Of a stretch of 64,000 bases of DNA, positions 1 through 64,000 are shown in pieces. How positions within the stretch are numbered: the first letter of the stretch is position 1; every line of letters begins with the position of its first letter. The position numbers were made by a program, and so were the translations under genes. The notes beneath the pieces are model-generated. The model did not search any database and was not told the DNA's origin. It was given only the letters and a program-made list of their open reading frames with translations. Origin of the DNA: Monocercomonoides exilis PA203 (Eukaryota; Protista; Preaxostyla); assembly GCA_001643675.2 (NCBI GenBank), contig LSRY02000008.1:1550001-1614000 (forward strand), given 5' to 3'.

Positions 1-953
1 TTGGCAGTGTTTGATTTCTAAGCGAGATTGTTTGTGGGGAGCAGGGTTCAGCTTGTGGCTGATCAGAGAAGCGGATGCGCACAAGGGAAAATGGTGCTTG
101 CAGCAGCTGTGTTTGATGGGATGATTTTTCAGCAGTTCGTTTTTTGGAAAAGAAAGGCGAGCGTGGGAAACAATGTTTGTGAGAAGGAGCAGGAAAAGGG
201 AGGGGAATGGAGAATGTGGAGCGGAGTGCCTGTTTAGTGGAGGAACACATTGCAGCTGGGATTTATATACACATATATTTTATTTTGAAGGAGGAGACAA
301 AAGCGAGTTGGATGATGTATTTTGGGAGCTGATGGGTGGGGATGTTTGGGGATGCAGTCATGCTCATCTGGGCAGTCGAGGCAGCACAGGAAAGGGAATG
401 TGCGATTGCTTTGTGAGCCTTTCGGGGCGTAGGAGGAGACAGGTTTGGTGATTTGTTTCATGAGAATTTATATATTTTATATTTAATTTTATTTTTCTTT
501 ATTGAGGATATTGAGTGAATTGCCGAAAGATGCATGGAAAGCCATCACATGTTGTCTGAGGAGCGCAGATTGTTTTTATAGCTTTGCTTGAAGAATGAGA
601 GGAGGAAGAGAAATATTTCATATTTTTTGGATTGAGGGTTGGATGGAGGAAGATGGGAAGAGAAGAATGGTGAGAGTGAGGTTGAATGGGCAATGGAAGA
701 GCGGGTGAGAACAACATTTAATTTTACTTTATTTGGAATTGAGTTTGAAAGGCGAAGGCGTGGTGTGGTGTGGTGCTTGGAGTGGATGATGTTGGGGCGA
801 GAGGTATTTGGAGAGAGGCAAACAGGGGAAGAGGGGAGTGAAGGGAAATGAAGAATTGTGGAGGTATTTTATTCTTGTTTGTTCATTTTCTTCATGTTCC
901 ATTTTTTATTTATATTTGCATATTTTAATTTGATTGATGTGTAATGCGATCAG

Positions 954-2696
954 GTGTTGTCAGAAGCGCTTGGGGAGCATGAAGCATGGGACATGGAAAC
1001 AGAACTTTTTTCTGGGACATTCCTGGAAGAAATTGGGAGAAAACAGCAGCAGAAGATATTTGGCAGAATGATCCAGGCGGAAAAAATGGAGCGAACGGGA
1101 AAAGAAATTTTTGTGAATATTTTTTTTAACAAAAATCTTTTCGGAAGCAGCAGCAGAAGAGGCAGGAAAATGGATACAGCTGCATTGGGATATTTTGCGA
1201 CGCTTTGCCAAGATGCGTGGGGAAGAGAAGGAAAAGGAAGAACTTCTGTGAATGAATTTAATTTCTCATCTTTTTGCCAATATTTCGCTTCACCTTCTAT
1301 TTCCCTTGTATCCCTCTCCAAATTATCATTTTTCAACATCTCAACAGCAAATGATGTATGCTCACCTTCAGCCACTACGTCAACCCAAACCATATGTCTG
1401 ATGAGCAGTTGCTCATTTTTATCTGTTTGTGATGCATATGATGGCGGAATTGTTCCTTCTCTGAACAACCCCTTGGCTTCCTTATCTGTTTCGAACACAT
1501 CATTCGTTGGATGTTGTCGGACAAGGAATGTTGAATGCATTGGAACTTCAGAAGTTCCATTGAAACCAGACAGACAGAATGAAACATTCAATGGAGCTAA
1601 TTCATTCACTTGGTGTGAATGGAGTGGATCGAAGGCAACAGGAAAAGGTGAAACATATTCCGATGGCACTTCGAACGGTGGCGCAATATTCATGTATGGT
1701 CAATCGTCCGCAACTGTTTCAGTTTCGCATTGTGCATTCAATGAATGTGTTGCGTATTACGCAGGCGGAGGGATTTCATGCTATAGCATTAAATCAGTTG
1801 AGATTGTGAATAACACATTTAATGCTTGTGCTTCTGAAACATGGATTGGAGGAGGGGTGTTCGTTTTTACGATTTCAACATGCGTTCGGATCAGCGGATG
1901 TGAATTCCAGAATTGCAAAGCAAATAATGGTGGAGGAGGCTTAAGATTAGAAAATTTTCAGGTTTCAGGAACTGGATGTATTGGAAATGAAAATGGTGGA
2001 GGAGAGAGTGCGTGTGTGTTTGACTGCAGCTTCACTTCATGTTCAATCACAAATTCGTATGGTGGAGGCATGTGTTGTGTTACTGTTCCTGCGACGCAAT
2101 TCAAAATGAGGGGCATTCAGTTCATTTCATGCAATGCATTATCACATGGTGGAGGGTTTCATTTAAATCCGAATAGACCAACAACGTCAAATGATAGAAT
2201 CTATTGTTATTTCCTGTTCTTCCACGAATGCAAATGCTCAGCCAATCCTCCACGCGGATATGATATTGCATATGCAGATTATTACAAACATTTTTTGGAT
2301 TCTGGAAATCCGTTCAACGAGTGCTATACTACAAATGCTGATGATAGGAGATTATTTTTTGAACATTACAATGGAAGTAATTGGATTGGTCAACATACAG
2401 AAAAGAAGTGGTGGTTGAAAGACAAGACGATTTATGTCTCAGTGAGCGGGAATGACTTGTATGAGTTGTGTGGGGCAAATACAACAATTCCATGCAAAAC
2501 AGTGAAGAAAGCGCTTGAGATGTGTGAGGTGCAGGTTAGCTTGGCAATCACGCTGCTGGAAGGGGATCATCAAAGTGAGGCAACAACAGTTGAGATTGGG
2601 GAAAAGAAGATTTCAGTCATCGGGAGTGGTAAAGATAAGAGTTTGATTGAAACAGGGGCACTTTTTCCTTCTTCTGTAGAAGAGCCGTTCATGTAA
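954..2696 (+). CDS. Cys/Gly-rich right-handed beta-helix (pectin lyase-like / Pmp-like) protein, paralog A, left arm of P1; possibly a truncated cassette
   Basis: 580-aa ORF with repeated GGA(I)/GGG and FxxC motifs (NGGAIFM, FNECVAYYAGGGI, FQNCKANNGGGGL). GTG start follows a putative intron acceptor (tcag at 950-953); first ATG at 993. The homologous C-terminal frame continues out of frame after 2696 (VTSVHLKMIHMNIDHNSS). Confidence 0.8.
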   Translation: MLSEALGEHEAWDMETELFSGTFLEEIGRKQQQKIFGRMIQAEKMERTGKEIFVNIFFNKNLFGSSSRRGRKMDTAALGYFATLCQDAWGREGKGRTSVNEFNFSSFCQYFASPSISLVSLSKLSFFNISTANDVCSPSATTSTQTICLMSSCSFLSVCDAYDGGIVPSLNNPLASLSVSNTSFVGCCRTRNVECIGTSEVPLKPDRQNETFNGANSFTWCEWSGSKATGKGETYSDGTSNGGAIFMYGQSSATVSVSHCAFNECVAYYAGGGISCYSIKSVEIVNNTFNACASETWIGGGVFVFTISTCVRISGCEFQNCKANNGGGGLRLENFQVSGTGCIGNENGGGESACVFDCSFTSCSITNSYGGGMCCVTVPATQFKMRGIQFISCNALSHGGGFHLNPNRPTTSNDRIYCYFLFFHECKCSANPPRGYDIAYADYYKHFLDSGNPFNECYTTNADDRRLFFEHYNGSNWIGQHTEKKWWLKDKTIYVSVSGNDLYELCGANTTIPCKTVKKALEMCEVQVSLAITLLEGDHQSEATTVEIGEKKISVIGSGKDKSLIETGALFPSSVEEPFM

Positions 2697-3027
2697 CGAG
2701 TGTCCATTTGAAAATGATTCACATGAATATCGACCACAACTCATCGGCAAGTTTTTCACTGGATGTGGCTGTGATTGATAGAGAAGGCTGGATGCTTCCC
2801 TGGAAGAATATATAAATGAATGTATCTTTTTTTATAAGAATTGAAATTAAGAATGTTGTTATCAACTATTTTATGCCGCTTTGCATGACAATGCGAGTGA
2901 GTAATTCACAAATAATTCTGTTTCAAAAATCTTGAATACAAAATCGAAATTTTATTGCATGAATTCGATAAAGAATTATTAGATAAAAAACGACAGAATA
3001 AATTTTTACCAAAAATTTTTTTAAAAA

Positions 3028-3053
3028 GATAAGATAAGATAAGATAAGATAAG
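3028..3053 (+). repeat. (GATAA)n microsatellite (mirror ~5900-5925)
   Basis: Direct reading. Confidence 0.85.
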
Positions 3054-3474
3054 AAAAATTAGAAAGGGTTGGATGCTTGGAGACAGGAGACTTTTCACAT
3101 TCACACGCATTTTTTAAAAATACACCTAATCAAAAAAGCAGTATTTTTTTTTTTTTTTTTCCGAAAAGATGCAAATATATTGGAAAAGAAACTTGCCTCT
3201 TAAGTAACTTTATTCCTATGAAGTATTTATTGAATTTTTTCTTTTAATTTTTATGAAAATTAAAAAAAGATATGGGTGGTTAATTTTTGATATTTTTATT
3301 TGGGGTAAAATATCACACTTCAGGCATTTTGTTTGAAAAATTATGCACTTTTGATTAACTTTTTGTGATCAAAAAATATGAATAAAATCGGTTCATTTTT
3401 TTTTAACAAACGTGTGAGGTCACAAAACATGTTATTATATCAATGATGTTTATTTACAGATATGAAAATTCAAT

Positions 3475-3659
3475 ATATGGGGCCAAATTTTTGTAATTAT
3501 GAAAAAAACTGAGATTTGTTCCAAACTTTTTTAACAATCATTTCATTATAACTCAACTTGAACAATGCATATAATTACAATAAAATTCAAAAATTGAGAA
3601 AAATATTTGTTAGAGAAGAATGGAACAAAATTCTTAAAGCACAATATTTCGTTCCATAT
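3475..3659. repeat. dispersed ~185-bp inverted-repeat element, family B (mirror at ~5294-5478)
   Basis: ATATGG...CCATAT ends with internal tgttcca / tggaaca. Aligns by eye with 18111-18296 (ttatgaaaaaaact; agaatggaacaaaattc.taaagca). Confidence 0.55.
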
Positions 3660-6255
3660 TTTGAATCTGATAATGTTAAATAAAGTTATGAGTGAAATAA
3701 AGATTTAATGCTTTGTGCAAAAAAAGCTTTAAAAATCATATTTTCCCCCATTTTTGTCAAAATCATTTCAAAAGGTGTGCATGAGGATGGTTTCAAAAAT
3801 TATTCTTCTAGGATGGTTTTTTAATCCGGACAAAATTTGAAAAATAAAATATCTCAACAAATATTCAATATTAATTAACATTAATTTGCAAAGCTGTATA
3901 CAAACATACGTGAGATCTATTTGTATGCAAAATTTTTAATAGAAATGTTGTATATTTTTTGAAATAAATACTTTTTATTTTTGAAAATCTGACTTTTGAA
4001 GAATTTTTCTATTTTAACAAAACGATTCAGCTCATCTTTTATACACACAACTTATTTTTTCCATGATAAAAACAATTTTGGTTATTTTTTATTTTTTAGA
4101 AATTTGCTTGTCTAGATTGTATGGAAATCCATCATTTTTGAAAAATCATTGCCAAAGGGATAACTTTAAAAATATTTTTGACGAAACTCAACAACGTCCA
4201 AGTGAATTTCACTCATTCATTAATTAAAATAATAGTTATTTAAAATTAATACAAAGCTATAATACTAAATGATTCAGTGAAGATTCCACTAAAATTTTTT
4301 TTAATTATTTCATTGATAATTTTTTTGAGTCAATTTTTTAAGAAATTTGAATAATATGGCTATATTTTTATGAAAAGTTCCTTTTGTTTAATTTTCTAAT
4401 AAAGAAAAATTTCATATTTCAATTAAATTTCTGTTCCCACTCACCAAATTTCGCTGTCATGAAAATAAAATTTTTACAATGTTATTATTTTCATTCAAGA
4501 AAAGTTTCGTGAGAAGGAACAGAAAATTGATTGAAATATGAAATTTTTCTTTATTAGAAAATTAAACAAAAGGAACTTTTCATAAAAATATAGCCATATT
4601 ATTCAAATTTCTTAAAAAATTGACTCAAAAAAATTATCAATGAAATAATTAAAAAAAATTTTAGTGGAATCTTCACTGAATCATTTAGTATTATAGCTTT
4701 GTATTAATTTTAAATAACTATTATTTTAATTAATGAATGAGTGAAATTCACTTGGACGTTGTTGAGTTTCGTCAAAAATATTTTTAAAGTTATCCCTTTG
4801 GCAATGATTTTTCAAAAATGATGGATTTCCATACAATCTAGACAAGCAAATTTCTAAAAAATAAAAAATAACCAAAATTGTTTTTATCATGGAAAAAATA
4901 AGTTGTGTGTATAAAAGATGAGCTGAATCGTTTTGTTAAAATAGAAAAATTCTTCAAAAGTCAGATTTTCAAAAATAAAAAGTATTTATTTCAAAAAATA
5001 TACAACATTTCTATTAAAAATTTTGCATACAAATAGATCTCACGTATGTTTGTATACAGCTTTGCAAATTAATGTTAATTAATATTGAATATTTGTTGAG
5101 ATATTTTATTTTTCAAATTTTGTCCGGATTAAAAAACCATCCTAGAAGAATAATTTTTGAAACCATCCTCATGCACACCTTTTGAAATGATTTTGACAAA
5201 AATGGGGGAAAATATGATTTTTAAAGCTTTTTTTGCACAAAGCATTAAATCTTTATTTCACTCATAACTTTATTTAACATTATCAGATTCAAAATATGGA
5301 ACGAAATATTGTGCTTTAAGAATTTTGTTCCATTCTTCTCTAACAAATATTTTTCTCAATTTTTGAATTTTATTGTAATTATATGCATTGTTCAAGTTGA
5401 GTTATAATGAAATGATTGTTAAAAAAGTTTGGAACAAATCTCAGTTTTTTTCATAATTACAAAAATTTGGCCCCATATATTGAATTTTCATATCTGTAAA
5501 TAAACATCATTGATATAATAACATGTTTTGTGACCTCACACGTTTGTTAAAAAAAAATGAACCGATTTTATTCATATTTTTTGATCACAAAAAGTTAATC
5601 AAAAGTGCATAATTTTTCAAACAAAATGCCTGAAGTGTGATATTTTACCCCAAATAAAAATATCAAAAATTAACCACCCATATCTTTTTTTAATTTTCAT
5701 AAAAATTAAAAGAAAAAATTCAATAAATACTTCATAGGAATAAAGTTACTTAAGAGGCAAGTTTCTTTTCCAATATATTTGCATCTTTTCGGAAAAAAAA
5801 AAAAAAAAATACTGCTTTTTTGATTAGGTGTATTTTTAAAAAATGCGTGTGAATGTGAAAAGTCTCCTGTCTCCAAGCATCCAACCCTTTCTAATTTTTC
5901 TTATCTTATCTTATCTTATCTTATCTTTTAAAAAAATTTTTGGTAAAAATTTATTCTGTCGTTTTTTATCTAATAATTCTTTATCGAATTCATGCAATAA
6001 AATTTCGATTTTGTATTCAAGATTTTTGAAACAGAATTATTTGTGAATTACTCACTCGCATTGTCATGCAAAGCGGCATAAAATAGTTGATAACAACATT
6101 CTTAATTTCAATTCTTATAAAAAAAGATACATTCATTTATATATTCTTCCAGGGAAGCATCCAGCCTTCTCTATCAATCACAGCCACATCCAGTGAAAAA
6201 CTTGCCGATGAGTTGTGGTCGATATTCATGTGAATCATTTTCAAATGGACACTCG

Positions 6256-7998
6256 TTACATGAACGGCTCTTCTACAGAAGAAGGAAAAAGTGCCCCTGT
6301 TTCAATCAAACTCTTATCTTTACCACTCCCGATGACTGAAATCTTCTTTTCCCCAATCTCAACTGTTGTTGCCTCACTTTGATGATCCCCTTCCAGCAGC
6401 GTGATTGCCAAGCTAACCTGCACCTCACACATCTCAAGCGCTTTCTTCACTGTTTTGCATGGAATTGTTGTATTTGCCCCACACAACTCATACAAGTCAT
6501 TCCCGCTCACTGAGACATAAATCGTCTTGTCTTTCAACCACCACTTCTTTTCTGTATGTTGACCAATCCAATTACTTCCATTGTAATGTTCAAAAAATAA
6601 TCTCCTATCATCAGCATTTGTAGTATAGCACTCGTTGAACGGATTTCCAGAATCCAAAAAATGTTTGTAATAATCTGCATATGCAATATCATATCCGCGT
6701 GGAGGATTGGCTGAGCATTTGCATTCGTGGAAGAACAGGAAATAACAATAGATTCTATCATTTGACGTTGTTGGTCTATTCGGATTTAAATGAAACCCTC
6801 CACCATGTGATAATGCATTGCATGAAATGAACTGAATGCCCCTCATTTTGAATTGCGTCGCAGGAACAGTAACACAACACATGCCTCCACCATACGAATT
6901 TGTGATTGAACATGAAGTGAAGCTGCAGTCAAACACACACGCACTCTCTCCTCCACCATTTTCATTTCCAATACATCCAGTTCCTGAAACCTGAAAATTT
7001 TCTAATCTTAAGCCTCCTCCACCATTATTTGCTTTGCAATTCTGGAATTCACATCCGCTGATCCGAACGCATGTTGAAATCGTAAAAACGAACACCCCTC
7101 CTCCAATCCATGTTTCAGAAGCACAAGCATTAAATGTGTTATTCACAATCTCAACTGATTTAATGCTATAGCATGAAATCCCTCCGCCTGCGTAATACGC
7201 AACACATTCATTGAATGCACAATGCGAAACTGAAACAGTTGCGGACGATTGACCATACATGAATATTGCGCCACCGTTCGAAGTGCCATCGGAATATGTT
7301 TCACCTTTTCCTGTTGCCTTCGATCCACTCCATTCACACCAAGTGAATGAATTAGCTCCATTGAATGTTTCATTCTGTCTGTCTGGTTTCAATGGAACTT
7401 CTGAAGTTCCAATGCATTCAACATTCCTTGTCCGACAACATCCAACGAATGATGTGTTCGAAACAGATAAGGAAGCCAAGGGGTTGTTCAGAGAAGGAAC
7501 AATTCCGCCATCATATGCATCACAAACAGATAAAAATGAGCAACTGCTCATCAGACATATGGTTTGGGTTGACGTAGTGGCTGAAGGTGAGCATACATCA
7601 TTTGCTGTTGAGATGTTGAAAAATGATAATTTGGAGAGGGATACAAGGGAAATAGAAGGTGAAGCGAAATATTGGCAAAAAGATGAGAAATTAAATTCAT
7701 TCACAGAAGTTCTTCCTTTTCCTTCTCTTCCCCACGCATCTTGGCAAAGCGTCGCAAAATATCCCAATGCAGCTGTATCCATTTTCCTGCCTCTTCTGCT
7801 GCTGCTTCCGAAAAGATTTTTGTTAAAAAAAATATTCACAAAAATTTCTTTTCCCGTTCGCTCCATTTTTTCCGCCTGGATCATTCTGCCAAATATCTTC
7901 TGCTGCTGTTTTCTCCCAATTTCTTCCAGGAATGTCCCAGAAAAAAGTTCTGTTTCCATGTCCCATGCTTCATGCTCCCCAAGCGCTTCTGACAACAC
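6256..7998 (-). CDS. beta-helix protein paralog A, mirror copy (right arm of P1)
   Basis: Translation identical to 954..2696; coordinates sum to 8952. Confidence 0.8.
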   Translation of the reverse strand: MLSEALGEHEAWDMETELFSGTFLEEIGRKQQQKIFGRMIQAEKMERTGKEIFVNIFFNKNLFGSSSRRGRKMDTAALGYFATLCQDAWGREGKGRTSVNEFNFSSFCQYFASPSISLVSLSKLSFFNISTANDVCSPSATTSTQTICLMSSCSFLSVCDAYDGGIVPSLNNPLASLSVSNTSFVGCCRTRNVECIGTSEVPLKPDRQNETFNGANSFTWCEWSGSKATGKGETYSDGTSNGGAIFMYGQSSATVSVSHCAFNECVAYYAGGGISCYSIKSVEIVNNTFNACASETWIGGGVFVFTISTCVRISGCEFQNCKANNGGGGLRLENFQVSGTGCIGNENGGGESACVFDCSFTSCSITNSYGGGMCCVTVPATQFKMRGIQFISCNALSHGGGFHLNPNRPTTSNDRIYCYFLFFHECKCSANPPRGYDIAYADYYKHFLDSGNPFNECYTTNADDRRLFFEHYNGSNWIGQHTEKKWWLKDKTIYVSVSGNDLYELCGANTTIPCKTVKKALEMCEVQVSLAITLLEGDHQSEATTVEIGEKKISVIGSGKDKSLIETGALFPSSVEEPFM

Positions 7999-9039
7999 CT
8001 GATCGCATTACACATCAATCAAATTAAAATATGCAAATATAAATAAAAAATGGAACATGAAGAAAATGAACAAACAAGAATAAAATACCTCCACAATTCT
8101 TCATTTCCCTTCACTCCCCTCTTCCCCTGTTTGCCTCTCTCCAAATACCTCTCGCCCCAACATCATCCACTCCAAGCACCACACCACACCACGCCTTCGC
8201 CTTTCAAACTCAATTCCAAAAATAAAAAAAAAATTAAATGTTGTTTTCGCCCGCTCTTCCATTGCCCATTCAACCTCACTCTCACCATTCTTCTCTTCCC
8301 ATCTTCCTCCATCCAACCCTCAATCCAAAAAATATGAAATATTTCTCTTCCTCCTCTCATTCTTCAAGCAAAGCTATAAAAACAATCTGCGCTCCTCAGA
8401 CAACATGTGATGGCTTTCCATGCATCTTTCGGCAATTCACTCAATATCCTCAATAAAAATATATATTAAATAAAAAATATCATGAAATTTTTATTTAAGA
8501 AAATATACAAATTTGAAAAAAAATATCAAAGATATTTTTTTAAAAAAAACAAAACAAATAACAACAAACTGTTTCATAATGAATTTTCTTCACACACTTT
8601 TTCTAATTCGTCCTTTCTTCTTCATTTCCTTTTTTTCTTAAAATATCGTTCTTTTATGCCTATAAATTCCATTCTTCCATTTTCGCTTCCCTTTTACTCC
8701 AAAAATCATTTATTTCCAATCCTTGGTCCTATTTCCAGAGGAATGACTTCACAAACTCCATTCCATAAAGAACTGGAAAAGAAGAAGATTCCATCTGAAG
8801 AGCTCCTTCCCATCCCTTTCTGATGCATCACCTTCTTCTTCTTTCCATTTCCCCCAAAAACAACATCAACGCCCCTCCACCACACATCCTCCATCTCTTC
8901 CACAAGCAATGACAAAATCTCTTCCACTTCATTCTCCATCATCCTTCTTCAAATTAAAAATAAAATATCTCCATCATTTTTCTGTCTCTTTCCATTACAA
9001 GACAGCTCCCATAGTCAGCCCCTCATCTTCCTCTGTCTC

Positions 9040-11760
9040 CGCACCTCCAATGCAAAGCGCCAGTGCTGATGTTCCTTCTTCCCGTCTTCCTCCGCCTCCG
9101 CCTCCATCCCTTGCCCTGCAAATACCTGGCGCGTCCAAACTGTTCATCTAGAAAAAATAAAAAAAGATAAAAAAATATCTCTCGCTATTTTTTACTTCAA
9201 CCCCACTTCCCTTTCTTATCAAACATACATCCACAAAATCTCTTCTCTTTGTTCCGCCTCATATGAACCCCCTCTCTCTCCCTGCATTCAAAAATAAAAA
9301 AAAAATAATATTCCTTTTCCATTTCTTCTCCATTTCCTTTCCATCTCTCATCCTCCCCTCCAATAAATATATTCCATTCACTCCACCCATCTTCCTCCCT
9401 TCTTGTCTCCCTTCTCATCCCACCTCCTCAACATCAAATTCCTTTTCTCCAACAATAAACACGACCTCTGCACCTTCCAACTCACAAAAATCGAAAAAGC
9501 AACCTTTCCAAAACTCCATCCCCATTCATCCCACAAACATCCATTTGCCTCTTAAACCTCACAAAAATATCTCTTTTCCACAAGAAATATTCCTTTATCG
9601 TTCCTTTCCCCTCTCAAAACCCTGTTTCCTCCAAGAACTCAACTCCATCACTCCATACCATAAATCCATTCTTTTGTTATCGCATTGTCTTCATATGCCC
9701 ATTCAGCCACGGCACATCGAGTTGTGCTCCTTTTCTTTTGTGGCTCTTATTCGTTATGGAAAATGATCAAGAAATGTCAAATGCTCAGAAACTGTCAACG
9801 GAGTGAGATTCCGAAGCTAAAACAAAGACAGATTGACTAAACGAAATATTTCCAGTGAAAAGGTTGGGTATTACAAAAGAATGTTTGCTTGATGGAAGAT
9901 GAAATTGTTTATTTTGATTGTTGGAATGCTGTGGAGCGACAATATTTTCAATAGAAATGTTGAATTTTTGATGTATGTGTTTTATATTGTTCTATATGTT
10001 GTGAAGATATTTCCATCCGTAACCTCTCCAAAGTCGTGATTCAGACGATTTATTAAAAATGGACAATTTATTCTATGCAGAACAGAACAGCAATGAAGCG
10101 AGTCAAATGTTATCTTACAAATATATTATTAGAGCCTGAATGTATTTTGTTACGAATGTTTATGTTACTCATTTTGGACTCAACATGCGCGATGGATAGA
10201 AATGCGATGAAAAATGAGTTTTGATGGAGCAGAAATCAACGGGGTTGGAAGATATCCAAGGCAAAAAGGAAGAATGTCCAATCTCTATGAAAAGGGAGCG
10301 TTTTTTAAAAAGAGGAAGAAGACATTTTCATTTTTAAGTTTGTTGGAAAGATTGGGGCAAATAACTGAAACAGGAGATTGAAATCAGTTTGGACAGAACA
10401 AGGAGCCTTTCTTTGGAGAAGAAGGGCAAGACATTGATTTTACGGACCAAGGGGAGCGATGGAACTGCTTTTCATTGCTTGGGTTGAGAGGCGAAAAAAC
10501 GAGAAAAACGGACAGTTTTGCGTAATACGGCAGCTGGAGGCAAATTACAGGCAAAATGGACTTTTATCGTTTGACCTTTGTCTTCAGCCTTCTATCATTG
10601 AAACGTTATTCACAAGAGCAGAGAACGAGGTTGCGATGCTGAGAATATCTTCTGACAGAAGGTATATAGTATTCAAACTTGACAATAACATCGCATTCAC
10701 CATCTTTATCATCTTCATCTCTGTCATTGCCATCATCGCTGTCATCATCATCCTCATCTTCATTAAAATTATATTGAAGCATTTTTATTGTTTGTGTATT
10801 ATTCGAGTGGAATCAGTGCCAAGAATTGGAAATAAGCAAGTTGTTGGAAGCAGAACAGAATCGATTTCATTGGCAATGAAATTGGCAGCGGAAACAAAGA
10901 AGGCGAGTTTTGTTAGCAGAAAAGAACAATAATTTGAGAGGCTTTAGAAGAAGAAGAAGAAAGCGTGTGAAGATTGGCAATAAATATATTTTAGAGTTTG
11001 TTTTGTATTATTTTTTTTCCTCCAATTTTTTCACATATTTTATTTTTATTTATTTTGAGAGATTAAGATTTATGGAAGGATGTTTTCAGGCAATGAATGA
11101 ACATGGGAAAAAGAGCACATTTGATGCTTTTCAGAAATCAGACAATGACAAAAAATTTGAGAATATAGATGAATAAGCCAGAGGCATTAAATGAAATGAA
11201 TGTGAGAGGAGGGATTTGAAGATTTATGTTAAATTTTGAAAAAGAAGAAGGCGAAGCGACGGAAAAGAATAATCGGAAAATTGAGGAAATGGCTGAAGAA
11301 GAAATGTGACAGGAAGTCAAGAAGGATATGAAGATGAAGAAAAGGAAGCAGATTGCGAAAGGAAAATGGTACTGGTTTGTGATATTTTGTATTACATTTT
11401 AAATATTTTTTTTCTTTTTTTTTTAATTGATAATAGGGACTTTTGCATGAATATTCAAAAGGGATGAATGTGAATGGAATACAGAAAGAAGGCAGGAGAC
11501 GAAAACAGAAGGAAAAAAAAAAAAGATTTAGGCGAAAACATTCCTATCAGAAGAGGCGAGCGAAGACAAAAAAAAGATACTAAAACTTATTGGGATATTT
11601 TGCGAGATGGCTCCAAGAGGCAAGGGGAAGAGAAGGAGGCAAAGAAGGAAGTGTTTCGACATGCAAATCTCTTATCTCATCTTCAACCACATTTCTCTCA
11701 TCACCTTCAATCCCTCTTGCTCTCCAAACTCACATTTTTCAACATTTCAACAGCAAATGA
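9040..11760 (+). repeat. segmental duplication: spacer between divergent beta-helix genes, homologous to ~54910-57640 (mirrors ~22790-25510 and ~44130-46860)
   Basis: Long colinear high-similarity match by eye, e.g. 9661-9800 vs 55519-55660 and 10230-11560 vs 56080-57420. ORFs 10459..10932 and 56314..56793 are near-identical. Confidence 0.85.
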
Positions 11761-13102
11761 TATATGTTCACCTCCAACAACAATGTCAACCCAAACCACA
11801 TGTTTTATGAATAGTTGCTCATTTTCATCGGTTTGCAATGCATATGATGGAGGGATTGTTCATTCCCTCAACAATCCCTATGCCTCTTTGACTGTCTCAA
11901 ACACCTCCTTTGTCAGATGTTGTCGGACAAGAAACGTTGAATATATTGGAACTGAAACTAATAAGAAACAACCAGAAAGACAGAATATAACAGAAAATGG
12001 ACCGAATACATTCACGTGGTGTGAATGGGATGGGTCAAAAACAGCGGGAAAAGGCGATTCATGGGATGATGGTATATCGAGCGGGGGAGCGATATGCATG
12101 TTCAATTTGGGAGAAGGAATGTTGTCTATTTTGTTTTGCAAGTTCAACAACTGCTATTCTGATGCGCATGGCGGAGGTGTATTTTGCCATGCAATCAAGA
12201 CAATTGTGTGTGAGAACAGCACATTCAGCAGCTGCACAGCACAAGCAAATACAGGTGGCGGAATTCATGCTTATTCGATTTTATCATGTGCTCGGATCAG
12301 CGAATGTGAATTCCAGAATTGTAAAGCAAATAATAATGGAGGAGGACTTTATCTTAATGATTTTCAGGTTTCAGGAGCAGGATGTATTGAAGCAGAAAAT
12401 GGAGGAGGAGAGAGTGCGTGTGTGTTTGACTGCAGCTTCACTTCATGCTCAGTTTCAAATACACAAGGTGGAGGAATGCGTTGTTATAATGCTCCTGTTC
12501 AATTTAAAATGAGAAATATCAGGTTTATTTCATGTAATGCTTCATCGTATGGTGGAGGGCTAAGCTTTGATCCGAATAAACCAACACCACCAGGTGATGG
12601 GATTTATTGCTTTTTCCTTTTCTTTCATGAATGCAAGTGCAGGATTACATCCACTCCATATGGTCATGATGTGATGTATTATGATTACTTTAATCTTTAT
12701 TTGGAATCAGGAAATCCGTTCCATGAATGTTACACCACAAATACAGATGACAAGAGAGTATGCTACGGATACAATGCATCGAATTCGGGGAGTTGGGCAT
12801 ATGACGAAACATCAAAAAAGGATTGGCTGAAGGACAAGACGATATATGTTTCTGTGAGTGGGAATGATAATTTTGAGTTGTGTGGGGCAAATGAATCAAA
12901 TCCGTGTCTGACAGTGAAGAAGGCATTTGAAATGAGTGAGGTGCAGATAAGCTTGGCAATCACGCTGCTGGATGGAAATCATCAAAATGAGACAACAACT
13001 ATTAAGATTGGAGAAAAGAAGATTTCGGTCATTGGGACGGGCAAAGAGAAGAGCGCGATTGGAACAGGAGTGCTTTTTTTAAATCATGGCTGGATGGTTT
13101 AA
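11474..13102 (+). CDS. beta-helix protein paralog B (left arm of P2); ancestral 5' frame broken by a frameshift near 11718
   Basis: 542-aa ORF. Core from LSKLTFFNISTAN to KKISVIG is homologous to A. The family-like upstream frame (LGYFARWLQEARGREGGKEGSVS...FLSSPSIPL) is in a different frame from the core. Confidence 0.75.
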   Translation: MEYRKKAGDENRRKKKKDLGENIPIRRGERRQKKDTKTYWDILRDGSKRQGEEKEAKKEVFRHANLLSHLQPHFSHHLQSLLLSKLTFFNISTANDICSPPTTMSTQTTCFMNSCSFSSVCNAYDGGIVHSLNNPYASLTVSNTSFVRCCRTRNVEYIGTETNKKQPERQNITENGPNTFTWCEWDGSKTAGKGDSWDDGISSGGAICMFNLGEGMLSILFCKFNNCYSDAHGGGVFCHAIKTIVCENSTFSSCTAQANTGGGIHAYSILSCARISECEFQNCKANNNGGGLYLNDFQVSGAGCIEAENGGGESACVFDCSFTSCSVSNTQGGGMRCYNAPVQFKMRNIRFISCNASSYGGGLSFDPNKPTPPGDGIYCFFLFFHECKCRITSTPYGHDVMYYDYFNLYLESGNPFHECYTTNTDDKRVCYGYNASNSGSWAYDETSKKDWLKDKTIYVSVSGNDNFELCGANESNPCLTVKKAFEMSEVQISLAITLLDGNHQNETTTIKIGEKKISVIGTGKEKSAIGTGVLFLNHGWMV

Positions 13103-13342
13103 GATGTATGAATAAGTTTTCCCAACATTTTTCAAAAACAAAAGTGGATTAATATTTTGCATATAAATGCCAAAAAAAATGCATTTAGTCGTAGCTATTG
13201 TTTGTAATAGGAAAAAGCTTTTTTACATATATATTTATCGATTTTTCATCATTTTTTTTCATTCTTGTATTTATTACAAAAACATTATTAGCAACAGAAA
13301 AAACAAATATATTTTTTTCTGTGCAAAATTTGAAAAGAACAC

Positions 13343-13597
13343 GGGTGATTATTTTCGAAATCATAACTTTTTTTGAGGAGTGGATAATTATGAAAATTTT
13401 ATTAATTCGAAAAATATTTTTTTGATGAAATGTTTTGTTCATTTTTTTGAATCGAAAGACAAAGTTTGATGTGAAAAAAAGACAGAGATGATTTTTGCTG
13501 TTGTTATTTCTTTTCTGTGTTCATTGACATAAATTCAAAATATCAATTTTGAACAGATAATTTTTTTCGAAAAAAATGATTTCAAAAATAATCACCC
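13343..13597. mobile_element. MITE family A (255 bp; TIR ~GGGTGATTATTTTTGAAATCATAACTTTT)
   Basis: gggtgattattttcgaaatcataac ... atgatttcaaaaataatcaccc. Same length and internal similarity as the copies at 29241, 39325 and 61710. Confidence 0.7.
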
Positions 13598-13628
13598 ACA
13601 TCAGGTCGAAAAAATATATTTTTATTAA

Positions 13629-16157
13629 GCCTGGGTGACGTGAAGAAAAAGTTCGTCACGTCCGTCACCAATTTTCCACTTAAAAAAAAAAAAAAAAAAA
13701 AAACAAAAAAAAAAAAAATTTGAAAATATAGAAAATATAGAAAAAAAATATGATAATGATTTATTTTTGAATAACTTTGTCTTATTTGAGAGAAAAATAA
13801 ACTTTTGACAAAAATTCTTCAATATCTGTTTTGATCATCGTATCCCATAATAACATTAATTGAATTATAAATCGAGCAATTCTTTTGTTTCACTTGTTAA
13901 AATATATAGACTCACAATGAAATGGTGTGAAAATTGATAATTTCGAAAGTATTAATAATCGAAAGTGAGCAAATATTTTTATTTCAGTTTTTTGTCCGTT
14001 CAAAAAGAGAAACAAACGTTGTACTGTTTTCTGCGATAACAATATCGAAAATGCAAACTGGTTGAATGCAATCATAAAAGATACAGCTTGCACAAGTTGA
14101 AGTGTTTGATAAAAATATTTTACAACGACAAAAGTTTGGAATATGTAATTGTGAATGATCTGCATTTCATAAGAGAAATAAAAAGAGAACTGGAAGAACT
14201 GGCAAGATTTGTTGTTTAGACGAGAAAGGAGGAGGAAAGAGGAAGAGAAGTCAAGGAAGTGCTTCTTTTAATGAGATAAATTGAAATGTTAGTAATTTAT
14301 TTTGGCTATTGTCGATTGCGAAATGAAGAATTAGTTTGGTTTTTCAGCAGCATTGTCCAGGTTCATCGAGCATCAAAAGATTATTTCAGAGATATTTTAC
14401 AGTCAATGTATTTTTTGATTGAAGCAGCTTTGAATAACAGAGCTTTTGAAGTTTTTGACTTGTTGAAAGGAAGATCCATTGATATTGTTTTGAGGAGATT
14501 CATAAACAAACGCAGAATGACAGAATTACATATGATGGCTTGAGATTTTTTTAAATTCTGTTTCAAGGCGATTGAAAGGAAAGATGGTTAATGAAATGGA
14601 GAAAGAAAAAGGGAAATATTTGAAAAGAAAGAAAAAGAAAAATATGAAGATATTTTCATTTTATTTCATGTAACATTTGAATTTTTTTTGATAAAATTTG
14701 ATGATTTTGTTTTATCGTTTATTTTAATTGATTATTTTATGAATGAATGATGAATAGAGATATTTTTTATCTTTAACTCTTCCTTTTTTTAAATGCTCAA
14801 AATTGAAAACAAGGAATCTTTTAATGTTTTATTCTATTATGTTCAATTTATAATTTACTTTTTCTAAATGATGTGAATAGACAAAAATGGACTTATCCTT
14901 TAGACATTTTCATTTTCTGATTTTCTTTTGTGAAAATCTTTTTCGAATAACTAATTTGTATATCAGTCTCATAAAAAAATGGATAATAACTCTTTTTCTC
15001 GTTGCTCCAATCTGTATTTCATCCAAATCTTTTTCAAGTTAAAGTTCATCTCACCTGCTCAAATATTCCGCTCCAATTACCTAAATATCAAACAACTTCA
15101 GAAGAGAGAAGTTGATATTGAATAAAACAAAATCGCAAAAAAATATAAACAAACGTTCAGAAGTTTTAAAAAAAGTCCGAATAAGAAAAACCTTGTTCTA
15201 TAAATGAAAAGTTGTAATTCTGATGAGAAAAGAAATTGCCATTCGCTTTATTATATTTATACAACACAATTCAAATGTCTGGGAATGAAATGTAAATCAT
15301 TTGTTTCATTCAAAAATTCCAAATCTTATGTGCTAATTTACATCAATAATTTTCAAATAGCAATGCTGCCCATTCTGAATATCTGCTTTTGACAATTTCA
15401 ATAACTTCTTGTAAAGACTCAGTTTATATTTCGCTAATCATTGAAGGAAAATCCGTTATTATCATTCTTTAATATGTGTTAATAGTGCGAAATGTTAATG
15501 CAATCGATTTATTTATCTGTTGAAATGGAAGCATTTTTAAAATGCTCTAAATTTTCTAATGAAAATTTTGAATGACATTTATTCGCTAAGAAAGATCAAT
15601 AAACATTTCGAAAAAGAATTATAACAAAAATGATAAAAAAAATTTTTTTTTAAAATTGATGTGCAATTCAAACCTTGTCAATGTTCTCCATTCCATTGTT
15701 TGCATCAGTGTGAAAAACAATAAATAGCATTATTTTGTGGATTTTTCAAATTTGTCATTGCCTCTTTCATTATAAAATTAGAATAATCTTCAATAATAAG
15801 AAAATTAATGGTCGTGTTTCCTGAAAAATGAAATCAAAACTTTCTTTTGATATGAGTGGTTAATTTTGTTCTTTTGCTCATTCATTTAACTTTTTCGAAT
15901 AGCTGACAGGAAGTGACGTCAGTGACGTCAGTGACTTCAGTGACACGTCAAAATTCCGATTGCCGCTTAAACGTCAGTGAAAAATACATTATGGAAAATT
16001 CGATGTTCACAATTTTCGAAAAAACTTTTTTTTGGAAATATTTACAATTATGTGACAAAAAAACAATAATGTTGGTTTTGCTTTGTGACGTGAAAAATCT
16101 TGACACGTCCGTCAAAAATCGAAAATGTCACGTCAGAAGTCACCACGTCACCCAGGG
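13629..16157. mobile_element. non-autonomous piggyBac-like element (~2.5 kb) carrying captured gene fragments
   Basis: TTAA|gCCTGGGTGACGTG ... CACGTCACCCAGGG|TTAA: 14-bp TIR with one mismatch, TTAA at 13625-13628 and 16158-16161. Subterminal GTGACGTCA / CACGTCCGTCA repeats. No intact transposase ORF. Confidence 0.75.
14151..14620 (+). pseudogene. fragment of an expanded Monocercomonoides-type hypothetical family, captured inside the piggyBac-like element
   Basis: Reads VNDLHFIREIKRELEELARFVV*TRKEEERGREVKEVLLLMR*IEMLVIYFGYCRLRNEELVWFFSSIVQVHRASKDY...; homologous to ~35180-35460 in this window. Contains in-frame stops. Confidence 0.6.
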
Positions 16158-18110
16158 TTAATTTTTATGATTGCTTATGCAGAATCATTTTTTCCCCTTG
16201 TTATTGTGAATAAAATCTTTCATTCATGCGAGTTATTATCTGTGGAAACTCCAGCATATGGGAAGATATTTTTTGCTTTATGAATTTTGTTCCATTCTGC
16301 ACATTTAATTAATTTATCAATTTTGAAAAATTTCCTATGTTTTTTTGACATGAGAATGAAAGATTTCTCATGATAAGGTTGTGGAAAAAGTGTGGAACAT
16401 ATTGTAGTTTTTTTCATAAATGAAAGAATTGTTCCCCATATGAACTTAAAGATACTGTTTGCCAAAACGAAATCCATATTCCGTTGAAAAGCCGAATCTT
16501 CCTTTTCGGATTATTTTTACACACATACATATTAACAAGTGTGTATACATATGGACAATTCTTTTTGAATTCATGATAATTTTTAATCTTTTTTTTTTTT
16601 CTTTCTTTTTCTTTTTTTCAATAAAAATATTTCTTTTTTTGAAAACACTTCAGAAGCATTAACCAATCTTTGTGAAGAATTGTCATTAGCAAAACTTATC
16701 AATGTATATTGTGTGATTATTTTTGATGTCATGCCTTTACTGTAAAAAATTTCGGTTCCAACATTTGCCTTGAATGGTGATAAGTGAACACTGAAAATTG
16801 ATAATACCTTTTCAAGATAATTATGTCATGAACTTATCTCAAATAATGGCTTTTGCAACAATTATTTTATGTTCGAAATTTGATAAAAAAACTTCTTGTT
16901 ATTGGCAAAAAAACATTTTTTCAAATCAACACTCCGAAAAAAGTTTTGATTTCAAAACAAAAAAAATCGCACAATATAACTTTTCAATAACGTTTCAGAT
17001 GTGTAATGAAAATCAGATCTGATAAAACTTCTTTCGAATTTGAATTGGACTTGATTCAAATGGTTTTTTTTTCAGAAATTATCTTTGGCAACAAATGTTT
17101 GTCATCATGATTTCATTTTTTTCATTCAAATCATAATTGTTCAGCAATCATGGAATATGTCAAATATGTCTTGATTTCTCAAAAATTCTGTCATTATTCA
17201 TCAAAAATGTGATAAAAGTATCTTTTTCCGGTTTGAACATAAACAAACATTTTTAATGACCCATTTCCTTTTCTATGAAACTCTGAGATCTGAAATTGAA
17301 ATATGACAAACGAATGTGATTGTTTAATAATTGATAATAAAACAAACATTACATTTTTGATGAATAATGACAGAATTTTTGAGAAATCAAGACATATTTG
17401 ACATATTCCATGATTGCTGAACAATTATGATTTGAATGAAAAAAATGAAATCATGATGACAAACATTTGTTGCCAAAGATAATTTCTGAAAAAAAAACCA
17501 TTTGAATCAAGTCCAATTCAAATTCGAAAGAAGTTTTATCAGATCTGATTTTCATTACACATCTGAAACGTTATTGAAAAGTTATATTGTGCGATTTTTT
17601 TTGTTTTGAAATCAAAACTTTTTTCGGAGTGTTGATTTGAAAAAATGTTTTTTTGCCAATAACAAGAAGTTTTTTTATCAAATTTCGAACATAAAATAAT
17701 TGTTGCAAAAGCCATTATTTGAGATAAGTTCATGACATAATTATCTTGAAAAGGTATTATCAATTTTCAGTGTTCACTTATCACCATTCAAGGCAAATGT
17801 TGGAACCGAAATTTTTTACAGTAAAGGCATGACATCAAAAATAATCACACAATATACATTGATAAGTTTTGCTAATGACAATTCTTCACAAAGATTGGTT
17901 AATGCTTCTGAAGTGTTTTCAAAAAAAGAAATATTTTTATTGAAAAAAGAAAAAGAAAAAAAAAGATTAAAAATTATCATGAATTCAAAAGAATTGTCCA
18001 TATGTATACACACTTGTTAATATGTATGTGTGTAAAAATAATCCGAAAAGGAAGATTCGGCTTTTCAACGGAATATGGATTTCGTTTTGGCAAACAGTAT
18101 CTTTAAGTTC

Positions 18111-18296
18111 ATATGGGGAACAATTCTTTCATTTATGAAAAAAACTACAATATGTTCCACACTTTTTCCACAACCTTATCATGAGAAATCTTTCATTCTC
18201 ATGTCAAAAAAACATAGGAAATTTTTCAAAATTGATAAATTAATTAAATGTGCAGAATGGAACAAAATTCATAAAGCAAAAAATATCTTCCCATAT
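18111..18296. repeat. family B inverted-repeat element (mirror at 16256-16441)
   Basis: atatggggaa...ttcccatat; homologous to 3475-3659. Confidence 0.55.
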
Positions 18297-18394
18297 GCTG
18301 GAGTTTCCACAGATAATAACTCGCATGAATGAAAGATTTTATTCACAATAACAAGGGGAAAAAATGATTCTGCATAAGCAATCATAAAAATTAA

Positions 18395-20922
18395 CCCTGG
18401 GTGACGTGGTGACTTCTGACGTGACATTTTCGATTTTTGACGGACGTGTCAAGATTTTTCACGTCACAAAGCAAAACCAACATTATTGTTTTTTTGTCAC
18501 ATAATTGTAAATATTTCCAAAAAAAAGTTTTTTCGAAAATTGTGAACATCGAATTTTCCATAATGTATTTTTCACTGACGTTTAAGCGGCAATCGGAATT
18601 TTGACGTGTCACTGAAGTCACTGACGTCACTGACGTCACTTCCTGTCAGCTATTCGAAAAAGTTAAATGAATGAGCAAAAGAACAAAATTAACCACTCAT
18701 ATCAAAAGAAAGTTTTGATTTCATTTTTCAGGAAACACGACCATTAATTTTCTTATTATTGAAGATTATTCTAATTTTATAATGAAAGAGGCAATGACAA
18801 ATTTGAAAAATCCACAAAATAATGCTATTTATTGTTTTTCACACTGATGCAAACAATGGAATGGAGAACATTGACAAGGTTTGAATTGCACATCAATTTT
18901 AAAAAAAAATTTTTTTTATCATTTTTGTTATAATTCTTTTTCGAAATGTTTATTGATCTTTCTTAGCGAATAAATGTCATTCAAAATTTTCATTAGAAAA
19001 TTTAGAGCATTTTAAAAATGCTTCCATTTCAACAGATAAATAAATCGATTGCATTAACATTTCGCACTATTAACACATATTAAAGAATGATAATAACGGA
19101 TTTTCCTTCAATGATTAGCGAAATATAAACTGAGTCTTTACAAGAAGTTATTGAAATTGTCAAAAGCAGATATTCAGAATGGGCAGCATTGCTATTTGAA
19201 AATTATTGATGTAAATTAGCACATAAGATTTGGAATTTTTGAATGAAACAAATGATTTACATTTCATTCCCAGACATTTGAATTGTGTTGTATAAATATA
19301 ATAAAGCGAATGGCAATTTCTTTTCTCATCAGAATTACAACTTTTCATTTATAGAACAAGGTTTTTCTTATTCGGACTTTTTTTAAAACTTCTGAACGTT
19401 TGTTTATATTTTTTTGCGATTTTGTTTTATTCAATATCAACTTCTCTCTTCTGAAGTTGTTTGATATTTAGGTAATTGGAGCGGAATATTTGAGCAGGTG
19501 AGATGAACTTTAACTTGAAAAAGATTTGGATGAAATACAGATTGGAGCAACGAGAAAAAGAGTTATTATCCATTTTTTTATGAGACTGATATACAAATTA
19601 GTTATTCGAAAAAGATTTTCACAAAAGAAAATCAGAAAATGAAAATGTCTAAAGGATAAGTCCATTTTTGTCTATTCACATCATTTAGAAAAAGTAAATT
19701 ATAAATTGAACATAATAGAATAAAACATTAAAAGATTCCTTGTTTTCAATTTTGAGCATTTAAAAAAAGGAAGAGTTAAAGATAAAAAATATCTCTATTC
19801 ATCATTCATTCATAAAATAATCAATTAAAATAAACGATAAAACAAAATCATCAAATTTTATCAAAAAAAATTCAAATGTTACATGAAATAAAATGAAAAT
19901 ATCTTCATATTTTTCTTTTTCTTTCTTTTCAAATATTTCCCTTTTTCTTTCTCCATTTCATTAACCATCTTTCCTTTCAATCGCCTTGAAACAGAATTTA
20001 AAAAAATCTCAAGCCATCATATGTAATTCTGTCATTCTGCGTTTGTTTATGAATCTCCTCAAAACAATATCAATGGATCTTCCTTTCAACAAGTCAAAAA
20101 CTTCAAAAGCTCTGTTATTCAAAGCTGCTTCAATCAAAAAATACATTGACTGTAAAATATCTCTGAAATAATCTTTTGATGCTCGATGAACCTGGACAAT
20201 GCTGCTGAAAAACCAAACTAATTCTTCATTTCGCAATCGACAATAGCCAAAATAAATTACTAACATTTCAATTTATCTCATTAAAAGAAGCACTTCCTTG
20301 ACTTCTCTTCCTCTTTCCTCCTCCTTTCTCGTCTAAACAACAAATCTTGCCAGTTCTTCCAGTTCTCTTTTTATTTCTCTTATGAAATGCAGATCATTCA
20401 CAATTACATATTCCAAACTTTTGTCGTTGTAAAATATTTTTATCAAACACTTCAACTTGTGCAAGCTGTATCTTTTATGATTGCATTCAACCAGTTTGCA
20501 TTTTCGATATTGTTATCGCAGAAAACAGTACAACGTTTGTTTCTCTTTTTGAACGGACAAAAAACTGAAATAAAAATATTTGCTCACTTTCGATTATTAA
20601 TACTTTCGAAATTATCAATTTTCACACCATTTCATTGTGAGTCTATATATTTTAACAAGTGAAACAAAAGAATTGCTCGATTTATAATTCAATTAATGTT
20701 ATTATGGGATACGATGATCAAAACAGATATTGAAGAATTTTTGTCAAAAGTTTATTTTTCTCTCAAATAAGACAAAGTTATTCAAAAATAAATCATTATC
20801 ATATTTTTTTTCTATATTTTCTATATTTTCAAATTTTTTTTTTTGTTTTTTTTTTTTTTTTTTTTTTTAAGTGGAAAATTGGTGACGGACGTGACGAACT
20901 TTTTTCTTCACGTCACCCAGGC
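18395..20922. mobile_element. mirror copy of the piggyBac-like element in the right arm of P2
   Basis: TTAA at 18391-18394 then CCCTGGGTGACGTG ... CACGTCACCCAGGC then TTAA at 20923-20926. Confidence 0.75.
19932..20401 (-). pseudogene. mirror copy of the captured family fragment
   Basis: Reverse complement of 14151-14620. Confidence 0.6.
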
Positions 20923-20953
20923 TTAATAAAAATATATTTTTTCGACCTGATGT

Positions 20954-21208
20954 GGGTGATTATTTTTGAAATCATTTTTTTCGAAAAAAATTATCTGTTC
21001 AAAATTGATATTTTGAATTTATGTCAATGAACACAGAAAAGAAATAACAACAGCAAAAATCATCTCTGTCTTTTTTTCACATCAAACTTTGTCTTTCGAT
21101 TCAAAAAAATGAACAAAACATTTCATCAAAAAAATATTTTTCGAATTAATAAAATTTTCATAATTATCCACTCCTCAAAAAAAGTTATGATTTCGAAAAT
21201 AATCACCC
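20954..21208. mobile_element. MITE family A, mirror copy in P2
   Basis: Reverse complement of 13343-13597. Confidence 0.7.
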
Positions 21209-21448
21209 GTGTTCTTTTCAAATTTTGCACAGAAAAAAATATATTTGTTTTTTCTGTTGCTAATAATGTTTTTGTAATAAATACAAGAATGAAAAAAAAT
21301 GATGAAAAATCGATAAATATATATGTAAAAAAGCTTTTTCCTATTACAAACAATAGCTACGACTAAATGCATTTTTTTTGGCATTTATATGCAAAATATT
21401 AATCCACTTTTGTTTTTGAAAAATGTTGGGAAAACTTATTCATACATC

Positions 21449-23077
21449 TTAAACCATCCAGCCATGATTTAAAAAAAGCACTCCTGTTCCAATCGCGCTC
21501 TTCTCTTTGCCCGTCCCAATGACCGAAATCTTCTTTTCTCCAATCTTAATAGTTGTTGTCTCATTTTGATGATTTCCATCCAGCAGCGTGATTGCCAAGC
21601 TTATCTGCACCTCACTCATTTCAAATGCCTTCTTCACTGTCAGACACGGATTTGATTCATTTGCCCCACACAACTCAAAATTATCATTCCCACTCACAGA
21701 AACATATATCGTCTTGTCCTTCAGCCAATCCTTTTTTGATGTTTCGTCATATGCCCAACTCCCCGAATTCGATGCATTGTATCCGTAGCATACTCTCTTG
21801 TCATCTGTATTTGTGGTGTAACATTCATGGAACGGATTTCCTGATTCCAAATAAAGATTAAAGTAATCATAATACATCACATCATGACCATATGGAGTGG
21901 ATGTAATCCTGCACTTGCATTCATGAAAGAAAAGGAAAAAGCAATAAATCCCATCACCTGGTGGTGTTGGTTTATTCGGATCAAAGCTTAGCCCTCCACC
22001 ATACGATGAAGCATTACATGAAATAAACCTGATATTTCTCATTTTAAATTGAACAGGAGCATTATAACAACGCATTCCTCCACCTTGTGTATTTGAAACT
22101 GAGCATGAAGTGAAGCTGCAGTCAAACACACACGCACTCTCTCCTCCTCCATTTTCTGCTTCAATACATCCTGCTCCTGAAACCTGAAAATCATTAAGAT
22201 AAAGTCCTCCTCCATTATTATTTGCTTTACAATTCTGGAATTCACATTCGCTGATCCGAGCACATGATAAAATCGAATAAGCATGAATTCCGCCACCTGT
22301 ATTTGCTTGTGCTGTGCAGCTGCTGAATGTGCTGTTCTCACACACAATTGTCTTGATTGCATGGCAAAATACACCTCCGCCATGCGCATCAGAATAGCAG
22401 TTGTTGAACTTGCAAAACAAAATAGACAACATTCCTTCTCCCAAATTGAACATGCATATCGCTCCCCCGCTCGATATACCATCATCCCATGAATCGCCTT
22501 TTCCCGCTGTTTTTGACCCATCCCATTCACACCACGTGAATGTATTCGGTCCATTTTCTGTTATATTCTGTCTTTCTGGTTGTTTCTTATTAGTTTCAGT
22601 TCCAATATATTCAACGTTTCTTGTCCGACAACATCTGACAAAGGAGGTGTTTGAGACAGTCAAAGAGGCATAGGGATTGTTGAGGGAATGAACAATCCCT
22701 CCATCATATGCATTGCAAACCGATGAAAATGAGCAACTATTCATAAAACATGTGGTTTGGGTTGACATTGTTGTTGGAGGTGAACATATATCATTTGCTG
22801 TTGAAATGTTGAAAAATGTGAGTTTGGAGAGCAAGAGGGATTGAAGGTGATGAGAGAAATGTGGTTGAAGATGAGATAAGAGATTTGCATGTCGAAACAC
22901 TTCCTTCTTTGCCTCCTTCTCTTCCCCTTGCCTCTTGGAGCCATCTCGCAAAATATCCCAATAAGTTTTAGTATCTTTTTTTTGTCTTCGCTCGCCTCTT
23001 CTGATAGGAATGTTTTCGCCTAAATCTTTTTTTTTTTTCCTTCTGTTTTCGTCTCCTGCCTTCTTTCTGTATTCCAT
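21449..23077 (-). CDS. beta-helix protein paralog B, mirror copy (right arm of P2)
   Basis: Translation identical to 11474..13102. Confidence 0.75.
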   Translation of the reverse strand: MEYRKKAGDENRRKKKKDLGENIPIRRGERRQKKDTKTYWDILRDGSKRQGEEKEAKKEVFRHANLLSHLQPHFSHHLQSLLLSKLTFFNISTANDICSPPTTMSTQTTCFMNSCSFSSVCNAYDGGIVHSLNNPYASLTVSNTSFVRCCRTRNVEYIGTETNKKQPERQNITENGPNTFTWCEWDGSKTAGKGDSWDDGISSGGAICMFNLGEGMLSILFCKFNNCYSDAHGGGVFCHAIKTIVCENSTFSSCTAQANTGGGIHAYSILSCARISECEFQNCKANNNGGGLYLNDFQVSGAGCIEAENGGGESACVFDCSFTSCSVSNTQGGGMRCYNAPVQFKMRNIRFISCNASSYGGGLSFDPNKPTPPGDGIYCFFLFFHECKCRITSTPYGHDVMYYDYFNLYLESGNPFHECYTTNTDDKRVCYGYNASNSGSWAYDETSKKDWLKDKTIYVSVSGNDNFELCGANESNPCLTVKKAFEMSEVQISLAITLLDGNHQNETTTIKIGEKKISVIGTGKEKSAIGTGVLFLNHGWMV

Positions 23078-26000
23078 TCACATTCATCCCTTTTGAATAT
23101 TCATGCAAAAGTCCCTATTATCAATTAAAAAAAAAAGAAAAAAAATATTTAAAATGTAATACAAAATATCACAAACCAGTACCATTTTCCTTTCGCAATC
23201 TGCTTCCTTTTCTTCATCTTCATATCCTTCTTGACTTCCTGTCACATTTCTTCTTCAGCCATTTCCTCAATTTTCCGATTATTCTTTTCCGTCGCTTCGC
23301 CTTCTTCTTTTTCAAAATTTAACATAAATCTTCAAATCCCTCCTCTCACATTCATTTCATTTAATGCCTCTGGCTTATTCATCTATATTCTCAAATTTTT
23401 TGTCATTGTCTGATTTCTGAAAAGCATCAAATGTGCTCTTTTTCCCATGTTCATTCATTGCCTGAAAACATCCTTCCATAAATCTTAATCTCTCAAAATA
23501 AATAAAAATAAAATATGTGAAAAAATTGGAGGAAAAAAAAATAATACAAAACAAACTCTAAAATATATTTATTGCCAATCTTCACACGCTTTCTTCTTCT
23601 TCTTCTAAAGCCTCTCAAATTATTGTTCTTTTCTGCTAACAAAACTCGCCTTCTTTGTTTCCGCTGCCAATTTCATTGCCAATGAAATCGATTCTGTTCT
23701 GCTTCCAACAACTTGCTTATTTCCAATTCTTGGCACTGATTCCACTCGAATAATACACAAACAATAAAAATGCTTCAATATAATTTTAATGAAGATGAGG
23801 ATGATGATGACAGCGATGATGGCAATGACAGAGATGAAGATGATAAAGATGGTGAATGCGATGTTATTGTCAAGTTTGAATACTATATACCTTCTGTCAG
23901 AAGATATTCTCAGCATCGCAACCTCGTTCTCTGCTCTTGTGAATAACGTTTCAATGATAGAAGGCTGAAGACAAAGGTCAAACGATAAAAGTCCATTTTG
24001 CCTGTAATTTGCCTCCAGCTGCCGTATTACGCAAAACTGTCCGTTTTTCTCGTTTTTCGCCTCTCAACCCAAGCAATGAAAAGCAGTTCCATCGCTCCCC
24101 TTGGTCCGTAAAATCAATGTCTTGCCCTTCTTCTCCAAAGAAAGGCTCCTTGTTCTGTCCAAACTGATTTCAATCTCCTGTTTCAGTTATTTGCCCCAAT
24201 CTTTCCAACAAACTTAAAAATGAAAATGTCTTCTTCCTCTTTTTAAAAAACGCTCCCTTTTCATAGAGATTGGACATTCTTCCTTTTTGCCTTGGATATC
24301 TTCCAACCCCGTTGATTTCTGCTCCATCAAAACTCATTTTTCATCGCATTTCTATCCATCGCGCATGTTGAGTCCAAAATGAGTAACATAAACATTCGTA
24401 ACAAAATACATTCAGGCTCTAATAATATATTTGTAAGATAACATTTGACTCGCTTCATTGCTGTTCTGTTCTGCATAGAATAAATTGTCCATTTTTAATA
24501 AATCGTCTGAATCACGACTTTGGAGAGGTTACGGATGGAAATATCTTCACAACATATAGAACAATATAAAACACATACATCAAAAATTCAACATTTCTAT
24601 TGAAAATATTGTCGCTCCACAGCATTCCAACAATCAAAATAAACAATTTCATCTTCCATCAAGCAAACATTCTTTTGTAATACCCAACCTTTTCACTGGA
24701 AATATTTCGTTTAGTCAATCTGTCTTTGTTTTAGCTTCGGAATCTCACTCCGTTGACAGTTTCTGAGCATTTGACATTTCTTGATCATTTTCCATAACGA
24801 ATAAGAGCCACAAAAGAAAAGGAGCACAACTCGATGTGCCGTGGCTGAATGGGCATATGAAGACAATGCGATAACAAAAGAATGGATTTATGGTATGGAG
24901 TGATGGAGTTGAGTTCTTGGAGGAAACAGGGTTTTGAGAGGGGAAAGGAACGATAAAGGAATATTTCTTGTGGAAAAGAGATATTTTTGTGAGGTTTAAG
25001 AGGCAAATGGATGTTTGTGGGATGAATGGGGATGGAGTTTTGGAAAGGTTGCTTTTTCGATTTTTGTGAGTTGGAAGGTGCAGAGGTCGTGTTTATTGTT
25101 GGAGAAAAGGAATTTGATGTTGAGGAGGTGGGATGAGAAGGGAGACAAGAAGGGAGGAAGATGGGTGGAGTGAATGGAATATATTTATTGGAGGGGAGGA
25201 TGAGAGATGGAAAGGAAATGGAGAAGAAATGGAAAAGGAATATTATTTTTTTTTTTATTTTTGAATGCAGGGAGAGAGAGGGGGTTCATATGAGGCGGAA
25301 CAAAGAGAAGAGATTTTGTGGATGTATGTTTGATAAGAAAGGGAAGTGGGGTTGAAGTAAAAAATAGCGAGAGATATTTTTTTATCTTTTTTTATTTTTT
25401 CTAGATGAACAGTTTGGACGCGCCAGGTATTTGCAGGGCAAGGGATGGAGGCGGAGGCGGAGGAAGACGGGAAGAAGGAACATCAGCACTGGCGCTTTGC
25501 ATTGGAGGTGCGGAGACAGAGGAAGATGAGGGGCTGACTATGGGAGCTGTCTTGTAATGGAAAGAGACAGAAAAATGATGGAGATATTTTATTTTTAATT
25601 TGAAGAAGGATGATGGAGAATGAAGTGGAAGAGATTTTGTCATTGCTTGTGGAAGAGATGGAGGATGTGTGGTGGAGGGGCGTTGATGTTGTTTTTGGGG
25701 GAAATGGAAAGAAGAAGAAGGTGATGCATCAGAAAGGGATGGGAAGGAGCTCTTCAGATGGAATCTTCTTCTTTTCCAGTTCTTTATGGAATGGAGTTTG
25801 TGAAGTCATTCCTCTGGAAATAGGACCAAGGATTGGAAATAAATGATTTTTGGAGTAAAAGGGAAGCGAAAATGGAAGAATGGAATTTATAGGCATAAAA
25901 GAACGATATTTTAAGAAAAAAAGGAAATGAAGAAGAAAGGACGAATTAGAAAAAGTGTGTGAAGAAAATTCATTATGAAACAGTTTGTTGTTATTTGTTT

Positions 26001-26553
26001 TGTTTTTTTTAAAAAAATATCTTTGATATTTTTTTTCAAATTTGTATATTTTCTTAAATAAAAATTTCATGATATTTTTTATTTAATATATATTTTTATT
26101 CAGAATATTGAGTGAATTGCCGAAAGATGCACAGAAATCCATCATATATTGCCTGAGGAGCGCAGATTGTTTTTATAGCTTTGTTTGAAGAATGAGAGGA
26201 GGAAGAGAAATATTTCATATTTTTTGGATTGAGGGTTGGATGGAGGAAGATGGGAAGAGAAGAATGGTGAGAGTGAGGTTGAATGGGCAATGGAAGAGCG
26301 GGCGAAAACAACATTTAATTTTTTTTTTATTTTTGGAATTGAGTTTGAAAGGCGAAGGCGTGGTGTGGTGTGGTGCTTGGAGTGGATGATGTTGGGGCGA
26401 GAGGTATTTGGAGAGAGGCAAACAGGGGAAGAGGGGAGTGAAGGGAAATGAAGAATTGTGGAGGTATTTTATTCTTGTTTGTTCATTTTCTTCATGTTCC
26501 ATTTTTTATTTATATTTGCATATTTTAATTTGATTGATGTGTAATGCGATCAG

Positions 26554-28230
26554 GTGTTGTCAGAAGCGCTTGGGGAGCATGAAGCATGGGACATGGAAAC
26601 AGAACTTTTTTCTGGGACATTCCTGGAAGAAATTGGGAGAAAACAGCAGCAGAAGATATTTGGCAGAATGATCCAGGCGGAAAAAATGGAGCGAACGGGA
26701 AAAGAAATTTTTGTGAATATTTTTTTTAACAAAAATCTTTTCGGAAGCAGCAGCAGAAGAGGCAGGAAAATGGATACAGCTGCATTGGGATATTTTGCGA
26801 CGCTTTGCCAAGATGCGTGGGGAAGAGAAGGAAAAGGAAGAACTTCTGTGAATGAATTTAATTTCTCATCTTTTTGCCAATATTTCGCTTCACCTTCTAT
26901 TTCCCTTGTATCCCTCTCCAAATTATCATTTTTCAACATCTCAACAGCAAATGATGTATGCTCACCTTCAGCCACTACGTCAACCCAAACCATATGTCTG
27001 ATGAGCAGTTGCTCATTTTTATCTGTTTGTGATGCATATGATGGCGGAATTGTTCCTTCTCTGAACAACCCCTTGGCTTCCTTATCTGTTTCGAACACAT
27101 CATTCGTTGGATGTTGTCGGACAAGGAATGTTGAATGCATTGGAACTTCAGAAGTTCCATTGAAACCAGACAGACAGAATGAAACATTCAATGGAGCAAA
27201 CTCATTTATTTGGTGTGAATGGGATGGATCGAGGACAACAGGAGAAAGCGATTCATGGACGGATGGAATGTCAAGTGGAGGGGCTATCTGCATGTATGGT
27301 CAATCAAACGCCTCTGTGTCTGTTTCCCATTGTGTGTTTAATAATTGTTTTGCATACAGCCGAGGTGGGGGAATAATGTGCGCAAGCATAAAAGAAGTTA
27401 AAATAGAGAATAATACGTTTGATTCTTGTACTGCGCAAAGTCATTACGGAGGAGGAATGCTAATTTATGCTATTTTGGCATGTGTTCGGATCAGCGGATG
27501 TGAATTCCAGAATTGTAAAGCATATAGCACTGGAGGAGGACTTTATCTTAATGATTTTCAGGTTTCAGAAACAGGATGTATTGAAGCAGAAAATGGAGGA
27601 GGAGAGAGTGCGTGTGTGTTTGACTGCTGTTTCACTTCATGTTCAATCACAAGCACATGGGGCGGAGGCATGTATTGTGCAAATATTCCCATCACACAAT
27701 TCAAAATGAGGAATATCAAGTTCATATCGTGCACTGCATCTTCTCATGGCGGGGGATTGGATTTGTATCCATTGAGACAAGGATCACAAAATGATATTAT
27801 TTATTGCTATTTCCTTTTCTTTCATGGTTGTAGATGTTCAAGAGATCAGCCTCATGGCCATGATGTATATTATGAAGATCGATATAGCCTGTATTTATCC
27901 TCGAATAGTCCGTTCTATGAATGTTACACAACAAATACAGATGATCAGAGAGTATGTTACGGATATGATTATACGGATTCTAAGGGTTGGACATATCAGC
28001 ACAAGGAAAAGAAGGATTGGCTGAAGAGAGGGATTCTCAACCGATTTGTGGCAGTGAGTGGTGGTGATGAAGAAGAGTTTTGTGGGGCGAATGAATCATA
28101 TACATGCCGAACCGTTGGTGTTGCAGTTGAAAAGAGCGTGATCCAGGTGAGCCTGTCGGTTACACTGATGGGAGGGAATCACACAAGCGAGACAACAACA
28201 ATTGATATTAGGACAAAGACAAGAGTGTGA
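26554..28230 (+). CDS. chimeric beta-helix protein: N-terminal part of paralog A fused to C-terminal part of paralog C
   Basis: Identical to A up to ...NETFNGANSF (27197) and identical to 30506..32089 from TTSTQT (26974) onward. Confidence 0.8.
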   Translation: MLSEALGEHEAWDMETELFSGTFLEEIGRKQQQKIFGRMIQAEKMERTGKEIFVNIFFNKNLFGSSSRRGRKMDTAALGYFATLCQDAWGREGKGRTSVNEFNFSSFCQYFASPSISLVSLSKLSFFNISTANDVCSPSATTSTQTICLMSSCSFLSVCDAYDGGIVPSLNNPLASLSVSNTSFVGCCRTRNVECIGTSEVPLKPDRQNETFNGANSFIWCEWDGSRTTGESDSWTDGMSSGGAICMYGQSNASVSVSHCVFNNCFAYSRGGGIMCASIKEVKIENNTFDSCTAQSHYGGGMLIYAILACVRISGCEFQNCKAYSTGGGLYLNDFQVSETGCIEAENGGGESACVFDCCFTSCSITSTWGGGMYCANIPITQFKMRNIKFISCTASSHGGGLDLYPLRQGSQNDIIYCYFLFFHGCRCSRDQPHGHDVYYEDRYSLYLSSNSPFYECYTTNTDDQRVCYGYDYTDSKGWTYQHKEKKDWLKRGILNRFVAVSGGDEEEFCGANESYTCRTVGVAVEKSVIQVSLSVTLMGGNHTSETTTIDIRTKTRV

Positions 28231-28458
28231 TTGAGATGAAATCACTTTTGAAGATATCTACAGCAATGAAGGTGAGTTTTGCTGGTAACTTTGGGGAATT
28301 GAATCTGGATATTAATCATTACTTGGCAAACGTGCATTTGTTGTGGATGATTGCGGCATCTTGTGGGTCATAATACATTGGAGCAGGGGAATGTGTTATT
28401 ATTATTTTTTACTGGAATTGCATTCAACATTGGAAAGTGGAACTTATGCTCGCCAAAT

Positions 28459-28496
28459 TTTTATTTTATTTTATTTTATTTTATTTTATTTTATTT
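28459..28496 (+). repeat. (TTTTA)n microsatellite (mirror ~30240-30277)
   Basis: Direct reading. Confidence 0.85.
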
Positions 28497-29240
28497 GACA
28501 TTATTTCAAACGTGCTTCATAAAAATTTTCATTTGAAAAATCATTATTAGGTTCAGTAATTTATCATACCCCGTTTTTTTTTAATCGGGACCTAAATTTT
28601 CTGACTCCCAAGAGCACTTCTGAAAAAATTAAATAATAGAAAACTTTCAAAATATTATTATATACTATTCCTCAAAATATTTTTTATTTATTGATTTTTG
28701 AAGACAAATCTTGAGTTTTTTCTTTTTATTTTTAAGATCAAAGACATGCTCATATTTCAACGAACTTTTTGTTTTGAGTGTTCTGAGTGTTGATATTGCT
28801 ATTAAACTTATCTTTTTTATGTTTTTGGTTATTTTTTTTATTATTAAACACTCATTATTTCATTATTTATATTATTTCACAAAGTTTTGTTTGAATAAAA
28901 AATCGATTGCATATAGGGTTATTCTTTTTCCTCTGACCTCTTTTTTTATCCCCACCCTTTTTTTGTGGAGCTAGCTACGGCTTGATACAAGCTCGGAACC
29001 AACGAAAAATAACTAGAAACGTATATTTTTATATATTTAACTTATGCAGCAAAAATTTTTTTAACAATTCTTTATTATTTCGAGATCTCAGTATTTTTTA
29101 ATTGTATTTTTTAATCATTAAAATGATGGTCTTTCCATGAATATGACATTTTGGAAGTTTTAAGTGACATCATCATTGCACCTCATATCCTTTTTATTGT
29201 TTTTATAACTTTTCTCATTTCACATGTTTCTTTTTCACCT

Positions 29241-29495
29241 GTGTGATTAATTTTGAAATCATAATTTTTCTTTCAATATTTTTGAATCGAATAATTTCAT
29301 TGAACATTAACAAAAGAACACTGAAAAATGAAAAGGCTCATAGAAGACACCTTTATCTTTATTTTTACAAGGACATTAATTAATCAAACACTAAAGACGT
29401 GTTTATCATTTGAATACAAAAAAACTTTCCAAAGACTAACATCCTTTGAAAAAATAGCGCCCCGAAAAAAGTTATGATTTCAATAATTATCACAC
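29241..29495. mobile_element. MITE family A forming the centre of palindrome P3
   Basis: gtgtgattaattttgaaatcataatt ... gttatgatttcaataattatcacac, 255 bp. Its reverse complement aligns internally with 61710-61964 (aaatcataactttt.tcgg.g.g.t...caaagg; tca.tttt.agtgttc). Confidence 0.75.
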
Positions 29496-30505
29496 AGGTG
29501 AAAAAGAAACATGTGAAATGAGAAAAGTTATAAAAACAATAAAAAGGATATGAGGTGCAATGATGATGTCACTTAAAACTTCCAAAATGTCATATTCATG
29601 GAAAGACCATCATTTTAATGATTAAAAAATACAATTAAAAAATACTGAGATCTCGAAATAATAAAGAATTGTTAAAAAAATTTTTGCTGCATAAGTTAAA
29701 TATATAAAAATATACGTTTCTAGTTATTTTTCGTTGGTTCCGAGCTTGTATCAAGCCGTAGCTAGCTCCACAAAAAAAGGGTGGGGATAAAAAAAGAGGT
29801 CAGAGGAAAAAGAATAACCCTATATGCAATCGATTTTTTATTCAAACAAAACTTTGTGAAATAATATAAATAATGAAATAATGAGTGTTTAATAATAAAA
29901 AAAATAACCAAAAACATAAAAAAGATAAGTTTAATAGCAATATCAACACTCAGAACACTCAAAACAAAAAGTTCGTTGAAATATGAGCATGTCTTTGATC
30001 TTAAAAATAAAAAGAAAAAACTCAAGATTTGTCTTCAAAAATCAATAAATAAAAAATATTTTGAGGAATAGTATATAATAATATTTTGAAAGTTTTCTAT
30101 TATTTAATTTTTTCAGAAGTGCTCTTGGGAGTCAGAAAATTTAGGTCCCGATTAAAAAAAAACGGGGTATGATAAATTACTGAACCTAATAATGATTTTT
30201 CAAATGAAAATTTTTATGAAGCACGTTTGAAATAATGTCAAATAAAATAAAATAAAATAAAATAAAATAAAATAAAAATTTGGCGAGCATAAGTTCCACT
30301 TTCCAATGTTGAATGCAATTCCAGTAAAAAATAATAATAACACATTCCCCTGCTCCAATGTATTATGACCCACAAGATGCCGCAATCATCCACAACAAAT
30401 GCACGTTTGCCAAGTAATGATTAATATCCAGATTCAATTCCCCAAAGTTACCAGCAAAACTCACCTTCATTGCTGTAGATATCTTCAAAAGTGATTTCAT
30501 CTCAA

Positions 30506-32089
30506 TCACACTCTTGTCTTTGTCCTAATATCAATTGTTGTTGTCTCGCTTGTGTGATTCCCTCCCATCAGTGTAACCGACAGGCTCACCTGGATCACGC
30601 TCTTTTCAACTGCAACACCAACGGTTCGGCATGTATATGATTCATTCGCCCCACAAAACTCTTCTTCATCACCACCACTCACTGCCACAAATCGGTTGAG
30701 AATCCCTCTCTTCAGCCAATCCTTCTTTTCCTTGTGCTGATATGTCCAACCCTTAGAATCCGTATAATCATATCCGTAACATACTCTCTGATCATCTGTA
30801 TTTGTTGTGTAACATTCATAGAACGGACTATTCGAGGATAAATACAGGCTATATCGATCTTCATAATATACATCATGGCCATGAGGCTGATCTCTTGAAC
30901 ATCTACAACCATGAAAGAAAAGGAAATAGCAATAAATAATATCATTTTGTGATCCTTGTCTCAATGGATACAAATCCAATCCCCCGCCATGAGAAGATGC
31001 AGTGCACGATATGAACTTGATATTCCTCATTTTGAATTGTGTGATGGGAATATTTGCACAATACATGCCTCCGCCCCATGTGCTTGTGATTGAACATGAA
31101 GTGAAACAGCAGTCAAACACACACGCACTCTCTCCTCCTCCATTTTCTGCTTCAATACATCCTGTTTCTGAAACCTGAAAATCATTAAGATAAAGTCCTC
31201 CTCCAGTGCTATATGCTTTACAATTCTGGAATTCACATCCGCTGATCCGAACACATGCCAAAATAGCATAAATTAGCATTCCTCCTCCGTAATGACTTTG
31301 CGCAGTACAAGAATCAAACGTATTATTCTCTATTTTAACTTCTTTTATGCTTGCGCACATTATTCCCCCACCTCGGCTGTATGCAAAACAATTATTAAAC
31401 ACACAATGGGAAACAGACACAGAGGCGTTTGATTGACCATACATGCAGATAGCCCCTCCACTTGACATTCCATCCGTCCATGAATCGCTTTCTCCTGTTG
31501 TCCTCGATCCATCCCATTCACACCAAATAAATGAGTTTGCTCCATTGAATGTTTCATTCTGTCTGTCTGGTTTCAATGGAACTTCTGAAGTTCCAATGCA
31601 TTCAACATTCCTTGTCCGACAACATCCAACGAATGATGTGTTCGAAACAGATAAGGAAGCCAAGGGGTTGTTCAGAGAAGGAACAATTCCGCCATCATAT
31701 GCATCACAAACAGATAAAAATGAGCAACTGCTCATCAGACATATGGTTTGGGTTGACGTAGTTGTTGGAGGTGAACATGCATCATTTGCTGTTGAAATGT
31801 TGAAAAATGTCAGTTGAGAGAGGGATATAAGGGGTATTGAAGGGGATGAGAGGAATGGGGCAGATGAGACACAAAAAGAAGAGAAGTGTGATTCGCTCAC
31901 CGAAATACTCCCTTCAATGCCTTCTCCATATCCATCTCCTTCTCTTCCTCTCCCCCTTTCTCTTTCTCCTCCTTCTCCTCCTTTTTCTTCATCTCCACTC
32001 TTCTCCCTTCCATATCCCTTCCCTCCAAACAGCCTGCCCGAGTATATCTCTCCCTCTCTTCTCCACCCTTTCAATGTAATGTTTGTCAA
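30506..32089 (-). CDS. beta-helix protein paralog C (right arm of P3); least decayed N-terminal region
   Basis: 527-aa ORF with a TTG start in the track. GSISVSESHFSSFCVSSAPFLSSPSIPLISLSQLTFFNISTAN precedes the core. An in-frame TAG lies just upstream. Confidence 0.75.
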   Translation of the reverse strand: MTNITLKGWRREGEIYSGRLFGGKGYGREKSGDEEKGGEGGERERGRGREGDGYGEGIEGSISVSESHFSSFCVSSAPFLSSPSIPLISLSQLTFFNISTANDACSPPTTTSTQTICLMSSCSFLSVCDAYDGGIVPSLNNPLASLSVSNTSFVGCCRTRNVECIGTSEVPLKPDRQNETFNGANSFIWCEWDGSRTTGESDSWTDGMSSGGAICMYGQSNASVSVSHCVFNNCFAYSRGGGIMCASIKEVKIENNTFDSCTAQSHYGGGMLIYAILACVRISGCEFQNCKAYSTGGGLYLNDFQVSETGCIEAENGGGESACVFDCCFTSCSITSTWGGGMYCANIPITQFKMRNIKFISCTASSHGGGLDLYPLRQGSQNDIIYCYFLFFHGCRCSRDQPHGHDVYYEDRYSLYLSSNSPFYECYTTNTDDQRVCYGYDYTDSKGWTYQHKEKKDWLKRGILNRFVAVSGGDEEEFCGANESYTCRTVGVAVEKSVIQVSLSVTLMGGNHTSETTTIDIRTKTRV

Positions 32090-33719
32090 TGCCTAAATAA
32101 GCCTATCTCCCTTTCCACATCTTCTCCTGCTCATAGAAGTAAACGCACACTCACACCAAAAGTATCTCCACAAAACTGCCTTTTCTAATTGCAAACCTGT
32201 CACACCTTCTTTTTCAGAAAGATTTCACATAAATTTATTCAGTTTCCATCTTCTGCTATTCTTCCCAAAGCACGCAAATAAGCTTTCTTTCTGAATTGAA
32301 AATTCAAATGAGGTTGTTATCGATGATTCGTCAAAGGATTTCACTCTCTAAAGAATAAAAGAATCATCTAAAAATAATCAGTGCCAAATAAAAATTGTGA
32401 GAAAAAAGAAGAAAATAAAAAATAAAATAAATAAAAAACCTCAATTGATTCACAGCCATCGTTATCTGCACCAAATCCTGATTCATTCCCACGTCCCTTC
32501 CCTCCTTCTTCCTCTCATTTCTTCACTTTCTTTCCTTCTTCTTTTGTTCTCGTTCGTTTCCTTCCTCTGCAGTTCTGCTTCTGCAACAAATAGCTTCCTT
32601 GTCCTGCATCTGATCGAAGCATTCTTTTGCTTTTCTTCCACCACCGCTGCTGTCTCCCGCCAACAAACAATTGAATTCCCCGTCTCATTGCATTAGCTAC
32701 AACGCGCTGTGGAAGCACCCTCACATTAAAAAAATGCCACTGCTTCAATAATTATTGCAACATGAAAAGAAGACGAATGTCTGATACTTCATTCTTCTTG
32801 TTGGCACACGAGCAGCAGAGTGAACTCAATCAGCGCTAGAAAATATGTTCGCTTGAAAGCAGAATCTGAAGAATTCTCCATTTTTAAAAACCATTTCTAA
32901 TAGAAGCCACAACACAAGATAAACACAAACCAACATCATAACAATCAGAAATAATTAAATTAAACAGTCTTCAGAGAAATTGCTCACCCTCGATGTTCGT
33001 CTGAGAAAACATGGCCGTCTTGTCTAACGTTTGCAAACACCTCAGCGCACCCAATACGAAGCAACAAAGTCCCCACAAATCAACTCCGCATTGATGCCAC
33101 GCAAATGGTGCGCAACAATAAAATCTCTGGATGGCTGCGCTTGAAGAGGTTGACACAAATATTCTGTATTTTTCTGTAGTTGCCTGTGGTGTCGAAGAAA
33201 GCAAACTTCGAATGATAATCGCCTTGCTTGCTCAAAATGGCAGTCCATTCGAAAAATGAAATCCAAAAGCGTTTGGCCTGAATGTTGTTCGACTGCCAAC
33301 AAATATTCGACAATTGGATGTCTCGTAGTTGGCGTTTCTCCACTCTTTTGAAGCAAAAGCGGAATCACAAATAGAATTTCGCAGCCTTCCATGGCTGCCT
33401 GGCACAGTCCGAGAAGCAGGAAAGTCTTATAAATAAAACTGATATTTTGGGGCTCTGCTTTTTTCCATTGAATTCTTGCCTTTTTTTTTGTGATTAATAT
33501 CCTTCCCTCGATATTGCCTGCCACTTTCCTTGCAAAAAAATGCTTCACTGCATTAAATTCCAAAATGCTATACAATATTGTGCAGATTTTGTCCTTCACA
33601 GAATTCCATCCACTTTTTGTCTTCATTTTATAATATGAAAGTTGAATTTGTTTTCACCTCTTGCACCAAATAAAAATTTATAAAAATCATGTATCTTCCA
33701 TAACTTCATTTGATTCCCA

Positions 33720-34000
33720 ATGTCTATATAATAATCTGCTCCGTTCTCATCGTATTGCTCCACAAAGCGGAGATTGGCCATTTCAACAATAATTCGGATT
33801 CCTGCACTTTGGAAAGGATACAGATGGAAATATCTTCACAATCAATAGAACAATATAAATTACATACATTATATCTTTTTGTGTTATTGATGAAATTGTT
33901 GTGTTCCCCTTGGCCACCCAATTATCAATAATCATCAGACAGAATTTCAGCATAATTGCATCTCCACCATTGTCTGTTGTCACACAGGAAATAATATTTC
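33720..34000 (-). repeat. diverged copy of the decayed coding-like segment at ~9900-10110 (also ~55760-55970 and mirrors)
   Basis: Translations align: NVCNLYCSIDCEDISICILSKV vs DVCVLYCSICCEDISIRNLSKV. Confidence 0.6.
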
Positions 34001-34419
34001 TAGCCCTACAGGCAATGTTCACTCACGGATTTCTCATTCTGTGAATGGAATATTCCGTTTTTTCAAATCTGATGATCATAGAATCCATTACAAAAAAGAC
34101 TCAAGTTACAAACCGTTGTTTTTCTTCTCGGATGCAAGCCAAAAATAACCAACAGTAAATAGGATGGCGCGAGCACAGCTATTTTCGTGATTGCATAACA
34201 TTGTATTTATTTGTCTGTTTTTCCTGTTCAGGCATGGGCTCATTCAATATGAATGATGAAATGGCATTTCTTTCTGGCTGCAATTACTTTCCAAAAATGC
34301 AGGCTGTGCTTTGCACAAATGGATGTTTATGGTCTGCAGACATCGTTTCAATGGAATTCTTGTCAATTTCATTTCTTTCTTTCTTTTTTTCTTTGATTGC
34401 TTTTTTGTTGAATAATTGT

Positions 34420-35690
34420 TTTGTGGGCTTGAAGATTTCGCGGAGGATGGGCAGAAGCAGAAAGCCCCTTGGATGTTAAGGAGCGGATGGATGTGAACGA
34501 GTTCCAATCCGTTTTCGAGGCAGAGCTGCTCAACAGAATGCAGAAAAAGATTAAAGAAAGGAAAATATTCACCAGAAAATTCAATGTTGATATTGAAGGT
34601 TGGTGGATATAATAAAATAATGAAGAGGATCCTTAATTGTCGCTCTCATTTTTTCCGAGTTGAACGGAAGAGTTGATAGGAATGATTGCAGATGAAACTG
34701 AGAAGAAAGAAGAGAAAGAGGGAAAAGCAGGTGACTGATCTTTGCGAATGCCATGTTTCTCTGAGTGAAAACTACCCGCCTGGATTGCTTTCGATTTGTG
34801 TGTCTTGCCTTGTGAAAGCTTTGCTGAAGAGAGAAGGCAACGAGGAGACGCAAACAGAAGAGGAAATGGCTTTGCTGAGTTTGAGGTGTGTCAATGACAT
34901 TCGGGTTTGAAACATTTTTATGATTGTTATTTTTGTTATTTTTCAGAAAATAGAGAAAATATGGAATAGACGACAGAAAGAGAAGGATCCCTGAAGGAGC
35001 TGGCGGAAATCATGGAGTATCATCCAGAGCACAACAATCTGGCTGGGCTTGTGTGTGTCGGTCAGCTCGGGAGTTTTTGATTAGCCATGTTTATCTGCGA
35101 TGGATCATTGGAAACAGTCACCGCGAATGAGCCTGATTTTTGGAAGGAAGCAGCAAAGGAATTGGAAATGAGAGAGAGAGAGAGAGAGAAGAAAGAAGAC
35201 GATGAGAAAAAGAGATTCTTTTGAAGAGATGGCTGCGAGCATTGGAGTCTTTCTTGTGCTCATGCGCGTTGTGGAGCAAAGAATATTCAGGGCCTATCAA
35301 CAGGGTTGCTGGGGCATCTGGAGCAGCGAAGGATAACAAGAGAGGAATGGGGAAGGAATGGATTTGTTTTATTCTATGGAGCAACGGATGGCAAATTGAT
35401 AGAAATTGAAGGGTTAATGAAAGACAGAGCCATCGATGGCAGCTTGGAAGGGATCGTTCGATCAGAAGTTGGATGCACTCAGATTGAGGTTTGTTTGTCG
35501 TTTTTTTCAGAGAACTTTGCAAGCAGACTGGAGAACAAGAAGGGAAGGGAAAAGAAAGCGAAGAGGCAAAAAAGGAATAAGAGATGAAGAGAGAAGCGTG
35601 GCGGAGCAGGAGGAGGAAGAAGGGAATGAAGGTTGAGTGGTGGGATTGGGCCATTGCATGAGCAAAAGAGCGGCCTGTTTGTATTTTTGT
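34420..35690 (+). pseudogene. decayed member of an expanded oxymonad (Monocercomonoides-type) hypothetical protein family
   Basis: Frameshifted segments EFQSVFEAELLNRMQKKIKE, DLCECHVSL..LLSICVSCLVKALLKREGNEETQTEEEMALLSL, KELAEIMEYHPEHNNLAGL..SAREFLI, and KRWLRALESFLCSCALWSKEYSG. These match a family motif recalled from M. exilis proteins; no search was run. Confidence 0.6.
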
Positions 35691-35867
35691 GTGTCTGCAC
35701 CGCGCTGCCGTCGCTTGATGGGCGACTCTGTGAGCACAAAGCAAACTGAGAAGGAGGGAGGAAAAATGGAAGGCGGATGCTTTGTCATGTTGAAGCCGCA
35801 CCGTTTCTTGCTTTGGGAGCCGAGTGCTCTCCTTGGCCAGCATGTTCAGATGAAATGCGAGCAAGCA

Positions 35868-35869
35868 CT

Positions 35870-35905
<36 letters not shown>

Positions 35906-35929
35906 GTTTGTTTGTTTGTTTGTTTGTTT
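35868..35929 (+). repeat. compound microsatellite (CTTT)n(GTTT)n
   Basis: Direct reading. Confidence 0.9.
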
Positions 35930-36132
35930 GAGCAAATTGCCTTGACTTCTTTTTGAGGTCAAACGCTTCATCAAAAAAATAAAAATACAAATACAAAAGG
36001 CAAATCCTTCTTTTAATATCATTTCATCCTGTTTTTTTTTTTTTAATAAAAAAAATAAATAAATAAATAAAATTGAAATGTGTGACAACACCTGCGCAAA
36101 AGCAAATATGCTCCAAAGTTCTTTTTGAGTCA

Positions 36133-36199
36133 GAAGAAGAAGAAGAAAAAGAAGAAGAAAAAGAAGAAGAAAAAGAAGAAGAAAAAGAAGAAGAAGAAG
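36133..36199 (+). repeat. (GAAGAAGAAAAA)n minisatellite
   Basis: Direct reading. Confidence 0.9.
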
Positions 36200-39100
36200 G
36201 AAATATCATCCTATTATGTGTTGCATGTGTGTGTGTGCGTGTGTGTTATGGAGGTACCACAACACGCATAAACCCCATTTCGTTCCTCGTCGAGTGCAGC
36301 AATGTCCATCCCCTTCTGCTTCTTCGTTGGCTGCTTTGCTGCAAAACGGCTCATGCAAATGGCACCTCCAAACCCCCATTCGGCATCCCTGCTCAACAGC
36401 CTCCATCAAAAAGACAATGAAAACACTCTTTCAACTGCCGGCTCTCCTTCTCCTCCTCCTTTATCACTCACAATGAAATTACTTGCCAGCAGCCCTGCTG
36501 ATATCGATGCCAATTTCAATGTCATTGCTCATGAAAATGTTAATGTTAATGTTGATGTTGACTTTAATGTTGACGTTAATTTGCCTTCCATCAACCATCT
36601 CCTTCACCCACTCCGCAATCAATTGGCAAACTTTCCTCTTCCCTCTTCCCTCTTCCCCTCCTCCTCCATTCAATCAGAATTGTGTGAAAGTGAGCGTGGA
36701 TGAAATTACACCGAATAAATCGCACTGAATGGCAAATGCCCTCGTTTCCATCCGCCTTTTTGGTTCTTCCTTTTTGTGGTCGAATTGTTCTCATTGTTCT
36801 TCATTCATTCATTCATTTCCCTTGCTGCTCTTTGAGCCTTCTTTTTCTTTTCTCCAATGCCTCCCAATCTGTTCATTCTCCATGGCACCTCAGTCGCCAA
36901 ATCCTGTTATTCTCTTAAATCTTTTCTGATGAAAAATCAACAGATAAAATATGTTGAATAATAAAATAAATAAATCAATAAAACAACAAACAAACCTTCA
37001 AACATCATCAATTTGAATGTCTCTTCACCCATTTTCCCCCTTCCATTGCAAATATCAAATGAATATTTCATCCCATCTTCATTTCTTCATCCAAATTGCT
37101 TGGCTGCTTCCTCCTCAATAAAGAAAACAATTGGCGAATAACGCTCTTCATTCATCTCTCTGCCTCAATCGCCTTCTTCTGATCTGTCATTGAAATGTGA
37201 TTGAAACAAACAACGAAGAAATAATTTCATTTTCGTTATAAGAACTTTTTTGTGTGAATCAGTGAAGAATGATGATGTTGTTGTTGAAGATGGTTTCGTA
37301 TTCCAACAAATGCTGCAATCAAATAGAACCAATGATGGCAGGGGAAGGATATTTATCATTGATTGAATGGCAAATGGCAGTCTCGTTGTCTTTTCAAATC
37401 GTTTCTTTGGTAGAGTTTCTCCACTGAGGCTGAAATTGGTGGTAAGACAATGAATGTGGTGAAGAAATATGTAGAATTTCTTTGTAGGAGGACAATAATA
37501 TGCTTGGTCGAAAATCATGTTCCGAGGCTCCAACAAGGCTTCTTTGGAGGGAACGGTGAATAACTCAAAAGGATCAGTTAAAAATCATCAAGACTCAATC
37601 TGCAAAAATGCTTGCGAAAAGCTTCATCAGCTCAATCCATGATACGAATTATTGCATTTCGCTCATATGTGAGGACAAACAAATTGCTCTGTGCAAGTCA
37701 ATGGAGAAATTGTGACAAGCAACCAAAAAATCGTCATTGGCACAAGTCGGCAAAGGCTTCGAAGAGAAAATATCGGATATACGCTTGATCATGTAGCAAT
37801 ACTCCAAATATTCTCATTCCACGTGATTTGTGAGGGATTCAGTTCTGCAATGTTTTGTAAAAAAAATAATAAATTCAAATACTGCATCGGTTGTTGTCCA
37901 AAAAAAATAGTGCATGAAATCCATGTGGCAGGATTCATGTTTGGCAATATGCAACCAGTATTTCGAGCAATCGCACTCAATCTTGAGTGTTCATGAAAAC
38001 ATCTCGTTTCTTGTCGTTTCCCCTCCTTTCACACAAAACACAAAATGGAAAGATTCGCTGAAGCTGCTCGTGCGCCAGACTCTGTTGGTGGATGCCCAGC
38101 AACTGCGAGTGTCTTTTTGTGGAACAACTGCTGGAACAAACAGAATGAGGAAATTCAGTGATTTCGATACAAAACTGTTTATTGTTCGTTCCATAAAAGA
38201 CATGCCATTTTCGGTAATGAAGCAGCTGGCAAACCTCTCCATTCTGCTCGCGATATCACATCGTTGCTCAGAAAGTATTCGGTGTTTCTGGAGAAAAAAA
38301 ATAAGTTTTGTTCTCACCCAATCACATTCCAACTTATATTTCGATCAATAAATTAGAAAAAAATAATCATTCCACTTGAATTCAACAAAAAAATAAAGAT
38401 TATAAATTTTTAAAAATTGTGATTATTGTTGACTGTTGTTCGGTTGCAAAAAGCGAGTTTTGTATTGGTTTCTTTTGGGGAGAAAAATATGTTTGAAAAA
38501 TACGAAATATTAATCATTTCTAAACATATGGACAAGATAACAGTGCATCTGCAAACCATGATATCAAAAACTCTTTGTCTAAATATTTTGTTGATTTGAA
38601 CAAAAAAAAGTCAAATTTTTCATTTTTTGATTTGAAAGAATAACAGTGATTCAGAAAAAAAATTCTTCAATAAGAAAAATAAACTGATTAGAATTTAAAA
38701 GTCAAAATCTATTTGATTTGAATGATTTATTGAACCGAGAACACATTTCCTTTTTAATATCCTAAAGAAATTGAAATTTTGTACTCCGTCGAGTTCAGTA
38801 GTATTATCTCTTCAAGGTTGAAACATATTTTCATTTCAGTTAATGACATGGAGAATGAATGTCTGCCATTGAAAGGGGAAAGAGTGGAACTTCAATCACT
38901 TTTTATAAAAAAAACGAATTGTGAATAAAATTTATAGTTTTTAAAAAAAACACTTAAAATAAAAATTGTTTGAAAAACACATATTTCTTGTTTCCAAACA
39001 ATATTTCATCAAAATTCTTGTATTTCATAACAAACATGAATAATCGATTAATTTATTATTACCAGCCAGAATATTGAATTTATTTGGAGAAAAGAAGTTT

Positions 39101-39324
39101 TGATGTATTATGCAAAAAATAAGTTTGAAAATCAATATTTTTCTGAATTCGGATATTTGTTTTGCACCTGAATTGATGTAGGGAAAAATTGGTGATTTTA
39201 ACAAAAATGATATTTAACAGAAAATGAAGATTTCCTTTGAAGGACTCAACACCCATTCACACATTAGTTATTTGAAAGAGAAAATCATTTCAAACAAATT
39301 GATTTTTTTCTTTATTTTGAATAT

Positions 39325-39578
39325 GTGTGATTCTTTTTGATTTCATATTTTTCCTATCAAAATATTGGAATCACATTTTGTCGCAAACATTGAGAAATCT
39401 ATCATATGTTTATATTGAAATCTTCAATGTGCTTCTCTGTCTTTCAATGACAATGTGTGTTTGGAAGATAATAATTTGAAAACATGTGACACTTTTGTTA
39501 AAATTCTTTTGCAAATAACTGCGAATCAGAAAATTACACATACTCCAAAAAATGTCATGATTTTAAAAATAATCATCC
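39325..39578. mobile_element. MITE family A copy (254 bp, TA-flanked)
   Basis: ta-tgtgtgattctttttgatttcata ... catgattttaaaaataatcatcca-ta. Confidence 0.6.
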
Positions 39579-40674
39579 ATATTCTCATTTGAATGTTTTC
39601 CTCTATTTAATCGTTTATTTTTTGATTGAACCTTTGTGTTTCAATTGAGTATTCGAAAAAAAGTGAAAAAAACAAAAACACTCAATACATTAAAATAATC
39701 ACAAACAAATCACAGAAAACATTTTCAACTCAATGAAAGATTCAGCCAGATTTTTTGGGTGATTATTTTTGATATCACAATTCTCATGCTGGATTGTTAT
39801 CAAACAAAAACAGCTTTATTCAAATGAATCCGCATCATTACTATTTTTTGATTGTTTTTAGAAAAAGTTATTCTGTCATGAACACAATTCAATTGATGTG
39901 TAAAAAAAAAAGAAAAAGAAAAAGAAAAATCGTAATGTGTATGTTTTTTTTGAACAAAGCAATATAATGACATAAAGTCTGAAATAACAATCAACATTCT
40001 AATAACATTGAAAATTTTCGTTCTGTCTTTAAATTCATCCGTTATTTTTTTTCGTCCTTCTTTGAATTTACGTGTTAAAAAAAATTTAAGAAACAAGAAA
40101 CAAGTTTATAACTTTATTTTTTCCCATTGAAAACAGGAATAATTATTTCAAATATCTCTTCTTTGACAAAAAAATGGAATGAAAGATCACATTTGAAAAT
40201 TCTGAAAAAACAAACAAACAAATGAGTTAAAAAGATAACGATTTAAACAAAAATACAAGAAATGAGATTATTCTGTTGAAGGTGAAAAAGATTTTTTGTT
40301 AGGCATAAGAATTTCATTCTTTATGTGTAATATTCACAAGATAACAAACATTTCATGAAAAAGAATAACTTGGGATATTTCTTTTTCAACAATCTTTTCT
40401 CTTTTCTCGAACTCAAAAAAATGGCACTGAAGAGGTTTTTCTTCTTTCCTTCCTTTTTCATTTATTCTTAAAAATAATAAATATTTGAATTTTTGAAAAA
40501 TTATTTCTTTTTTCCATCTCGCAAAAAATCCATAAAAATTATTATGAAATGAAAACAATATGCATTTGAAAACAAAACTCCAAATATTTAAATAAAAGAA
40601 ATTTGCAAATCAAATCTTTTTTGTAATTAATATGTATATTTTTTATTTAATGTTTTACTCCATTTCTCATTTGA

Positions 40675-42270
40675 CTAATTTGCTCCTAAACTCAAATGAA
40701 AATATCCACTCCCATCAGACACCACAACCACATTCGGCGAAGGACTTAAATTTGAGTTGCAATTAACCTTCAAATGGCTCATTCCCAAATGGCCACTCGT
40801 CACACTGAACAGCGCTCCTGTCCATAAAAGTGTTCCTGTTCCAATCGAACATGCTTCCCTTCCCTTCCCAATGACCGAAATCTTCTTTTCTCCAATATCA
40901 ATCGTTGTTGCCTCACTTACATGATTCCCGTTCATCAGCGTGATTGTTAAGCTTATCTGTATTTCACACATCTCAAACGCTTTCTTCACTGTCAGACACG
41001 GATTTGATTCATTTGCCCCGCAAAATGGAGATGTATCATTTCCATTCACCGAAACATAAATCGTCTTGTCCTTCAGCCAATCCTTCTTTTCTGTGTGTTG
41101 AAATAGCCAGCTACTTCCCGTATAATTATATCCATAACATACCCTCCTGCTGTCTGTATTCGTTGTGTAACATTCATGAAATGGATTTCCAGATGAATTA
41201 AAAAGTTCATAGCGATCATAATACATCACATCATGCCCATAAGGAGGATTGGCTGAACATTTGCATTCATGAAAAAATAAAAAATAACAATAAAGCCCAT
41301 CACTTGGCGCTGTTGCTTGATTTGGATGAAACCAAAATCCTCCTCCATATGCCGATGCATTACATGATATAAACTGAATGCTCCTCATTTTGAATGCAAT
41401 TGGAGCGCTTTGACAAAACATGCCACCGCCATTATTTGTAGAAACTGAGCATGAAGTGAAACTGCAGTCAAACACACACGCACTCTCCCCTTCTCCATTT
41501 TCTGTTCCAATGCACCCTGTTCCTGAAACATCAAAAGTATGAAGCAAAAGCCCTCCTCCTTGACTGTTTGCTTTACAATTCTGGAATTCACATCCACTGA
41601 TCCGAACACACGTTGAAATCGTAAAAGCATACATTCCTCCCCCCAATTGATTTTGCGCGGTGCATGAATTGAAAGAATTGTTCATAACCTCAACGGATTT
41701 TATATTATAGCACATTATTCCCCCTCCCCGGCTGTATGCAATGCATCCATTGAACACGCAATGCGAAACAGACACCGATGCCGACGACTGGCTGTACATG
41801 CAGATTGCCCCTCCGCTTGATATTCCATCAGCATACGAGTCGCTTTCTCCTGTTGTCCTCGATCCATCCCACTCGCACCAAGTGAATGAATTTGCTCCAT
41901 TTTCTGTTTCGTTTTGTCTCCCTGGCTGTTTCTTATTGTCTTCAGTTCCAGCGCATTCAACATTTCTTGTCCTGCAGCATCCGATGAATGATGTGTTTGA
42001 GGCAGACAATGAAGCTAAAGGATTGTTGAAGGAATGAACAATCCAGCCATCATATGCATCACAAACAGACGAAAATGAGCAGCTGCACATCATATATGAG
42101 GTTTGGGTTGATGTAGTTGCTGGGGACGGACAATCTGAAGATGCTGTTAAAATGTTAAAAAAAATGAGTTTGGAGAGAGAAGCAAAGGGCATCGAGGGAG
42201 TTGAGAGGAATGGACAAAAAGAATAGAGGTGTGATTCATTCACAATAATTCTTCCTTTCTCTTCACCCAT
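40675..42270 (-). CDS. beta-helix protein paralog D (5' half shared with G through P4; 3' part shared with F)
   Basis: 531-aa ORF with the same motifs. Near-identical to 59499.. up to FTSCSVST. The C-terminal KDKTIYVSVNGNDTSPFCGANESNPC...GTGTL block is identical to paralog F. Confidence 0.8.
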   Translation of the reverse strand: MGEEKGRIIVNESHLYSFCPFLSTPSMPFASLSKLIFFNILTASSDCPSPATTSTQTSYMMCSCSFSSVCDAYDGWIVHSFNNPLASLSASNTSFIGCCRTRNVECAGTEDNKKQPGRQNETENGANSFTWCEWDGSRTTGESDSYADGISSGGAICMYSQSSASVSVSHCVFNGCIAYSRGGGIMCYNIKSVEVMNNSFNSCTAQNQLGGGMYAFTISTCVRISGCEFQNCKANSQGGGLLLHTFDVSGTGCIGTENGEGESACVFDCSFTSCSVSTNNGGGMFCQSAPIAFKMRSIQFISCNASAYGGGFWFHPNQATAPSDGLYCYFLFFHECKCSANPPYGHDVMYYDRYELFNSSGNPFHECYTTNTDSRRVCYGYNYTGSSWLFQHTEKKDWLKDKTIYVSVNGNDTSPFCGANESNPCLTVKKAFEMCEIQISLTITLMNGNHVSEATTIDIGEKKISVIGKGREACSIGTGTLLWTGALFSVTSGHLGMSHLKVNCNSNLSPSPNVVVVSDGSGYFHLSLGAN

Positions 42271-42707
42271 TTACTATGTGCTTCTCTTGTATCTATCCGC
42301 AATTTTGTAATAAACTCGGAAAAGTTCAAATTCCATTTTCCTGCCTCTTTTGCACCTTCTGAAAAGTTTTTTGTAAAATAATAGAAATGCATCTTTCCCT
42401 TCAGCGCCTCAAAATGGAAATGCATTCCAACATTCTTCCTCATCTGTCTTTCCACAAAATCGCTTTTTTGGCTGTTGTCATCTTTTGCCTTCTTTCCAGC
42501 ATCTCTCATTCCATATGTTTTCATCGGCTGTAAATCTTCTCGCTTAAATGTCCTAATTTCAGAATAAAATAATAAAATAATATTTATTATTTATTAAAAA
42601 TAAATTCATGCCTTTTATAACAATCAATTTTCATGGCTTCTTTCTTTCTTTATTCTTCACATATTTTCCCTTTCAATCAACTCATCCATCTGCCTCATCT
42701 ACGCTGC

Positions 42708-44258
42708 TCATCTGATTGCAGAATGAATTGATTCATTTCTGCTTCCAGCGGAATAACTCCAACAGACAAAAATCTTAAAAACAGGCAATAACAGTGATGA
42801 AAAAGATAAAGAAGAGAATGATGAAATACAAAAATTTGTTTCTGTTCCAATCGAACATGTTTCTCTTCTTTTCCCAATGACTGAAATCTTCTTTTCTCCA
42901 ATCTCAATTGTTTCTGTCTCGCTTGTGTGATTCCCTTCCATCAGCGTAACAGACAGGCTCACTTGAATCACGCTCCGAATGACTGCAACACCAATGGTTC
43001 TGCATGCACTTGACTCATCCAATCCACACAACTCTTCTTCACCACCACCACTCACCGCCACAAACCGATTGAGAATCCCTCTCTTCAGCCAATCCCACTT
43101 TTCTGTGTGCTGAAATGTCCAACTTGTTGAACTCGATGCAATATATCCATAGCACACTCTCTGATCATCTGTGTTTGTTGTGTAACATTCATGGAACGGA
43201 TTCCCAGAATCCAAATATAAATTGTAATTATCTAAGTATATCATATCGTGACCATGTGGAGGATCACCCAAGCATTTGCATTCATGGAAGAAGAGGAAAT
43301 AGCAATAAAGCCCATTAGCTGGCACAGTTTTTTTTTCTGGCTCCAAATGAAATCCACCTCCCCTGGTCGATGCATTACACGAAATAAACCTGACGCTTCT
43401 AATCTTGAATTGATTGGGAACATTTCTGCAATACATGCCTCCACCCCATGTGCTTGTAATTGAACATGAAGTGAAACTGCAGTCAAACACACACGCGCTC
43501 TCTCCTCCTCCACTTTCTGTTCCAATGCATCCTTGTACTGAAACCTGAAAATCATTAAGATAAAGTCCTCCTCCATAGCCATTTGCTTTACAATCCTGGA
43601 ATTCACATCCGCTGATACGAACACATGTTGTAATTGCCACAACGCACATCCCTCCTCCAGCATTTCTTTGAGCTGTGCATGAGTTGAACGAATTGTTTTC
43701 AATCTCAACAGATTTAATATTTGCACACAATATTCCACCTCCATCCCAATAAGCAAAACAGTTGTTGAATGAACAATGTGAAACTGATGCAGTGGCAGAT
43801 GACTGATTGTACATACAAATTGCCCCTCCATTTGAGACCCCATCGGTGTGAGTATTATTTGTTCCAGTCGTATTTGATCCATTCCACTCGCACCAAATAA
43901 ATGAATTTTCTCCATTTTCTGTTTCATTCTGTCTCCCTGGAGTCAGCTTGTTGTCTGCAGTTCCTTCACATACAACATTTCTTGCCCGACAACACCCAAC
44001 GAATGAGGTGTTTGACGCAGACAATGAAGCTAAAGGATTGTTGAGGGAATGAACAATCCCTCCATCATACCCATTGCAAACTGATGAAAATGTGCAGCTG
44101 CTCATCAGACATGTAGCTTGGGTTGACATTGTGGTTGAAGGTGAACATGCCTCATTTGCTGTTGATATATTGAAAAATGTCAGGTGAGATAGGGATATAA
44201 GGGTAATGAAGATTGATGAGAGGAATGGGGTTGAAGATTGGATAAGAGATTCTCTCAC
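42708..44258 (-). CDS. beta-helix protein paralog E (left arm of P4)
   Basis: 516-aa ORF with the same core. In-frame stops lie immediately upstream. C-terminal module is of the KRGILNRFVAVSGG type. Confidence 0.75.
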   Translation of the reverse strand: MRESLIQSSTPFLSSIFITLISLSHLTFFNISTANEACSPSTTMSTQATCLMSSCTFSSVCNGYDGGIVHSLNNPLASLSASNTSFVGCCRARNVVCEGTADNKLTPGRQNETENGENSFIWCEWNGSNTTGTNNTHTDGVSNGGAICMYNQSSATASVSHCSFNNCFAYWDGGGILCANIKSVEIENNSFNSCTAQRNAGGGMCVVAITTCVRISGCEFQDCKANGYGGGLYLNDFQVSVQGCIGTESGGGESACVFDCSFTSCSITSTWGGGMYCRNVPNQFKIRSVRFISCNASTRGGGFHLEPEKKTVPANGLYCYFLFFHECKCLGDPPHGHDMIYLDNYNLYLDSGNPFHECYTTNTDDQRVCYGYIASSSTSWTFQHTEKWDWLKRGILNRFVAVSGGGEEELCGLDESSACRTIGVAVIRSVIQVSLSVTLMEGNHTSETETIEIGEKKISVIGKRRETCSIGTETNFCISSFSSLSFSSLLLPVFKIFVCWSYSAGSRNESIHSAIR

Positions 44259-47200
44259 AGAAATTTCTTTCCTTCAACGTTTCCTTCTCTTCCCCTTCAT
44301 TCAGAAAAATTTTGCAAAATATCCCAATAAGTTTCAGTATCTTTTTTTGTCTTCGCTCGCCTCTTCTGATAGGAATGTTATCGCCTAAATCTTTTTTTTT
44401 TTCCTTCTGTTTCCGTTTTCTTCCTTCTTTCCATATTCCATTCGCATTCATCCCTTTTGGATATTCATGCAAAACTCCCTGTCATCATAAAAAAAAAAAG
44501 AAAAAAATATTTTAAATGTAATACAAAATATCACAAACCAGTACCATTTTCCTTTCGCAATCTGCTTCCTTTTCTTCATCTTCATATCCTTCTTGACTTC
44601 CTGTCACATTTCTTCTTCAGCCATTTCCTCAATTTTCCGATTATTCTTTTCCGTCGCTTCGCCTTCTTCTTTTCAAAATTCAACATAAATCTTCAAATCC
44701 CTCCTCTCACATTCATTTCATTTAATGCCTCTGGCTTATTCATCTATATTCTCAAATTTTTTGTCATTGTCTGATTTCTGAAAAGCATCAAATGTGCTCT
44801 TTTCCCCATGTTCATTCATTGCCTGAAAATGTCCTTCCATAAATCTTAATCTCTCAAAATAAATAAAAATAAATATGTGAAAAATTGGAGAAAAAAAATT
44901 AATACAAAACAAACTCTAAAAATATGTTTATTGCCAATCTTCACACACTTTCTTCTTCTTCTTCGAGTGCCTCTCAAAATATTGTTCTTTTCTGCCAACA
45001 AAACTCGCCTTTTTTTGCTTCTGCTGCCTATCTCAACATCAATGAAATCAATTCTGTTCTGCTTCCAAAAACTTGCTTTATTTCCAATTCTTGGCACTGA
45101 TTCCACTCGAATAATACACAAATAATAAAAATGCTTCAATATAATTTTAATGAAGATGAGGATGATGATGACAGCGATGATGGCAATGACAGAGATGAAG
45201 ATGATAAAGGTGGTGAATGCGATGTTATTTTCAAGTTTGAATACTATACATCTTCTGTCAGAAGATATTCTCAGCATCACTGCCTCGTTCTCTGCTCTTG
45301 TGAATAACGTTTCAATGATAGAAGGCTGAAGACAAAGGTCAAACGATAAAAGTCCATTTTGCCTGTAATTTGCCTCCAGCTGCCGTATTACGCAAAACTG
45401 TCCGTTTTTCTCGTTTTTTCGCCTCTCAACCCAAGCAATGAAAAGCAGTTCCATCCCTCTCCTCAGTCCGTAAAATCAATGTCTTGTCCTTCTTCTCCAA
45501 AGAAAGGCGCATTGTTCTGTCCAAACTGATTTCAATCTCCTGTTTCAGTTATTTGCCCCAATCTTTCCAACAAACTTAAAAATGAAAATGTCTTCTTCCT
45601 CTTTTTAAAAAACGCTCCCTTTTCATTGAATTTGGTTATTCTTCCTTTTTGCCTTGGATATCTTCCAACCCCGTTGATTTCTGCTCCATTAAATTTCATT
45701 TTTCATCACATTTCTATCGATTGTGCATGTTGAGTTAATAACAAGTCACATAAACATTTATGATAAAATACATTCTGGCTCTAATATATTTGTAACATAA
45801 CATTTGTCTCGCTTCCTCGCTGTTCTGCTCTGCATGGAATAAATTGTTCATTTTAAATAAGTTGTCTGAATCACGACTTTGGAGAGGTTACGGATGATAA
45901 CATCTTCACAATCAACAGAACAATAAAAATTACATACATTGAAAATTCATCATTTCCATCGAAAATATTGTTGCTCCACAGCCATTCATCAATCAATATG
46001 AACAATTTCATCTTTCATCAAGCAAACATTCTTTTGTAATACCCCACATTTTCACTGGAAATATATCATTTAGTCAACCTGTCTTTGTTTAAACCTCGGA
46101 ATCTGACCCCGTTGACAGTTTCTGAGCATTTGACATTGCTTGATCATGTTCCATAACGAATAAGAGCCACAAAAGAAAAGAAAGTCCTACTCGATGTGCC
46201 GTGGCTGAATGGGCATATGAAGACAATGCGATAACAATAGGATGGATTTATGGTGTGGGGTGAAGGAGTTGAGTTCTTGGAGGAGGCAGGGTTTAGAGAG
46301 GGAATGGAACGATTAAAGGATGGTTTTTTTGGGGGGAGAAAGAGGTGTTTTTGGGAGGTTTAAGAGGCATAATGGATGTGTAGGAGATGGATAGGGATAG
46401 ACTTTTGTGGGGTAGTTTTTTCGATTTTTGTGAGTTGGAAGGTGTGGAAGTTGCGTTTATTATTTGAGAAAAGGAATTTGCTGTTGAGGAGGTGGGATAA
46501 GAGGGAACAGAGGGGAAGAAGATGAGTGGGGCTAATGGAATATATTTATTGGAGGAGAGGATTAGAGATGGAAAGGAAATGGAGAGATATGTGGAGGAGG
46601 TGTTTTTTTTTTTCAAATGCAGAGAGAGAGGGGGTTCATATGGGGCAGGGCAAGAGGGAGAGTATTTGCGAACTGATGTTTGATAAGAAAGAGAAGTGGG
46701 GTTGAAGAAAAAAAAGTGAAGAAAAATTTTCTTCATATTTTTATATAATTTATTTTGCGAACCGTTTGGTCGCGCCTCTCATTTGCAGGGCAAGGGATGG
46801 AGGCGGAGGCGGAGGAAGACGGGAAGAAGGAACATCAGGCTCAACACTTTGCATTGGAGGTGTGGGGACGGATTCGCGACAGGGATGGATCGAGATGAGG
46901 TGCTGGCTATGAGAGGGTGTCTTGCGCCAGAGACATACAAAGAAATGAAGTATTTATTTTTTGATTAGGAGAAGGATGACGGGAGAAGAAGTAACAGGGA
47001 GTGAAGGAGAAGGGATTTGGGCGAAGGGGTTGAGACATTTGGTGGAGGGGCGTTGATATTTTAGAGGAAATGGAGAGAGGAAGAGGGCAATACAGCGATA
47101 AGGGATGGGAAGGGATTCTTCAGATGGAATCTTCTTCTTTACCAGTTTTTTTTAATAGAACGGAGTTTGTGGAGGTTATTTGAGAGAAGCAGAACAAGAA

Positions 47201-48136
47201 GTTGGACTTTGATTAACTTTTTTGTGTGGAAGCAGAAGGGAAGCGAAGAAGGGACAGATGGGTTTTGTTGCAGAAAGGAACGATATTTGGAGGAGGAGAA
47301 GAAAGTTTGAGAAGAATGATCATTATAAGGGTGTGTATTTATATTTTTTTAATTTTAATTTTTTATATATTATTTTTTTTTTTTTGATGAAATTAGGATT
47401 TTTGCAAGAATGTTCAACGACAATGAATGAACATGGGATGTGGTTTGAGGGGTTATTGGATGCATATAAAGAAATCTGGATATAATAATTGGAGGGAAGC
47501 ATGGAGGGATGAGCGGGCGCAAAATATAAATGAAAGGAAACGAGAAGAAGATATTTTTATTTGAAGGTTTTGGATGGCATTTACGATGAATCTTAATGAA
47601 GGCGAAAAATGGGATCAAGGAATTGATGATATGACAGAAGAAGAAATTTGAGAAAATTTGAGAAGAAGAAGCGGAAGATGGTGAAAAGAAAATGGTACGG
47701 GGCTTTTCATATCTATTATTGGAATTTTTTTTTAACAATTTTATATTTTTGTATATTTTTAAATTTTTGTTTTATTAAATATATTTTTTAAATGATAGCA
47801 GGGGCTTTTGCGTGAATATTCAAAATGAATGGATGCGAATGGAATATGGAAAGAAGGAAAAAGACGGAAACAAAAGGAAAAGGAATACCGGGAAAGCAGA
47901 CGATGAAGAAGGGGCAGAAGAGATAGGAAAAGGGATACGGCCACATTAGGATATTTTGCAACGCTTTGCCATGAATCATTGAGAAGAGAAGGAGGAAAAG
48001 AAAGAAGTGCTTCAGTGAGCGAACTGCATTTCTCTTTTTTCTGTATTTTTCTCTTCCAACATATTTTTTTTTCAATATTTCAACAGCAAATGATGTATGC
48101 TCGCCTTCAACGACTACTTCATCCCAAACCTCGTGT

Positions 48137-49615
48137 TTGATGAGTAGTTGTTCATTTTCATCAGTTAGCGACACATATGATGGAGGAATTGTCCCTTCCC
48201 TCAATAACCCCTATGCCTCTCTGATAGCCTCAAACACCTCGTTTATTGGGTGTTGCAGGACAAGAAACGTTGAATGCACTGGAACTGCAGATAATAAATT
48301 AAAGCCAGACAGGCAGAACACAACAGCCAATGGACCGAATACATTCACGTGGTGTGAGTGGAGTGGATCGAAGACGACTGGAAACAAAGATGATTATGCT
48401 GATGATGCTTCAAATGGTGGAGCAATTCGCATGTACAATCTGGGAAATGGAGAACTTTCTGTATCTCATTGCTCGTTCAACGACTGTTATGCCTATTGTA
48501 GAGGCGGTGGGATTATGTGCCTAACAATTAAGTCTATACATATCGAAAATAATGTGTTTAATGCTTGTACTGCACAAAATCAGCATGGAGGAGGAATGTA
48601 TGCGTATGGAATTTCATCATGTGCCCGAATCAGCGAATGTAAATTCCAGGATTGCAAAGCATACAGCGCTGGAGGAGGACTTCTTCTTGAAAATTTTCAG
48701 GTTTCAGAAACAGGATGTATTGAAGCAGAAAATGGTGGAGGGGAGAGTGCGTGTGTGTTTGACTGCAGTTTCACTTCATGTTCAATCACAAACACATGGG
48801 GCGGAGGCATGTTTTGTAAAACTGTTCCTGCGACACAATTCAAAATGAGGAGCATTCAGTTTATTTCATGTTCAGCACGGCAAGAGGGAGGAGGATTGTA
48901 TTTTTATCCAAATCGAGCAACAGCACCAAATGATAAAATTTATTGCTTTTTCCTTTTCTTTCATGAATGCAGCTGCAGGGATGCAGCCAATCCACGAGGA
49001 CATGATGTGATGTATTATGATTATTACAATGCCATTTCGACTTCAGACAATCCATTTCATGAATGTTACACCACCAACACAGATGACAAGAGAGTGTGCT
49101 ACGGATATAATTATGCAAATGCAAGTGCCTGGACATATGATCAAACATCAAAAAAAAATTGGTTGAAGGACAAGACGATTTATGTTTCGGTGAATGGAAA
49201 TGATACATCTCCATTTTGCGGGGCAAATGAATCAAATCCGTGTCTGACAGTGAAGAAAGCGTTTGAGATGTGTGAAATACAGATAAGCTTAACAATCACG
49301 CTGATGAACGGGAATCATGTAAGTGAGGCAACAACGATTGATATTGGAGAAAAGAAGATTTCGGTCATTGGGAAGGGAAGGGAAGCATGTTCGATTGGAA
49401 CAGGAACACTTTCATGGACAGGAGCGCTGTTCAGTGTGACGACAGGTCACCTTGGTTTATTGCACATGAAGATTTATTGCAACTCAACAGCAGATTTTTC
49501 TTCACCAAGCGTGGTTGTGGCATCTGATGGAGCAGGCAGAGCACTTTCCCTGAAAGAATGTTTCAGGAAGAGAGTTATTTGTATGCAGAACGCGATAGCC
49601 GAAGGATGCAAATAG
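48137..49615 (+). CDS. beta-helix protein paralog F (inner left arm of P4)
   Basis: 492-aa ORF. Differs from its mirror only by a T-run length near 48063-48072 that shifts the 5' frame. Confidence 0.75.
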   Translation: MMSSCSFSSVSDTYDGGIVPSLNNPYASLIASNTSFIGCCRTRNVECTGTADNKLKPDRQNTTANGPNTFTWCEWSGSKTTGNKDDYADDASNGGAIRMYNLGNGELSVSHCSFNDCYAYCRGGGIMCLTIKSIHIENNVFNACTAQNQHGGGMYAYGISSCARISECKFQDCKAYSAGGGLLLENFQVSETGCIEAENGGGESACVFDCSFTSCSITNTWGGGMFCKTVPATQFKMRSIQFISCSARQEGGGLYFYPNRATAPNDKIYCFFLFFHECSCRDAANPRGHDVMYYDYYNAISTSDNPFHECYTTNTDDKRVCYGYNYANASAWTYDQTSKKNWLKDKTIYVSVNGNDTSPFCGANESNPCLTVKKAFEMCEIQISLTITLMNGNHVSEATTIDIGEKKISVIGKGREACSIGTGTLSWTGALFSVTTGHLGLLHMKIYCNSTADFSSPSVVVASDGAGRALSLKECFRKRVICMQNAIAEGCK

Positions 49616-52162
49616 ACATGGCTTGCCATGGCAGTGATATTTTCATCGTGCCCTGAATCAGTTCTTATGTGTGCATTTTTTCTTTCAAAAATTGTTTGTA
49701 AATGAAATGCATCAGTTGATATGTGTTTCTTCTTCTTTTTTTTTTCTTTTGGAGGGAGGGGAATAAAAAAATATTAAAAAAAAAAAAAAAAAAAAAAAAT
49801 CTTAGCTTATGGATGAATTATTTATTTTTAAAGAGGAACTGAAAAAGAAAAAAATAAAAACAGTTGTTGTTTGATCTTTCTCTGAACCATTTAACTCATC
49901 AATCCCTTTTTGTCAATGATAATATTTTTATTTTTTGATTTTTGAAGAGGCTTGGAGATGTTCAAGGAGATTCAAATAAATATTATTATTATTATTTTCT
50001 GAATATTGTGTTTGTTTTGTGAAGCATTTTATGAGCATTATGTTTTGGAAGTTTGTTTTTGTTTACAGATGTGTGATTACTGGCTGAGAGTTTTTTCAGA
50101 GAAAGTTATTTCTGATTTTAAAAATACTTTTGAGGTTGATCCGTCACGGGCATTTGCTTGTTTTCTATAACACGCACACAACACATTCAAACAAATAGAA
50201 ATCAAAAAATACAGACATTTTATAAAATGCTCATGTTTTGTGTTTTTTCTTTCCATGTTTTTTTTTCTGCAAAAATCTTTCATTCTTCAATAAATAGTGT
50301 TTTTTTCTGTGTGACTTTGTTTTATAGAAGAATTAAAAAGTTTTGGAGGAAAACAAGGAATTGCAATTATTTTTCGTTTTTCAGATGAAAGAGAAGAGAA
50401 GAGAAGATGAAATTGGTTTGTTTCTTTTTTTTTCCCCAACAATGAAATGTTTGTTCGAGAGATATGTGAAAATAAGAAAAAAAAACATGATCAATGACAT
50501 TGATCCGATTGAATTCATGAGTTTATTCAATGGAGAATGAACCACTCAGATTTATTATTTTCTGTTGAATCCCTATGATATGATTAAACAATGAAAATAC
50601 TGATTTCAAAAAGAATCACCCATCCATTTCCTTGAGATAACAAGGATCAGATATTGATATGGAACTCTTCCTTTGATTAGTTGTGATTCACCAAAATTAT
50701 TCTTGAACAATCTTTTTGAAATAGATTGAATGAGAATATGATTTCAAAAAAAACAGCCCTTTGTTCCATTTTGTTTCCAAAAAGTCAATAATTCATTTTT
50801 TAATTTCCAAAGAAATATCACAATTATTAATTTCAACAAATCCAGTAAAATTCAAATAAATAATCACGAATGTTTTTGCAAATAATATCACTTATCAAAA
50901 AAGAAAGATTGGTATTTTTTCTCACAAAAAATTGGAAATGTTCCTAAATCACTTTGGAAAATGAAAACAGAATTATTGACTTTTTGGAAACAAAATGGAA
51001 CAAAGGGCTGTTTTTTTTGAAATCATATTCTCATTCAATCTATTTCAAAAAGATTGTTCAAGAATAATTTTGGTGAATCACAACTAATCAAAGGAAGAGT
51101 TCCATATCAATATCTGATCCTTGTTATCTCAAGGAAATGGATGGGTGATTCTTTTTGAAATCAGTATTTTCATTGTTTAATCATATCATAGGGATTCAAC
51201 AGAAAATAATAAATCTGAGTGGTTCATTCTCCATTGAATAAACTCATGAATTCAATCGGATCAATGTCATTGATCATGTTTTTTTTCTTATTTTCACATA
51301 TCTCTCGAACAAACATTTCATTGTTGGGGAAAAAAAAAGAAACAAACCAATTTCATCTTCTCTTCTCTTCTCTTTCATCTGAAAAACGAAAAATAATTGC
51401 AATTCCTTGTTTTCCTCCAAAACTTTTTAATTCTTCTATAAAACAAAGTCACACAGAAAAAAACACTATTTATTGAAGAATGAAAGATTTTTGCAGAAAA
51501 AAAAACATGGAAAGAAAAAACACAAAACATGAGCATTTTATAAAATGTCTGTATTTTTTGATTTCTATTTGTTTGAATGTGTTGTGTGCGTGTTATAGAA
51601 AACAAGCAAATGCCCGTGACGGATCAACCTCAAAAGTATTTTTAAAATCAGAAATAACTTTCTCTGAAAAAACTCTCAGCCAGTAATCACACATCTGTAA
51701 ACAAAAACAAACTTCCAAAACATAATGCTCATAAAATGCTTCACAAAACAAACACAATATTCAGAAAATAATAATAATAATATTTATTTGAATCTCCTTG
51801 AACATCTCCAAGCCTCTTCAAAAATCAAAAAATAAAAATCAAAAAATAAAATAAAAATATTATCATTGACAAAAAGGGTTTGATGAGTTAAATGGTTCAG
51901 AGAAAGATCAAACAACAACTGTTTTTATTTTTTTCTTTTTCAGTTCCTCTTTAAAAATAAATAAATCATCAATAAGCTTAGATTTTTTTGTTTTTAATAT
52001 TTTATTTTATTTTTATTCCCCTCCCTCCAAAAGAAAAGAAAAAAAGAAGAAACACATATCAACTGATGCATCATATCTTCGAACAATTTTTGAAAGAAAA
52101 ATTGCATACACAAGAACTGATTCAGGGCACGATGAAAATATCACTGCCATGGCAAGCCATGT

Positions 52163-53797
52163 CTATTTGCATCCTTCGGCTATCGCGTTCTGCATACAAA
52201 TAACTCTCTTCCTGAAACATTCTTTCAGGGAAAGTGCTCTGCCTGCTCCATCAGATGCCACAACCACGCTTGGTGAAGAAAAATCTGCTGTTGAGTTGCA
52301 ATAAATCTTCATGTGCAATAAACCAAGGTGACCTGTCGTCACACTGAACAGCGCTCCTGTCCATGAAAGTGTTCCTGTTCCAATCGAACATGCTTCCCTT
52401 CCCTTCCCAATGACCGAAATCTTCTTTTCTCCAATATCAATCGTTGTTGCCTCACTTACATGATTCCCGTTCATCAGCGTGATTGTTAAGCTTATCTGTA
52501 TTTCACACATCTCAAACGCTTTCTTCACTGTCAGACACGGATTTGATTCATTTGCCCCGCAAAATGGAGATGTATCATTTCCATTCACCGAAACATAAAT
52601 CGTCTTGTCCTTCAACCAATTTTTTTTTGATGTTTGATCATATGTCCAGGCACTTGCATTTGCATAATTATATCCGTAGCACACTCTCTTGTCATCTGTG
52701 TTGGTGGTGTAACATTCATGAAATGGATTGTCTGAAGTCGAAATGGCATTGTAATAATCATAATACATCACATCATGTCCTCGTGGATTGGCTGCATCCC
52801 TGCAGCTGCATTCATGAAAGAAAAGGAAAAAGCAATAAATTTTATCATTTGGTGCTGTTGCTCGATTTGGATAAAAATACAATCCTCCTCCCTCTTGCCG
52901 TGCTGAACATGAAATAAACTGAATGCTCCTCATTTTGAATTGTGTCGCAGGAACAGTTTTACAAAACATGCCTCCGCCCCATGTGTTTGTGATTGAACAT
53001 GAAGTGAAACTGCAGTCAAACACACACGCACTCTCCCCTCCACCATTTTCTGCTTCAATACATCCTGTTTCTGAAACCTGAAAATTTTCAAGAAGAAGTC
53101 CTCCTCCAGCGCTGTATGCTTTGCAATCCTGGAATTTACATTCGCTGATTCGGGCACATGATGAAATTCCATACGCATACATTCCTCCTCCATGCTGATT
53201 TTGTGCAGTACAAGCATTAAACACATTATTTTCGATATGTATAGACTTAATTGTTAGGCACATAATCCCACCGCCTCTACAATAGGCATAACAGTCGTTG
53301 AACGAGCAATGAGATACAGAAAGTTCTCCATTTCCCAGATTGTACATGCGAATTGCTCCACCATTTGAAGCATCATCAGCATAATCATCTTTGTTTCCAG
53401 TCGTCTTCGATCCACTCCACTCACACCACGTGAATGTATTCGGTCCATTGGCTGTTGTGTTCTGCCTGTCTGGCTTTAATTTATTATCTGCAGTTCCAGT
53501 GCATTCAACGTTTCTTGTCCTGCAACACCCAATAAACGAGGTGTTTGAGGCTATCAGAGAGGCATAGGGGTTATTGAGGGAAGGGACAATTCCTCCATCA
53601 TATGTGTCGCTAACTGATGAAAATGAACAACTACTCATCAAACACGAGGTTTGGGATGAAGTAGTCGTTGAAGGCGAGCATACATCATTTGCTGTTGAAA
53701 TATTGAAAAAAATATGTTGGAAGAGAAAAATACAGAAAAAAGAGAAATGCAGTTCGCTCACTGAAGCACTTCTTTCTTTTCCTCCTTCTCTTCTCAA
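52163..53797 (-). CDS. beta-helix protein paralog F, mirror copy
   Basis: 544-aa ORF; identical to 48137..49615 over the shared length. Confidence 0.75.
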   Translation of the reverse strand: MRREGGKERSASVSELHFSFFCIFLFQHIFFNISTANDVCSPSTTTSSQTSCLMSSCSFSSVSDTYDGGIVPSLNNPYASLIASNTSFIGCCRTRNVECTGTADNKLKPDRQNTTANGPNTFTWCEWSGSKTTGNKDDYADDASNGGAIRMYNLGNGELSVSHCSFNDCYAYCRGGGIMCLTIKSIHIENNVFNACTAQNQHGGGMYAYGISSCARISECKFQDCKAYSAGGGLLLENFQVSETGCIEAENGGGESACVFDCSFTSCSITNTWGGGMFCKTVPATQFKMRSIQFISCSARQEGGGLYFYPNRATAPNDKIYCFFLFFHECSCRDAANPRGHDVMYYDYYNAISTSDNPFHECYTTNTDDKRVCYGYNYANASAWTYDQTSKKNWLKDKTIYVSVNGNDTSPFCGANESNPCLTVKKAFEMCEIQISLTITLMNGNHVSEATTIDIGEKKISVIGKGREACSIGTGTLSWTGALFSVTTGHLGLLHMKIYCNSTADFSSPSVVVASDGAGRALSLKECFRKRVICMQNAIAEGCK

Positions 53798-56700
53798 TGA
53801 TTCATGGCAAAGCGTTGCAAAATATCCTAATGTGGCCGTATCCCTTTTCCTATCTCTTCTGCCCCTTCTTCATCGTCTGCTTTCCCGGTATTCCTTTTCC
53901 TTTTGTTTCCGTCTTTTTCCTTCTTTCCATATTCCATTCGCATCCATTCATTTTGAATATTCACGCAAAAGCCCCTGCTATCATTTAAAAAATATATTTA
54001 ATAAAACAAAAATTTAAAAATATACAAAAATATAAAATTGTTAAAAAAAATTCCAATAATAGATATGAAAAGCCCCGTACCATTTTCTTTTCACCATCTT
54101 CCGCTTCTTCTTCTCAAATTTTCTCAAATTTCTTCTTCTGTCATATCATCAATTCCTTGATCCCATTTTTCGCCTTCATTAAGATTCATCGTAAATGCCA
54201 TCCAAAACCTTCAAATAAAAATATCTTCTTCTCGTTTCCTTTCATTTATATTTTGCGCCCGCTCATCCCTCCATGCTTCCCTCCAATTATTATATCCAGA
54301 TTTCTTTATATGCATCCAATAACCCCTCAAACCACATCCCATGTTCATTCATTGTCGTTGAACATTCTTGCAAAAATCCTAATTTCATCAAAAAAAAAAA
54401 ATAATATATAAAAAATTAAAATTAAAAAAATATAAATACACACCCTTATAATGATCATTCTTCTCAAACTTTCTTCTCCTCCTCCAAATATCGTTCCTTT
54501 CTGCAACAAAACCCATCTGTCCCTTCTTCGCTTCCCTTCTGCTTCCACACAAAAAAGTTAATCAAAGTCCAACTTCTTGTTCTGCTTCTCTCAAATAACC
54601 TCCACAAACTCCGTTCTATTAAAAAAAACTGGTAAAGAAGAAGATTCCATCTGAAGAATCCCTTCCCATCCCTTATCGCTGTATTGCCCTCTTCCTCTCT
54701 CCATTTCCTCTAAAATATCAACGCCCCTCCACCAAATGTCTCAACCCCTTCGCCCAAATCCCTTCTCCTTCACTCCCTGTTACTTCTTCTCCCGTCATCC
54801 TTCTCCTAATCAAAAATAAATACTTCATTTCTTTGTATGTCTCTGGCGCAAGACACCCTCTCATAGCCAGCACCTCATCTCGATCCATCCCTGTCGCGAA
54901 TCCGTCCCCACACCTCCAATGCAAAGTGTTGAGCCTGATGTTCCTTCTTCCCGTCTTCCTCCGCCTCCGCCTCCATCCCTTGCCCTGCAAATGAGAGGCG
55001 CGACCAAACGGTTCGCAAAATAAATTATATAAAAATATGAAGAAAATTTTTCTTCACTTTTTTTTCTTCAACCCCACTTCTCTTTCTTATCAAACATCAG
55101 TTCGCAAATACTCTCCCTCTTGCCCTGCCCCATATGAACCCCCTCTCTCTCTGCATTTGAAAAAAAAAAACACCTCCTCCACATATCTCTCCATTTCCTT
55201 TCCATCTCTAATCCTCTCCTCCAATAAATATATTCCATTAGCCCCACTCATCTTCTTCCCCTCTGTTCCCTCTTATCCCACCTCCTCAACAGCAAATTCC
55301 TTTTCTCAAATAATAAACGCAACTTCCACACCTTCCAACTCACAAAAATCGAAAAAACTACCCCACAAAAGTCTATCCCTATCCATCTCCTACACATCCA
55401 TTTTGCCTCTGAAATATCACAAAAATACCTCTTTTCCACAAAAAATATCCTTTAATCGTTCCATTCCCTCTCTAAACCCTGCCTCCTCCAAGAACTCAAC
55501 TCCTTCACCCCACACCATAAATCCATCCTATTGTTATCGCATTGTCTTCATATGCCCATTCAGCCACGGCACATCGAGTAGGACTTTCTTTTCTTTTGTG
55601 GCTCTTATTCGTTATGGAACATGATCAAGCAATGTCAAATGCTCAGAAACTGTCAACGGGGTCAGATTCCGAGGTTTAAACAAATACAGGTTGACCAAGT
55701 GAAATATTTCCAGTGAAAATGTGGGGTATTACAAAAGAATGTTTGCTTGATGAAAGATGAAATTGTTCATATTGATTGATGAATGGCTGTGGAGCAACAA
55801 TATTTTCGATGGAAATGATGAATTTTCAATGTATGTAATTTTTATTGTTCTGTTGATTGTGAAGATGTTATCATCCGTAACCTCTCCAAAGTCGTGATTC
55901 AGACAACTTATTTAAAATGAACAATTTATTCCATGCAGAGCAGAACAGCGAGGAAGCGAGACAAATGTTATGTTACAAATATATTAGAGCCAGAATGTAT
56001 TTTATCATAAATGTTTATGTGACTTGTTATTAACTCAACATGCACAATCGATAGAAATGTGATGAAAAATGAAATTTAATGGAGCAGAAATCAACGGGGT
56101 TGGAAGATATCCAAGGCAAAAAGGAAGAATAACCAAATTCAATGAAAAGGGAGCGTTTTTTAAAAAGAGGAAGAAGACATTTTCATTTTTAAGTTTGTTG
56201 GAAAGATTGGGGCAAATAACTGAAACAGGAGATTGAAATCAGTTTGGACAGAACAATGCGCCTTTCTTTGGAGAAGAAGGACAAGACATTGATTTTACGG
56301 ACTGAGGAGAGGGATGGAACTGCTTTTCATTGCTTGGCTTGAGAGGCGAAAAAACGAGAAAAACGGACAGTTTTGCGTAATACGGCAGCTGGAGGCAAAT
56401 TACAGGCAAAATGGACTTTTATCGTTTGACCTTTGTCTTCAGCCTTCTATCATTGAAACGTTATTCACAAGAGCAGAGAACGAGGCAGTGATGCTGAGAA
56501 TATCTTCTGACAGAAGATGTATAGTATTCAAACTTGAAAATAACATCGCATTCACCACCTTTATCATCTTCATCTCTGTCATTGCCATCATCGCTGTCAT
56601 CATCATCCTCATCTTCATTAAAATTATATTGAAGCATTTTTATTATTTGTGTATTATTCGAGTGGAATCAGTGCCAAGAATTGGAAATAAAGCAAGTTTT

Positions 56701-57510
56701 TGGAAGCAGAACAGAATTGATTTCATTGATGTTGAGATAGGCAGCAGAAGCAAAAAAGGCGAGTTTTGTTGGCAGAAAAGAACAATATTTTGAGAGGCAC
56801 TCGAAGAAGAAGAAGAAAGTGTGTGAAGATTGGCAATAAACATATTTTTAGAGTTTGTTTTGTATTAATTTTTTTTCTCCAATTTTTCACATATTTATTT
56901 TTATTTATTTTGAGAGATTAAGATTTATGGAAGGACATTTTCAGGCAATGAATGAACATGGGGAAAAGAGCACATTTGATGCTTTTCAGAAATCAGACAA
57001 TGACAAAAAATTTGAGAATATAGATGAATAAGCCAGAGGCATTAAATGAAATGAATGTGAGAGGAGGGATTTGAAGATTTATGTTGAATTTTGAAAAAGA
57101 AGAAGGCGAAGCGACGGAAAAGAATAATCGGAAAATTGAGGAAATGGCTGAAGAAGAAATGTGACAGGAAGTCAAGAAGGATATGAAGATGAAGAAAAGG
57201 AAGCAGATTGCGAAAGGAAAATGGTACTGGTTTGTGATATTTTGTATTACATTTAAAATATTTTTTTTCTTTTTTTTTTTTATGATGACAGGGAGTTTTG
57301 CATGAATATCCAAAAGGGATGAATGCGAATGGAATATGGAAAGAAGGAAGAAAACGGAAACAGAAGGAAAAAAAAAAGATTTAGGCGATAACATTCCTAT
57401 CAGAAGAGGCGAGCGAAGACAAAAAAAGATACTGAAACTTATTGGGATATTTTGCAAAATTTTTCTGAATGAAGGGGAAGAGAAGGAAACGTTGAAGGAA
57501 AGAAATTTCT

Positions 57511-59074
57511 GTGAGAGAATCTCTTATCCAATCTTCAACCCCATTCCTCTCATCAATCTTCATTACCCTTATATCCCTATCTCACCTGACATTTTTCAAT
57601 ATATCAACAGCAAATGAGGCATGTTCACCTTCAACCACAATGTCAACCCAAGCTACATGTCTGATGAGCAGCTGCACATTTTCATCAGTTTGCAATGGGT
57701 ATGATGGAGGGATTGTTCATTCCCTCAACAATCCTTTAGCTTCATTGTCTGCGTCAAACACCTCATTCGTTGGGTGTTGTCGGGCAAGAAATGTTGTATG
57801 TGAAGGAACTGCAGACAACAAGCTGACTCCAGGGAGACAGAATGAAACAGAAAATGGAGAAAATTCATTTATTTGGTGCGAGTGGAATGGATCAAATACG
57901 ACTGGAACAAATAATACTCACACCGATGGGGTCTCAAATGGAGGGGCAATTTGTATGTACAATCAGTCATCTGCCACTGCATCAGTTTCACATTGTTCAT
58001 TCAACAACTGTTTTGCTTATTGGGATGGAGGTGGAATATTGTGTGCAAATATTAAATCTGTTGAGATTGAAAACAATTCGTTCAACTCATGCACAGCTCA
58101 AAGAAATGCTGGAGGAGGGATGTGCGTTGTGGCAATTACAACATGTGTTCGTATCAGCGGATGTGAATTCCAGGATTGTAAAGCAAATGGCTATGGAGGA
58201 GGACTTTATCTTAATGATTTTCAGGTTTCAGTACAAGGATGCATTGGAACAGAAAGTGGAGGAGGAGAGAGCGCGTGTGTGTTTGACTGCAGTTTCACTT
58301 CATGTTCAATTACAAGCACATGGGGTGGAGGCATGTATTGCAGAAATGTTCCCAATCAATTCAAGATTAGAAGCGTCAGGTTTATTTCGTGTAATGCATC
58401 GACCAGGGGGAGGTGGATTTCATTTGGAGCCAGAAAAAAAAACTGTGCCAGCTAATGGGCTTTATTGCTATTTCCTCTTCTTCCATGAATGCAAATGCTT
58501 GGGTGATCCTCCACATGGTCACGATATGATATACTTAGATAATTACAATTTATATTTGGATTCTGGGAATCCGTTCCATGAATGTTACACAACAAACACA
58601 GATGATCAGAGAGTGTGCTATGGATATATTGCATCGAGTTCAACAAGTTGGACATTTCAGCACACAGAAAAGTGGGATTGGCTGAAGAGAGGGATTCTCA
58701 ATCGGTTTGTGGCGGTGAGTGGTGGTGGTGAAGAAGAGTTGTGTGGATTGGATGAGTCAAGTGCATGCAGAACCATTGGTGTTGCAGTCATTCGGAGCGT
58801 GATTCAAGTGAGCCTGTCTGTTACGCTGATGGAAGGGAATCACACAAGCGAGACAGAAACAATTGAGATTGGAGAAAAGAAGATTTCAGTCATTGGGAAA
58901 AGAAGAGAAACATGTTCGATTGGAACAGAAACAAATTTTTGTATTTCATCATTCTCTTCTTTATCTTTTCATCACTGTTATTGCCTGTTTTTAAGATTTT
59001 TGTCTGTTGGAGTTATTCCGCTGGAAGCAGAAATGAATCAATTCATTCTGCAATCAGATGAGCAGCGTAGATGA
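57511..59074 (+). pseudogene. beta-helix paralog E, mirror copy, split by a +1 frameshift in a G run
   Basis: ORFs 57511..58455 and 57842..59074 together reconstruct E. The sequence is gaccaGGGGGaggtgg at ~58401-58416, versus 4 G in the 42708 copy. Could be a sequencing error. Confidence 0.65.
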
Positions 59075-59498
59075 GGCAGATGGATGAGTTGATTGAAAGG
59101 GAAAATATGTGAAGAATAAAGAAAGAAAGAAGCCATGAAAATTGATTGTTATAAAAGGCATGAATTTATTTTTAATAAATAATAAATATTATTTTATTAT
59201 TTTATTCTGAAATTAGGACATTTAAGCGAGAAGATTTACAGCCGATGAAAACATATGGAATGAGAGATGCTGGAAAGAAGGCAAAAGATGACAACAGCCA
59301 AAAAAGCGATTTTGTGGAAAGACAGATGAGGAAGAATGTTGGAATGCATTTCCATTTTGAGGCGCTGAAGGGAAAGATGCATTTCTATTATTTTACAAAA
59401 AACTTTTCAGAAGGTGCAAAAGAGGCAGGAAAATGGAATTTGAACTTTTCCGAGTTTATTACAAAATTGCGGATAGATACAAGAGAAGCACATAGTAA

Positions 59499-60980
59499 AT
59501 GGGTGAAGAGAAAGGAAGAATTATTGTGAATGAATCACACCTCTATTCTTTTTGTCCATTCCTCTCAACTCCCTCGATGCCCTTTGCTTCTCTCTCCAAA
59601 CTCATTTTTTTTAACATTTTAACAGCATCTTCAGATTGTCCGTCCCCAGCAACTACATCAACCCAAACCTCATATATGATGTGCAGCTGCTCATTTTCGT
59701 CTGTTTGTGATGCATATGATGGCTGGATTGTTCATTCCTTCAACAATCCTTTAGCTTCATTGTCTGCCTCAAACACATCATTCATCGGATGCTGCAGGAC
59801 AAGAAATGTTGAATGCGCTGGAACTGAAGACAATAAGAAACAGCCAGGGAGACAAAACGAAACAGAAAATGGAGCAAATTCATTCACTTGGTGCGAGTGG
59901 GATGGATCGAGGACAACAGGAGAAAGCGACTCGTATGCTGATGGAATATCAAGCGGAGGGGCAATCTGCATGTACAGCCAGTCGTCGGCATCGGTGTCTG
60001 TTTCGCATTGCGTGTTCAATGGATGCATTGCATACAGCCGGGGAGGGGGAATAATGTGCTATAATATAAAATCCGTTGAGGTTATGAACAATTCTTTCAA
60101 TTCATGCACCGCGCAAAATCAATTGGGGGGAGGAATGTATGCTTTTACGATTTCAACGTGTGTTCGGATCAGTGGATGTGAATTCCAGAATTGTAAAGCA
60201 AACAGTCAAGGAGGAGGGCTTTTGCTTCATACTTTTGATGTTTCAGGAACAGGGTGCATTGGAACAGAAAGTGGAGAAGGGGAAAGTGCGTGTGTGTTTG
60301 ACTGCTGTTTCACTTCATGCTCAGTTTCAACTTATCATGGAGGAGGCATTTACTGCTACGGCGTTCCTTTTCAATTCAAAATGAGGAATATTCAGTTCAT
60401 TTCGTGCTCGGCAATGGGGTATGGAGGAGGAATGAGATTGGAACCGAAATTGTCAACGGCACCAGATGATGGCTTCTATTGTTATTTTCTTTTTTTCCAT
60501 AAATGTGAATGCAAATGTTCGGCCAATCCTCCTTATGGTCACGATATGGTATATGGAGATCATTTTAATCTCTATTTGAATTCAGGAAATCCATTCTATG
60601 AATGTTACACCACAAACACAGATGACAAGAGAGTGTGCTACGCATACAATGCATCGAATTCGGGGAGTTGGGCATATGACGAAACATCAAAAAATGATTG
60701 GCTGAAGAGAGGGATTCTCAACCGATTTGTGGCAGTGAGTGGTGGTGGTGAAGAAGAGTTGTGTGGATTGGATGAGCCAAGTGCATGCAGAACCATTGGT
60801 GTTGCAGTTGATAAGAGCAAGATCCAGGTGAGCCTGTCTGTTACGCTGATGGAAGGGGAACACATAAGTGAGGCAGCAATAATTGTGATTGGATCAAAGA
60901 AGATTTCGGTCATTGGAACAGGAAAGATTTCTTCTTTTTCTTCTTCTTTTTCTTCTTCTTTTTCTTTTCTTCTTCTTTAG
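59499..60980 (+). CDS. beta-helix protein paralog G (mosaic of D-, B- and E-like segments)
   Basis: 493-aa ORF. 5' half equals D. YNASNSGSWAYDETSK block equals B. RGILNRFVAVSGGGEEELCGLDE block equals E. Confidence 0.8.
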   Translation: MGEEKGRIIVNESHLYSFCPFLSTPSMPFASLSKLIFFNILTASSDCPSPATTSTQTSYMMCSCSFSSVCDAYDGWIVHSFNNPLASLSASNTSFIGCCRTRNVECAGTEDNKKQPGRQNETENGANSFTWCEWDGSRTTGESDSYADGISSGGAICMYSQSSASVSVSHCVFNGCIAYSRGGGIMCYNIKSVEVMNNSFNSCTAQNQLGGGMYAFTISTCVRISGCEFQNCKANSQGGGLLLHTFDVSGTGCIGTESGEGESACVFDCCFTSCSVSTYHGGGIYCYGVPFQFKMRNIQFISCSAMGYGGGMRLEPKLSTAPDDGFYCYFLFFHKCECKCSANPPYGHDMVYGDHFNLYLNSGNPFYECYTTNTDDKRVCYAYNASNSGSWAYDETSKNDWLKRGILNRFVAVSGGGEEELCGLDEPSACRTIGVAVDKSKIQVSLSVTLMEGEHISEAAIIVIGSKKISVIGTGKISSFSSSFSSSFSFLLL

Positions 60981-61709
60981 CACGAGAGAAGACGCCATTT
61001 ACTTTGGTTGGCACGACAGCTGGGGTAAGTGGAATGATGGGTACGTAGATGTATTTTTGGTATGAATCATTTGAGAATTTATAAGATAGCAGCACAAGCA
61101 TTTAAGAGGCGAATGATTTTTATTGGAATAAGGCTGTGTGAAAAGGGAGGTATATCAACAGGAAAAAATAAGCTAACTTTATTACAAATAGCAAATAGAA
61201 TATTTTTTTTCTTTTGAAAAAGGAGGAGAGCGAGAAAGGAGAGCTCTGTTTTACGAGCCATTGTTATTTTATCTGAATTTATTTATTAAACAGCCAGCAG
61301 ATCTGCTTGCTGATAACTTTGATTTCAACTTCTAAAATTTATGTTTTTGATAAGACCGATTGTATTTTCCATGATTCATTTGACTCAAGGTGATATTAAT
61401 TTGATAAACGGTGATTAATTATTTGCTTCTTTAAAAAGGCGTGGGCTAAGTTCTGTACTATGCGCTATATCCTGACCTTGTTCTCATAAAAGCGATTATT
61501 AAGATCATGATTCTGTGTAAATCTATTGCAATCTCCTTCAATGAGTTGATGTTACACATCACAACAATATTTTTTTCTGGTGATATTTTTTTTTATATTT
61601 TTTTGCCTTCTGGAAGATAATGTCAGAATTATATTAGTGACTTTTTTTTTCCTTTTATTATTATTATTATTATTATTAATTTTCATTTAAAAATTTTTTG
61701 AATATATAT

Positions 61710-61964
61710 AGGTAATTATTTTTCAAATCATAACTTTTATCGGTGTGTTGAATATCCAAAGGTTTCTCGTCATTAGCCAAATAATTTTCATCTGAATGTT
61801 GAATGCATGTCAATTATTACAAAAGCCAAAGCTAGATACGAAAAAATAGTAGAGGCGTCATAAAACGGATCCATCACTTTTTAGTGTTCATTTATGAATA
61901 CTCAAAACAAATATTCAAACCGAAATTTTTAACAGAAATAATTTGATTTCAAAAAAGATAACCC
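61710..61964. mobile_element. MITE family A copy (255 bp)
   Basis: aggtaattatttttcaaatcataactttt ... ttgatttcaaaaaagataaccc, TA-flanked. Confidence 0.7.
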
Positions 61965-64000
61965 ATAATATATACGCAAATATCTTTGAAATATGATGTG
62001 ACATTGTATGTGAAAATTAATTTTTATCATTTCTATCTTTTCAAAAAGATCTTCAAAATAATGTTTTTGTTTTATTTTTATGATCAAAGACATGCTTGTA
62101 TTCCCACAAGCTTTGTGTTTCTGTTGTTTTAAATGTTATCATTGTTGACATATTCACGATTTCAAAATTCAAAATTACAGGGTGGTCCATATTTCTTTGC
62201 AAAAATATTAAAAAATGGGAAATCAAAAATAAAAATATCAAAAAATATTCGATAAAACTGAATTTTGTTTGTTAATCGGTTTGTAAACTGATCAAATACA
62301 TGATAAGCTTCAATATGTTAAAGTTTGGAGCTTCCAGATATTTGAACAATTTGTTCCTGGAATACAAAAATTTTTCTGAAAATTTCAACAGATATGATTT
62401 TTCAATGGTTTGATAGTTGGAAAAGGTGATTGCAATTTGTAACGACTCATAAAGGTGATTATTTTTATGAAAAATGTTTTTTAACAAAAATTAAAATACC
62501 ATATTTTATTATTTTAACAAAATATTATGGACCACCCTATATTTTCTCTTTTTAATCTGTTTTCCCCCTTCATTTTTCTCATTTCACGTGAAACATGAAA
62601 AATTGAATAACCTTCACAGATGGAAATGACTGAGATATTTTCTTTTCGACAATATGAGTATTGTCGAGTTCTTCAACACATTTTTCAATATCTTTTTAGT
62701 GTTTGACAGATTCGATGGTTAAAGAGAAAAATAAACCCAACATCACCATTATCCGATTCGAGAGCTAAATGTTTTTATTATTAATTTTTCACAATCTCAA
62801 AAACTAAGGAACTTAATTTATGATTTCATAATAACAAAAGATATCGAATAATAATTTTTTGTTCAACTTAAGTTGCATTTCAATTCTTTCCGATTTTTTC
62901 CCAAAAGATTTTTATTTTCTGACAAACTGCTGCTTAATGCGATGTCATTATCAACAAATAAATAATTTGAAATGATTATTTTTATTAATACATAAAACAC
63001 TCGAATGCTTATCCAAAATGAATTAATTATTTCTGGAAACTTTCTTTTTATCTGTCAAAAGGGATTAATGTATTTTTCTTTTTATGAATTGATTGATTTT
63101 CCAATTTTTTTTTTATTTTTCTAAAATGGAACTTTTCAAAACGAACCACAGTAACATCTCTATATTTTTCACGTAACAGAAATAATGAGAAATTGGAAAA
63201 ATAATCAGATCAAAAGAAGATGATGATATTTATCCCTTTTGACAGATAAAAAGGATTTTTCCAGAAATAATTAATTCATTTTGGATAAGCATTCGAGTGT
63301 TTTATGTATTAATAAAAATTAACTTTTCAAATTATTTATTTGTTGATAATGGCATCGCATTAAGCAGCAGTCTGTCAGAAAACAAAAATTTCTTGGAAAA
63401 AAATCGGAAAGAATTGAAATGCAACTTAAGTTGAACAAAAAACTATTATTCGATATCTTTTGTTATTATGAAATCATAAATTAAGTTCCTTAGTTTTTGA
63501 GATTGTGAAAAATTAATAATAAAAACATTTAGCTCTCGAATCGGATAATGGTGATGTTGGGTTTATTTTTCTCTTTAACCATCGAATCTGTCAAACACTA
63601 AAAAGATATTGAAAAATGTGTTGAAGAACTCGACAATACTCATATTGTCGAAAAGAAAATATCTTAGTCATTTCCATCTGTGAAGGTTATTCAATTTTTC
63701 ATTTTTCACGTGAAATGAGAAAAATGAAGGGGGAAAACAGATTGAAAAGAGAAAATAATTTTGAATTTTGAAATCGTGAATATGTCAACAATGATAACAT
63801 TTAAAACAACAGAAACACAAAGCTTGTGGGAATACAAGCATGTCTTTGATCATAAAAATAAAACAAAAACATTATTTTGAAGATCTTTTTGAAAAGATAG
63901 AAATGATAAAAATTAATTTTCACATACAATGTCACATCATATTTCAAAGATATTTGCGTATATATTATGGGTTATCTTTTTTGAAATCAAATTATTTCTG
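61933..64000. repeat. palindrome P5 (centre ~63148, runs off the window end; arms more diverged; MITE in the left arm only)
   Basis: 63961-64000 is the reverse complement of 61933-61972, and 63001 pairs with 63296. Scattered substitutions separate the arms. Confidence 0.9.
62178..62539. mobile_element. Tc1/mariner-type MITE, 362 bp, TA target-site duplication
   Basis: TA|CAGGGTGGTCCATA ... TATGGACCACCCTA|TA. The mirror arm of P5 has the empty site with a single TA (63756-63757). Confidence 0.9.

Follow-up and report, generated by a model that had tools for sequence, protein, structure and literature searches.

Short-repeat fold-backs as a probable source of overlapping palindromes and hybrid genes in Monocercomonoides exilis

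Monocercomonoides exilis is a protist without a mitochondrion. We analyzed a 64,000-nucleotide stretch of its genome (hereafter the window; contig C80, 1.550 to 1.614 Mb, within a contig of 1.96 Mb) that carries large palindromes with genes in their arms. These palindromes are probably real and recent inverted duplications that arose by fold-back on short repeats and were rejoined by homologous recombination, with a gene family being reshuffled as a by-product. The process looks like a known break-repair accident that recurs naturally and yields hybrid genes. The first-pass annotation of this DNA had proposed foldback duplication plus homology-directed repair, acting as a new diversification system; sequence signatures (identity zones, the chimeric gene C, mosaicism, and an excess of inverted twins) support the first part, and the second we set aside.

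Large palindromes and their genes

Palindromes were mapped by self-BLAST and a repeat search of the whole window. Self-BLAST recovered four large palindromes delimited in the first-pass annotation: P1 (465 to 8489, axis 4477, 99.2% identity), P2 (6728 to 27824, axis ~17280, 97.9%), P3 (26890 to 31846, axis 29368, 99.3%), and P4 (41153 to 60622, axis 50885, 98.3%). The fifth of that count, P5 (62540 to 63757, axis 63148), has 568-nt arms around an 82-nt spacer and only 92% identity. It is an old imperfect inverted repeat, not a separate large palindrome, and lies in the 1.58-kb spacer of a larger one, P6, with its left arm at 54483 to 62177 and its right arm outside the window (C80:1613756-1621414).

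The P1 left arm (465 to 4468), which is free of substitutions from 732 to ~4424, holds gene A, and the right arm (4485 to 8489), substitution free up to 8220, holds its twin A'. The outer 1.1 kb of this right arm (7355 to 8489) also forms the outer portion of the left arm of P2; the perfect part of that arm (7355 to 17213) holds gene B and two repeats, a dispersed one of ~2 kb and one of 185 bp, with BLAST homology extending outward to 6728 at the paralog level. The perfect part of the P2 right arm (17348 to 27197) ends inside gene C. The perfect arms of P3 span 26974 to 29269 and 29466 to 31762. In P4, the perfect part of the left arm (41499 to 50812) holds the 5' part of gene D together with E and F; homology extends outward to 41153, and two small patches of divergence, one at 46.3 kb and the other at 49.7 kb, interrupt the arm. 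F' and E' lie in the right arm (50952 to 60270), together with the 5' part of D'. The starts of the substitution-free arms reproduce the earlier overlap limits of 7355 and 26974 to 27197, and the annotated distances between gene ends and axes (1.8, 4.2, 1.1, 1.3, and 2.2 kb) were likewise correct.

As the annotation had counted, the window contains 12 copies of the family, arranged as six inverted pairs. Gene A (954 to 2696, plus strand) encodes a head-only beta-solenoid paralog in an open reading frame of 580 codons, and A' lies at 6256 to 7998 on the minus strand. Gene B (11474 to 13102, plus strand; 542 codons), paired with B' (21449 to 23077, minus strand), matches the older assembly's gene model MONOS_15630 at 98% identity. 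Genes C (26554 to 28230, plus strand) and C' (30506 to 32089, minus strand) are the P3 pair. Genes D (40675 to 42270, minus strand) and D' (59499 to 60980, plus strand) are identical in their 5' parts, and the 3' end of D is 99 to 100% identical to that of gene F (48137 to 49615, plus strand; twin F' at 52163 to 53797, minus strand). Gene E (42708 to 44258, minus strand; protein P0058) differs from E' (57640 to 59058) solely by 1-nt indels at 58410 and 58970, and a 99% copy of it lies in the P6 right arm.

Identity zones and centers

In all eight palindromes examined, we found the same three zones: an imperfect stem of 3 to 91 nt adjoining a spacer of 16 to 197 nt, perfect arms with zero substitutions across 2 to 10 kb, and a sudden drop to paralog-level identity. 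The outer ends of P2, P3, and P4 do lie within family genes, as the annotation had placed them, and identity there falls to 73 to 85%. This pattern, with its drop inside a family gene in P2 to P4, fits hairpin-primed fold-back with resolution by homologous recombination. Separately, the outer junction of P1 lies in noncoding DNA, and both of its flank arrangements are also present at paralogous loci, an observation that weighs against the fold-back reading.

To the base, the axes of P1 and P3 are the centers of dispersed MITE-like elements. The P1 axis falls at the center (4476.5) of a 246-nt hairpin element (4354 to 4599) with a 16-nt loop, a folding energy of -93 kcal/mol (z = -22.8), and mismatches only in the inner 45 nt of the stem; it has at least 992 candidate copies, with both strands matched. 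The 196-nt P3 spacer is the interior of a 257-nt element (29240 to 29496, center 29368) with terminal inverted repeats of ~30 to 50 nt and at least 690 candidate copies. Judging from homology, the centers of P2, P4, and P5 are instead inherited imperfect repeats. The asymmetric 134-nt P2 spacer (17214 to 17347), which is not a MITE, has a single homologue (96%), at the center of another palindrome (C80:1376.7k). The 139-nt P4 spacer (50813 to 50951) is homologous, at 84 to 87%, to the spacers of palindromes at C71:119.8k, C80:1730k, and C80:1504.6k, and spacer and stem together are 84 to 89% identical among these four palindromes. The boundary between imperfect and perfect sequence varies among the four loci (18, 60, 91, and 44 nt), as does the template arm, which suggests that each was refolded independently on an inherited seed. 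Homologues of P5 lie at C80:1532.5k, the center of a palindrome with 2.4-kb arms, and at C53:542.9k, with 280-nt arms only, so that this seed has arms of 280 nt, 568 nt, and 2.4 kb at its three loci.

Such shared architectures also bear on whether the palindromes are old, with their arms homogenized by ordinary arm-to-arm gene conversion and no new fold-backs. P4-, P2-, and P5-type architectures are common to paralogous loci that differ by 4 to 16% while the arms within a locus are identical, and both the diverged patches inside P4 and the outer ~2 kb of the C71 palindrome, at ~90% identity, are consistent with conversion. Long conversion tracts starting near the spacer could also give perfect arms that look the same in sequence. 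However, patchy conversion does not predict one unbroken perfect tract that starts less than 100 nt from the spacer and ends abruptly, as in all eight cases, and P1 and P3 turn on ordinary dispersed elements for which no paralogous palindromes appear among the matches listed. We consider this explanation unlikely.

Chimeric genes and palindrome chains

Gene C is a chimera that combines an A-type upstream region and 5' end with a C'-type body. Over the 224 nt of the crossover zone (26974 to 27197, plus strand), A, A', C, and C' do not differ. One junction at this point explains where P2 ends on the right and where P3 ends on the left, and it makes gene C an in-frame chimera. RNA contigs from the Logan collection cover the bodies of C and C' and leave intergenic DNA between 26400 and 32300 uncovered; thus, at least one pair in the window is transcribed.

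The palindromes form two chains. P6 and the P4 right arm overlap by 6.1 kb, so that 54483 to 60270 is present in three copies, the middle one inverted. It is possible, though we think it fairly unlikely, that a replication error (ODIRA) and not a break initiated these structures, with an inverted triplication then trimmed by secondary rearrangements to a 2-3-2 arrangement. Each chain has a triplicated segment with an inverted middle copy and duplicated flanks: on the left, a segment at ~521 to 1560 is mirrored at 7355 to 8434 and found again at 26118 to 27160, and on the right, it is the three-copy segment just described. At the junctions are short interrupted inverted repeats whose loops measure 16 to 197 nt, and the 1-2-3-2-1 copy number is the DUP-TRP/INV-DUP pattern, derived from ODIRA in PMC10766186. 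However, ODIRA triplicates the whole segment between junctions, and secondary deletions strip DNA adjoining the centers; here, the centers are intact with tiny spacers, and the losses are at the outer ends, which are joined to paralogous DNA.

Assembly quality

The assembly has a nanopore-only Canu backbone with a read N50 of 8.9 kb, and its authors state that polishing, which used multimapping reads, was uneven in multicopy regions (PMC8767320). With identical arms of up to 10.5 kb, fold-back (template-complement) reads or Canu misjoins, equalized by polishing, might mimic palindromes. The two indels separating E from E' and an indel-rich palindrome at C80:1720-1740k are signs of imperfect polishing, and the Logan contigs matching 26400 to 32300, none longer than ~330 nt, reach across the P3 center no further than its MITE (one run, exactly 29218 to 29490). 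Against this, the DNA was native, without whole-genome amplification (PMC8767320), which together with unique and asymmetric spacers of 82 to 197 nt, never of zero length, argues against read-level fold-back artifacts. The persistence of substitution patches inside P4 argues that differences between arms were not simply erased by polishing. Moreover, the centers coincide exactly with MITE-like elements or with seeds whose homologues occur at several diverged loci, the outer ends lie in conserved paralog blocks inside a megabase-scale contig, and in the diverged outer zones, short-read contigs from three DNA runs (one from 2016) match both versions of the arm sequence. We regard an assembly artifact as improbable.

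The family across the genome

The window genes are head-only relatives of giant receptor-kinase-like proteins and belong to a head-only cluster of ~0.7 Mb. The full-length relatives, of 2,700 to 3,100 codons, resemble type I receptor kinases in which this domain is the extracellular head, and the head-only copies are truncated at a common point. The first-pass annotation had called the products surface proteins; this fits the receptor-like relatives, but the window copies have neither a membrane anchor nor an evident signal peptide. Its description of the copies as patchworks of each other was upheld, with a strong recombination signal among the paralogs (PHI z = -27.8) and tracts of 98 to 100% identity with changing partners. 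The dN/dS is ~0.28 and 19 of the 20 cores have open frames, which shows selection on the copies as proteins in their own right.

Among the best-scoring 90 of 2,052 candidates, compared by equal-score inverted twins, such twins were ~6- to 8-fold enriched in this family relative to Ras and tRNA-synthetase genes; the p-values are overstated, since genes lying within a single palindrome do not count as independent. Enrichment at the family was as the annotation had anticipated, but its placement of centers 3' of genes holds only within the window: genome-wide, twin orientation is unbiased (seven convergent and six divergent pairs).

The enrichment, the common truncation point, the strong mosaicism, the in-frame chimeras at palindrome junctions, and the receptor-like extracellular domain would all suit a selected system in which palindromes archive silent cassettes to vary a surface repertoire. 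However, palindromes of the same kind occur at unrelated loci (two class II tRNA-synthetase genes and one Ras pair), the centers are generic repeats, orientation is unbiased, and the copies are under purifying selection, with C/C' transcribed. The giant and the head-only proteins share exact runs of up to 49 residues, which do not clearly exceed the family background. A dedicated diversification system is not shown by these data, and we consider one very improbable.

Discussion

We favor a model in which a DNA end or nascent strand, exposed by a break or a stalled fork, folds back on a short preexisting inverted repeat. The seed would be the hairpin element in P1, the terminal repeats of the other MITE-like element in P3, and, in P2, P4, and P5/P6, an inherited imperfect repeat that flanks a unique spacer of 82 to 139 nt. 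The folded end would then prime synthesis along its own arm for 2 to 10 kb, and the copy would rejoin the chromosome by homologous recombination with paralogous sequence, which in P2 to P4 lies within a family gene, producing the in-frame chimeras C and D/D'. Serial events sharing sequence may have built the chains P1-P2-P3 and P4-P6, with their 2-3-2 copy number, and ectopic gene conversions of 200 to 400 nt would shuffle the paralogs as a separate process. Repeat- and paralog-rich DNA and a tolerance of extra copies, not dedicated machinery, would be the contributors. Fold-backs in M. exilis would thereby amplify and reshuffle the head-gene family incidentally, making hybrid genes.

Silent-cassette gene-conversion systems include Borrelia vls, Neisseria pilS, Anaplasma msp2, and trypanosome VSG. 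As in these systems, the M. exilis copies of a variable extracellular domain are clustered, truncated, and mosaic and undergo segmental gene conversion, but they are transcribed (at least C/C') and under purifying selection, and we found no expression site, one-way transfer, or dedicated factor for the head-only family. The organism is a gut commensal of a rodent and is not known to undergo antigenic variation. In Tetrahymena rDNA, a short interrupted inverted repeat beside a break likewise templates a giant palindrome. There, palindrome formation belongs to a developmental program and takes place at one locus that has a defined breakage signal, whereas the M. exilis events are evolutionary, with no signal common to the centers.

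Yeast foldback inversions (PMC7467729, PMC10622511) and human inverted duplications (PMC3907307, where the mechanism is inferred) likewise turn on a short inverted repeat, the loop of which may be small or large. In yeast, the inversions are formed by hairpins and stabilized chiefly by homology-mediated secondary rearrangements (PMC7467729). Foldback inversions and the M. exilis palindromes both have an inverted copy that starts beyond the stem, and in both, homologous recombination with a repeat at another site resolves the structure. The M. exilis events differ in being fixed in a natural genome, interstitial and without terminal deletion, in recurring at the same inherited seeds, in often starting from MITE-like elements, and in resolving inside paralogous genes to give chimeric open reading frames. 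ODIRA inverted triplications and human DUP-TRP/INV-DUP rearrangements (PMC4689423, PMC10766186) share the 2-3-2 triplicate with an inverted middle and the junctions at short interrupted inverted repeats. They are set apart by the intact centers and the truncated, paralog-joined outer ends in M. exilis. Primate X and Y ampliconic palindromes have near-identical, gene-bearing, kilobase-scale arms around a unique spacer and undergo arm-to-arm gene conversion. As in M. exilis, their architecture persists while paralogous copies diverge; the M. exilis arms are much shorter, with one center-anchored identity tract and an imperfect inner stem, and its many palindromes are independent, some of them built on transposon-like hairpins.

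Palindromes of the window

Self-BLAST and a repeat search of the window recovered, at the same coordinates, the five inverted duplications proposed in the first-pass annotation: P1 at 465-8489 (axis 4477, identity 99.2%), P2 at 6728-27824 (axis about 17280, 97.9%), P3 at 26890-31846 (axis 29368, 99.3%), P4 at 41153-60622 (axis 50885, 98.3%), and P5 at 62540-63757 (axis 63148, 92%). In pairwise alignments of each arm pair, nearly all substitutions fall at the two arm extremes, and the arms are free of substitutions from 732/8220 in P1, 7355/27197 in P2, 26974/31762 in P3, and 41499/60270 in P4; the limits previously assigned to the palindrome overlaps are the starts of this substitution-free sequence. 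The 12 gene copies of the putative beta-helix family were correctly counted and form six inverted pairs (A to F and their mirror partners A' to F'), and the distances given from gene ends to axes were also correct.

The inverted repeat at P5 is real, but it is not a major palindrome on its own. Around an axis at 62966, which is not the P5 axis, 61933-62177 (245 nt) pairs with 63756-64000 at 100% complementarity, and a whole-genome search matched 54483-62177 to C80:1613756-1621414 (C80 being the contig that contains the window) on the opposite strand at 97%. This opposite-strand match beyond the window defines a sixth palindrome, P6, which has ~7.7-kb arms, runs out of the window, and shares 6.1 kb with the right arm of P4. 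Within the 1.58-kb spacer of P6 lies P5, an old imperfect repeat. Beside P5, a stretch of 362 nt (62178-62539) that is unique among the 184 kb compared renders this spacer asymmetric and may have been inserted into one arm or deleted from the other. Both palindrome chains lie ~350 kb inside the 1.96-Mb contig (1,962,414 bp, in an assembly of 82.3 Mb and 101 contigs), with continuous flanks on either side.

Other repeats were observed in the same region. One of ~185 bp, at 16256-16441 and in both P2 arms, recurs at 90-98% on at least 20 contigs and looks like another short dispersed element. The P2 arms also carry a ~2-kb dispersed repeat (14141-16172, mirrored in the right arm) that is 90% identical to C42:711199-713206 and has partial copies (69-89%) on contigs C91, C10, C68, and C27; the paralogous palindrome of P2 type at C80:1376k lacks this repeat, which therefore either entered before the last copying of the P2 arms or was carried between them. 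A 3.3-kb segment with strong GC skew (-0.53/+0.55) and no long open reading frame (ORF) occurs at 8747-12042, upstream of B, and at 43870-47171 and 54600-57896, the copy upstream of B being 86% identical to those in the two P4 arms. Together with gene E it makes up a module of ~5 kb with at least 12 occurrences on C80, C71, and C48 (78-87%). The ~9 kb between the two chains (31900-40650; GC content, 38-42%) contain no family copy and no ORF of more than 300 codons.

Palindrome centers and probable fold-back copying

The axis of P1 is the center of a 246-nt MITE-like element, a short dispersed inverted-repeat element, at 4354-4599, which has at least 992 candidate copies genome-wide, with matches on both strands, and which as single-stranded DNA folds into a near-perfect hairpin with a 16-nt loop (dG of -93 kcal/mol, z = -22.8). 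The axis of P3 is the center of another such element, of 257 nt (29240-29496; at least 690 candidates), with pairing limited to its terminal repeats. A genome search with the centers of P2, P4, and P5 found no dispersed repeat, only a few diverged homologues of each, and nearly all of these are themselves centers of large palindromes. The homologue of the P2 center lies at C80:1376.7k (96%), those of the P4 center at C71:119.8k, C80:1730k, and C80:1504.6k (84 to 87%), and those of the P5 center at C80:1532.5k (85%) and at C53:542.9k (84%), where the arms reach only ~280 nt. The P5 seed is thus present in three states at three loci, with arms of 280 nt, 568 nt, and 2.4 kb. At P2, P4, and P5, the stem is imperfect and the spacer that it encloses is conserved at paralogous loci. 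As expected for foldback inversions, the inversion junctions lie on preexisting short inverted repeats with the capacity to form hairpins.

We aligned the arms of eight palindromes, namely, P1 to P4 and those at C71, C80:1494k, C80:1366k, and C80:1522k. In all eight, differences on the center side of the arms are confined to 3 to 91 nt beside the spacer, and past this inner stretch 2 to 10 kb follow without substitutions before identity falls abruptly. Such a three-zone pattern is what hairpin-primed synthesis would predict, in that old mismatches would stay in the annealed stem and all sequence copied past the stem would be exact; the new arm is here an exact copy beginning past the stem. A homologous spacer and stem are common to all four palindromes of the P4 type, in which the boundary between imperfect and perfect pairing lies at 18, 60, 91, and 44 nt, respectively. 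They also differ in the stem variant that was copied, with P4 carrying one form on both sides, C80:1730k the other form on both sides, and C71 a hybrid. The differing boundaries and variants therefore point to independent events on one inherited imperfect repeat. Long conversion tracts from arm to arm would leave the same appearance if they always started beside the spacer. For fold-back copying itself, initiation at a double-strand break and at a stalled fork would look alike from sequence alone.

In the P4-type spacer (50925-50940 and homologues), a patch of ~12 nt exists in two alternative forms, grouping P4 with C80:1730k versus C71 with C80:1504k, a grouping that differs from that of the stem variants. 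The spacers, at 16 to 197 nt, hold nothing to switch, and the idea of an invertible switch was rejected on this ground.

Outer ends, chimeras, and mosaic genes

A four-way alignment of A, A', C, and C' (in A coordinates) showed that A equals A' from 521 inward, that A' equals C over the upstream region and the 5' part to about 1560, and that C equals C' from about 1400 on, so that all four are identical over about 1400-1560. P2 on its right and P3 on its left therefore end in one and the same 224-nt zone (26974-27197), and across this zone gene C passes in frame from an A-type 5' end to a C'-type body, which makes it a chimera. The outer ends of P4 lie inside D and D' (41499/60270). Identity at the outer ends drops to the paralog level within family genes, as expected if foldbacks were stabilized through homology. 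P1 has its outer end upstream of gene A; its two flank arrangements are each found at paralogous loci as well (positions 1-700 are 98% identical to C80:1536.6k), and they would be compatible with either direction and order of events.

Mosaicism extends through the family. Among 20 distinct cores with 674 informative sites, the pairwise homoplasy index (PHI) lay below the permutation mean (z = -27.8), a value reached in 0 of 1,000 permutations. Sliding windows revealed tracts of 200 to 400 nt at 98 to 100% identity within a background of 70 to 75%, with partners that change: the best partner of gene C along its length is A, then the copy at C80:1529k, and then a C71 copy, while the 3' end of D is that of F (99 to 100%). 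Together, the PHI result and the changing-partner tracts show that the "patchwork" described for these copies is real and indicate ectopic gene conversion. The proposal that fold-back duplication acts here with homology-directed repair among paralogs is likewise supported by the three-zone pattern, the siting of outer ends in paralogs, and the chimera.

Evidence for and against an assembly artifact

Inverted duplications of this kind could also arise during assembly, an explanation that we consider very unlikely. The published nanopore assembly was made with Canu 1.8 and polished with Nanopolish and then with ten rounds of Pilon; its reads came from a 1D ligation library of native genomic DNA with a shearing size of about 20 kb and no whole-genome amplification (PMC8767320). 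Besides the native DNA, an artifact is opposed by the asymmetric and unique spacers, by centers on MITE-like elements or on seeds with homologues at diverged loci, by outer ends within paralog homology, and by the position of the structures in the interior of a 2-Mb contig. Diverged patches survive inside P4 (46.3 kb and 49.7 kb), which shows that differences were not erased in polishing. In the diverged outer zones, short-read contigs of three DNA runs, one of them dating from 2016, do not disagree with the assembly, and one contig matches 29218-29490 exactly, but the Logan contigs over 26400-32300 reach at most about 330 nt and none spans arm plus flank. Residual errors are also present in the assembly. 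The only differences between E and E' are 1-nt indels at 58410 and 58970, which break the E' frame, and position 27957 is C in all four sequencing runs and T in the assembly; all three sites are probably assembly errors. In the palindrome at C80:1720080-1740079, the arms are 90 to 97% identical and differ mainly by indels (24 to 96 gap columns per 500 nt) and only rarely by substitutions, as is typical of unpolished nanopore consensus in multicopy DNA. Its reading as an aged, decaying palindrome was rejected on account of this error signature.

Family copies on contig C71 (172 kb) match copies in C80:1.60-1.77 Mb in ORF length and even in an in-frame stop (C71:163874 versus C80:1718618; C71:5463 versus C80:1765497), suggesting that the two stretches are related by a large segmental duplication or as diverged haplotypes.

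A probably lineage-specific family of predicted beta-solenoid heads

The family is defined by a core of ~430 codons that matched PF13229 (Beta_helix) in one of eight ORFs, below the gathering score (21.1 bits versus a cutoff of 25.9). In an AlphaFold2 model from an alignment of 57 sequences, residues 61-340 form a repetitive beta core predicted with confidence, and the remainder is of low confidence (overall pLDDT of 60). The leading Foldseek matches to this model were mostly beta-helix or solenoid proteins, but none of them, including those in the PDB, reached significance (best E value, 0.009). At least 139 family proteins of similar length were found; among the 120 listed, all with a source name come from M. 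exilis (MONOS_* annotation), and within the searches made the family is lineage specific. A first look at the genome yielded 2,052 family candidates. At about ten dispersed loci the domain lies within open frames of 2,700 to 3,100 codons. In giant representatives it sits near the N terminus, some have a signal-peptide-like start, most have one strong transmembrane segment, and two of three scanned match a kinase C-lobe at the C terminus. Tyrosine kinases are among the largest families of the M. exilis genome and overlap its "unclassified repeats" (PMC8767320). The copies in the window are head only, with ORFs of 490 to 580 codons, a common end point, and no transmembrane segment. These head-only copies are not decaying, as judged from 19 of 20 cores without a stop codon and, across the 20 cores, a median dS of 0.91 and a dN/dS of 0.28 (range, 0.20 to 0.42). 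For one gene pair, C/C', RNA contigs lie on the gene bodies and none on the 2.1 kb between them.

Palindromes are enriched at the family but not specific to it

Equal-score inverted twins on one contig served as a proxy for palindromes, with Ras and tRNA-synthetase matches as the baseline. Among the 67 head-only copies on C80, C71, and C53 (from the best 90 of 2,052 candidates), 26 form 13 strict twin pairs, versus 4 of 16 tRNA-synthetase copies and 2 of ~68 Ras loci. The odds ratio for the family is about 6 to 8, with P values of 2e-6 to 5e-5 that overstate the significance, since genes nested in one palindrome do not count independently; the underpowered tRNA-synthetase baseline by itself gives a P value of about 0.12. 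Two class II tRNA-synthetase twins, at C29:944713-945765(+)/988616-989668(-) and C50:448772-450188(-)/471723-473139(+), and one Ras-family pair, at C7:715978-716448(+)/717125-717595(-), have equal scores and, from their coordinates only, indicate probable palindromes at unrelated loci. Palindromes are thus enriched at the family but also occur elsewhere. Similarly, centers lie 3' of genes in the window, but genome-wide the family twins are 7 convergent to 6 divergent, so this rule is local to the window. Fold-back intermediates may survive where inverted and direct paralogs give homology for resolution and where additional copies are tolerated, and this passive explanation suffices for the enrichment.

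The first-pass annotation had further proposed a dedicated diversification system with a silent archive of cassettes. Segmental mosaicism among copies, a hallmark of silent-cassette systems, is present. The copies are not silent, promoterless, and unexpressed, however, as judged from the RNA contigs of the one pair C/C', the open frames, and the dN/dS value, and together with the housekeeping-locus palindromes this leaves the proposal unsupported. A dedicated system has a low probability and would hinge on head-only copies donating sequence to full-length receptor genes. In a comparison at the protein level, the exact runs common to giant and head-only members (49 residues at most) did not clearly exceed the background of the family. 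It is similarly improbable that M. exilis has an unusually high heritable rate of hairpin-seeded re-folding, with the head-only cluster as a contingency locus donating heads to full-length receptor-kinase genes. Were that so, an altered hairpin-processing or end-resection pathway and a heavy load of hairpin MITE-like elements could underlie the re-folding, and palindrome renewal with paralog-guided resolution would keep making new in-frame head chimeras.

In the literature searched, no publication deals with palindromes in Monocercomonoides, and the genome paper (PMC8767320) mentions neither palindromes nor inverted repeats. The palindromes may help to explain the 35% "unclassified repeat" fraction that overlaps the kinase family (PMC8767320), and their near-identical inverted twins will confound read mapping, polishing, and gene counts in the M. 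exilis assembly.

Comparison with known rearrangements

Copy number along each chain is 2-3-2: segment b (about 521-1560, mirrored at 7355-8434 and found again at 26118-27160) and segment 54483-60270 each have three copies, of which the middle one is inverted relative to the two outer ones. The same pattern characterizes DUP-TRP/INV-DUP events (PMC10766186). The ODIRA route (PMC10766186) differs, in that the window centers are intact and losses are distal; at neither chain is the whole interval between junctions amplified with losses beside the centers. The outer copies are instead distally truncated and joined to other paralogous DNA. Breakage-fusion-bridge cycles were rejected because the structures are interstitial and nothing is lost distally, and neither a terminal deletion distal to the fold-back nor a chromosome-end context was found at the window chains. 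The arms consist of locus-specific, gene-bearing DNA and not of element repeats, and foldback transposons were rejected for this reason. The closest experimental match is provided by foldback inversions in yeast, which form via hairpins and are mostly stabilized by homology-mediated secondary rearrangements (PMC7467729). Foldback inversions have mostly been studied in yeast mutants, tumors, and patients, as harmful one-off events; here the foldback signature is found many times, fixed in a wild genome, recurring on inherited seeds and transposon-like hairpins, and building a gene family through in-frame chimeras. M. exilis is therefore a natural system for studying how often such events occur, how they are seeded, and whether they can act creatively in gene-family evolution.
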